A DNA stretch of 64,000 nt from Cetorhinus maximus. Taxonomy: Eukaryota. The notes below the pieces were generated by a model. The model was given only the letters and a program-made list of their open reading frames with translations. It ran no database searches and had not been told where the DNA came from. Positions 1 to 64,000 of the stretch are shown here, piece after piece; the stretch's first letter is position 1; each line of letters begins with the position of its first letter. The stretch is from NCBI RefSeq assembly GCF_964194155.1, contig NC_135899.1, positions 66,340,001-66,404,000 on the forward strand, read 5' to 3'. The translations under genes were made by a program, and so were the position numbers.

Positions 1-1814
1 CAGTAGTGCTGATGCCAGTTATAAACGGCCACTCTGACATGGCACAGTTGCCTAAACGGCAAAAATAGCAACCACCTGACACTCTTATCAGCTTAATGAT
101 GACAAACAGGCACAATCCACCCACCCTCCACCCCGATATTGGTTTTTTTTAAAATTTTCAACAAAAACCAGATGAGATAATTAACGCATTAAAATATTGG
201 TGCATCCATATGCCCCAACAGCAGTGCACAGATTATCAAATTGGTTGCATACCTAATTCCAAACATTATCAAATCTTGCTGCAGGATTCAAATGGACAAA
301 AACTTTTCCTATTCATTTCCCTTGCTAAAAGGTAGCAGCATCAAATACAATGTGAATAACTACAACAGTGAACAGGCCTGGAATTCAAAATAAATTAAAA
401 ACACAAATACATGCTCCATGCCACAAACTAAATATTGAAATTATATAGCACCTTTAATGTAGAAATTCATCTTACAATGAATATGTCAAGAAACAGCTAT
501 GCCTCGAGACTCAATACCATGTTGAACCTTGGAACATTGAAAATAGTAATTTGATTTATAATCAAATCAAATTCTCACTGAGTATTTTATAGTAAGGCAG
601 AAGTCTAAACTTTTGTTTATATGTCATTGGCTTGTAACATCATGTTAAACTTTTGCTGCTGATGCCTGTTATACATAGACCTAATCACTATTATCCATAT
701 AGTTCTGGTCAAAGAATATATCCCAGGAAATTCTTTGCAGATATCACTGTAAATTCATTGCCCAATTTCAGTCAAAGAAAAAAGGTGATTTCATTTATTT
801 TTATTCACCACCAATCCCTCAATTAAATTTTCAACTAACATACACATCCTGGCAGGCAGACAGACAGAGGCATGGTGCACCCCATCCTATGGGAGAGGTC
901 TCTGCTCAACACCATCCACTGACAGGGCAGGCTGGATTAAGAATTCAAGGTAAGTAAAGTCAAGGGCACGGCATACCTGTGGGTTGAGCTATTCCAATTG
1001 CAAAATTCTGATTTTAATACAGATTAGTAGCCTCTTCCACTTTTTGCAACAAAAAGTAATTGGTGGTATGGCTTTATTTCAAATGACCTTAAATGAGCTA
1101 CAAAGTTGCAAGCATTGTTTTGCAAAGTGCAAACTATATTTCCTCAAATAGTTATGCACTTATTTTAAAAGTGTGCAAAAGAATCATTTAATGAAACTTT
1201 TTGTCCTGTTAGAGATATATCACTCTCATGTCTATATTTCAAAATGGTTGTAACTAGTCCAAAATGGATTTTAGCAGTTGATTAGAAACTGAAAAAGCTG
1301 CTCAATGACACTTTGATTCACAGCTAGAGAATTCACTTTGATTCATGGAACCCGCTACTTGCAGCCCTTCGGAATAGAGTAGATAAAAATGCAATTTGCT
1401 ATCGTCATGCTTGTGGAAGCTCCTGACCTTTGTTGCTGTCGCTGGCTGAGTGTCTGTATGGTGAACAATCACCCTGAAGGAACAGCATCACAAACAAGAG
1501 AGAAAGATAATTTGTTGCTCATGCGTAGATCCATGGCCAAGTGGCCTACTCCTGCTCCTAGTTTGTATGTATGTTCGTAAACCATTCCACTGGGGTGATA
1601 GGAATCATAATCTCTTCCACAATTCACATATTAACCCTCTACCCAAAGGCTGGGGAGATGACACTGACATTTTGAAGCAAAGAAGATTGGACTCGGGTTT
1701 ATGAGCCATGCCTCAAGATCGACAGCTAGGGAATATGGATTTTTTTTTTTTAAAAAGCAAAAAACTATTAAGCGTCCATCTTTATCAAGACAACATCATA
1801 TAAATATACTGTAA

Positions 1815-1876
1815 GGGGGGGGGGGGGGGGGAGAGGGGAGAGGGGGAGGGGGAGGAGGAGGAGGAGGAGGAGGGAG
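1815..1876. repeat. Poly-G/(GGA)n purine tract
   Basis: Seen directly. Confidence 0.9.
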
Positions 1877-3049
1877 AGCAGGCTGCTACTTGGGCTGTCT
1901 GGCTATAACAAGCTTCTAGGCCGATTAGTCACAAAGGTGTTAGGACTGCTAACAGTTCGGTAATCGGATTTCTTCTACTTTTATTTCAAAGGGAAAATAT
2001 TCTTACAAAATACTGTAATCTTCAGTTTTTCATCATGTCATTGCAGACTGAGGGAGGTAAAGCACTGTAAAATAAAGTGGTTATGTACCAGAGACTCAGC
2101 TGATAGAACTGACTTTTCAAACTGTTGTCACGACAGAATTTAAATTGCTGACTGTTGTACAGTACTTTGCCTATCTTTTCCAAATCATTTTGTTTGTTAA
2201 ATGAATCTCGACCATAACTATGGCTGTGTAATACACTAACATCCTAATTTCCATCATCTGAATTCACGGAGGATGCATGGATGGAGCAGACTGGATGTTT
2301 ATAAATAATTTAAGGTTCGCTATCGGACATTGAAGTGATTTACTTATGGAAACTATCAAGCCAGTCACATGAAAAGAAAGGAATTGGAAAAAAAATCCTG
2401 ATCTGTAACAGGGTGCTCCATGCCTGCAGTAGATTTCCCAGTCATTTTGCAGTAGTAGAAAGATTTTTCAGAAATCCACAACACAGTATACATTCCCAGC
2501 ACTGTTCATCAAGGGCAGAGTTACCCATGTGCTACTGAAAGGCAGCAGTTTAAATTTGCAGATTTACTGCAATTATTTTTAGACAGTACATGGCTTCATA
2601 TCACTTTTCACTGCCTAAGGTTCATTGCTAAAGAACAGTGTACCAGCTGCCACCAGCTACCTAATGTTTAAACTAAACACATCTTTATATCACCTCCAAA
2701 TACTCGCACTCTAGTAAAGGGATTATTAATATTGATGAACAGCCATAACCGTATTAGTAGCTTATAATCATGTTCAATCTACATAGCAAATCATGAACAG
2801 AACAGTCTTTGTTCTATGGAAAAAAGTAAAGACAGCAAGATATGAATGCCAAAAACCATAATTCAAAGAAATTAACCGCTAACGCCACAACTCATCCATC
2901 AATAGGGCATCAAGAGCAGACAGGAAGTATATGCAAAATGACAGAAGACAGCCAACATGGAACAGTCAAAATAGCAATGGGTCAATGCATATCATGTCAC
3001 GTCACAACCCAAGATAGCAGAGTTCTTACTGAGCTCCCGCACCCAAGTT

Positions 3050-3300
3050 AGCAGGGGGATGGCCACAGTTATGAAGAGAGACTTGAGGAATAGAACATTT
3101 CTCACGAGAACTAACAAGGTTAAGGGGTGGTCTGGTAAAGGTCTTCAAGGCTGTGAAGGGTTATGATGAGGCACATTATGCAAGTCAGCAAGTATCATAA
3201 TGGGAGAGCACAAATTTAAAATCCTAAAAAGAATTGAAAGTGAAAAGAAAACATTTACACAGAAATGTGCAATTTCCATCACAAGCCATTATTGAAGCAG
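3050..3300 (+). mobile_element. Degraded CR1 fragment
   Basis: agttatgaagagagactt (SYEERL) and downstream CR1-like sequence. Confidence 0.55.
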
Positions 3301-3885
3301 ATTAGCAAAGCATCAGACTCAACTATAAAAACACACTGTCTAACAGCCTAGGCCTGGACACATACATGGACAGTGATACTGAAGCATAAACCAATCAATG
3401 CCTTCAGAATGGCACGGGAGTGAGGAGAAAAAAAATGATGATAAACAACATATACCAGTGCAACACTGTTAAACACTAAGAACTGGTGATTCAATGCATT
3501 TTGGTTAAAGTTTTGAGAACATAAAACCAATTTAATTATTAACAGGAGATTAAATATTAACAGCATTGGACATCCCAGGAAGTATAGTACAGCACTATAA
3601 TGTGAAGCTCAAGTTCAGAACCCAGTAACAAATAACATTTACATTCAAGATTCTCCAGGTAACAGAGTTATTGGATGCAGCTTCAGCGATTGAAGGAGGG
3701 AAAAATGACAGAGGACAACAGAGGTCTGACTAATGAACAGTGTTCAGTCTGTGGAGGTACACGCCCTCTCAGCAGAGCACGGAAATGTGGTTACAATTTG
3801 GCTTGGCTTCAACAAGGAAGGGCTGACAAAATGAAATCAAAAGGACCTCCAATTTGGCAAACTTTGGCATCGATAACAAGGATGA

Positions 3886-3980
3886 TCTGATGAAAGGTCA
3901 CAGACCTGAAATGTTAACTCTGTCTCTCTCCACAGATGCTGCCATGGCCTGCTGAATATTTCCAGCATTTTCTGTTTGTA
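3886..3980 (+). mobile_element. Penelope 3'-end fragment with hammerhead core
   Basis: CTGATGA A AGGTC-ACA-GACCT GAAA TGTT AAC followed by the family tail (ctctccacagatgctgcc...). Confidence 0.7.
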
Positions 3981-5444
3981 CTCCATGAAAAATGAGTTAG
4001 GTTCATAGCTGCTATTCCCTGTACACTAAATTTCTGATCACAGCTGTATTGTAATGGGGGGAACTTTCCTGCAGGGAAACAAAATGTAAAAAGATACCAG
4101 CAAGCAATTCAATTGAGACCGCCCTCTACTGTATCTGTCACTGTGCCTGGGGTCTACTGAGTAAAGAACAAGCTTATAAAGTACATGACAATAAAAAAGC
4201 CATTGGCGAACAAGTAATGGAAAATATGGCATAATCCTAATGTGAATTAGGCTGAGACAATTTAAAATCATTTCACATAGGGCCTTAGCATAAGACTTTC
4301 ATCCCATCAACCTGAGCTGAGTTGAAATTAGATCCCAAATGTGTGGAACACAATGGTAACCTCTTGCTTCAACCAGCTACTCCCTGCTCTACCATCCCCA
4401 AAAGCAGAAATTTTTATTGCTACATCGCATGGGCTTACGGTTCCTGAAATTTCAACAGCAGCCTCTAATGGTCAGGCTATCCAAGGCCTTGAATATAAAA
4501 TGCTTGATCATAATACCCAGTTCACAAAACAAAGAGCTTTTTTTGACCACGTGCAAGTAATTAAAATATTTTCAACATACTATTAAGCTCCAAAGGAATA
4601 CAAACAAATCAATTACGGGATGGAGCAGATGAGACAGCTATTGCGAATACAACACTACCCCTTGCTGAATAAACAGGAACTCTGTATAGTCAGAACAAAC
4701 ATGCCCAGTGCTTTAAGCATTAACACTAAAGCACATCTATGGTCTGCTTATTATACATGACCTGTATACTAAATTTATCACGCACAGAATGAACAGCCTG
4801 TCAGGATTGCACCTGCTCCTCACAGAGTGGTAGATTTACTGAGTTCACTAGGTGGTCTACTTCACTAATGCAGGATTCTATGAATGGGGAAAAGCAATGG
4901 AAAGGGGGATGCAGAGGGAGAAAGTGAGCGAGGAAGGTTCATGATCTTGCCATCCAGTCAGTGCACAGCTTGACAAGGGTTATAAAGAAATCTCAACATG
5001 AATTATCTTACCCTTTTGGCTAAAGCAAGCTCCTGGGCATCAGCTAGCCCCCCGTGAAGGATGGAGAGGGAAGAGGGAAATTAAATCTTCAAAAATTTGG
5101 AAACATAAATCAAAAAAAACACAAAATCTTCCTTGAGTTAAATCAATGCAAAAAAATTTTTAAAACACTGAGGGCACTCCTGCCTCATCATGAATGGGTT
5201 GTGTTTAATATTAATTGACTAATAAAGATTTACTGATAATTCTGTTTATATGTGAGCCAATGAGCATCCATGATATCCCAGCTTACACATAAACGTGGTG
5301 ACTAATATTAGTAAGTTTTAAACCACAAAGTTTTGCCTTAAAATAGTGCTGCACTCAAAACACACAGAATTACAATTTTACAACTTGATTCTGAATCAAT
5401 GTTTCTTGTCCTTCTTAAACATGATATTTATTTTCCTGTCGCTG

Positions 5445-5615
5445 CATCAAAATCCTGGAGCTCCCTTCCTAACAGCACATGGGTATCCCTACACCACATC
5501 GACTGCAAAAGTTCAAGGTGGCGGCACACCACCACCTTCTCAAGGGCAATTAGGGATGGGCAATAAATGCTGGCCTAGCCAGTGACACCCACATTCCATG
5601 AACGAACAAAAAAAA
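5445..5615 (+). mobile_element. Second LINE family 3' tail
   Basis: caaaatcctgga...aagggcaattagggatgggcaataaatgc plus poly(A). Confidence 0.75.
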
Positions 5616-6832
5616 TGCACCATTTGTGCTGAGAATGAAAATTAATCGTTTAAAGCATGACATTGCTGCTTCAAATGAGTCTGAACATCATGAACTCTCC
5701 GTGGGAAACTGGGTATAGCCATCACCATAATCAAACCCCAGGGAACGAAAAATATCCATGGCATTAATTCATGCAGAGCACAAACAGAGACACAATGGAT
5801 ATTGATTGGTCACCTCAGGAATGACAGTAAGCTTATCTTCAAAAATAGATCACAAATTGATTTCAAATTGTCCTGGTCACTATTTATCCCTCAACCTATA
5901 ATCAATTAAAAAAACACTGGTGTTCGCAGGAGTTTGCTGTGCACAGGTTGGCAGACACATTTCCCACATTACGTCAGTGCCTACACTTCAAGGAGTACTT
6001 CATTGGCTGTAAAATGCTTTGGACCGCCCCAAGATCATAAAAGGAGCTAAGGAAATGCAAATATGTCCTTTCTAAAACAAGAGATCACCCAACACACATG
6101 CTTATGTCCTCATTTTCAAAAGTGATTTTTGTGCTTGTTTACAATATTGAGAAAGTGGGAGCCAGGTTGTATTTCCTGATTCCAGTTGCCAGTAACTTCT
6201 CCCCTCTAAAGGTTGTCAAGACAACCACAACACCAAAAGCAGGAAACACAGCACTGTCAATCAGCACGTCATTAACTGACAGAAGAGAGCCTCTGTTTAC
6301 AAAATATTTCCAGCACATTGTAAAAATACCCAGAAAACATTAAAGAAAAGCTGCACAAAATTCTTTAATAAAATTATGCCGTCTTTTACACAGTTGTACA
6401 CCCGATGCCATTACAAGTTTAAAACCGGGTTTGCTTTTAAAAGGTTTTGCTCCTAAGTCCTGTTTCCAATCAAGAGAAAAGCAAGCAGTCTGAGTTTTCC
6501 ACCTATAACACTTCACAACTGGCCAAGAACAATGGAATAGCACTTCCCTCCTGATAACGAATCACTTTGCCTTCTCTCCAAGTGGATATTGATAATTCAA
6601 CAGCATGGTGAGGAGGAATGGATCCTTCCACTCATGTAATGGTATAAATAGTTCTACACAGAACTACTTGCCTAGCAAATCAGAAGAGAGTTGCACACAG
6701 TTTGATCACTCAGCCTGAGGCTTAAAGCAGCTGTTAACTGTTTTTCTGCGGAGTACTCAGGGCTTGCTCCCAGGGCAAACAAGGACCACTCAACAATTGG
6801 TGCAATGGCAGGCCTCAAAAAAAAGAGTGCAA

Positions 6833-8233
6833 AGATAAGTCCAGCAATTACAAGCCAATCAGTTTAACTGTAGTGGTGGAGAAACTTCGAGAAACAATAA
6901 TTCAGGACAAAATTAAATAGTCACATAGACAAATATGGGTTAATTAAGGAAAGCCAGCATGGGTTTCTTAAGGGAAAATAACGTTTAACTTATCTGCTGG
7001 AGTTTTTCTGAAGAGGTAACAGAGAGGGTTGATGAGGGCAATGCCACTGATGTGGCATACATGGACTTCCAAAAGGCATTGATACAGTGCCACACAACAG
7101 ACTTATCAGCAAAGTTTTGGCTCATGGAATAAAAGGGACAATAGCAACATGGATATGAAATTGACTGAGTGCCAGGAAACAGAGTGGTTGATGGGTGTTT
7201 TCCAGGCTGGAAGAAGGTTTGTAGTGGAGTTCCTCAGGGGTCAGTGTTGAGACCCTTGCTGTTTCTGATATATATTAATGACCTAGACCTTGGTGTACAG
7301 GACACAATTTCAAAGTTTGCGGATGCCACAAAAATTGGAAGCATTGTGAACTGAGAGGAGGGTCATGTAGAACTTCAAAATGACATAGACAAGTTGGTAG
7401 ATTGGGCGGATAAACGGCAGATGAAGCTCAATGCAGAGAAATATGAAGTGATTCATTTTGGTAGGCTGAACACAAAGAGACAATATAAACTAAAAAGGTA
7501 CAACTCTAAAGCGGGTACAGGAGCAGAGGGATCTGGGTGTATATGTGCACAAGTCTTTGAAGGTGGCAGGACAGGTTGAGAGAGTGGTTAATTGAGCATA
7601 CATTATCATAGGTGTTACTAATAGAGGCATAGAGTACAAGAGCATGGAAGTTATACTGAGTTGGTTTAAGACACTAGTTCAGCATCAGCCCGTGTAATGC
7701 GTCCAGTTCTGGGCACCGCACTTTAGGAAAGATGTGAAGACATTAGAGAGAATGCAGAAAATATTCACAAGAATGGTTCCAGGGATGAGGAACTTCAATT
7801 ATGAAGATATATTGGAGAAGTTGGGACTGTTTTCCTTGGAGAAGAGAAAGCTGAGGGGAGATTTGATAGAGATACTCAAAATCATGAGGGGTCTGGACAG
7901 AATAGATAGGGAAAATCTTCCAACACATGAAAGCACAGAGTACCAGAGGGCACAGATTTAAAGTAATTGGCAAAAGAAGCAAAAGCAACATGAGGAAAAA
8001 CTTTTTCACACCGAGTGATTGGTATCTGGAATGCACTACCTGAGAGTGTACTGGAGGCAGGTTCAATCGAGGCATTCAAAAAGGAATTAGACTGTTATCT
8101 GAAAAGGAAGGATGTGTAGGGTTACGGTGAGAAGGCAGGGAATGGCACTAGGTGAAATGGTCATTCAGGGAACCAGTGCCAACACAACAAACTGAATGGC
8201 CTCCTTCTGTGCTGCAACAATTCTGTGATTCTG
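6833..8233 (+). mobile_element. CR1 LINE, 5'-truncated, RT remnant
   Basis: YMDFQKA, GVPQGSVL, FADATK, RLRGDLIE-like motifs; attctgtg-type tail; frameshifted. Confidence 0.9.
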
Positions 8234-8264
8234 AGAATTAACAAACCAACAAGATTTATATATG

Positions 8265-8372
8265 GATAAAAACAAAAAACTACTGCGGATGCTGGAAATC
8301 CAAAACAAAAACAGAATTACCTGGAAAAAGACCAGACCTGCTGAGTTTTTCCAGGTAATTCTGTTTTTGTTT
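8265..8372. mobile_element. Fold-back Penelope-terminus mini-insertion
   Basis: Inverted termini; 14-bp TSD aagatttatatatg at 8251-8264 and 8373-8386. Confidence 0.75.
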
Positions 8373-8699
8373 AAGATTTATATATGACTTACAGATTATC
8401 TTTCCACATGAGGTCTCAAAGCAATTCCTATTTTAAATGGGTAAGCCTACCGGTACTTCAAGTTGAAGCAGGAAGACATTGTGGTAATTTACAAAGTTTG
8501 AAAAGGGTAACCTGGTCGTGAGCGCAACGACACAGTGAGATAAAGCGTCATTCCTGTGAATCCCCAGTGTAAGGGGCATGGAACTCAGTTAAAGCATAAG
8601 TAGACAAGGAATAAAACTGAAGCACTTGAGGATAACTCAATCAAAGCTGCTCGCACGCACCTCCTGGCAACCAAAACAGAAAATAAAGAGTTGAAGGTA

Positions 8700-9560
8700 G
8701 TTACTCAGACCAGCAAAAGGCGTGGAGTAATGTTCCACAAGGATCTGTGTGGGACCACTGTTGTTCACCATTTATATAAACAATTTGGACTCAATTTGTG
8801 AATGACACCAAATTAGGGAGTATCATTAATACTGAGGAAGACTACGACAAAGTACAAGTAGACATTAATAAACTTGCAGAATGGGCATTTAATTGGCAAA
8901 TTAATTTCATGATAGTCAAGTATGAGGCATTGCATTTTGGTTAGAAGCATAAGCGGTCCACATACCACTCCGAAAACAAGTGTCTTAATAGGATAGATAA
9001 GAAAGTCATCTAGTGAACAGATAAGCAAGTCACTAAAATTTGCAACAGAGGTTAATAAGGCCATAAAAAGGGCAAACAAAGCTCCGATGTTCACTTCTAG
9101 AGTAATACATAAGTGGAGAAGTTATGTTAACTTTATGCAGAACATTAGTTTGACCACATAAATACTGTGCACAGTTCCGGTCTCCATATTATAAAAAGGA
9201 TATGAGGCACTTAGAGAAGGTGCCAAAAAGATTTACAAAGACGAAACCAGAACTGAGATGTCATACTGATTGGGAAAGATTGAATAGGCTGGGACTCTAA
9301 GAAAAGAGAAGGCTGAGGGGTGACGTGATAGAGGTCCTTAAGATTATGAAAGGGCTTGATAGAGTAGAGAAGATGTTTCTACTTGTGAGGGAGACTAAAT
9401 CTAGGAGCTATAAATACAATAGTTGCTATAAGGAATTCAGAAGAAATTTCCTTACCCACAGAGTGATTAGCATGCAGAACTCGCTAATAAAAGTAGTTGA
9501 GGCAAGTAGCACAGGTGCATTTAGGGAAGCTAGATAAGGGCATGAAAGAGAAATAAATAG
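8700..9560 (+). mobile_element. Degraded CR1 LINE
   Basis: VPQGSV-like sequence, RLRGDVIEVLKIMKGLDRV, RRNFLTHRV. Confidence 0.8.
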
Positions 9561-10571
9561 AATTGCACATTACAGCATAATCTTAGTTTTGCATATGTTT
9601 TTTCTTTATGCCCCCTTTTCACCCATTTTCCTCTCCCTTTCTCCCTGGAGACATTGACTGCTTTCTGGGTATTGTTCCACAAGCACTGGTCTCCTACAAT
9701 ATCTCACCAAATAACCATTATTTTCATACATGCCCAAAGAGTGTGTGTGTCAACAGGCTATTCAACTGGGGAATACATACAGCCAATTCAACAAACGTAC
9801 CTCCAGGAGACATCCCTGGATGGCAATCAAAGCAGGGACATGGCATGTTTCCCTTTCCTAGCATACAGTGCTGAGACTATAGTGCCCAAACCACCACCAT
9901 TCATATCAACTAGCCCAGAAACAGTTGAGACCTATGGGTTGAACCTACTGCACCCTTCCCAAGTCTGTCATAGCTGAGCTACTCACTGACCGACCCAATT
10001 GGGTCATGAGAGAAGCATTGCTTATATCATTTCGGATTAATAAAGAGTGCATGTCCTACAAGTTAACCAAGAAACCAGGATTTTTGCAGATTGCCAACAG
10101 GAAATAACAGCACAATCTTGCATTTGAAAAAAGTACCTTTCACAGATTGCACAAAGATAACTGCTATAGAAGTGGTAATGTATTTTGGGAACAGAGGGTG
10201 TGCATCATCTGAACCCTGACTGCACACCAACTTGCAATTTCCTCCTAGTTATCCAGCCATCTGTACACATTAATCTGTTAAACTTTGGAAAAACAAAATT
10301 CAATTTTTCTGGAAGAAATCCTATTTAAAAACTGGAGTGAGTGAACTAATGCAAAGGCATGTTATGCTTGGGCCAGGTAGATGTTTATCAAGACTGCACC
10401 TACACAGACTAAATAGGGAACTGTAAATTCTTCAATCAGCTGTCCCAGGGACACAGATGCTGAAGAGTCCCTTGTGGACAAGTATTCACAGGTGGATAAC
10501 TTTTGATCATTTATATTTAGAAAGTATCCAATAATAAAAATGGAAACAAACAATGTTAAAATCCTTACACT

Positions 10572-10666
10572 AAAAGTAGAAATATTGAAAATACTGAACA
10601 GGTCAGGTAGCATCTGTGGAGGGAGAACAGAGTTAAGGTTTCAGGTCAATGACCTTTCATCAGAAT
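10572..10666 (-). mobile_element. Penelope 3'-end fragment with hammerhead core
   Basis: Minus strand CTGATGA A AGGTC-ATT-GACCT GAAA plus family tail. Confidence 0.65.
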
Positions 10667-11887
10667 AGAATGTTAAACTCTTGACTAGGTACTTTGTAGT
10701 GTACAGACTTGAAAAAGCGAGATCACAATACTCCGTTAAAATATTTTCACATGACATGAATTTATAAATACACCTATTTTTCTCTCCTCAAGATCTTGGT
10801 ATGGCATTCATTGGTACCAAATGAAACAAACAAGTTGCCCCCTCTCTGTGGAAAACATTCTGTCTCCATTATGGTTGAACTGGGGCTAGGCACCAACTCT
10901 GTGAATCAAACTCACAATGTCCATCATGGGTACAGTGAGGTAGTGACTATGTTACTGGATGGACAATTAATCCTGACAGTGAGAGCTCAAAAAGAATTCA
11001 GTTTAAAAAATCTGGAATCAGTATTAAAAAAGAAAAGTGGTAAATTACAAGGTTGTCAGATTGTCATAAAAACCTAACTGCTTCATTGATGTCCTTTAGG
11101 GAGGGGTTTCTGCTGCCCTTAACTAGTCTAGACTGTATGCAACTCCAGCCCCACACAAAGGCTGGGCTATTAATTGTCTTATGAAATGGCCTAGCAAGTC
11201 ACTCAATTATTAAACTGGTACAAAAGGCAGCTCACCGCCATTTTCTCAGGGACAACTACTACTAATTAACGGTTCAAGGTCCTTTACAAATTAATGATAC
11301 TTCTTCAAAATGGCCAGCTGGTTTTGAGCACATCTTGGAAATTCTGAAAGTACCCTTTGGCTCCAGGTTTGCCAGCTGTCCCACACCGCAGTGGGGGTTA
11401 AGAATGAACAGAAGTGCCATACAATTGTGATAAAATGTTACCCTTTAAATGGTAGACTAAGTTCAGTTTGGATTAAATTGATCCAGGTCCAATTTGATTT
11501 TTATGCCCTATTTTACAGCAGCTTGCTACAAAGAAGGGCTTATAATGCCAACCTGTAACAAGATGCAGTCTATACTTGTTGTATAGGAGGTCATAAAGCT
11601 ATTAGCATATTACATCTAAACAGGCCTGACATGAATCAAACAAGGCAACTTCAAAGGTGGTTCTAGCCTGCAATTTCTGACAAATAGTAACCACAGAAAA
11701 TCCAAAATGAAGATGCAATGAAAATCCATTGTAACATTTGCAACATCATAGATCTTAAGAAATTGAAGTTATCTTTAGAAAGAAGCTTCACATTCTGCCA
11801 CATCTCAGACAGATCCAACTGTGGCAAACTGCTGTTAAAACATCACGTTGTCTCTCACTTCCTCCCACTAAAGGACAATAACCCTTT

Positions 11888-12430
11888 ACAACAACAACAA
11901 CAACTTGTATTTGTATAACACATTTAATGTAATAAAGCATTCCCAGGCACTTCACAGGGGTATTATCAAATAAAATATGACACCAAGCTACAAAGGAGAT
12001 ATTAGGTCAAATGACCAAATGTTTGGTCAATGAGGTAGGTTTTAAGGAGCATCTTAAAAGGAGGAAAGAGAAATAGAGAGAGGGGGAGAGGTTTAGGGAG
12101 GGAATTCCAAAGCCAAGTGCCTAGTAGCACAACCACTAATGGTGGAGAGAGAAAATTGGGGTGCTCAAAAAGCAGGAATAAAAGGAATCTCTGAGGATTG
12201 TGGAACTGGAGGAAATTAGAGAGATAGGGAGGGGCCATGTAATGAAGGGATTTGAAAACAAACATGAGAATTTGAAAACGGAGGCACTGTTTAACCATAA
12301 GTCATTGTACGTCAGCAAGCAGAGGGATGATGGGTGAAAAGCATTTGGTGCAAGTTAGGACATGGGAAGACTTTTGGATAACCTTCAAGTTTACAGAGAG
12401 TAAGACATGGGAGGCTGGACAGAATTGCCT
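11888..12430 (-). mobile_element. L2-type LINE 3' portion
   Basis: VFKSLHYMAPPYLS..LWNSLP..FKMLLKTYL; (ttg)n tail. Confidence 0.8.
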
Positions 12431-13019
12431 AGCAAAGGAACGTGTGCTTGTTCACTCTACAATTATGACTGAATAACTGGCAGCATTATATAACATCTAA
12501 TAATTCAATACAAAACAAATCAGCAGAATTCAACCAACCAATCAACAAGCTTAAAAGAGGAAGTTACACACCAAAACAAAGTAATATTTATCCACACTAC
12601 TTCCTTTATTTATAACTTACCTTGCTGCATTTGTGGATCTCATAGCAATATATCAAAATTATCTGCTAGCATCATTTCATACACTTACATTATCCATTAC
12701 CCATCACTTAATTATTTATTGCCTATCTCTAAAATGATTTTGAATTAATTCCACCAAAAAAGTCAGGATGCTTTCTGATGGTTTGTTTAAAAATTGTGTT
12801 ACATTTAAAGTCAAAGTGACAGCAAAACATTTCTATTCCCTTAAATTTACTGGCTAGATTTATTAAAACATAATTAATCAGGGTTCTTGAGACGTCAAAG
12901 AATGCAATGTCATCACTTTCTTAAACTACAGAGTGGAGATTCTCACACATGTATATTATTCGTTTATATAAATAGAAATTGAATATATGAAAAATAATAA
13001 AACAAACTCATTGACACCT

Positions 13020-13630
13020 CGCAGGAAAGATAAACGTCCGAACGCAGAACCCTTGGCCTGACCCCTGGTTCCCCAATGGTTTGACTGTATTATTCAATGG
13101 ATCGATCATTGGTTTCCCAGGTGTTAGTCAAATGTCTTTCCGCGGTAAGATTTGTTACCCCGTTCCTTGAGATGTAGCTTACTGCGAATTCCCGACGAGA
13201 TTTAAAACTCCTGCAGCTGGCGATTCTTTACCTTCTTGGGTTCCTGAGTCGCTGACAAACGAGACTGCAGCTTTAAAGCCTGCTCCTGCACCCCGTCAGC
13301 AGCCATGATCCCACCGTCTCTGGCCCAGCAACCACCCGGAAGTAGTTCCGCGCATTCAACCTGGAACTGAACATATGTCCAGTGTAGTTAATAGACCCTA
13401 TTCACAATCGCCATCTTGTTTTGACACGTGGCTCAGCAACTTCCACTTTATGGAAGAAATCGGTTATGACGCTCTCGGGAGTTCATCATCTGGCATCACG
13501 AAAATATACATGAATACAAAATTGCAAAATTGCTAATTGTCATTAAATTAAACAGTTGGCGACCTGGCCTAATATCGCCTTTTTTGGCCCGGGTGTCAAA
13601 TTTTGCCTTATAACCCTGCTGCGAAGCTTC
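13020..13630 (-). promoter_or_regulatory. ELOA CpG-enriched housekeeping promoter
   Basis: Local CpG enrichment. ETS/GABP CCGGAAGT at 13336-13343, YY1-type CGCCATCTT at 13409-13417, E-box CACGTG at 13425-13430. Confidence 0.7.
13232..13306 (-). CDS. ELOA: Elongin A, coding exon 1 (25 aa); later exons not found in window
   Basis: Reverse strand reads MAADGVQEQALKLQSRLSATQEPKK, then donor AAG|gtaaag. Resembles human ELOA exon 1 as I recall it ([25 protein letters not shown]) in length and phase. Lies downstream of RPL11 on the same strand, as in human. Not in the ORF track. Confidence 0.88.
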
Positions 13631-15759
13631 TTGGTACGTTTTATTATGTTAAAGGTGCTGTATAAATACAAGTTATTGTTGCTGTTGATATTCGCATAGA
13701 ATATAAACAATTAAGTATAGTCGATTGAACGTATTAACGATATATTAAAACTAGCTTTAACAGGAATTGTTCTTATAAATAATTCATGTTTCATTCTTCA
13801 TTCTAATATAAAACTATATATAGTAAATTGTTATGAAACTGTTTTATTTCAAGACAAGTAAGAAATAGAATACTGCTCTGACTATTATTTGATTTACAGG
13901 ACATGGAAAATTCTGCATTTGATATATATAAAACAAACTTGTTCAAGGTATATTATCTTAGATGATTGGGATATAGTCTACCAAAAGGAGAAAAAAAGCC
14001 TTATGAAAAAAAAACTATTAATAGGAATCCTGAAATGGTGTCTAATATGAGACTCAAATATTGATCAACTTGCTGTTAAGAGATGAATTTGCTATCAAGA
14101 AGATTGATCTAGACTAGACTTGTTTGCGTACATAATAACATTTCATAACTTCAAATGAAAACAATTAAGTTTTCTCTATATATTTTTCCCAATTGATTCC
14201 CTTCTTCCTCTCTCTCCCATTCTGAAGGGATTGGCTCCCGCGGGAGCAGGGTTCCAAGGGCACCATTGCTCTGCAGCATGTTGCCCAAATGACCATTCTC
14301 CATGTGAGAGCTTAGATATGAAGGCAATTTGCTGCACAGCATCCTGCCACATAATGGGCATCCACACCTGCAAACATCCAGCAGGGGTGAGTGGATAGCA
14401 ATTAGGAGCAGGAACCCTGGATGCCTGTCTTTTCTTTAACCAAAGGACAGTGACACCAATTGTAGCACGCCTATTACTGAGCTAAAGTTAGACAACCAAG
14501 CACAGATTGCTAAATCAAACCTGGGATCTTACTGATTTTTATGGCTTAGCTACCAAAGGTTTTAATGAATTCTCTATCCAAGAGATAATTTTATAAACAT
14601 TTCTGAATAAATTGTTTTAACATTTTCTTAATGCAATATATAATACAAAAGGAAAAGAAGGTTATGAACATGTAAAATTGGTTGCAAAACATTCATGTAG
14701 CCAAAACCTGAAACAAGCAATTTAATCTATGATGGAAAGTATGCACACTCAGATAAACTTTAAAAAAATGTTTGTGATGTAGTGCAATAAAGGTATAACC
14801 ATGGGGATAAATATAATTTATTTTACAGCAGTCAAAACCCATTATAATTTGAAATAGTATTAAGTGAAACCTTAACGCAGCAGGTAACACTGTCTCCAAT
14901 GCTTAAGCAATTGGTCAGAGGCCCCATCTTTCAGATAATTTGTTAAACTCAGACCTCAGTTGCTTGTTCCAGTGATTTGAGTGGATGTTAAAACATCTAT
15001 GTCATGATTTGAAAAAGAACACAAAGTTCTCCTGGTGTCCTAGCCAACATTCTACCCTCAAACCACACTAACTTGTTCAATAACAGATTAAATGGTCATT
15101 CATTTACGAACTGTTTTTTCCGATCTCACCATGCATAAATTGGCTGCTGTGTTGGCTACATACCCAAGGCCTCTCCACTTCAAAGAAAGTCATTGAATAC
15201 TTTACATTGCTTATGAGAGACATGATAAGTTGCTAAGCAATTCTTTCTTTTCTATATATTCCCTTTATTTTCCCAGTAAGGGTCCTTGGATGGAGATCAG
15301 GCTTAAGAAACCTGCCTGAATTTTTCCCTGTCTCCACTAACCCTCTGCCGTCTTTATGGGATCTAAGTGAAATGGATTTGGTCAACCCAATTACTAGTAG
15401 GTATAAATTCATAGCACAAAACTTCCCATAATTCCACAGCAATTGACAATGGTTGATTTTGGAAGTACAAAGCTTAACTAAAAAAATTCACAAAAAACAT
15501 GATCCTTTTCTGAAGATATTGTTGAATATTTTTGGAGCAGAATAGATGCGCTTTAACTTTTATATGATTTGAGTTATGCCTGTCCTGGGAGTGCTTCATG
15601 TTGGTGCTAAAGGTGCACAAGTATTTCTTTCACAATCCCTCAGCTTGATAAACATAAAATTCAACAAGAATGCAAACAAAAACAAAAACAAAAATATTAC
15701 AATGTTTTTAATATATATATTGCCTTAAGATGTCTGTTTGCAACATTGGTGTCATATTT

Positions 15760-16468
15760 GGCCTCAAGATGAGCTTCCAACTACATAGTCACACCTTCAC
15801 TAAGACTGCCTATTTCCACCTCTTTAACATCACCCAGATTCACCCTCCTCAGCTCATATGCTGCTGAGACACTCATTCAGCTTTTGTCACCTCTAGACTT
15901 GACTATTCCAATGGAGTCCTGGCTGGTCTCCCATATTCTACCCTCCATAAATTTGAGGTAATCTAAAACCCTGCTGCCCCTATCTTAACTTGCACCAAAT
16001 CCCATTCAACTATTACGCTGTGCTCACTGACCAACATTAGCTCCTGGTTAAACAATGAATTGATATTTAAATTCTCATCATTGTTTTCAAATCCTTCCAT
16101 AACCTAGCCCTATTCCATCTCTGTAATCTTCTCTATTGCACAACCCTCCAAGATATCTCCACTCATCTAATTCTGGCCTCTTGAACATCTCCAATTTTAA
16201 TCGCGTCACCATTTGTGGCTATGCGTTCAATTTCCTAGGATCTAAGCTCTGGAATTCCCTCCTTATACCTCTCTGCCTCTCTACCACATTTTCATCCTTT
16301 AAGTCACTCCTTAAAACCTATCTCTTTGACCAAGCTTTCAGTCATCTGACCTAATATGTCCTCATGTGGCTCAGTGTTATATTTGGTTTTATAATGTCTC
16401 TATGAAGAGCCTTGGGGAATATTTCATTTCATCAAAACCTCAATATGAATATAAATTATTGTTGTTAT
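15760..16468 (+). mobile_element. L2-type LINE 3' portion
   Basis: SRLDYSN, LWNSL..FKSLLKTYLFDQAF; ttgttgtt tail. Confidence 0.8.
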
Positions 16469-16778
16469 AAATAAATTAAGTTTGCATCTCATTGGAGCAT
16501 GTGATAAATTAACAACAGCCAAAATATATATTCCACTGAAATGTCACTTTTAACAAAGGTATTTTACAAATGTATGTCAGTGAATGACAGCGACTGGTGA
16601 TATTAGCAACTAAGATAATATCCATACTGTTCTATAGCTTTGTTGCGGCACATCCATATAACATTCCTCAAAAATGTACTTCTTTTTATGAAAGATATTG
16701 CTGCATAAAAAATTGAAACAACTTTACCACTCTTCCCATTGTCTAATACATTTATTAATCCAGTAAGTATCTAATCTG

Positions 16779-18079
16779 GAACAAAAACAAAAATACCTGG
16801 AAAAACTCAGCAGGTCTGACAGCATCTGCGGAGAGGGATACAGTTGACGTTTCGAGTCCATATGACTCTTCATCAGAACTAATGAAATATAGAAATGTGG
16901 TGAAATATAAGCTGGTAGAGGGGGGTGGACAGGTAGAGCTGGATAGAGGGCCAGTGATAGGTGGAGGCAAAGAAGAGATTGCCAAAGATGTCGTAGACAA
17001 AAGGACAAAGGGGTGTTGACGGTGGTGATATTATCTAAGGAATGTGCTAATGGTGACATTAAGGGTAGAAAGCAGGACAAACAAGTTACAGATAGCCCTA
17101 GTGGGGGTGGGGTGGGGGGAAGGGATCGAAATGGGCTAAAAGGTGGAGCTGAAACAATAGATCAAAATAAATTTAAAAATAGGAGGGAAAAGAAAAAAAT
17201 ATAGTTGTAAAAAATGATAACTTATTGGAAAAAGGGGGATCGGAAAGGGGGTGGGGATGGAGGAGAGAGTTCATGATCTGAAATTGTTGAACTCAATATT
17301 AAGTCCAGAAGACTGTAAAGTGCCTAGTCGGAAGATGAAGTGCTGTTCCTCCAGTTTGCGTTGAGCTTCACTGGAACATTGCAGTAGGCCAATGACGGAC
17401 ATGTGGGCATGAGAACAGGGTGGTGTGTTGAAATGGCAAGCGACAGGGAGGTCTGGGTCATGCTTGCGGACAGACCGAAGGTGTTCCGCAAAGTGGTCAC
17501 CCAGTCTGCGTTTGGTCTCTCCAATGTACAGGAGATCACATTGGGAGCAGTGAATGCAGTAGACTAAATTGATGGAAGTGCAAGTGAAGTGCTGCTTTAC
17601 TTGAAAGGAATATTTGGGCCCTTGGGCAGTGAGGATGGGGGAAGTAAAGGGGCAGGTGTTGCACCTTCTGCGGTTGCATGGGAAGGTGCCATGGGAGGGG
17701 GTTGAGGTGTAGTGGGTGATGGAGGAGTGGACCAGGGTGTCCTGGAAGGAATGATCCCTGTGGAAAGCCACCAGTGGGGGGTGAAGGGAAGATGTGTTTG
17801 GTGGTGGCATCATGCTGGAGTTGGCGGAAATGGCGGAGGATGATCCTTTGAATGCGGAGGCTGGTGGGGTGATAAGTGAGGACAAAGGGGACCCTATCAT
17901 GGTTCTGGGAGGGAGAGGAAGGTGTGAGGGCGGATGCACGGGAGATGGGCCAAACACGTTTGAGGGCCCTGTCAACCACCATGGGTGGAAAATCTCGATT
18001 AAGGAAGAAGGAAGACATGTCAGAGGAACTGTTTTGGAAATTGACATCATCAGAACAGATGCGACAGTATCGACAGTGC
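16779..18079 (-). mobile_element. Penelope-like retroelement, 5'-truncated: RT C-terminus, GIY-YIG endonuclease and 3' pLTR
   Basis: ORF 17271-18050 has NLVYCIHCSQCDLLYIGETKRRLGDHFAEH (GIY-YIG) and CNRRRCNTC. ORF 17536-18114 has VLTYHP...ILRHF, with a frameshift near 17780. Flanking repeat ctaatctg at 16771-16778 and 18080-18087. Confidence 0.9.
16842..16880 (-). ncRNA. Minimal type I hammerhead ribozyme motif in the Penelope 3' end
   Basis: Minus strand reads AGUU CUGAUGA A GAGUC-AUAUG-GACUC GAAA C GUC AACU: core, stem II, stem I and a GUC cleavage triplet. Confidence 0.75.
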
Positions 18080-18231
18080 CTAATCTGTACAGACAAGGAA
18101 GATAATGGGTTCAATCACCATTCTATGTGGAGTTAGCTGACTTCAGCTACTGCAATTGAAGGAGAGCTGCCCTTGATCTTAACAGTCCAGTGTTAGGGAA
18201 GAAAAATTGGCTAGGGTTTCCATTATTAATT

Positions 18232-18995
18232 TAAAAAATATATTCGTGCACTGGATATGGGCATCGCCAGCTCAGCCAACATTTATTCCCCATCCGTAAT
18301 TTCCCTTGAGAAGGTGGTGAGCCGCTTTCTTGAACCGCTGCAGTCCATGTGGTGTAGGTAGACACACAGAGCTGTGGGGAGGGAGTTCCAGGATTTTGAT
18401 CCAGCGACAGTGAAGATATGGTTAGGATGGTATGTGGCATGGAGGAGAACTTGCAGTTGGTGGTGTTCTCATGCATCTGCTGCCCTTGTTCTTCGAGGTG
18501 GTAGAGGTCACAGGTTTGGAAGGCGCTGTCAAAGGAGCCTTGGTGAGTTGCTGCAGTGCATCTTGTAGATGGTGCACACTGTTGCTATTGTGCATTGGTG
18601 GTGGAGGGAATGAATGTTTAAGGTAGTGAATGGGGTGCCAATAAGCAGACTGCTTTGTCCTGGATGGTGTCAAGCTTCTTGAGTGTTGTTGGAACTGCAC
18701 TCATCCAGGCGAGTGGAGAGAAGTCCATCATACTCCTGACTTGTGCCTTGTAGATGATATACATGCTTTGGGGAGTCAAGAGGTGAGTTACTCCCAGCCC
18801 CTGACCTGCTCTTGTGAACACAGTACTTATTCGATGGTAACCCCAGGATGTTAATAATGGGGGATTCAGTGATGGTAATGCCATTGAATGTCAAGGGAAG
18901 ATGGTTAGATTCTCTCTTGCTGGAGATGGTCATTGCCTGGCACTTGTGTGGCGTGTGGCCATTTATCAACCCAAGCCTGAATATTGTCCAGGTCA
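18232..18995 (-). mobile_element. Second LINE family 3' portion
   Basis: IYKAQVRSMMDFSPLAWMSAVPTTLKKLDTIQDKA; same tail as 42290-43110. Confidence 0.85.
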
Positions 18996-20159
18996 ATTAT
19001 TAATAATTATTATGGAAGTGCACTTGTTTGGATATCAATTGGTGATAGATTGCACTTAACTACAAACCTCCCAGTTTGTTCAATGGCCTGCTAAGATTCC
19101 ATGTCAAGGCTCATTTTCTATCTCAAGATTGAACTACCATTAGAGCTACCATCTTAAATGAAAAATTTCCTTTTTCATATGGGTACTATGGTAACTACAT
19201 TGTTTACATTGCTAAGCCCCTTACTAGGCACCCAACCCTCATGGAAGTCACAGAATCACAGAATGTGTACAGCACAGAAGGAGGCCATTGAATGTCATTG
19301 CCAGCACTCCATAGGAGCAATTCACCTAGTCTCACTCTCTATTCTATTCCAACATTTAAGGTGCAACTATCTCTGTGAAGAGGTTGGGTGATCCCATTGT
19401 CTCAAATCAATTTGAGTATATATGTTTCTACAATGATTCATTTTCCAACTAATTTGTGCTACACATTATCTCAAAAAAGCTTATATCATTCAGTGAGTTA
19501 GTGAACTCAGTTTAACTCAACTTCATAAGAACATTATAATTTAACTTGAAACAAAATCTCCTCTACACCAAATAGGTTAAAAATCTTAAAATGCTACTGG
19601 CATGCTTTGGGCTCTGTTGGCCATTTTTCAATAGAAAGGATTTAAAGAGTTGCTTCAAGAATTGCAATTTACAGTATTGTATAATCAGGAAAACTAAAAG
19701 GAGTCTGAGATGATAGGTCATTAAGATGAACTAGCTTTGATGTTCTTTCCTCAAGATTGTAAATAATAAGCAATTTGTTAACTTGACAAACATCTTACAC
19801 CCATTTTGTTGGGCAGTTGCTGGTCCCAGGCACTCAGCAGGAAGCCTGGTAAGGCCTTCCCCTTTTTTTTGGCTGCAAACAGGAAGAGACAAATAAGTGA
19901 CTGACACAGCCAGGAAGCTTTCTGAAACAGGGAAGCTGCAAAGACAGTTAGGTTTCTTAAACAGAAAACTGCAGCAGTTTTTGCTGAAGCAAAGAGGTTA
20001 GACATCCAGGGCAAAAATTAAAAGACATCTTGAAATTGTTAATGACTCCTTCTCCTCATGTACTGTTCCCCCGACCCTTTCAAATCTGTCCTTATTACCC
20101 CCTCATAAAAACACTCACCCTTTCCCCACTATCCTTGCAAATTACCCACCAACAACCTT

Positions 20160-20838
20160 CCTTTCCTCTCCCAGGTCCTTCAACATGTCACCATTTCCCA
20201 AATCTGCCTTTCTTTCCTGCAGCTCCATGTATGAACCTTTCCAATTAGATTTCCACCACCACAACATTGTAATTACCCTAATCAAAGTCATAAATAGCAT
20301 CCTCTGCGACTGTGACCATGATGCTCTAACCGTCCTCCATTGTCCAGCTGGTTCCACTCCCATTCAGCTATGGCCAGCACATCTTTTGCAAGGCCTTCTC
20401 TTCCTGCTCCTGCATCAGTAGCTCTAGAGCCCCCTTCTCCTAAGGATTTATCCTCGGCCTCCACAGATTTTCATCTACATACTGCCCCTCACCAACATCA
20501 CGCAAAGGCAAGATGTTAGATTCCAAGTTTACACTGACAATACCCAACAGCACCACCTCTCTTGACCCCTCCACTGCCCGTGTGTTGTCAAACTGCTTAT
20601 CATATATCCAGTCTTAGATGAGCTGAAATCTCCTCCAAGTAAACATCATGAAGACCGAAACTATTGTTTATTGTACCCACCACAAACTCCGTTCAATCAT
20701 CACTGATTCCATCCCCATCCCTCTCTATCTCTCTTTCCTCCATTAAGGTACTCCTTAAAACCTACTATTGTGACCAAGCTTTTCGTCACCTGTCCTAACA
20801 TCTCCTTCTTTGGCTTGATGTCAGTTTTGTCTGATTAA
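20160..20838 (+). mobile_element. Degraded, internally deleted L2-type LINE
   Basis: HHNIVITLIKVIN (HSTETALxKV-like), YTDNTQ (YADD-like), L2 3' end at about 20750-20830. Confidence 0.65.
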
Positions 20839-20839
20839 G

Positions 20840-21850
20840 GCTGGGGCCTCAACTTTTTACAATTTATATCAATGACTTAGAGAAGGGGAGTGAAAGCATG
20901 GTAGCTAAATTTGCAGAGGACACAAAGATGGGTGGGAAAGTATGTTGTGAAGAGGACATAGGGAGGTTGCAGACGGTTATAGATAGGTTAAATGAGTGGC
21001 AAAAAATCAGGCAGATGGAGTATAGTATGGGAAAATGTGAAATTGTTCATTTTGGCAGGAAGAATAAAAATGCAGAGTATTACTTAAACAGCAAATAACT
21101 GCAGAATTCTGAGGGGTAGAGTGATCTAAGTATTCTAATGCATGAGCCACAAAAGGTTAGAATGCAGGTACAGCAAGTAATTAAGAAGGCGAAGAATGCT
21201 ATCCTTTATTACAAGAGTAATTGAACATAAAAGTAAGGATGTTATGCTTCAATTCTACAGGGCATTGGTGAGACCACATCTCGAATACTGTGTGCAGTTT
21301 TGTTCTCCTTATTTAAGGATGTAAATGCGTTGGAGGTAGTTCAGAGGAGGTTTACTAGATTGATACCTGGAATGAGCGGGTTGTCTTATGAGGAAAGGTT
21401 GGACAGACTGGGCTTGTTTCTGCTGGAGTTTAGAAGATTGAAGGGTGACTTGATTGAAGTACATAAGATCCTGAATGGTCTCGACAAGGTGGATATGGAA
21501 GGGATGTTTCCTCTTGTGAGTCAGTTCAGAACTAGGAGGCACTGTTTTAATAATACGTGGCACTCTTTTAGGACAAGAGATGAGGAGAATTTTTTTCTCT
21601 CAGAGGGCTGTGCGACTTTGGAACTCCCTGCCTCAGAAGGCAGTGGGGGAGAGGTCATTGAATATTTTTAAGGTGGAGGTAGATGGAATCTTGTTAGGCA
21701 AGGGAATCAAAGATTGTCGTGGGTAGATGGGAATGTGGAAATCGAAACACAAGAAGATCAGCCATGATCTTATTGAATGGCAGAGAAGGCTTGAAAGGCT
21801 GAATGGCCTACTTCTACTCCTATTTGATATGTTCATATGTAAGTTCCTAT
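20840..21850 (+). mobile_element. CR1 LINE, 5'-truncated
   Basis: KFAEDTK, VQRRFTRLIPGM, LKGDLIEV; 3' tail gaatggcctacttct. Confidence 0.9.
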
Positions 21851-22594
21851 GAGGTAACTTAGGATGCTTTACTACATTACGATACACTTGGATCCAAGTT
21901 TTTTTTAAGTCATGTAAGATGACCCATTGATATGGGGTAGTGTGGTATGTACTTTATTTTGTAATATAAATAAATATACATTTAGCAGGTTGATTCTGAT
22001 CATAACAGCTGTTTTATGTGTTCACCTTACAGCGAAATAAAGCAGCTTATCAATTCATAATTGACCTCATCTCTCAAAGTGTTTGGTCAGTCTGCCTTCA
22101 GCGAGATTGAAGAAGCATGTGCCTGAAATTAAATGCGGGCCCACAGACCAAAATTCATTCAGTCATTGCTGCTTTGATGCATATACTAATTACCAAATTA
22201 AGAAATGCAAGACATTGCTAGTAAAAACAGCTTATCAAAAACATGTTTTTTCAACATATTTGTTTAAATAGGCTACAGGAAGCATATCTGGAAATCAGTT
22301 TTGAATGGAGCTGAATTGTTGTGTTGTAATGACACATATTCAAATTGGCCTGGGTTAATGATTATATCCTTGCTAATGTTAATGCAACTCCCTCATACTA
22401 TGAGTTTGTGTATGTTTCATCTAGTACATACCTGCCACACTTCAGACATCACATTAGATGTTACATTTCATTACAGAGGCAACATAGTCCTTAAAGATAA
22501 GAGACAGTCTTGGCCTAAACTGTAAAATGTAAAAGCATGTTCATCTAACAACAATTAAACATTGATTGGTCTGAAACCATTTTTTTTTAACTTC

Positions 22595-22940
22595 ATTCAG
22601 AGGATGTAGGAGTCAGTGGTAAGGCCAACATTCATTGCTCATCCCGAATTGCCTTTGAGAAGATTCTGGTGACCTTCTTGAGAACTGAGTGGCTTTCCAG
22701 GCCATTTCAGAAGGCAGTTAAGAGTCAACTACGTTGTTGTGGGTCTGGAATCACATATAGGCCAGATCAGGTAACGGCAGCAGATTTCTTTCCCCAAACG
22801 ACATTAGTGAACCAAATGGGTTTTAGGACATCCTGGTAGCTTCGTGGTCACCATTGCTGATACTAACATTTTATTTTTATTAACTAACCATCCTTCTGCA
22901 TTACCAGACCAGTAATATAATCACTATGCTACCATACCCA
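22595..22940 (-). mobile_element. SINE sharing its 3' tail with the second LINE family
   Basis: Minus-strand head ggtagcatagtg...ctggtaat; tail matches ctcaagggcaattagggatg. Related copy at about 10930-11255 (+). Confidence 0.6.
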
Positions 22941-23340
22941 TTTTACTCTGCAACAATTAGACCTTGTGTCGTAATGGAACATAGATTTACTTTGCAGTAA
23001 ATTAATAAATACAAAGTTAATAGTAAGTCAATGTATCAGCTGAATTGCCAAAATAATGCCATCTAGTTAATGTTTTTAAAGGAGAATGACCCATCCGTAC
23101 TCTTAACAAGTTAACTGCTGGTACAAGAATAAGAGTTTCAGGCGACAGTAAAAATACCTCCTTCGCAACGAAAACATCGACGCGTTTAGAAGTTTGACCC
23201 CAGAAAGGGTTCAATTCAATCCCATAACGTAAAACACTGGAGATACAAAACGAATGGACTTGGACTGAAAGTACCCCTCCTCTCCTCAGACTTTATTCTC
23301 ACTGTGTGTGACATGACGGAGTAAGATAAATGTTGATGAG

Positions 23341-23477
23341 AACAAAAACATAATTACCTGGAAAAACTCAGCAGGTCTGGCAGCATCGGTGGAGAAGAAA
23401 TCAGTTAACGTTTCGGGTCTTCATGACCCTTCGGCAGAACTGAGTATAGTTAGGAGAAAAGTGAAATACGGTGAAAT
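23341..23477 (-). mobile_element. Penelope 3'-end insertion inside a CR1 tail
   Basis: 11-bp TSD atgttgatgag at 23330-23340 and 23478-23488. Variant core CTGCCGA A GGGTC..GACCC GAAA CGTT. Confidence 0.75.
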
Positions 23478-23599
23478 ATGTTGATGAGGTTAGGTGAAGA
23501 GGGGATGTGAGGAGGCTCCTGTGGGACATAAAAGCACCAGCCTGGGGCGGGGAGTGCGGGGTGGGGTGGGGTGGGAGGGGATGGCCTCTTTCTGTGCTG

Positions 23600-26500
23600 G
23601 AAATGCTTTGTAATATGACTCAATGAGTGTTATAAACAGCCTCCAATCTCCATAATACTACAGACCCCCACTGGGTTGAGTTTGAAACGTCAGTTCCTGT
23701 GTGTGGTTTTAGACCGTTTTGTAATCCAGCCCTCACTACATCGTTGCTGATCCAAGTCATCCACACGAACGCGGAGTTCTCCCCTGAAGCCATCTCTCAG
23801 CGAGTTTCATTAGCTAAGGTACAGAATTCATAAAACGGAAAGTGGGGGATTGAATCTCTACATTTAATAATCCTGTCGTTCTCTTAGCGAGGAGTTGCTG
23901 AGTGAAATTTATTTTCCTTATTTATAGATGAAGGACGGTCTATACTCGAAATATTGATTAATGCCGAGTAAAACATAACGACTTATTTTGAGCTGAGTTT
24001 TAAAATTGATTTTTTTCTGGCGGGGGGAATGCTATTTTTAAATAAAAGTCTATAAAACTGACAAACGAATTTCTGAAATGTCCCGAATTTCTGAAATGTT
24101 GTAATCTAATAATAGTAAAAACCAGTAGCCCGTGTTCTGTTTTCGGATTTGTTTTTATGGGGTTGTTTTGTTCCAGTGGGACTCCGATTCCCTACTTGTT
24201 GGAGACAGTCTGAAATTGGACACTTAAAAGTTGTCCAGCATCTGCTCAGTCGGCTCTAGCCATCAATAATATTTCTGTCAGCATCAGATTCACATTAACA
24301 AGCGGGGAAACAGGACAAAGTTTTGCCCATTTACTCGGGAGAAATGGCACCACTTGGTGAATACGATCAAAAATAACCAGTTTTCAGTGGCGCTACTCAA
24401 GACAACTTTACAGAACTAAAACTGACTGTAGATCGGGTTCGTTCATTCGTTTAGTTTTTTTTTTCTTCTGTTGCAAAGTATCTATAAAAAGTGATCCCGA
24501 CGTTCGTGTTTGATGAACAACCCGGGCTGCGCCTTGCTGCATGTTTCTATTTCTGTCCTCGGACACATTTGTAACTAGCTGAGCAGCTGGGAGCCTCGAC
24601 ATGACTCGCGGATACCTTTCCAGAAACTAAATATCATTGAAATTCCGTACCCTTGTTTCACCTTCATCCAAACAGGACGAGAATTCCGTGTCCTCACCAA
24701 AAGTTGCAGGTTTAGGAGCTAGTCTAGTTAATGTTCATTTGTCGACAGGCACTTTAGCAGGAAGTTTAATGATGTGAAACTTAATCTTCAATGTAGAAAC
24801 ATTTCCGATAGAAATAAAATAGGACTTAAAAACTCTGCTGTGGATGCAATATGGCATGAATGTATCTTTTCATCAGCCTCCAACTTTTTAAAGTCACGGA
24901 ACCCCCGCCATCACAGCCTTGTGCTGTGATATTATGTCCTTTTTGTTCCTGTAAACATGAATTCAACTTACACTGCTGCGCCGACAACCTTGAACTGCAG
25001 ATTATGGCATGTCAGAGGTTTCATTTGGTGTTAAGATAAACCTTTTCAAGGGGAAAGTGCCACCTAACCTTGACATGTCCATCTAGTGATCTACGTCATG
25101 CGGTTCTCTCCAATAATTAGTTGCATTTTGTTTCCTTGTCCGTTCTATTTATTTTTATTTGACTGACAGCAATCCATTCGGTGACCGTCCTTGCTTGTAT
25201 TTATTTCCCGGAGGTTGACCGGTACCAGCCCACCTGACGGTCAGTTCAGACTCTGGCCTGTGATATACAAATGTAATTTCGAAATAATGTTCTAAACTGA
25301 GCGCAAATATAAATACCTGGTTATTAAAACACCGGCTTTTGTTAATATGCGACGGCGAAGCATGGCCAAATGTTGGTCTTCTGTTATTTATAAAGAGTGT
25401 ATCAGTTATTCAAATGCGATAAAGCAGCAGGTGCCTGCTTTCTGGCTGTTACACAGTTCGCTGATCGCTGAAATTGAGTGTTTTTTTCATTGCAACTGAA
25501 CATGAAACACGCGCCCAACCCAATGGCGCTTCATGCAATTCTTGGTAAGGGTCTGCCTTGTGCATTTCGCCAGTAGCACCGGAGATCTATATTCACGCAT
25601 TTCGCCTGACGACATGTGAATATTTATAGATTTCGTTGGAATGAAATCCGCCCTGTTGGTATTTTTACCGTGCTATTTTAATCAAGAGCTGGGGATAGCA
25701 GCATGGTCAACTTTACAAAGGTCCGGCCACACTTATAGACTTTATATGTCGCATATCCTTAGAAAAAAAACCCCAAAAGAATGATCTTAAATTTCACTTT
25801 TCCAACCCCGTTCGTAAAATTTCTTTAGACGTCTGGTAAATCGTAAATTGGAATATTAAAAAAATGTTTGTGGCGGTTTATTATGGCAATGTTCCCGAGT
25901 GTTTTATGCTTAAAGTTTCAACTTATACATCATGACTTATATTATTATTATAAATACTGTATGGATGCTTTTGTAATGTAATTGATCGTCTGTCGCGGCG
26001 CGTTTGGTAGATTTGGTTAATTCGCTCAGGCTGGGTCTACACAGCAAGTTTTAGGTGCTGAACCCAAGAATAAGACGATCTCTTGGAGGGGAGCTCACAT
26101 TTCAGGCTTCAGGACGTTTGGTGCTGCTCTCGATTACACTGCCACATTTCCAATGACTTTACAGTGATGCTAAAACTGTTGTAGGGTCATCCTTTGACTT
26201 CGGAATTCTTATACCTTAAATGTATTGTTAAAAGGAGGGGGTGAGAAGGGATTCAAAATCAGAGGGAAAACGGGAGGAGTTGATTCTGTGGAGCGTTCTA
26301 GTGGTCGAACACATGAGTGGGTTTGACTGGAATGGCAATGCAATCGCAAAATCCGCCTCATGTTTACACTTGGATCTCTTATCAATTTTGTTTGGGTTGC
26401 CATGGAATTTCGCAGAGAAAAAACTATCTAATCCGTCAAAGGAAAAAATATATTTTTAAAAGTATCACAGTTCAACTAATCGTCGGGGGGGCGCGGAAGG

Positions 26501-26900
26501 CTCTAAAAGTGTCCCTGGTGGTTCATTTTTCCTCTCAGCATTAATCACGAGGCTATCAGAGGAGAAAATGCTCAGGGGAAAAAACCTATGTGAGTTCTAG
26601 GCCACATTGACAGAGTAGTTAAATGCGAGCATTGATGGCTACCTTTGCACAGTAATTCCACCATCTTCAAATTTGGGTCTCTTTTGTCACTCGGTGACCT
26701 GCTGGTGAATGCAGTAGTTAGATCACTGCATTTTCTCGGGCAGCTTTCATCGGGGTCAGGTGAGCACTGCTGACTGGAAAATCCGGGCCTTTTCCTATTC
26801 TGTAGCTCTCATCGATAATTTCTCTGTCCAGTGATATTTTGGCAAACTACATTATTAAAGATTTCAAGTGAGGTGCCATAAAATAAGAGCTCAAATATTA
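23600..26900 (+). promoter_or_regulatory. CpG-enriched regulatory domain upstream of the KLHL gene with muscle-type motifs
   Basis: CpG frequency visibly above background and few TEs. MEF2-consensus YTA(A/T)4TAR at 23918-23927, 24032-24041 and 25384-25393. E-boxes CAGCTG 24584-24589 and CAGGTG 25428-25433. Confidence 0.55.
25400..25544 (+). other. Probable first exon of the KLHL gene (5' boundary approximate)
   Basis: Donor TTG|gtaagg at 25544/25545 in a CpG-rich region just after a TATA/MEF2-like TTATTTATAAAG. ATG 25502 would splice in frame to the 29899 exon. Confidence 0.5.
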
Positions 26901-26944
26901 GCGCTGTCGCGTAACGCATTTATCCACAATTTAATCTTGCTGTC

Positions 26945-27945
26945 CTCACGGGGATCTGTGCTCGGTCACCTATTATTTGTCATTTATATAAACGACATAG
27001 ATGACAATGTGGGCGGTAGGATTAGTAAGTTTGTCGATGACACAAAGATTGGCCGGGTGGTTAACAGTGAGGTCGAGTGTCTTGGGCTACAGGAAGATAT
27101 AGACAGGATGGTCAAATGGGCAGATAAGTGGCAGATGGAATTTAACACTGAAAAGTGTGAGGTGATACACTTTGGAAGGAGTAATTTGACAAGGAAGTAT
27201 TCAATGAACAGCATGGCACTGGGAAGTTCTGGGGAACAAAGGGACCTTGGCGTGTGTGTCCCTAGATCTCTGATGGCGGTGGGGCAGGTTAGTGGGGCGA
27301 TGAAAAAGGCATATGGGACACTTGCCTTTATCAATCAATAGATTACAAAAGTAGGGAGGTCATGTTGGAGTTGTATAGAACCTTGGTGAGGCCACAGCTG
27401 GAGTACTGTGTGCAGTTCTGTTCGCCACATTATAGGAAGGATGTGATTGCACTGGAGGAAGTGCAGAGGAGATTCATCAGGATGTTGCTGGGATGAAACA
27501 TTTAAGTTATGAAGAGAGGTTGGATAGACTTGGATTGTTTTTGTTGGAGCAGAGAAGACTGAGGGGTGACCTGATCGAGGTGTACAAGATTATGAGGGGC
27601 ATGAACAGGGTGGATAGGTAGCAGCTGTTCCCCTTAGTTGAAGGGTCAGTCACAAGAGGGCATAAGTTTAAGGTGAGGGGCAGGAGGTTTAGGGGGGATG
27701 TGAGGAAAAACCTTTTTACCCAGAGGGTGGTGACAGTCTGGAATGCACTGCCTGGGACGGTGGTGGAGGCAGGTCGCCCCACATCCTTTAAAAAGTACCT
27801 GGATGAGCACTTGGCACGTCATAACATTCAAGGCAATGGGCCAAATGCTGGTAAATGGGATTAGTAGGTAGGTCAGGTGTTTCTCGTGTGTCAGTGCAGA
27901 CTCAATGGGCCGAAGGGCCTCTTCTGCTCTGTGATTCTGTGATTA
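26945..27945 (+). mobile_element. CR1 LINE, young subfamily
   Basis: GSVLGHLLFVIYIND...KFVDDTK; tail gattctgtgatt; highly similar to 43140-44360. Confidence 0.92.
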
Positions 27946-27984
27946 AGTTTGATTTATGTTAAAAAAAATGCATCTGAGAAACCC

Positions 27985-28080
27985 TGCTCTGAAGGAGACA
28001 TTTGGGCTCAAAACGTTAACTTTCTCTCTCCACAGATGCTGCCAGACCTGCTTAGTTTTGCCAGCATTTTCTGTTTTTAT
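27985..28080 (+). mobile_element. Penelope 3'-end fragment
   Basis: aaacgttaac...ctctccacagatgctgccagacctgct family tail. Confidence 0.6.
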
Positions 28081-28499
28081 GTCTCTGAGGAGGGTTCTTC
28101 CAGCTCAAAAATCTTGGCAGTCAATACTGAATTATTATTATTTATTATACCAACAAAAAATAATCACGTAAAACATCAAAAAATGTGTTTTTTTAAATCC
28201 AGCCAAATATAAGTAGTATACATCACCCAAAAAGTTGCAAGTCAAAGTGATTGTCGGGTGGCTTTATCATCAGGACTCACAGGTGCTGGAGTACTTAATC
28301 TCAAAATAGAGATCCTTTAATAGGGGAAGCAATAGCCGAATCTGCCAAGCCCATGGCATCAACCCCCCTTGAGTGATTAAAAGAGATCTTACGGTGAAAT
28401 AATGGAATCATTTACAAATAGCTTTTTTAATACTCGTTTTTGTTAATTCATTACAAGTTACATACAGATGAGGAAGACCATTTACCCCACTTTACATCA

Positions 28500-29130
28500 T
28501 CTAAGCAGAAGGTTCCTATGGTCCTGCCATTGTGCATCCAATTGCTGCTTAAATAATTCCAGTATTTTGCTACTACTATTCCACCTAGAATTCCCATTAC
28601 AAATTGTGACTATTGTTTGTTTGACGTTTGTCCTACATTTTACATGTGATTTAGATTGAAATAATTTTCCAGATTTAACATTTTCCATACCTCTTCCTGA
28701 TTGTCTCCTTAAAGGTTCTAAAATCCAAATGCCTCTCTTCTTTCCTCATACTCAAACCTTTGACACTAAGGACCCTCCTTTTGCCTTCAACACTTGAATC
28801 CAGCTGGCTCAAAGACCAGCTTGTACAGGATGTGGTTTACCAGGGCACTGTACAATTACAGCATAACTTCCTCTTACTTGCACTCTACTGTTTTGGCTTT
28901 GTAGTTCAGCATTCAGTTTATTCTGTTGACCATGTTTTACAGTGGTCAAGCAGTAAATCCATTATAACATATCTTATAACATCATCCTTACTTGCTTCAC
29001 ATTCATGGAGAATATCTGTCATTCATTTTCTTTCATTGCACAGTACTTCATGCTTTTATAGAACAAATTTAATCTGCCATTATTCTGCTCACTTATGTAT
29101 TTTGTCCAATTCATTTTGTATTTCCAAACT
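28500..29130 (-). mobile_element. Highly degraded CR1-like fragment
   Basis: Minus strand shows decayed CR1 RT-like segments (wAE*WQIKF-like at about 29065-29090). Confidence 0.4.
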
Positions 29131-29924
29131 ATATGTGCAACGGATCCAGCTTAAATTTTATCTTTCACTACATCCGCCACTAAGAATGCATATTGGGAAA
29201 TTGCACATCTGCAGCTGGTATTTTTCTTCCATGGACTTTGGATGTATTTCCTAATACATCCTAATATGCACTTGTAGTATTCTTGGTTGTTTGAACGAGA
29301 GTTCCAAAGTAGAATTTTAACTATGCCTCTGTACATATAAAGATGAGTAACTTGAGTTCTCATTTTTTCTGTGCTTGACTAAACATCTTGTGACTTTGAA
29401 ATTAGCCGACATAAATGTAGCTTTTAGATAGCTCCACAATAATAATACCATGGTAATACCAATCCAAATACCATCCAGTCAGCAAATCGAAAAACAAATG
29501 CGCCTTTTGTCTGTCTGGAGCAACTGAAGTAAATGCTAAATATCACAACCCAATACAAGTTGACTGTCAAGATATTTTAGATAGTTAACTGATAGTGAAC
29601 AAAATGTATTATGAGAAAAGTTATGAATCTTAACTCTTTTTCAGCATTTGCTATCAAAAAGTTGTAGTCCTTTTCTTAAACATTGAAACTTGTGGAACAA
29701 TAGAATTTAGCTTTAACTATTCAAGTATCCAAGTATGTAATTCCAATATTTAACTAAATCTTAGTTTTGATTAGCAAGGATTTCAATTCAGAAAAAATGC
29801 AAGATGTGGTTTACTTCAAATTATTTTAAAATTTTTGTTAGAAGGGGTGGAATTGTGAAATACAGATATAATTAAAATTATTTAATTTCTACTTTTAGAT
29901 TGGGTTGTGTCAGTAAAACACATA

Positions 29925-31111
29925 ATGGCACCAAAGAAGAAAAACACCAAGAAAAACAAGACTGAAAAAAATGAATTACCAAAAATAAGCATTGTTGAGG
30001 ACGCAACCATTGACATTGATCAGCTGAACCACCTTAACACTCTCTATGATAGTGGGTCAAATGGGTTTCGATGCACAGCCACAGAAGTCTCCAATCCAAA
30101 TCATGGTGCCATCCTCTTGGAGGAAATCAGCAGGATGCGCCAGGAGAGACTCTTCTCTGATCTCACACTAGCCACTAAAAATAAATCCTTTGATGTCCAT
30201 AAAGTGGTGATGGCTGCTTGTAGTGATTATTTCCGTAACATGTTGAAGAAAGATCCATCCATTCAATGCGTAGATGTTAATGATGCATCGCCTTTGGGTT
30301 TGACCACTGCTATAACTTATGCCTACACAGGGTCACTCAACATGTCTCTTTATACCATTGGATGCACCATTGCTACTGCCACCCAATTCCAAATGTTTAC
30401 CTTGATCAACATGTGCACCGACTTCCTCATTCAAGAAATTAATGTGGAAAACTGCATGTACATCTCAAACATTGCTGGGACATATGGGCTGAACCAGGTT
30501 AAAGAGTCAGCAAAGAAATTCATCCGTGAAAATTTCTTGGAGTTTTCAGAAAATGATCAATTCATGAAGCTGACTTATGATCAAATAAACGATTTGTTAA
30601 TGGATGACAGCCTGCAACTACCCTCTGAGCTCACTGCGTTCCAAATTGCTATGAAGTGGTTGCAGTTTGACTCCAAGAGGGTGAAGCATGCAGCTGATCT
30701 GTTGGGTAATATCAGATTTGGTACCATTTCAGCTCATGATCTTGTCAGTTATGTTCAACCTATCCCATGTATGATGCAAGATCCCGATTGCCATCGGCTC
30801 CTAGTCAACGCCATGAACTATCACCTCCTGCCTCATCAACAGAACTCAATGCAGTCTAGAAGAACAAAGCTCAGGGGAGGACAGAAGGTCCTGCTGACCG
30901 TAGGTGGTCGACCAGCTTTGACTGAGAAGGCTTTGAGCAGAGAAATCTTATACAGAGATCCTGAAAATGGATGGAACAAACTTGCAGAAATGCCAGCCAA
31001 AAGCTTCAATCAATGTGTAGTCGTGATGGATGGCTTTTTATATGTGGCTGGTGGCGAAGATCAGAATGATGCCCGAAACCAGGCTAAACATGCCGTCAGC
31101 AGTTTAAACAG
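29925..31111 (+). CDS. klhl43: KLHL31-like kelch protein (probably klhl43), main coding exon: BTB, BACK and first kelch repeats
   Basis: Acceptor ttttag|29899 and ATG at 29925. MAPKKK...[23 protein letters not shown] (BTB), ENC...LPSE (BACK) and [16 protein letters not shown] closely resemble KLHL31. Phase-2 donor AG|gtgata. Symbol inferred from synteny. Confidence 0.9.
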
Positions 31112-31832
31112 GTGATATAAGCCAATTCTTATGCAGGATGTGTTAGTGTATAATGATTCCAAACTCAGAAAAATAAGCTCTGTGGGCTATTCAAGGACTA
31201 TTTTTTATCAGGGATATATCCTAGTTTTTATAATAAAGAACTTGCATTTATTTAGTGCCTTTCATGTCCTCAGGACATCCCAAAATGCTTCATGGTCAAT
31301 GTAGTACTTTTGAAGCATAGTCACTGTTATGATATGGTCATATTTTGCAGTCAGTTTTATGCACAATAAGATCCTTTCAACAGCAATGAGATAAATGATC
31401 AGATAATCTGTTATTGGTCACATCACAAAAATGTTTTAGTGTCAAAGGGTGATAAAATGTGTTCAAATACTTTCTTTATATCTCTGAAACCTTATTTCAT
31501 CTACAATTCAGACAAATGAGATCATGATCCCTCCCTTAGGAGATTTCTGGCAGTTTGTGACAATGCTTTGGTACCTGGATTTGACTGAAGGCAAAGAAGA
31601 TAGTACTGCTTCTCCTTGAAAACTGTTTCAAATGAAGCCAGTTCAAGGTACCTCAGTCCAGGCAGCTTGAGAGCACACCCAACAACTGAATGCTTTAATA
31701 GACAGTTAGTACATCCTTGGTTGAGGGTCCGCTACTTGCGCATTGTTACTCAAACTTATCTGTCTTGGTTGTGTAGCTTTCTTTGTTTCCAGCCAGACTA
31801 TTCTCTCACGTTCCATATAGTATCGCATAACA

Positions 31833-31983
31833 TTTAAGAAGTATTTGGATGTGCACTTGCGATGCCATGGCATACAAGGCTATGGGCCTAGTGCTGGAAA
31901 ATGGGATTAGAATAGTTAGGTACTTGTTTGACCAGTGCAGACTCGATGGGCTGAAGGACCTTTTTCTGTGTAGACCTCTATGA
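31833..31983 (+). mobile_element. CR1 3' end
   Basis: aagtatttggatgtgcacttg...tgggctgaagg tail. Confidence 0.8.
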
Positions 31984-32029
31984 GAGGCCAGATGAGGGGC
32001 TGATGACATTCACAGTTGAATCTGTCATA

Positions 32030-32607
32030 GTTTCATAGAGTTTACAGCATGGAAAGTGGCCCTTCAGCCCATCATTTCTGTGCCAGCCATCAAGCCCCTA
32101 TCTACTCTAATCCCATTTTCCAGACTTGGCCTGTAGCCTTGTATGCTATGGTATTTCAAATGCTTGTCTAAATGCTTCTTAAATGTTGTGAGGGTTCCTG
32201 CCTCTACCACCCATTCAGGCAGTGAGTTCTAGATACCCCCCACCTTCTGGGTGAAAAAATTTTTCCTCAAATCCTCTCTAAACCTCCTTCCCCTTACCTT
32301 AAATCTATGCCCCCTGGTTACTGACCCCTCCACTAAAGGGAAAAATTGCTTCCTATCTATCTATGCCCCTCATAATTTTGTACACCTCAATCAGGTCCCC
32401 CCATCAGCCTTCTCTGCTCCAAGGAAAACAACCCCAGCCTATCCAATCTCTCTTCATAGCTGAAACGCTCCAGGCCAGGCAACATCCTGGTGAATCCCCT
32501 CTAGTGCAATCACATCCGTCATATATTGTGGCAACCCGAACTGTACACAGTACTCCAGATGTGGCCTAACGTTTTATACAGTCCTATCATAACCTCCCTG
32601 CTCTTGA
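32030..32607 (-). mobile_element. CR1 3' portion
   Basis: Reverse complement of the CR1 ORF2 C-terminus and tail. Confidence 0.85.
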
Positions 32608-34444
32608 ATTCAACCTGTGCCGATAAACTAACATCCACTTGCTTTCTGCAATTACAGATGATGCTATTATTGAAATATTCACGATGCAGAGCATCCTATT
32701 TCCTAGCTAAAAAGGAAATGCAATGATGAGTATGGGCATAAAATTGGCGCATGTAATCTTTTTCCAAGTGGTATGTTTTTTCCATTCCTCTCCTACAGCT
32801 ACTGTGGCGTATGAATCCACACATGCTGATAAATTTCCATTAACTTTTCCAAGTGACCATTCTTCATGTCAGCCTAGTCAGTGAGTGTTGCAGAAATTTG
32901 ACCATGGAGGGTATCCTATTCTGTTACCTAGTATCTAGATAGGGTCAGAAGCAGGAAATCTGACTAATTTTCCTCACTGTGGCACCAGGAGAACTGAGCC
33001 AACTGTAGAACCTCAATGGGCACAAGCAGGAAACAAGTAGGCAGATTGATTGACATTACAGGAAGACAAGATAACTGGTTCTCCCAGCTAGGGGGCTCAT
33101 GTGACATGACTCCCACTTCTCCACTTTGGCTTTGACAAAGGTTGTATATTCTTTAGTCTGGATTCTTGAGAGTGTTGATGTTTCAACCATTAAGAGATTC
33201 AAAGTCTGGTGAGCAGAAAAATCGTATCTTTTGTTACACTGAACATTGTTAAAGATTGAAAAAGGCAATTGAGAGCAAACCCATCTGAAATCTGACCACT
33301 CTTAAGTTTTAAACCACAGGCTTATAGATTGCATTACTCACACAGCACTTTGCAAACAGGTCCTGAGCCATAGCAGGAGCCATAACAAAATTCATCTGTA
33401 CATGTATACATCATTCAGACTAAGAAGAGAGACAATAATATATCTGGGATCATTGAATAACCATGCTGTGCTTGTGTGAATACTGTTGAATGGGAAATAG
33501 AAATAGAGTGAGTTTTTTAACGCTACTTAAGGACAGCCTATTTCTTAAACTGTTGTAGGACTGGAAAAATTCAGACTTGAATGAGGATTTTTATGTGCTG
33601 GGCAGAATGACAGTGGAGGATTGATATTTAAACAAAACTGCTGGGTTATTAAAGATGTGTTTATTGTATCAAGAGTAATTTTTAAGTCTTTTAAAAGATC
33701 CAAAAATATGGCAGTCATTGGGAGAATATTTTCTAAACTGATCAAGATTATCCAAATATTTTAAGTTTAATAGTTGTTAATATTTTATGATGCCTTACCT
33801 AGATTTGTTTGCTTGCAAGAGATGCTCTTCCTAAATAATGAGTTTCTTTCAAATATAGCACATAGTGTGACAGCCTCTCATTACAGTTATATTAAATACA
33901 GCAGACCCCTGCTTTTGTTTGTTACACACTATTGAGATTGTATTTATTTTAGATTAAAAACCTGATGAACAATGAAAAAAGACAGAATTGGGATTTAGCT
34001 GTGCTTTTCATATCCTCAGAACATCCTAAAGCACCTCATATTGACTGAAGGAATGTCAGGCCTTCCAAGTCTTTTGAGGATTTTTGAGAAGCTGTTAAAT
34101 TATCCCAGAAGTTTTTGCTGCCCCGTTACAATCTACTGGGACAGAATTTTGTGCTTTTGCGAGAATTGGATTCAGTCTGAGTTTTAAAATTTTTTTTATT
34201 TAAGAGATAATACAGACTGGTTTATTTTACAGCATTGTAAACTTCAACCTGATTATTCATCCATCAATGAGAAGCAGTAGACTCCAGGGGAGCAGGAACT
34301 TTCAGCTTTGGGCTTTGATGTTTGCAATGGTTCTGTTTGCAAAACTTGAAATTGAGGAGCTGGAAACAATCATTTGTGAACTAATATAAATCTTGATTCT
34401 CAATGAAGTTGTGTTATACACAACATTTTAGCTCTGGTTCTTAA

Positions 34445-34890
34445 CCGCTTGACTCAGTTGGTAGCAGCCCTCTGGGTCAAGAGGTCTGGGAGTTGAACTC
34501 AACTCCTGATTTGAGCACATAATCTAGGCTTCCACTCCACTGCAGAACTGAAGGAGCACTGCAACATTGGTGGTGCCATCTTTTAGATTAGATGTTAACC
34601 TGAGACCACAGCTACCCTTTCAGGTAGATGCAGAAGAGCCCGTGGCACTTTTTCAAAGTGAAGGGAAGTTCTTCCTGGTCTCCTGACCAACATTTATCCC
34701 TCAACCAACATAAAAAAAACAGATAATGTGAATATATCATGTTGCTGTTCCTTAGATCTTGCTGTGCATAATTTGGGTGCCGTGTTTCTAACAGGAGCAG
34801 CTTCACTTCAGAAGTACTTAATTGGCTGTGTTGAACTTTAGGACATCATAAGATCATAAAGGCACTATATAACACTAAATTCTTTCTTTA
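34445..34890 (+). mobile_element. tRNA-derived SINE (DeuSINE/SacSINE-like by inference)
   Basis: A-box-like gactcagttggtag, B-box-like gttgaactc, L2-like tail ggcactatataa...ttctttc. Confidence 0.65.
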
Positions 34891-35488
34891 GGACCTCTCC
34901 AGAGATATGACAAAGCACAGTAGAATGCAAGCTTTTTTTTAGTCACTAAAAGTTCTTACTGCTCACTTCAAATTGTTTGAATCCCTTGGTGTTTCAAAAG
35001 TAATATTTTTCAATTAGAAACCTGAGAGCAGAGGCAAGTCCAGTTGGGTGAGGCATCATTAAAGTTGTAAGAAGTAATAAAGTAAAAAGACTTGCATTTA
35101 TACAGCACCTTTCATGACCTTAGCATGTCCAAAAGTATTTTACAACCAACAAAGTACTTTTGTGATGTGTAGTCACTGGTGTAATGTAGGAAAGGAAACA
35201 TCAGGTAAATTATTAAGTGGTTATTAGATGTGCAACATAAAATCTCCTTGTTTTTCCTGCTGGTGTTATGCCTGGGACTACTTGATAAGAGATCAATTGC
35301 TATGATTAGTCAACAACTCCACTGTCATTGTATAACGCAGCTGCCAGAGTAGTAGAATGGATGAACCCTCGTCTTTTTCGGGTAGCAATTCTTACATAAA
35401 ATGCAAATCATATGAAATGATGAGGTTATCTCCTTGATGTGGTCTTTCTGATATCGAAAGGTATATTTAAAAAAGTGGTGTTTTTCAG

Positions 35489-36221
35489 ATATGACCCTCG
35501 TTTCAACACTTGGTTTCATTTGGCCAGCATGCTCCAGAGGCGAACCCATTTCAGCATGTGCACTTACAATGGCCTTCTTTTTGCTATCGGAGGTCGGAAT
35601 TCAGAAGGTCCCCTCTCATCCATGGAATGTTACATCCCCTCCACTAATCAGTGGCAGATGAAGGCTCGGATGGAGGTTGCGCGTTGCTGCCATGCTTCTG
35701 CACTCAGCGATGGCAAGATCCTGGTAACTGGTGGCTACATCAACAATGGCTACTCTCGCACAGCGTGTGCCTACGATCCTACAATAGACACTTGGAAAGA
35801 TTATGCCAATTTGAGTACCCCCAGAGGCTGGCACTGTGCAATCACTTTTGGTGATTATAGCTATGTGATGGGGGGTAGTCAGCTTGGGCCACAAGGTGAG
35901 CGAGTTGATGTAATAACAGTTGAACGCTACAACGCTTACAATGGCCAATGGAGCTACGTGGCTCCTCTTGTGATCGGTGTGAGCACAGCTGGTGTAACAA
36001 CCCTGAATGACAGAATCTATCTGGTTGGAGGTTGGAATGAAAGTGCAAAGAAATACAAGAGCTGCATCCAAGCCTACAATCCAGATCTGAATGAATGGAC
36101 TGAGGAGGACGAGCTGCCAGAAGCCACAGTGGGTGTCTCGTGCTGCACCATTATGTTGCCGAATAACAAACTTCGGGAGTCCAGAGCTAGCTCTGTGGCA
36201 TCTGCAGCAATCAGTATCTAA
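35489..36221 (+). CDS. klhl43: KLHL31-like kelch protein (probably klhl43), last coding exon: kelch repeats
   Basis: Acceptor tttttcag|A restores the AG|A Arg codon. YDPRFNTW...GG kelch repeats...[15 protein letters not shown]. Joined CDS is 1187+733=1920 nt, 639 aa. Confidence 0.92.
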
Positions 36222-39200
36222 TGAGCAACATATTTTAAAATTTAAAAAGAACTCTTTATATAGCCAGATTCAAAATTCAAACCCTAGTATTACTCCCCCA
36301 TTCTTTCCTCACTCCATAAAGGCCTTACCACAGCATTTCACCTTGCAATGTCTGGCAATATTGGTTTCATGATAGAGTGAACAGGAGGTGGGTAGCTCTG
36401 TCTTATAGCATTTTTAAGGTGGATATCTTTATGAAAATGTTTGACAAATCCTTTTTTCAATTGTCCCCAAAACCCTAGCCTGATGTTTTGAAATACAGAC
36501 TCCTTGCCTTTCTCACAACAATAAAAGCTTTATCAAATATTTTCCATGAAGATAGTGCTTCTTAAACTTGGTGCAAGTCACCAAGGCACATCTATATCTT
36601 CATTCAACTAAATGAAATTGTTCAATGGATTTAATGTTCTCTAAAACTCAGCCACCTGATGGTCACTTTCTATCAACCAAATTATATGATTCTTTTATGA
36701 CTGGTATGCCGTGAAGAATGAAATCAGTTATATTTCTAAAGTTCAGATTCAGAGAAGTTGCATCAATGTTGACCAGCCCAAGAGAAGAGGAGGCAACAAA
36801 ATGGAAAACGCCTTCTTTAAAAACACCAATTTTATTACATTTCCAATTCAGGAAATGAGGAAAGGATTACCCTTTGTCAACTCTCTTCTCCTTTATTATC
36901 ACCTCTTGAGATAGAGTGGATGTTGTACGCAAAAGGTGAGGGAACTGTTTTTGTTGATTAACAGTGTCTGTACCTCATCTGAAAGCAGCTTAAGTGGTTT
37001 GCTAAAGACTTGACAGAGTGCTTTAGACAACCTCACCAAAATGAGTCACAACAAACAAAAATGGCTTTCCAAGTTCAATTTCTGTGCTCATTTTGATTGT
37101 CAGTCAACCAAATTACAAAGTGAAAGTTCAACAAATTTAACAAACGAGTTGTCAGAATGAATTTTGAATCTTACCAAAAGGCAAACATTAAAACAAATGG
37201 CATCAGCATTTTGGTATTAGCTGTATGAAGATGAAAGTTCAATTCTCAGATTACTCCGGTGTGATTACCAAAGCAAGAAAAGGGGAAAGTTAAAGTTGTG
37301 AAGAGAACAAGTACTAAAAAAGAGATAATTTGAAGAAAGTTGTAAATAAAAAAAACACGAGGTAGCAACAATGAGGGGATTTTGTAACTCTCATGCTTAT
37401 GGAAAACAGCAAGGTGCTGCAAATAAACCCAGAAGCCAGATTAAAATTCTGTAATTAGCTTGAAAGCACTGACAAATATGAACTGAAATATGATTCATGT
37501 TGTCATTGGTGTTTTCAGTTTTAGAAATTTTCTTGCCAAATTTTGTAAGGATTTGTGTGTTTACTTTCTACCTAGCTTTTTTTTAAAATTTAAAAGCTGT
37601 TGTTGAAAATCAATTCAAAGTTCTCTTGACCTGAATGGTCAATTTTTAATTGTTTTCAAAATTCAACACCTGAAACATATAGAATTTCACCCGCATTAGC
37701 TACTATATTTTGAAACTTGAAGCAATGCGAATTGGTTGAAGCTCTGGAGGTTTAGTACCTTGGCAGAACTAAAATGAAATGCAGCAATAGGATTATAGAG
37801 CAAGGTACAAGGGTAGTTCAGATAATAAATCATGAGAATGGAAACAGAGGTGGAGGAAGAAGGAGAAGCAAATGTACACTTTATTAAAAATCTTGCAGCT
37901 GTAATATGCCTGCCCAGGACTGAAACAGTCACCAAGAAAAATACTGCAAGATAGTTATGTGGTGCAAGTGAGGCATGAGGCATGAGGCTATTGAGTGCAA
38001 ACAATAGCTCATTCAAAGTAATTGCTTAAATAAGTGGTAGGAAATACCATTCTCAGGCTGCGAGTTAAAGTTTCCTAAATAGTTCACAGCTAAACTATTA
38101 GATGGAGTGCTCAGCAATAAAAGGTATACAAATCAGTAACAGTCACTGTGCCCCATTGGCATCACTCCAGTTGTCTTGAATTAGGAATGGTGTTAAGACA
38201 AATAGTGACCAGAGCTTGAGCAGAGATGGATTCTCTTCATGTTCCTAATGGAATAACAGCATGGAGAAATAATCTAAATTATGTCTTTTAATGTAGCCCA
38301 CTTTAAACAAGAAAGTATGGCTGATGGCATAGCATACTTTGAAACAAAACATATTTTAATTTAACTCAAAGCTTGGAATAAAACTCAATTTCAGGTTTTA
38401 TTAACTGAAATGTAATTTCCTAAACAGGATCTCAGAAGCAGCAAAGAGATGGTCAAAATTGTGCTTGTGGCAGAAAAACTTTTCTATAGGTCTTAAGAAA
38501 AGGTGAGAGGCTTTTCGGAGATGACAGTGAAAGCAATGGAATCTTCAGTAACTTTAAGATGTTGCAGATAAAATGTTTCAGTCAATGTAAGAGAATAAAA
38601 AAGATCACTGGAAAAAGTTAAAGATTGATTGCTTATTGGTTAAAGCTGACACCCAGTGTTGTATGTTAAAACAAATCAATTGTTGGCACTTTTTAAAAAA
38701 AACAAGTTACAAATATTTGAAAATAACCCAGCATTCTCTATTGTGAGCACAAAGCAGATGGTGATTAATGAATACCAGTATGTATCATTGAAGCTGTATT
38801 TGGTTAATCTAACACTCACTTCTCCAACTGAGATTGATTAGATTTTAGATAAATTACATAGTTTCCAAATTTATAAACTGGAAAGTGCCCAGAGAACATA
38901 GATTTCTCTGGAATTAAACTGGGGAGAGGCTATATAAAATGGTGAAGGTTGGGGTTGCAGATAGAAGGTGGCAACAAAGACTGTTGGGAAGTACTCCTCT
39001 TAAATCACAGCCTTTGACATTCAGTTGCAAACTCAACTCACTGAACCATTCTGTGCTCTGACCTTCAGGCAACAGTCACGAGCAGGACTAAAAAAGAAAT
39101 GCAAACAAGCATTTTTTTTTTTTGAAAACAGAAAAGCAGTTCAGGCAACATGGATCACAAGGGAATTGAATGATAGCTATTCAAAAAAAAAAAATTACTG

Positions 39201-41356
39201 CTGTGAACTTTCCATTTGGAATACTGGACAAATGACTATTCTCAGCAACAGGGCTTCAGACTGCTGTTATACATACTGGTTCTAATTCTATAATGGATTT
39301 ACAATTTACTACTCCTGCTAGAAGTGCACAGGAGGCAAAAGGAATTTACTGCTATTGTACCCAGACATGAGATTACTAAAATGGGGCAATAAACAACAAA
39401 AAAAAACATGGCTGAACCCTGATCAAAGCAGGACTGATTTCTCAATTTTAGAATGGCTAGGTTACATTTGAATCAAGGTTTCTATGCAATAGAACAGGAT
39501 GACAATGTGCAGGAAAAAAATCCCCATCCCCACCCCAGGATTTCTCCAACAAGGTTGAATTGAATTTGTACAATATATTCGGATCAAGTTTGCATTTATT
39601 TGAACTCTACTAGCCCAGTGAAAATAAAGAGAGAGGGAGAGAAAGAAAGAGAGAGACAGACAGACAAGAGTTAATACCACTCCTTGTATAACACAGTAGA
39701 CAGGCTGGCGGCTAAAGTTAATAGAATTTTTTTTTTTTGAAGGATAGAGAAAGTAACAAAAAGGGCTGTTCAATTTAAAAGAAAATTGCAGAAATGTGTC
39801 AGGTTCCTTGCATACTGACTGTCATGAGAAGATATGAATTACTATTTATGTGTGAATAAAAATATATAAATAGTAAATATGGTGCATTTGTGTTTGTCAT
39901 AAATATGGTGCATTTATTGTTTGTCACTATCCTGCAGTCATAAGGTTTTACACAATGTAATAAAATATCCCCAAAGTAGTTCAACCAACACATTGAAATG
40001 AAAGCATTCTACATAATTCTCTGTAGATGCAAAAATGAATGAGAATGGTTATATAAACAAAAATAAAATTGCTATAAGCCCTCAGCAGGACAAGGAATAT
40101 TTGTGGACAGAACGGCATAATTAATATTTTGGTTGTGGACCCTTTATCAAAGCTGGAGGAAAATACTAATAAATATATCTTTCTTTTAAATCTGAAAAGC
40201 GAAAATATTACAATACACCAAAGTTAGAAGTGATAATGGGACAAAAGGAAACATTATGAGTAAATCAAGTAAAAGATACAGACACAAAGATATAGAAATG
40301 GAACCACTAAAATCTGGCAAAGTAGAGCAGTTCAGGAACATGGTAGAAAAAAAAAGGGAGGGTGGGAAGCAGCTCAACATAAAAAGTGCAAACTATCTGG
40401 ACAGTGTGTTCTGATGCAGGATCTCCATCCCACATACAAACAGCTTCTTCCCTCATTCTCAGAAACAACATTCTTGGGGTGGAGACTCAATCTAAACACT
40501 TGGCTGAGAAGGTAGTCTGCATCATTGGTATCCACCAGCTTTATTCTTTTTCCTTCTGTGATATTTTCCTCCTTACTTTTGTGCTATTGATTCCTGGATG
40601 CCGCTCATTTGTCATATCTTCAAATAAGACAGCTTTTAGACAGTGGGACACTACAACTAACCACTGGGGGAGGTCCCAATCAACTTTTCGCCTCGAGTCA
40701 ATAGTTTGAAGATAGGGCTTCAGCCATAATGCTCTTCACTGCAGAATTGCCAGTTGACAATAAAAAAAAACTTTCCCGATCATGAATTCATGGGGCACAG
40801 CTTTCCACAATAGCACTAAACAGGAAATCACATATGCAAAGCCCAAGATTTCTTGCTCCTGATGGGTGAAATGGCACTGAGGATGCACAATTGGAAGGTT
40901 TAATCTAGTGTTCAGGCTTACATCTGAAGAATTAGCATTTGGTTGAAATCTTGAACAATAGTCTTATGATTCTCTCACAAGAAAACAGACACAATTAAAA
41001 AAAAAGTGCAATATAAAAGGAATAGGAAGATTTTAGGGTAGTTGAGCAAATATGGGTCTATAATGGGGTGATTCACACCAATTAGCTCTTGTTCCATGCA
41101 TGGCATCAAGATTCTTGAGTCTACAGATAAGTGGAGTGCATGTCAAATAGTAATATCACAAAAAGGCCTAAAATCATTAAATGTGGTAAACTCATCACTG
41201 GACACGACAAACTTTGTCAAATGACAATTCAGTACAGAATCAGAACGTAGTGTAAACCAGCAGTACAATTAACAGTTGTCTTTGTCTAAATCCAAGTTAC
41301 AATAACGAGGTAACTACCAGTGGACTAAAACAGAATAGAGTTATGGATCAGATCCT

Positions 41357-41362
41357 TTTATT
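41357..41362 (-). terminator. RPL11 polyadenylation signal
   Basis: AATAAA on the minus strand about 20 nt after the stop. A second AATAAA overlaps the stop codon. Confidence 0.7.
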
Positions 41363-41383
41363 ACTGATAGTTACAAAACATTT

Positions 41384-41413
41384 TTATTTTCCTGGGAGAA
41401 TGATACCATCGTA
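41384..41413 (-). CDS. RPL11: RPL11 exon 6 (30 nt)
   Basis: cag|YDGIILPGK*. Exon lengths sum to 537 nt, 178 aa plus stop. Confidence 0.96.
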   Translation of the reverse strand, partial: YDGIILPGK

Positions 41414-41534
41414 CTGCAAAATAAAAGAAAAGCAAATCATTAGAAAGTGAAATGCCTTGAAAACAAATTTCAGGTTGCATCTACATTTATGCAGACATTC
41501 AGATTGCTGAGTAACACCATGAAAGCAAAGGTAC

Positions 41535-41645
41535 CTTCTGTTGGAACCAACGCATAGCCTCCTCCTTGTTGATCCTGTGTTTGGCTCCAATGCGACCACG
41601 TTTACGCTTCTTGTCAGCAATGCTGAAGCCTGGTCTTCCCAGAAC
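41535..41645 (-). CDS. RPL11: RPL11 exon 5 (111 nt)
   Basis: [37 protein letters not shown]; tag/gt. Confidence 0.97.
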
Positions 41646-42289
41646 CTATAAAATTGAAAAGAGGAGGAAAGGAGTCACAACAGAAGCAACGGGTGGGAAA
41701 AGGAAAAGTCTTTATCTCCAAAGTTTCAAATTTCTAGGGTACTGGAGGAAACTATAAATGGGTTGGGCTTTAATTAAACTGAACCAACATCAATATCTTC
41801 AGATGGTAAATAGAAGAATGAGGGGAGAGTGAGGCAAGGGAGGGGCAAATCTTTGCAAATATGAAGTTAAGAATGCATATACTAAAGGGGCAAATTGTTC
41901 AATGGTTGGTCGGGGGTGGTGGGGTGGAGATAGAGAGAAAGAGCACACAAGAAAGGATAATAGAAAGGAAAAGGGAATTCAATATTCCAATTTATTCAAT
42001 TTTCAAGATAGGTGGTAAAGTGAAGATGTGTGGCCTATTAACTAAGGAGATAATTACAACCACCAGAAAGTTTATCATTGATGATTCTCAAACAAAATTT
42101 GTCTTGAAACCAATCACCATACTGGGTATACATTATAGATCAAATATTTCAGGAGGACAGAACAGTTGGCCATGTGCTCATTTCAGAGGGAAGAAGAGAG
42201 AGGTTTAGAGTGCAGATACATAGATCTTTATAAGTTGAGAGTATATAAAAACATTTACAGGAAGGATCCATGGGAAAGATACAAAGGTT

Positions 42290-43110
42290 CACTAGGTTCC
42301 AGGCTTGGGCTGACAAGTGGCGAGCAACATTCGTATCACAAAAATGACAGGCAATGACCATCTCCAACAAGAAAGAATCTAACCATTGTCCCCCGCCTTT
42401 AACATTCAATGGCAGTACCATCACTAAATCCTCCATTGTCAACATCCTGGGAGTTACTATTGAGCAGAAACGGAACTGGACTAGCCATATAAAAACCATG
42501 GTTACAACAGCAGGTCAAAGGCTAGGAATCCTGTGGTGAGTAACTCACCTCCTGACTCCGCAAAGCCTGTCCACCATCTACAAGGCACAAGTCAGGAGTG
42601 TGATAGGATACTCGCCACTTGCCTGGATGAGTGCAGCTCTAACAACACTCAAGAAGCTTGACACCATCCAGGACAAAGCAGCCCACCTGATTAACACCTC
42701 TTCCACAAACATTCACTCGATCCACCACCGACGAACAGTGGCAACAGTGTGTACCATCTACAAGATGCACTGCATAAACTCACCAAGACTCCTTAGACAG
42801 CACCTTCCAAACCCATGACTACTACCATCTAGAAGGACATGGGCTGCAGATACATGGGAACACCACCACCTGGAAGTTCCCTCCAAGCCACTCCACATCC
42901 TGACTTGGAAATATATCACCATTCCTTCACTGTCGCTGATCAAAATCCTAGAACTCCCTCCAAAACAGCACTGTGGGTATACCTACACCACAGACTGTAG
43001 CGGTTCAAGAGGGCAGCTCACCACCGCCTTCTCAAGGGCAATTAGGGATGGGCAATAAATGCTGGCCTAGCCAGCAACACCCACATCCCGTAAATGAATA
43101 ACAAAAACAA
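42290..43110 (+). mobile_element. Second LINE family (CR1/L2 group) 3' portion
   Basis: YKAQVRSV.GYSPLAWMSAALTTLKKLDTIQDKAA; tail ttctcaagggcaattagggatgggcaataaatgctgg. Confidence 0.85.
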
Positions 43111-43139
43111 CAATCAGCTCTGTTTGACGAAAATGTTTT

Positions 43140-44360
43140 TTACCACAAAGATGAGGGTAGTGCAGTTGATGTAGTTTATATGGATTTCAGCAAAGCCTTT
43201 GACAAGGTCCCACGTGGGAGACTTATAAAGGCGGCAAATGCACATGGGATACCGGATAATTTGATAAGGTGGATTCAAAATTGGCTTAGTTGTAGGAGAC
43301 AAAGGGTGATGACAGAAGGCTGATTTAGTGACTGGAAGCCCGTGTCCAGTGGCGTACCACAGGGATCTGTGCTGGGTCCCCTGTTATTTGTCATTTATAT
43401 AAACAACATAGATGACTATGTGGGGTGTAGGATTAGTAAGTTTGCAGATGATACAAAGATTGGCCGGGTGGTTAACAGTGAGGTTGAGTGTCTTGGGCTA
43501 CAGGAAGATATAGACGGGATGGTCAAATGGGCAGATAAGTGGCAGATGGAATTTAACCCTGAAAAGTATGAGGTGATACACTTTGGAAGGAGTAATTTGA
43601 CAAGGAAGCATTCAACGAACGGCATGACACTAGGAAGCTCTGAGGAACAAAGGGACCTTGGCGTGTGTGTCCATAGATCTCTGAAGGCGGAGGGGCATGT
43701 TAGTGGGGTGGTGAAAAAGGCATATGGGACACTTGCCTTTATCAATCGAGGCATAGATTACAAAAGTAGGGAGGTCATGTTGGAGTTGTATAGAACCTTG
43801 GTAAGGCCACAGCTGGAGTACTGTGTGCAGTTCTGGTCGCCACATTATAGGAAGGATGTGATTGCACTGGAGGGGGTGCAAAGGAGATTCACCAGGATGT
43901 TGCCTGGGATGAAACATTTAAGTTATGAAGAGAGGTTGGATAGACTTGGGTTGTTTTTGTTGGAGCAGAGAAGACTGAGGGGCGACCTGATCGAGGTGTA
44001 CAAGATTATGAGGGGCATGGACAGGGTGGATAGGGAGCAGCTGTTCCACTTAGTTGAAGGATCAGTCATGAGGGGACACAAGTTCAAGGTGAGGGGCAGG
44101 AGGTTTAGGGGGGATGTGAGGAGAATCTTTTTTACCCAGAGGGGGGTGATGGTCTGGAATGCACTGCCTGGGAGGGTGGTGGAGGCGGGTTGCCTCACAT
44201 CCTTTAAAAAGTACCTGGATGAGCACTTGGCACGTCATAACATTCAAGGCTATGGGCCAAGTGCTGGTAAATGGGATTAGGTAGGTAGGTTAGGTGTTTC
44301 TCATGTATCGATGCAGACTCGATAGGCTGAAGGGCCTCTTCTGCACTGTGATTCTGTGAA
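43140..44360 (+). mobile_element. CR1 LINE, young subfamily, 312-aa open ORF2 C-terminus
   Basis: GVPQGSVLGPLLF, FADDTK, LRGDLIEVYKI; tail tgtgattctgtg. Confidence 0.95.
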
Positions 44361-44693
44361 ACAAGTGTTATTAGAATATGGAGTGACTTACACGAGTGAT
44401 TACCAAAACAGAGATTATTTATTTTTAAAAACTGGATGAGTGTTTGAAAAGAAATATAAAACAGAACAGAGGCCAAAAAAATACAATTACAGTAGAGAGT
44501 TCTAGTTGAAGAGCTAGCACTGGAACAGGTGTGGGATCAAGTGACCTCTTATGCTGCAGTTTCAGTATTTCAATTTTCATTCAGTAATTCTCAATGTCAC
44601 TAAGGGAACACTTGCAGCATATTTTACCTTCATTATGGTTCTTGGCTGGCTTTGAACCACCATTCTCACAGTCTGCTGAACAATGATACTGGG

Positions 44694-44927
44694 ACAAAAA
44701 CAGAAAATGCTGGAAAAACTCAGTAGGTCCAGCAGCATCTGTGGAGAGAGAAACAGAGTTAACATTTCGAGTCTGTATGACCCTTCTTCAGAGCATCCAG
44801 GTCATACGGACTTGAAACGTTAACTCTGTTTCTCTCTCCACAGATGCTGCTGGGCCTACTGAGTTTTTCCAGCATTTTCTGTTTTTGTTTCAAATTTCCA
44901 GCATCTGCAGTATTTTGCTTTTATAAT
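44694..44927. mobile_element. Fold-back Penelope-terminus mini-insertion in RPL11 intron 4
   Basis: Two inverted 3' ends; TSD atgatactggg at 44683-44693 and 44928-44938. Left arm has the CTGAAGA core on the minus strand. Confidence 0.8.
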
Positions 44928-47719
44928 ATGATACTGGGCCCAGTTGGAATACCATGCCGATTCCTCTTTCCATCATTAGGAGTGGAAGCATATTATTTGA
45001 AAACAGATTACCCCAACTTTCAGAGAAAGTAAGTTTGAAGTTTGGTTTCCGGTCAGTGCTAAGTTAGCTGATCTAGGCCAGGCCATCAGTAAAAAGAAAA
45101 TGATCCCCTCCATGATCACTATCTAGTTATTCCTGCTGAAGTGCTTATAAATGGATGTCAGCTGAGACGGAAACATGGATGCATTGACCCACTGAGCAAA
45201 TAAACAACCATCTGAAATGGTACCACAATAGAAAAAAGGGTCTTAAAAAGAAACATTGCTGCACATTTAATAACAGGTATATGTATTTATCATATATGGA
45301 GAGTGTTTAATTAATCCAGTGATATAACAGCATGATGTCAGGAATCCTTTTGAAATCGGTTTCATCACTTCTTCTCCCATAAAGGAAGATCTCACCCATT
45401 TCCCAAAAGTAAAAAAAGGTGATGTCCTCCTGGTCTTGATCATAAGTAAATAGAAAAGTCACCTATTAAAGGCCAAAATGATCCAGTTCTAGAGTGGGAA
45501 GCTGAATTCTCATGCTTAACACCATCTATGCTGCTGCATCACAACCAAGTCATCGGGAAATAATGGTTTTAAAATCTAATACTTAAAATCAAATTTTTTT
45601 TAAAAAACTTTGAAAGACATTATTTTCTACCTCCAATCTCTTTTCCATGACATACATTAGCCCCTTTAAGTGCCCAAGCCAATCTTCTGACAGGCATCTC
45701 CCACACTGCTTTGAAACAACAGGCCACAATTTCCTCAAAATAAGCGAGGCTAATGGCATTTGCTGTTATTTATGCATAAATAGTACAGTAACTTCAAGGG
45801 GCAGATGGGAGGTTAAATGTAAATATCCAAAAGTCACTGCCGGAGTTGCACCACTCCACCATTAACTTCACAAAAATTACATCATGCTGCTTGCCTCACC
45901 ATTGAAATGCATGGAGTTGCTATATTTAGGTAGCAGATCAACTTAAACGCCCCATGGAAAGTTCTCTATCATCTCAACTCTAAGTACTCTTCTAATGATA
46001 AGTGTTAATTGCTGCCAAACAACCTCTCTGGCACTGAAAATTAACTATAAGTATGGAATCCCATTCCTTCAGGTATTAACTGTAGAAATGTTTAGGTTTT
46101 GTAATTAGTTTGGTTATGGTAACAGTCAAGTAATTGAAATATATTAACTCAACACAATATTTTGCTGAGTTGTAGTCAATACAGGGCATGAGTCACATGA
46201 CTAGGCCCCTGTTAAAATTGCGTAAAGCAAAACAACTGCAAGGTTTTATAAAATTAGTCAGAATTAGCTTAGTCCTTTTAACCTGTACTATTATAAATAT
46301 GTAACCATCTTTGGTTTTGTAAGTTTACAGTTGAGTTCTGTAATCAGTTTTCATAGCTCCATAGTTTTTATAACTTGTATTCTTTATGAACCTGTAATGT
46401 ATTAGGCTGTATTCTATATCTGTATCTTGTTACCTTAAGTTTAACACACCAGTCATCTGTAGGCACTGATTTTTATATGTACTTACGTAGACTTCATGTA
46501 ACAGAATCACAATCTTTAAGGTGCAGAAGGAGGCCATTTGGCCCATCAAGTCTGCACTAGCTCACTGAAAGAGCATTCTACCTAATCCCACTCCCGTGCC
46601 TTATACCCATAACCTTGCACATTCTTTTCAGATAGCAATCCAAAACCTCTGTAATTTGGTCATTTCTGTAAGATTATGCACCCCTCTGTACTCCCTTTAC
46701 TATATTTTAATTAACTTTTACAAACCACAGGCAGATAAGAATTCTATAAAACACCTAGACATCAATTAAACATTTGGGTTACTGAGTCTAAATGTTAATC
46801 AGTAATGCTAGTAACCACACACTCTTATCTTGAACAAACACACACCAAAACTAAAAGCAGACATTGAAACTATTGGTAAGTCACAAAATGTAATAATAGG
46901 AAAGGCTACAATGAGGGTGATGGTCTTATGCATAATTAATACAATAGACAATCATCCACCACCCAATTGAATCAAAAACTGATCATGCACCACTTGAGCC
47001 AATCAGAATCCAAAAACAGAAGAAGTCGTCATGCACATGGGTTGTAGTTTTGAAAGAGCTTTGAGTAAATTCACCGTGCCTGTTAGAAGGCCGAACTGAA
47101 GTATGCTTTCCAGCCAGAGCAGAAGATCACAACACTCAAGGGACTGATAAGTATCACCTTGTGCCCTAGGCTGAATCAGGAAGTAAGAACCGCATTGAAC
47201 CAATAAAGTCACTGCCTTTGTTAAGCATTGCTTAATAAATATTTCCTGACTCACATCACCAGAATGTCTCCTAATGCCTGAATGGTCAAAGTATCAAAAG
47301 GACAAATTAATATTGAGTAAATGGATTTGGAGGTCAAACACCCCCAAAACTTAAATAACTTGGAGATTTAGAAGTAATTTAAAATTCAAATGTTTGTGTT
47401 TTTTTTCTATTAATCCAACCTTTCTGTACCCGGTATCGATATTGAGTTCTTCCACTCTAAGTTACACTTCATTCTCAATCCTTGTTCCGTTTATTTCTCA
47501 ATCCTTCAACCTGATTTGTTAAGGAGATAGAGTAGCTTACCCTGTTCACTCAGATCCCAGATGCCTTGTTTCCTTTGTTGCAGCATTATCAGCTTACACT
47601 TGCAACAATTTGTCATTCAAAAAAGGTAAAACCTAAACATACAAAGCATGTTTAAAATAACAGCAGGTATCATTAGATGCCTCACTCCAACAAATTATGG
47701 CCCAATGTATTTGAAACTT

Positions 47720-48205
47720 GTGAGAACACAAGAACTAGGAGGAGTAGACCATACGGCTCACTGGACCTGCTCTGCCATTCAATATGATCATGACCGATTT
47801 TGGGCTTCAGCTCCATTTTCCTGTCTGCTTCACATATCCCTTAATTCCCCAGTACGCCAAAAATCTATCTATGCCAGCTTTAAAAATATTCAATGGTGAA
47901 GCATCCACAACTCTCTGGGTTAGAGAATCCCAAAGGTTCCCAACCCTTTTGAGTGAAGCAATTTCTCCACATCTCAGTCCTATATGATTGGCCCCTTATC
48001 CTGATACTATGCCCAGTATTTTAGACTCCCTGGCCAGTGGAAACAATCGCTCCTGTGTCCACCCCATCAAGTTCCTTCAGAATTTTGTAGGTTTTGATGC
48101 GATTGCTTCTCACTCTTCTAAACTCCAGAGAACATAAGCTCAATTTACTTAGCCTCTCATTATAGGACAACCCCCTCATCCCAGCGACCAATTTAGTAAA
48201 ACTTA
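47720..48205 (-). mobile_element. CR1 3' portion
   Basis: Reverse-complement CR1 tail (aagaactaggaggagtagacc...) and ORF2 end. Confidence 0.8.
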
Positions 48206-49381
48206 GCGAGGAGCCTCATCGTTTGTGTGTGCAACTAATATCATGCCACCCAGCAGCACAGCACACTGCAATTCTAATAAGTTTGAATATATTTGAACAA
48301 CAGTATCTTCCATTCTGCCACCAAATGTTACTATTTATTAGTTCAGTAAAGGGAAACACCATTAATACAAAAAGAATCTCTTACCACGCATTATGTATGT
48401 TATCAGTATTACCTGCCCATCACATTACCTCCCCACCTCCTCGCCAAGTCCAAGTAGCCATTCTTCTTGTGTGACTAAAAAGACGGCAAGTAGTAACGAT
48501 CAGAGGCATCACAATCAAATGCATCCTGTTCTCCTAAGATATCTACACTCTTTTCAACTGGAATTACAACAATTAGCAGCAGGAATCCTTGGCCTTTAGG
48601 GCAAGACAGTCCAGGATTACCCCTTTGTCTGTGCTGAGTTAGCTTAAGGTAGAAACAGGGAGTACGCTATATCATATCCCCACTAATCGGGAAGAGTGGG
48701 GAAAGTTTTTTTTGTAAAAGCCAATTCACCCGTCTCCTATCACTATCTAGTGCCTACCCTGGAAAGTGCACAGTGAGAATTTGAATCAGATCAGCCATGT
48801 CACCTTCAAAAGCACACCAACACTCGAACTGGAGTGAAACATAAAGAATGGCTTAGGGCAATCTACCAGAAGCTGGGTAATGCTCTAAGAGCCATAAATC
48901 AAAAAAGTCAGCACATTCAAGACAGCAGGGGAAAAAAAACTGCATCAAAATGGTGTAATGGGGGAATTCTAGTTTTGAAGCTTCAGCCATGCTACAACCT
49001 CAATACACTAAGTTACTATCCAAACACAATGGCCAGTATAATGATTTCATTTCAGAATCTGAGGTCACACATAGAACCTATACTGCATTTTGTAATTCGT
49101 AAAATTAGAACAAGAGTATCAATGACCAAGAATTATAAAATTATATAGGGTTGGGATAAATTAAAATTAATATAGCTTCTTCACTATACAGGGCTTGGGC
49201 ACAACTTAATCTAGTATTGGGACACTGGAATATCTAGATAAATAACTAGGATGGGTTAAGTTTTACACTAGCTGCCATTCTGCACTAATGAAAATGTATT
49301 AAATAAAAATCTGAAGCAATTTTTTAAGTCAACTTACTTTATAGACAGCAGGGCTGAGAGACCTGGGAACAGAAGACTTTG

Positions 49382-49512
49382 TAAAAGCAAAATACTGCGG
49401 ATGCTGGAAATCTGAAATAAAAACAAAGTGCTGAAAAAATCAGCAGGTCTGGTAGCACCGGTGGAGAGAGAAACAGAGATAGCGTTTTGAGTCCGATATG
49501 ACTTTTCTTTGG
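49382..49512 (-). mobile_element. Penelope 3'-end fragment, degenerate
   Basis: aaatactgcggatgctggaaatctg...cagcaggtctggtagca family tail. Confidence 0.65.
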
Positions 49513-49638
49513 GACTCAGAAGTAGAAGTTTTGGCTTGGATCAATGTATGCAGGAAATAGCTGGGCCCAGAAAAATATCCCTTGGGGAAAAATGCTTTTA
49601 AGCAGCACATTTAAATGCATATTCATCCAACTGTTTTA

Positions 49639-49938
<300 letters not shown>

Positions 49939-50091
49939 CTAGCTACTTTGATAAATGATATTATTTTACTCATTTGAGTCACACTCAAAATTTCAACTCA
50001 AACCGTTTCCACCAACTCCACCCAAGGTAAAGACTTCTCCCAGAGGTCAGCATTAATCAATTAAAGAATTAAGGAACAAAGAAAAAAAGGT

Positions 50092-50202
50092 TTTGATGAC
50101 AGGTCACTGACATGACATGCTAACACTGTTTCTTTCTCCACAGATGCTGCCTGACCTGAGTATTTCCAGCATTTTTATTTCATCTACAGTATTTTGCTTT
50201 TG
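50092..50202 (+). mobile_element. Penelope 3'-end fragment, degenerate
   Basis: tctccacagatgctgcctgacctgag...gtattttgctttt family tail. Confidence 0.6.
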
Positions 50203-50295
50203 TGCTAAAATTACAGGAATTATGCATTTTCCCCAAAGAGGTGACTTCTACAATTACTTCAACAAACTACTGCAAAATAAAGCCATCCTACTCAC

Positions 50296-50402
50296 TTTAA
50301 GGCCTTTCTCCAGGATCTCCTCGGCTTTGGCACCACGGACTGTGCAGTGAACAGCAATTTTTTCATTTCTCCTGATACCAAAAGATCTCACAGTGTAGCG
50401 AG
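50296..50402 (-). CDS. RPL11: RPL11 exon 3 (107 nt)
   Basis: [36 protein letters not shown]; cag/gtgagt. Confidence 0.97.
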
Positions 50403-50474
50403 CTGATGAAGAACATACATTATTTGACAATGCTATAAATTCAAAAGCATTTAAATAAAGCTTTATCAAGCTCA

Positions 50475-50645
<171 letters not shown>

Positions 50646-50824
50646 CTAAAATAAGGGATTACTTTAGAAACCAAGATATATTTTGCTGACATTATGTGGT
50701 GCTATACAGCTATGCTTTATATCAAAAATGACCATGTATTTATTGGGCTGAAAACCACTGGTGGAGATTTAAAAGGACTGAACAGCAGCATTCATTTAAA
50801 AAATGACTTAAAACAACAGTTGCT

Positions 50825-50974
50825 AAGATGCCAAACATTTGCATCACTCTTACCAAGATGCCAAACATTTGCATCACTCTTACCAAGATGCCAAACATTT
50901 GCATCACTCTTACCAAGATGCCAAACATTTGCATCACTCTTACCAAGATGCCAAACATTTGCATCACTCTTACC
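50825..50974. repeat. Perfect minisatellite, 5 x 30 bp
   Basis: Unit aagatgccaaacatttgcatcactcttacc, five identical copies. Confidence 0.97.
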
Positions 50975-51332
50975 TTACAAATTCCAAAGCCATTACAATG
51001 GAGTCAGACTGTCCAGAAAACCTCATCAGAAATAACCACTTTGGAGAGTGTGTGAATGTACAACCTCCTAGCCCATTCACAAAATTCTTTCGAGTTATCA
51101 ACAGTCACAGATTGCAACTCTTTTGAGTACAATCACAGTTCTTGGTTTCCAGGAGTGGGACATGAACCCACAACCCTCTGATTCAAAGGCGAGGGTGCTA
51201 TGGACTGAGCCACAGCTGACACCCCCCCATTCACAAAACATGCAGACAATCACCTGTGTACTCAACTGGGCGTGGAACAAGGATTAGGTATAATCCTTTT
51301 AGACAATTAACACAGTTTAGACTTGATTAGAT

Positions 51333-51990
51333 TGTGGCTATGTACCTGGAATCAACTTGCTGTGACCACATTTGGGTAATTGGTCAATTGGCGAGAGGAG
51401 ATCATGTGATGATCTCACTAACCCTCTTTGTTAAGAAACTGCTTTTCTCCGGGCTGCAGAACAGATGCAGAAGCAGAACCCCTGAGTGGGGCACACTCTC
51501 TACCCAACCTGCCAGTTTAAACCCTGCCTGCTGTTTTGATAATCTACTCACTGTAAGCAGTGTTTTCAAGAACTAACCCAGCAGCTGCTGTCTCCAGAAG
51601 AACAGATAAATCATCTGTCAATATCTTTAAAGTGTTACAATGCCAAATTCTGAGGAACCATCAAGCCCAGCCTGAAACCAGTCATCAACCTTCAAGATCC
51701 GTATATCACTACCTTTTATTTGACTTTAAAAATTGCTTAATGTATCCTCTCGCTTTGTAAATTACTTGTGTATGAAAGTCAGAGTGTTTTCATCATTTTT
51801 AGATTGGGTGTTAAGTACAACGAATACTAGTATCTTTTCTTTTAAAAACCTACACGACCTGTTGTGTCTTTGACAGTCACAGCATGTAAACAGTTAATTG
51901 GCAAGCATATCCTTTTAAAAAAAAACCTTTTGCAGGTAAACAAGGTGTGGGAAAAGAGGAGCCATTCTACTCCTCCTCACCTGGTCATAG
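51333..51990 (+). mobile_element. Possible solo LTR in RPL11 intron 1
   Basis: TG start, ...cctggtcata end, LTR-like composition. No clear TSD. Confidence 0.3.
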
Positions 51991-53509
51991 AGGTTTAGAG
52001 CTGACTATTGTGGTCACAATGACTTCCTTTTCTCTTCACCCTCTCTCCTCAAAAATTCACCTTCCAGGCAACTTTCCTCCTGTACCTCTCCCACCAAAAG
52101 CAGTTACAATAGTGCTGCCACTAGGATTTCAGTAAATGTATGAGATCTCCTTACTTTAACCTTGCAGTACAACTGTAAATGTTACCTTGTCTCAAACCAG
52201 AGTTGTAATTTTGAATTATTCAATAAGAGTGAAGTACTGGTTATTACAGGTATGTCACTGATAGAAAGAGCAAAATGTGCCTTTTTCCCCCGTTATATCC
52301 TGGTACTAGAATGCCAAATAAATCTAGCAAACAGCATTGCAACTGTTCCTAGTTCCACAATTTAGCAGTCTGACAAAAATCAGGAAATCAGCCTCTATTC
52401 AGTTCAGTGTCCTGCACTCAGATTCCAAATTTATTACACACCCTTTCGATGGCATTGTAATAATGACCTATCGCAGCAATTTCAATCATCTGAAGTAAAA
52501 ATCTGTTTGCAAAAGTTAATAGGATTATACTTCCGTACACCAACAAATTCATCAGATTAAAAATCATACAATCAACACACTTCTCCCACAATAATTATTT
52601 TATATGTCTGTTGTCAACTGAAATGGATAAAGAACACTTTCACTGATTTTTGACAACTCAAACCACAATTTCAAGTTGTGAATTTTCTTCAATATTAAAC
52701 ACTCAGCTCACCAGGGGTTGTTAGAAGTGAGCTACCTGTACAGGTGAATTAAATTCAAGCTTCTATAGAAATTGAAAGTTATTTTTAAGCATTACAGATC
52801 ACTGCTGTGGTGAAGACAGCTTCCAATTCATATAAAACAGGATTTAAGCTCCAAAACCTCAAAGCTCAATAGGATTTTGGTACGGCAGCTTTGATAAAAC
52901 AGGAACTATATTCCAAGCCCTAATGAACGAGGTAACCATCAATCCAGATACTTGTGGCACTCAATCCCACCCATCATTCATCCAACTGCACTTCATGCCC
53001 TTAATATCTTTGCCGCTAAACACCTCAACATTAGAGTAAATAAATTCAAAAGCCAATTATAAATAAACCTATAGATTAAATTGATGTTCTCAGGCCCTTC
53101 AGGCTAACTCCCTTCGAACTAATAAACTATGATGACCTCCTATATTATCTAATATACCTCAATTCTTCCCACCAAACTTACAGCCTCCTGTCTGAACCAT
53201 AAAACTTGAGCTTCTCTAATCTTTCTGCAGTCATGAACATCAGCCACTGGCATGATTTTTTTTTAAAAATTCAGTAGCTATCTTGCTAGATTGCCTATTT
53301 TTAAAAAATATACAGTATACAACTATATTAAAATTTAAAGTCACTCCTGCTTTTGAAGCTTGTACCTTATGTAACAAATTGTGGGATCAAAATAGCCAGA
53401 AATTGAATAGTTTGCTATAAACTTGTCAATTCTGTTCTAAGAAAATAAAATCTGCTCTCTGACCCATTAATTTTAAAAATTCTATTAAGAAAATTTAAAA
53501 ACATGTGAC

Positions 53510-54670
53510 ATTAAATTAGTGGGGCAGGGGGAGAACGGAGATGGTCAATACTGAGGAGGATCACAACAAATTACAGGAGGACGTTGTTAAACTTGAAGAA
53601 TGGACAAATACTTGGCAAATGAAGCTCAACACGGATAAATATGAGGTAGCACATTTTGGTAGGAAGAATAGGAAGATTACTTATTACTTGGAAAGTGCAA
53701 GTCTAGATGGTGTAGAGAAGCAAAGGAATTCCAGAGTACAAATACACCAAGCACTGCAGGAATTCACCAAGGGTCCTTAGACAGCACCTTCCAAACCTAC
53801 GACCACTACCACCTAGAAGGACAAGGGCAACAGATAGATGGGAACACCACCATCTGGAAGTTCCACTCCAAGTCACTCACCATCCTGACTTGGAAATATA
53901 TCGCCGTGCCTTCACTGTCACTGGGTCAAAATCCTGGAACTCCCTTCCTAACAACATTGTGGTTGTACCTACACCACATGGACTGCAGCAGTTCAATAAC
54001 TCAGCTCACCACACCTTCAAGGGCAACTAGGGATGAGCAAGTGAAGCCCACATCCCATGAATGAATAAAAAAAACACATCACTATAAGTTGCACCATAGA
54101 TTAGCAAAGTGATGGAAAAGCAAACCAAGTATTAGGCTTTATTTCTAGAAGGGTGGAATTGAAAAGTAGGGAAGATCTTCCAAACCTGTATCAAACCTTG
54201 GTTAGAACACACTGAAATACTGTGTACACTACAGTTCTGGTCACCATATTACAAAAAGGATGTAGAGGCACTGGAGAGGGTGCAGAGAAAATTTACAATA
54301 CCAGAAATACATAAATTATTAAAAAGCTTTTGATAGAGTGGGTGCAGAATGTTTCCTCTTGTGGGGAGGAGCGTAACTAGAGGTCATCAATATCAGATAG
54401 CCACCAATAAATCCAATAGGAACTCAAAAAAACTTCTTTACCCAAAGAATGGTGAGCATATGGAACTTGCTACCACAGGGAATGTTTGAAGCAAATGGTA
54501 TTGATGAATTTAAGGGGAATCTAGGCAAACATTTGAGGGAGAACGAATAGATGGTTACGATGGTCAATTTAGATGAGGAAATATGGGAGGAGGCTCGAGT
54601 GGTGCACAAGCACCAGCATAGGCTGACTGGATGGGCCAAATGGACTGTTTCTGTGCTATATAATCCTGTG
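53510..54670 (+). mobile_element. Degraded CR1 with a nested second-family LINE 3' end (about 53750-54075)
   Basis: LQEDVVKLEEW..HFGRKN is interrupted by gcactgcaggaattcaccaagg...atgaataaaaaaaa; CR1 resumes afterwards. Confidence 0.8.
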
Positions 54671-54829
54671 TAACGACTACTCTTGTTTTGGTGTCCTCTA
54701 TAATTATAGAACTGTTTCTAACACCCAAGTCATTTGCATGTAGATTATAAAGAGGTTCAAGCCTAAAACTCCATCCAACGCCTTGCATGGTCTGACACTA
54801 CACCAAAGAGGTGCTCCGCTTCCTACTTT

Positions 54830-55380
54830 TAAACCAGCTTTTATCTAGTCCGCAGCAACTTGCGTTTATGTAGCGCCTTTGGCGTGGTGAAGCATCACAC
54901 ACGCTAACCGCTGGATTTCCAAAAAGCAAAGGCGCACTTGGTAGACTTTCCATTAAAATAAACTGTCATTCCGAATTTAAAAAGCAGAGCGCTCGAGACT
55001 GACCAAGTTGAGGATACGACACAGACCAATGTCAGTAACTGGCGTCTCTGCACCAGAGCTAATGTGTGTTATCTGCAGCCTAACTTATCCTCCACAAGCT
55101 TCTGGCTGAGCGGCTTTCCTCCCCCTCCGTTCATCAATAAAACTCAACGTGAGCAATGTGTTTTTTTTGTGCCTCAAACCGGGAGGCTCGGTGGTTCATA
55201 AAAAGCTAATGGATTTCCTTTCAAGCTCTCCCCGTTCTGCTTACCGCCATGTTGGTGGAGGAGACAAGGCAACAATTCAGATCAGGACATACTCCAGGCC
55301 CGAAATCACCCTGGAGATAAAAAGCAAGAGGTTCCCGCTGCACAGTGTTACCGATTAGCGCCACCTATCCACTGCCAGGA
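54830..55380 (-). promoter_or_regulatory. RPL11 promoter, 5'TOP-like leader
   Basis: CpG enrichment. Minus-strand pyrimidine tracts CCTTGTCTCCTCC (about 55257-55269) and CCTCTTGCTTTTATCTCC (about 55314-55331). CTCF-like TAGGTGGCGCTA at about 55356-55367. Confidence 0.65.
55245..55250 (-). CDS. RPL11: 60S ribosomal protein L11, exon 1 (ATG GCG)
   Basis: ccaccaacATGGCG|gtaagc in a CpG-rich region with a pyrimidine-rich leader. A 6-nt coding exon 1 is typical of RPL11. Confidence 0.85.
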
Positions 55381-55596
55381 AAAATACACCCTCCTCAACA
55401 CACACATCATTCATTCCTTTTGTTATTGGGGGGGGGGTCCTTTTGTTATTGGGGGTGGGGGGGGGGGGTCCTTTTGTTATTTAGGAGGGTGGGGAAACTT
55501 AATTAGAGAATGCCAACCAACAATTTCCTCAAAAACTGATAACCCCAAAAAAAAAATGGGACTTGCATTGGAAGAAGAAAAGCAAAAGCCTGATAA

Positions 55597-55853
55597 GTGT
55601 AAAAGCAAAAAACTGCGGATGCTGGAAATCCAAAACAAAAACAAAAATACCTGGAACAAACTCAGCAGGTCTGGCAGCATCTGTGGAGAGGAACACAGTG
55701 AACGTTTCGAGTCCGCATGACTCTTCAACAGAACTCAGTTTTTGAGGAAATTGTTGGTTCTGTTGAAGAGTCATGCGGACTCGAAACGTTCACTGTGCTC
55801 CTCTCCACAGATGCTGCCAGGCCTGCTGAGTTTTTCCAGGTATTTTTGTTTTG
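55597..55853. mobile_element. Fold-back Penelope-terminus mini-insertion upstream of RPL11
   Basis: Near-perfect inverted arms; TSD agcctgataa at 55587-55596 and 55854-55863. Confidence 0.85.
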
Positions 55854-56024
55854 AGCCTGATAAACGTGGAAGGTACAAAATGTGTTTTTTTTCTTGAAGC
55901 TTGGCTGCCATGCCTCGCCCTCTGACATTTGATTTCTTGGTGTGCCATCGAACATCTAAAAATATAACTATCGCAATTTATTTTATTTCTTTGAATTTCT
56001 CCCAGCCAGTGTTGTTACATTGCT

Positions 56025-56233
56025 AAAAACAAAAAACTGCAGATGCTGGAAATCCAAAACAAAAACAGAACTACCTGGAAAAACTCAGCAGGTCTGGCAA
56101 CATCGGCGGAGAAGAAAAGAGTTGACGTTTCGAGTCCTCATGACCCTTCTGTTGAAACTCGAACTCGAAACGTCAACTCTTTTCTTCTCTCTGCCAGACC
56201 TGCTGAGTTTTTCCAGGTAATTCTGTTTTTGTT
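56025..56233. mobile_element. Fold-back Penelope-terminus mini-insertion
   Basis: Inverted arms; 13-bp TSD ttgttacattgct at 56012-56024 and 56234-56246. Confidence 0.85.
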
Positions 56234-56271
56234 TTGTTACATTGCTGCCTGTTTGGCTGATTAATAAAAAA

Positions 56272-56695
56272 GATAAAATACTTGCATTTATATAGCACCT
56301 TTCATGACCACAGGCCATCCCTAAGGCTTTACAGCCGATGAACCACAGTTGAAGTACAATCACTGTTGTCATGTGGGAAATGTGGCAGCCAATTTGCACA
56401 CAGCAAGCTCCCTCTTCAGCAATGTGATAACGACCATAAAATTTGTTTTTGTGATCTTGATTGAGGAATAAATATTAGCCAGGTCACCAGGCTCCCTTGC
56501 TCTTCTTTGAAATAGAGCTACAGAATCTTTTATGTCCATCTGAGAGGGCAGACAGGGCCACAGTGCAACACTCCTTCAGGACTGTATTGAGGTGTCAGCC
56601 TAGATTTCTGTGCTGGTCCTAGCTAGAGTGGGACTTGAACCCAAAATCTTCTGACTTAGAGGCAAGCGTGCTACCAACTAGGCTACCGCTGTCAC
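56272..56695 (-). mobile_element. tRNA-derived SINE, same family
   Basis: Minus strand tagcctagttggtagca...gggttcaagtccc (A and B boxes); tail tgctatataaatgcaagt. Confidence 0.7.
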
Positions 56696-57368
56696 CATGA
56701 AAAAAGTGGTGAAGCCTTCAAAGATAAAAGGTTATCATATATTACTGTACTCCAGTTTCATTGCCTTCTTTCATTAAGAAAGTTGTACTTGTAGCTCCTT
56801 TGATGGCTCAGTTAGTAAGGAGCATTGTGAAGTTGAGTCAAAAAGATTCTTTTTCAGACTTACCCATGAAAAATGGCCACGTGATTGTAGGGTCAGAAAG
56901 TCAGTGGTGCTAATGGAGCCATTTCCCAGTAGGAACCAACGCATTTAGAGGAGGGGGGGGGGAAAGTGTAAATGAGAAGATACAAATCATATTCCAAGGG
57001 TAAGTTAGGCAAATCAGCAGAATATTTTTCTCTACAAAAGGTGTCTTTGTTTCTTCACCTTGGGCTGTATTTTCATCCATGAATTGGGTAGTGGGAGTGA
57101 GGAAGATTCCCGGCTCGGCTATCACGCCTCGGGGAAAAAGTGCCCGCAAGGTAGGTGATTTTAATTCCATGGGGGGTTGGGGGGGAAGAGGGATGGTGGG
57201 TGCAGGTTGAGGTCAGGCCAGCCTATCCCCAGAAAAAGGTCAGAAGCAGCCACAGGCATTTCTGGGTTGTTTAAGAGGCCTTGTCCCAGTTAAAATAAAA
57301 GTAGAAAGGCCCTTCAGGCCCCATGCCTCCCATCCACTCACCCCCCACATACCACCTCATGCCCCTGC

Positions 57369-57440
57369 CCACCCCACCCCACCCCACCCCACCCCACCCC
57401 ACCCCACCCCACCCCACCCCACCCCACCCCACCCCACCCA
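57369..57440. repeat. (CCACC)n microsatellite
   Basis: About 14 tandem pentamers. Confidence 0.95.
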
Positions 57441-57596
57441 TTCCCCCATACAAGGATATGTCCCCAAACCAATCCTTATGGCCCCTCATGCCAAACTATG
57501 CCACTTTCATGCCCATTCACCCACTATACACTGTATAGAGCCAATGAACCATATAGTGATAATTGATTATCAAGATAATAAATTAGTTTAAAATAG

Positions 57597-58378
57597 TGTA
57601 ATAGTGTGTGTGAGAGAGAGAGAGAAAGAGAATTGGATTAAAGCCAGCTGCTCTACAGGCTTTGATGTATAGAAGAGAAGTAGGTTTGAAATGTTAATTA
57701 GGTAAACATGGGGGCAATTTGCATTTTATCTTTAAACAAACTCAGGTTTGTAGCTCAGGTTCAAAGAGGGTCAAAGAGGGGGAGTGAAATATTACACCTA
57801 ACCAGGTGAAGCTCAGAAACTGGTTGTTTATTTTTCCCAAGGATTGCTAATAAAGTGGGTATTATGAAAGGGTCTTATTATTAGAAGAAGTAAAGTTCAA
57901 AAGACAGTGATACAATGAGAATTTGCATTCAAAGAGGAAAATATGTATAAAAGGAAGAGAAGGCTGTTGGTAAAAAGGAGAGGGATTCTAAGATCTAAAG
58001 CCTCCAGCCTGTAAGCCCCAAACTGCTGTCTGCAAGGACCCAGAGGTGAAAGAAACTCATTTTGAATGTGACTGTCCAGAGTGTGCTTTGCCAGGGGTCT
58101 GTTTAAATCTGATTTTACTGTTGCCTTAATGGAGATGTAACTAGGCATCAGATTAATTAGGGGATTTTTGTAGTTTTATTGTAGTACTGTTGTAGACATA
58201 TGTGCTTATAGTCCTTGTATTAATAAATGTTTAATTTCGTTTTATTAAAACCTCGAGACTCAGTGGCCTTTTTACTACTGAATTCAAAGCCAGTATCTCA
58301 AAATATAATTGACAGTTATTTCAAGTTTCCCTCTAGGATTTGACCAGCTCAGCATTTACCATAGGTGGTGTCATAATA
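57597..58378 (+). mobile_element. Probable solo LTR
   Basis: tgtaat...tcataata termini, TATA-like gtataaaa at about 57946, AATAAA at 58222; interrupts the host element. TSD ambiguous. Confidence 0.4.
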
Positions 58379-59111
58379 TGTAAAAAAAACGCTTTAAGAA
58401 ATTTCATTGATAACTTTCCACTTTCTTAAAATAGATGCCTTGTTACTAAAGCCCAATAGAAGTGATAATTATCCAAACCATTTAAACTGTCAATAGCTGA
58501 AACAGCAAGCATTAGAATCCTCTTTATCTTGTGTAAATGAATATTGTGCAATTGACAGCAGAGATCAGAAAGCCAGAGCTGTCAATCAAGCAATGTTTTT
58601 CCTGGGGCCCGGGTGTTTTAGTACTCTGATTGTCTGAGCTTCCAGCCAAGAATGCAAAATGAGGCTTGGCTGAGAGCCCAGAAATCCATTGGCCTGTTGA
58701 AAATCTGCTTGCAGTTTGAGCTATTGATGCTTTAAATGGTCCAGATGATTGATGCTTTTATTGGCCTGTAGTAAGAAGGGGATTTTAAGAAAGTGGAAAA
58801 GTTATCAATTAATTTCTTTTAAAAAAAACAGCCTATTGTCATTGTAGGTTCATTGGTTCTAAACAGTGTAGTGGGTGAATAGGCATGGAAGTGCCATAGC
58901 TTGGTATGGGGGCCATGAAGAGCCACAGGGGTTGATTGGGGGGCATGGAGGTGTGGAGACATACCTCAGCATGGAGTGCATGAGGGGCCTTAGGAAGTGG
59001 GTGGGGGCATGAGGAGGACGACCTTTCAAAAAGGTTCTTTAATGCAGACTATAGTTCACAACACTTGAGGTGCTGTGAACCATGACTCTTTGAAAAGCTA
59101 ACCCAATCCAT

Positions 59112-59229
59112 GGGCAGAATTTTATGCCTAGTGGGGTGTTACAGTCCTGCCAAAGTCAATGGACTTTTGAACAGCTTGCTGCATTTTATAGTCCCACTCC
59201 CACTGTGATGGGGCCGTAAAATTCTGCCC
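59112..59229. mobile_element. 118-bp Harbinger/Tourist-like MITE
   Basis: Perfect 13-bp TIR gggcagaatttta / taaaattctgccc; TSD cat on both sides. Confidence 0.8.
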
Positions 59230-60395
59230 CATGAAAATTGAGGACTAGGACATGCCTATTCCCACAAAGGAGTCGGCCAGGTCCGGAGTGCAGGGTGTGG
59301 GTTTGCGACCCAAATCAACATGCGCCCTTAAAAGACACTCCCAAAAATCAGAAACCCCAGGAATGGGATTGTGAATCCCAGAATCAGGACCTGCCCACCA
59401 TTTTTTTCTTTGTATAAAAAGGGCTCCGAAGTCATCCCAACTGGGCAAAAACTCAGCCCCTTGACTCCTTGCTGAGGTGTCCTTCCAAAAGGCACTAACT
59501 GACCCCTGTTAGCTTACCCAAATGACTACTATTGATATTTGAGGATTGACAATAAAGCGATCAACACCTTCAGGTGGAGAGAAAAGGAAGAATATTGGAA
59601 GTAAAGAATGCTTTAGGCTATAAGCTATTTCCCCCTCCTCCCCCTAACCCACCCTGGTTAAATAATCTGCTGGAACTCACTGTTTGTTCACATATGAAGA
59701 ATTGTCACTTACACTAAACTGAAGATCTGATGGTATGTGTGGAATTGTTGATTCCTTTTAGATGAGAGGGGAGAAAAATGAAGGGATGTGAAGAATATTT
59801 GCAGTCCAACTGCTGTTGCCTAAAGTAGAGCAACATTGATGTAGGAACTTGTGTCTATAGGCAAGAAAATTATGGACATTGAATTTTGATAAGTGAGAAA
59901 ATTGGAAAGCTTAATACTCAATGTATAATTGTATCCTCTCCTCAAGTATCACTTGCTGTATCGTGGCCATTTACTGATTTCCAGTCTGAGTTTATAAAAC
60001 AAAAGTTTAATATATCTATAGCTTTATTGGTAATAAGTAGAAAGCCACAAAAACAAAGAAACTGAAGATACGCATAATGAGGTTCACATGGCATTACTCA
60101 AGACCAACATGGTACCTGTGACAGTGCTGATAAAACAATTATTTCAGGAATCTTCTGCCTAGCAACATTTAACATCTTTCAAGCTTAAGAAATTTTTAAA
60201 CACGGTTGGCAAGATTATATTCCCCTTTTCTGTGTTTTATGATTTTTATTGCCAATTTTAAATGTATAAAAACGATATTATTAATTTAATTATAAACTCA
60301 GGAAGAACAGGAATTTATATTTTTAATGTAAGATATCAGGAATACAGAAATAAGTCCAATTTCCTGATACTGAAGTTATATGTTTATGCTAATGG

Positions 60396-60396
<1 letters not shown>

Positions 60397-60430
<34 letters not shown>
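60397..60430. repeat. Poly-G homopolymer (about 34 nt)
   Basis: Seen directly; length may be sensitive to assembly error. Confidence 0.9.
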
Positions 60431-60671
60431 CGGTGGTCTATCCTAAATAAACCCCATCCCTTGAGTTGATTGAGCTTCCTGAGTATAGAAAATGTAGAGT
60501 GTCAACCTAGAGGCTGGTAGCTTCAAGATTATATCAAACAGTTGCTCTTCACCCTTAAATAGGACCTTAAAATGCTACAATTAAGAGAAGAAGGTGGAGA
60601 TGCAGCAGACATTTTACCTGTTCTTATACTGGATCCTATCTGCAAGCTCCAGTGGACAGACGGATGCACAC

Positions 60672-63600
60672 CCTAGTCTGAGTGCACAACCAGTTCAACT
60701 GCCCAATCAAACTTCCCAACTGTTTCATTCCTTGGTAGCAGGATCCTTTGAGAATCTACCACTAGTTATTGGGATATAATTAACATTTTCTATACAAGAT
60801 TGTTGATTCAATGTCACTCCTAACTTGCTCTGCTTAATGTCTACATCTATGTATTTAAAGGCCCCAGAAGCCAGACTACCAACCTGGAATTCCTTCATCT
60901 TCTCGATTACCCATTGTTCAAACTCTACAGATCATCCCCACAGGAAATCAACAACATGCATGATAAAGATTCCAGCTAGTTTCTCCTTATGGTACCAGTA
61001 GAACATCACAGGGTCTGCCTTTAACTGAATGCAACCTATTTTCAACAAGCCAGACCTCACAGAAAAATACCATAATCTTGATGCATCATTCAATCCATAA
61101 ATACTTATTCAATTTCCATAGCTTTCCTTCTACATCCCCGGCTTCTTTGGGCAGTTTAAAAAAACTTCTGAAACTTCTCCCCCCTGTAAAAACACAGCCT
61201 TTATATCAATCAATTTGCACTCCCAGGAATAGTATGCCAAATTAACTAAAAAATTCTTCAAACTCAATTTCCCCACAGTAGGCGTGTCCACTTTGACATC
61301 CTGATCTCCTAGTCTCTCTTCGAAGTCTCAGGCTATTAATCTCACTTTGGCTTTGTGCTGTCTGGGAGTACCTTTCTGTACAGATCCATCTGCGAGATAA
61401 AGCTGCCTGTCCTCTGTCAGGTATTTCAGAACATACCCCAAATTCCTTCCAACTTTCTAACTCTTTCCGTTTGGCTTCCTTTCCAATTTATTAGCAGCTA
61501 CTAGAATCTGTCATAAGGACTTCTACTGAGATTGCTAGCTTGCTCTCTAGTCCTCATTGTTAAGCTACAGCCTCTACTCACATTCCTCTCCCTTCCTAGA
61601 CCGCTACTACATGATCGTCCTACCATGCAGACAAAACTGTGTGCAAGTCAGTGATTTTTTTTCTAGGGTCACAACCAATTTCTGGTCCACTGTCAGAACT
61701 CACTGCACTTTCTGGGTTTCCACATCTTTACCTCGGTTTGCCAATCGATAGGTCTTGTCTCCTGTCCTTCATCTTGCACATTTAGCCAATGTTTGTATTT
61801 ACCAGTGGCCTTTCCTGCTCTCCCTATGATAACAGAATCCCTCCACACACTGGCATGTATGTTACCTTTGTTCCTACTTTGGGTAGATGCCCTTTTGGAC
61901 AAATAGCATTGCCCTGTACCTCAGTATTACTTTGTTCATAGTCAGTCAACCCTGTATCTGCTGTCATCTGCTCCTTACAACTACCCAGTGTATGTTTAAG
62001 TGAAGTGCATGGTGCTTCCTCACATTCTGTGTCCTGTTCAGGAAATTCAGAAACATATAGTCAGTAGCAATTAACCAAGAAGAATGTACCCTAACAGTTT
62101 GATTGCCATGTTACACAATTACTACTTTCCCATCACTCCCTATTACCTTGCCAGGTCCTCTCCACTTTCTGGCCTTCCCTTTTATAATATACCATGTCTC
62201 TTTGTCTAAACTGTATTCCAGGTGGTCTTATGATGTAGTACAGTCCACCAAATTTTCTCCAAAACCTCAGGTTTAATGAACACTTTGCATGCAGGCTGAA
62301 AAGCTTTCAGATGAGCAGAAAAAGTGGAGCTAATGTTAGCCTCTTCTAGAGCAGGGGGAGCACCTGACAACACAGAAGATAACTTTGGATTTCTTCCATA
62401 CACCAACAGATACAGACTGTATCCCCCAACCATTTGCAGAGTTCTTTGCATGCACTGCCTATGCTAGTGCCGTTTGCAATTTACAATTTGGTTGATCAGC
62501 TAATATTTTATGTAACATATCAATTACCACATGGTTTCTTTCACAAAGACCATTACTAAACTGGCTCTCAGCTGCAGTGTGCTTAACAATGATGTTTAAA
62601 TTTTCACACATCTCAAAATTCCTCATTGGCAAATTCCCCACCATTATCTGTGAGGAACTTCATTGGTGTTCCTAATCCTGTTCCTACCCATTTCTCCATG
62701 ACCTTATCGACAATGGTCCTTTTGTCTTTACTATGTATCACAGTGGATAGACTAAATCTGCTTGCCATATCTATGAAGTGTACTAAAAAATACCCCTATC
62801 CTTGTCCCAAACTTTCAAGTCCATTGCCATTGCATTGTTAAACTCCCTGGCTAGTGGCAAGCTCACAACAGGTCGCAGTGGTGTCTTGCGATATTGAAGA
62901 AAAAATTCTCACCGAGTAGTGATTTATTCATTATCGTTTCTTTTATTGACCACTCCCGCATCTCAAAGTAGAGTCTTCAGTTTCTGTGATGCCGGATGTG
63001 CAAACTGTACGTAATTTCCAAATGATTTTTGTCCACCAAATTCTCATTCTCAGCAGTTAACAAAACTTTGAACTTTTTGATGAGAAATCTCTGGATTCCT
63101 TAGTGGCAAGCAGTAATGACCTGACAGAGTAAAATGTAGATCCACCCACATTTTTTTCCCCCAAATAAGACTGCTCTATCATTCTTCATATCTAGCTTCA
63201 TCTGAGCCTTCTTCATCGCAGATCGACTCAATAGCAGTATCTCACTAGAAACCACATCAGTACTGATAAACAGGTTGATCCCTACTATCTTAGAAGGGAG
63301 GACCACCTGTTTGGAGGATGTTAATATATTGTCATCTCCAAACCTGAAGCAGGTAGAGCTTTCACACACGTTGACCTTCCGCCAGTCTGCCTCATCGAGA
63401 GACTCCAGATAGCAGTCAAGCCAGTCCATGCCACACACTCGGTAGAAGTGCAACCACTGTCCAGAACTGCACAGTTGAAGGAATCTACTATCAAGATACT
63501 CATCACCAGATTCAAACTCTCAGTGATCAATACAATTCCATCATGGCAGCCACCATCATCATTTTCAGTTTCAGATGAATCAGTCTTGTGGCTCACTTCA

Positions 63601-64000
63601 AAAACATGAATCCTTTGTTGTGGGCAGTTCATTGCATAGTGATACTGGGAATCACACCAAAAACACAGATTAACCATTCCCCATGCATCTTTTGTATTTA
63701 AATGTCTACAGTCACCATCCCAGGCACACTTTGTCCCGATTCAAATTGGCTAGGGTTATGACTATTTTCAGACCTCTTGTCATTAACCCCATCTTTGTAT
63801 TGGAATCTTCATCTAATATTTGGTTGACCGCAAAATTCAGTCACCATTGAATCCTCTATCCTTTGCTTTACAGCATAGTTGTTCACATTTGCTGCAAAAG
63901 TGGCACTGAACGACTGTTTCCCCAGAATTATTTTTGTTTTGTTCTTTTTTTAAGGGCAGCAGCCATTTGATCGAAGAGAGATTCTTTCCCCCAGAACTGA
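60672..64000 (-). mobile_element. Decayed Ty1/Copia LTR retrotransposon internal region (gag-PR-IN-RT), GalEa-like
   Basis: Minus strand, in order: CFWCDSQYHYAMNC zinc knuckle, AVLDSGCT protease, FLTDNGGEF and SNGLCERNH integrase, then RT motifs KVRLIA*DFEE, DTPT, DIKAVFLQG, YGLNDASRLWY, HVVDFLWG, SLIGQLNW. Many stops and frameshifts. Confidence 0.85.

Follow-up and report, generated by a model that had tools for sequence, protein, structure and literature searches.

Hammerhead motifs of a probable Neptune-type Penelope-like retrotransposon in Cetorhinus maximus and a change of core position 6 from A to U to C

The window analysed here, a stretch of 64,000 nucleotides of the Cetorhinus maximus genome (contig NC_135899.1, positions 66,340,001 to 66,404,000), carries short motifs that a sequence-only reading had taken for a dispersed, structure-selected family of Penelope-derived hammerhead ribozymes. 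Are these motifs real, to what element do they belong, and at which level has selection acted on their structure? A profile search returned 15 family matches in the window, and a genome profile search gave 127 matches in 138 x 10 kb compared to none in the reversed control; the family is therefore not a product of chance and the motifs are real. The bare pattern CTGATGA-N8-30-GAAA is not above chance in the window (3 observed versus 1.85 expected), and the Rfam check that had been proposed failed to recover the family, with no hammerhead among the 22 covariance-model matches at E ≤ 5. Rfam hammerhead models expect a full helix III; here an ACGU palindrome in place of this helix is the majority state in all three groups defined by core position 6 (A6, U6 and C6), and the motif agrees exactly with the published consensus CUGANGAH...GAAAN-palindrome-UH. 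The miRNA matches of the same Rfam scan stem from fold-back pairs.

The copy singled out as the best one (Table 1) reads as claimed, with a stem I of 5 bp, CUGAUGA, an extra A, a stem II of 5 bp, GAAA, the ACGU palindrome and a GUC site, and it is the only one of the 14 window copies examined to combine a strict core, both stems and ACGU. The stem II variants AGGUC/GACCU (copies at 3887, plus strand, and 10663, minus), GGGUC/GACCC (23437, minus) and GGGUC/GACUC (44791, minus) are also present, each with 5/5 pairs. Other parts of the description hold for some copies only: stem III is AUGU rather than ACGU at 3887 and 44791 and ACCU at 10663, stem I is reduced to 1 or 2 bp in these same three copies, and the copy near 23420, correctly described for its stem II, has the core CUGCCGA, an A6C change that had been missed. 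Two further copies, at 55731 and 55760, read CUGUUGA (A6U). The core CUGANGA...GAAA...UH fits the A6 lineages (including 16842-16880; 4,092 exact matches in the genome), whereas the U6 and C6 lineages (24,973 matches) deviate at position 6.

Table 1. Features of the window (pLTR, pseudo-LTR).
Position	Strand	Feature	Details
3887..3979	+	Old pLTR stub	ELOA intron 1, antisense; core CUGAUGA; stem II AGGUC/GACCU; 1-bp stem I
8264..8370		Fold-back stub of pLTR tail	No hammerhead; flanking 14-bp direct repeat
10570..10663	-	Old pLTR stub	ELOA intron 1, sense; stem II AGGUC/GACCU; 2-bp stem I; ACCU breaks the palindrome
13232..13306	-	ELOA coding exon 1	Intron 1 extends left beyond window start
16773..18067	-	5'-truncated Penelope-like element, Neptune-type by its motifs	Shares 1.3 kb at about 91% identity with genome loci L005 and L012
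16842..16880	-	Intact minimal type-I hammerhead motif	Predicted cut 16846/16845
23342..23443	-	pLTR stub	6-bp stem I; stem II GGGUC/GACCC; C6 core (CUGCCGA)
27992..28079	+	Decayed pLTR stub
40058..40149	-	Strongly decayed pLTR stub
~41646..49674	-	RPL11 intron 4
44694..44924		Head-to-head fold-back pair of pLTR stubs	Within RPL11 intron 4; + arm carries the tail; sense arm reads CUGAAGA, with 1-bp stem I
49382..49510	-	pLTR stub with tail	Within RPL11 intron 4; core without its 5' half
50094..50180	+	Old decayed stub	RPL11 intron 3, antisense orientation
55600..55852		Fold-back pair	U6 core (CUGUUGA) on both arms; tail on one arm
56024..56233		Fold-back pair	Core truncated; flanking 13-bp direct repeat

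Judged by the protein motifs from which its clade is assigned, the parent element would be a Neptune-type Penelope-like retrotransposon (reverse transcriptase (RT) plus GIY-YIG), with the hammerheads at its 3' pLTR ends. The truncated element in the window retains the end of the RT thumb/linker, a CX4CXXC motif, a GIY-YIG/CCHH endonuclease (a GIY-YIG match below the cut-off, E = 0.014), the 3' UTR and the hammerhead; its ORF ends at about 17271 and changes frame near 17690. Element ORFs at two other genome loci (L123 and L196) match RVT_1 above the cut-off (E = 5.7e-8 in one case) and GIY-YIG below it (E = 0.0014 and 0.00065), two more ORFs give weak or no domain matches, and a C6 element copy carries an open frame of 696 aa. 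The hammerhead lies about 400 nt past the GIY-YIG stop, and tandem units of 3.3 kb (L129 and L134) contain one hammerhead per repeat; this ORF link and the tandem units support what was first put forward, an origin from a Penelope element and a minimal hammerhead of the dimer type. A CX2-5CXXC linker with CCHH marks Neptune and is shared with Nematis (PMC8557442), and both the linker before GIY-YIG and the CCHH are found here; our initial Poseidon label was dropped because the Penelope/Poseidon clade has no linker finger. The RT with C-terminal GIY-YIG, the partial tandems, the inverted 5' copy and a 30-40 nt tail are likewise common to the EN+ elements of Neptune and Nematis (PMC8557442). Inverted copies occur at five of the 18 loci examined (L123, L124, L130, L137 and L140), and there are two preferred 3' ends, at +65-69 (26/72 copies) and +100-114 (28/72) from the cut site, whose spacing of about 35-40 nt matches the optional tail. 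Insertions are mostly 5'-truncated and often head-to-head, an arrangement seen in 21 of 57 neighbour pairs within 300 bp versus 2 direct pairs; this paucity of direct pairs ruled out a non-LTR retrozyme, in which short hammerhead arrays run head-to-tail. By extrapolation the genome holds about 3-4x10^5 copies (about 10^5.5 stubs), a larger number than that given for Naiads, which is in the tens of thousands (PMC8557442). A branch-point/acceptor-like sequence follows the cut site; among the 15 joints listed of 93 in the tandem unit, taken from contigs of presumed RNA runs, none is GT-AG, and this sequence finds no support in them.

Minimal hammerheads in the pLTRs of metazoan Penelope-like elements have been described before (Cervera and De la Pena, 2014; PMC4209133), and the family as first framed is a known Penelope feature. 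Both sets are of type I, carry an additional nucleotide behind A9 and, in the majority of lineages, G10.1-C11.1, replace helix III by the ACGU palindrome and have either C or U at the cut site; each pLTR contains one motif, and there are thousands of solitary copies as well as inverted pairs. The 56 representatives listed in that paper, no shark among them, are all A6, whereas the dominant and youngest lineages here are U6 or C6. The PAc element of Anolis shares the pLTR hammerhead and the two 3' ends that define the tail, but is of the Poseidon clade, has no linker finger and starts its ORF inside the ribozyme (PMC11167929); in our element the cut is followed, about 20 nt on, by the start of a short ORF, with the long frame further downstream.

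At what level, then, is the structure selected? In an alignment of 30 rows, hand-picked to include variants, 93% of stem II cells are paired, versus 16-46% in slid controls of the whole structure, and two pairs have changed on both sides, G-C to A-U in 7 rows and U-A to C-G in 3 (with a U-G intermediate). With 6 duplicate loci left out and at least 3/5 pairs required, all 12 recurrent stem II haplotypes keep every pair and 16 of 22 singletons break one. It could be argued that this pattern is subfamily drift plus CpG decay, with structural selection at no level, as the independent events are few, pairs changed on both sides are no more frequent than in shuffles (287/500) and a number of the one-sided changes can be read as C>T at CpG sites; we consider this improbable in view of the two pairs changed on both sides, the excess of pairing over the slid controls, the intact pairs of every recurrent haplotype and the exact fit to the published consensus. 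The compensatory changes are inherited from master lineages and represent few events, not many independent ones. Private mutations outside CpG are similarly frequent in core (12/583), stem (27/929) and flank (108/3753; p = 0.34 and 1.0), in a test of low power in which the core (2.1%) leans to constraint relative to the flank (2.9%) and in which copies with intact cores are favoured by the profile scoring. Dispersed and intronic copies therefore do not appear to be under selection. One of the genome-copy sets consisted of the 72 of 96 copies with a score of at least 60, and none of these 96 sampled copies combines a strict core with full pairing of both stem I (4/4) and stem II (5/5). The 'structure-selected' label is thus true of master element lineages only, not of the dispersed family as a whole.

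The location of two copies in sense orientation within ELOA intron 1 and RPL11 intron 4 was correctly described. The ELOA name is based in part on PF06881 matches further left and in part on exon motifs that we take to be those of this gene; exon 2 is outside the window, about 5 kb to its left, and one RPL11 splice joint (41413-41535) is present in contigs of presumed RNA runs. Ends do not pile up in these contigs, a result of little weight since contigs do not reveal RNA ends. These two sense copies, and about 4,100 genomic copies with an exact A6 core, stem I 5' arm and stem II, might suggest a host-selected family of intronic ribozymes that cuts or regulates pre-mRNAs such as those of ELOA and RPL11. 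This seems highly improbable to us: both sense copies have a stem I of 1-2 bp and loops other than ACGU, core and flank acquire private mutations at equal rates, antisense copies lie in introns of the same genes (3887, 44799 and 50094), and the RPL11 copy is predicted to form one arm of a -154 kcal/mol fold-back with its antisense twin. Exapted intronic hammerheads of the HH9/HH10 type show single-locus conservation across species and full helices, and full helices are lacking in the intronic copies here. Because of the broken stem I in both sense copies and the predicted fold-back at RPL11, a role in host introns does not appear to be supported; the intronic copies, like the dispersed ones in general, are likely inert.

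The main departure from known Penelope hammerheads is at core position 6. In a tree built from flanks only, with the ribozyme excluded and 4 of 66 rows dropped (2 duplicates, 2 poorly aligned), this position changed along a single lineage, first from A to U and then to C (support 100/99 for U6+C6 and 100/97 for C6), with one A6 copy inside the U6 clade and one U6 copy inside the A6 clade. Exact scaffold matches in the genome (exact core, 5' arm of stem I and stem II) number 19,102 for U6, 5,871 for C6, 4,092 for A6 and 241 for G6; A6 is absent from 86% of them and from 19/19 copies of the youngest group. The best 39 matches to a C6 query are 99-100% identical, compared to 93-97% for two A6 queries; by this comparison the C6 copies appear youngest, with an unsampled young A6 lineage possible given two A6 queries. 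Between A6 and C6 majorities (9 rows dropped: 4 also dropped from the tree, 2 discordant, 3 old), none of the 12 other core letters differs versus 76/235 positions of the upstream UTR (p = 0.02); core conservation is indistinguishable from that of the downstream 57 nt (0/12 versus 7/57, p = 0.34), and core constraint between U6 and C6 alone is not significant (p = 0.13).

These results bear on whether the motif still cleaves. It may no longer be a ribozyme at all, but a structural or protein-binding RNA part kept beside the region where reverse transcription starts. We view this as possible but doubtful: the loss of A6 from the youngest group and from most exact scaffolds, and the conservation of the downstream region, agree with it, but the 12 letters shared by A6 and C6 cores include G8 and G12, the catalytic bases of the hammerhead, stem II has gained a C-G pair via wobble and stem I reaches up to 6 bp in C6 copies. 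Also in its favour, Naiad elements thrive without the motif, and mutant hammerheads left in vitro insertion unaffected (PMC11167929); against it, natural A6C hammerheads retain low activity (PMC7151607, PMC3088659).

Very probably, the motifs are minimal type-I pLTR hammerheads of a Neptune-type element that likely act only within tandem transcripts of master elements, slowly and either as dimers or with the aid of the element's own protein; copies dispersed in the genome or lying in introns would likely be inert stubs. Monomeric minimal hammerheads are inactive and their dimers weak (PMC4209133), and the hammerhead of the anole element cleaves only with protein and is dispensable for insertion in vitro (PMC11167929). 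Monomer folding z-scores were null in 5/5 copies, and in nearest-neighbour cofolding other folds beat the dimer hammerhead in 5/5 copies tested, which says little since core contacts are absent from the energy model. Selection would target the RNA that master elements produce; transposition likely does not depend on fast cleavage, so weaker U6 and C6 cores would be tolerated, with the scaffold and the other core letters still constrained, and one lineage could pass from A through U to C at position 6 and go on amplifying. A6C slows hammerhead cleavage in Mg2+ (PMC7151607, PMC3088659), and by analogy the swap of this normally fixed letter likely slows cutting in the youngest branches. Phage Bcep176 also has C at position 6, in a single full hammerhead that is slow in Mg2+ and faster in Mn2+ (PMC3088659, PMC7151607); unlike it, the motif here is minimal, of dimer type, amplified thousands of times and preceded by a U6 state, of which the literature examined on A6C and Penelope hammerheads gave no earlier description. 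More tentatively, and with considerable doubt, we propose that the recently active U6 and then C6 lineage outgrew its canonical A6 ancestor owing to slower cleavage: a ribozyme gated by protein or metal would leave a larger share of the template uncut. This would make U6 a natural functional core with at least 19,000 copies, invisible to CUGANGA searches. The A6, U6 and C6 series forms a natural set of near-identical ribozymes whose order and relative amplification are known, and it makes testable whether the hammerhead is needed, dispensable or parasitic in Penelope elements (PMC8557442, PMC11167929). Surveys based on CUGANGA would miss most intact-scaffold copies in the C. maximus genome.

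Hammerheads as such are already known from Penelope-like elements (PLEs), and what we describe is this known system carrying a real series of core variants. The motif here matches the published consensus of minimal PLE hammerheads (PMC4209133). A6, the letter at core position 6, is present in 56/56 representatives in the Cervera supplement (PMC4209133), whose search required it. The literature searched yielded neither U6 or C6 cores in PLEs nor hammerheads from shark PLEs, although they may have been reported before. The best copy in the window reads as the sequence-only reading had it, and the four stem II variants it named are all present, each paired 5/5. The Rfam check it proposed gave 22 matches in the window, none a hammerhead. 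A profile built from window copies found 15 family pieces, and of 14 copies examined one combines a strict core, at least 4 bp of stem I, a full stem II and ACGU.

The 72 copies sampled comprise an oldest group, 12.8% diverged from its majority, with A6 in 27/34, a middle group (8.4%) with U6 in 16/19, and a youngest group (4.9%) with C6 in 15/19 and U6 in 4/19. In a ribozyme-free tree of 62 copies, midpoint-rooted next to old A6 copies, U6 and C6 copies group together (100/99) with C6 nested within (100/97), two rows being discordant. Exact genome-wide matches to one 34-nt scaffold, with patterns that vary slightly in permitted letters and favour young copies, number 3,497 + 595 for A6, 19,102 for U6, 5,871 for C6 and 241 for G6, and none for reversed controls. 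A 421 bp C6 query found 39 other loci at 99-100% identity, with CUGCCGA in 19/19 non-self loci fetched, and one C6 copy contains an open frame of 696 aa; best identities for two A6 queries were 93-97%. A6 and C6 copies agree at all 12 remaining core letters and at the 9 stem II letters scored, against 76/235 upstream positions changed (p=0.02); conservation extends to the 57 nt downstream (7/57 changed; p=0.34 versus the core).

The U6 and C6 masters, or amplifying lineages, may have kept amplifying because fast cutting is likely dispensable, with the scaffold kept under constraint. According to earlier reports, minimal PLE hammerheads show no activity as monomers and little as dimers (PMC4209133), the anole PLE hammerhead needs the element's protein to cleave and is dispensable for insertion in vitro (PMC11167929), and the A6C change lowers activity in Mg2+, with rescue by Mn2+ (PMC7151607, PMC3088659). 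A purely structural role for the U6/C6 motif is a real possibility here, though less likely than not. We favour slow cleavage, in which two motifs of a tandem transcript would join via ACGU. Head-to-tail tandems of ~3.3 kb, with the motif in every repeat, occur at 2/18 long-ORF loci, and an inverted 5' copy at 5/18.

A 1.3 kb stretch of shared element, terminating in a GIY-YIG frame, precedes the best copy. Long copies encode RT and GIY-YIG, with the CX4CXXC linker and CCHH that mark Neptune/Nematis according to PMC8557442; a protein search of the genome turned up 80,885 first-look candidates. Profile matches in 138 stretches of 10 kb chosen on a grid numbered 127 (reversed control 0), 96 of them covering the motif, and extrapolation gives 3-4x10^5 pieces in this 4 Gb genome, where the window lies on G000:C22. 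Copy ends peak at +65-69 (26/72) and +100-114 (28/72), and 21/57 neighbour pairs stand head-to-head no more than 300 bp apart, an insertion anatomy already known for PLEs.

Features and their coordinates (window positions unless a sampled locus, L, or source-genome contig, G000, is named)
Feature	Position	Strand	Observation
Best copy	16842-16880	-	predicted cut 16846/16845
C6 copy	23437		core CUGCCGA
U6 copies	55731, 55760		core CUGUUGA
3' of cut site	16800-16845	-	as in all copies: branch-point-like, pyrimidine tract, CAG, then ATG and short ORF (~30 codons)
Fold-back stubs (dispersed short copies)	8250-8385, 56010-56240		flanked by 13-14 bp direct repeats, target-site-duplication-like
Tandem-repeat arrays	L123:3100-9400, L133:5410-10000, L125:9050-10000		contain or adjoin long elements
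CUGAAGA old subfamily	e.g. L170:9502-9544		often AGCU/AACU, a stem I mismatch
BTB-BACK-Kelch gene (Pfam)	29886-36221	+	between ELOA and RPL11, opposite strand; presumably KLHL31/KLHL43-like
LINE-type RT fragments (RVT_1)	26947-27942, 43324-44359		two, 93% identical, one within RPL11 intron 4; presumably CR1-like
Open frames	63100-63740	-	CCHC-like, protease-like look; no Pfam match
Elongin-A-like and ribosomal L5-family genes	G000:C5:64.77-64.82 Mb		second pair, closely spaced

Stem II is 93% paired across 30 hand-picked, related copies, which show G-C to A-U changes in 7 rows, U-A to C-G in 3 and U-G in 2; the covariation score exceeds 500/500 shuffles, and the number of covarying pairs is not above them (287/500). 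Across the window and 216 loci, 12/12 stem II haplotypes seen at least twice keep five pairs, and 16/22 singletons have one broken pair. In a test of low power, core, stem and flank positions carry private non-CpG mutations at 12/583, 27/929 and 108/3753, respectively (p=0.34 and 1.0). The core is strict in 15/96 sampled copies, none with both stems complete. We infer from these patterns, the low-powered test included, that selection would act on master RNAs, with neutral decay once inserted. At the place of the AGCU/AACU stem I mismatch, C is found in 12/34 copies of the old group.

The placement of sense copies in intron 1 of ELOA and intron 4 of RPL11, both minus-strand genes, proved correct. 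Stem I is 2 bp in the ELOA copy (ACCU) and 1 bp in the RPL11 copy, and cutting by either is not likely. The RPL11 copy and its antisense twin are predicted to fold into a hairpin (-154 kcal/mol, z -21.7). Given the branch-point/CAG-like sequence after the cut site, sense copies might be used as cryptic acceptors in splicing; none of the joints listed supports this. The second Elongin-A-like and ribosomal L5-family pair suggests a duplicated block.
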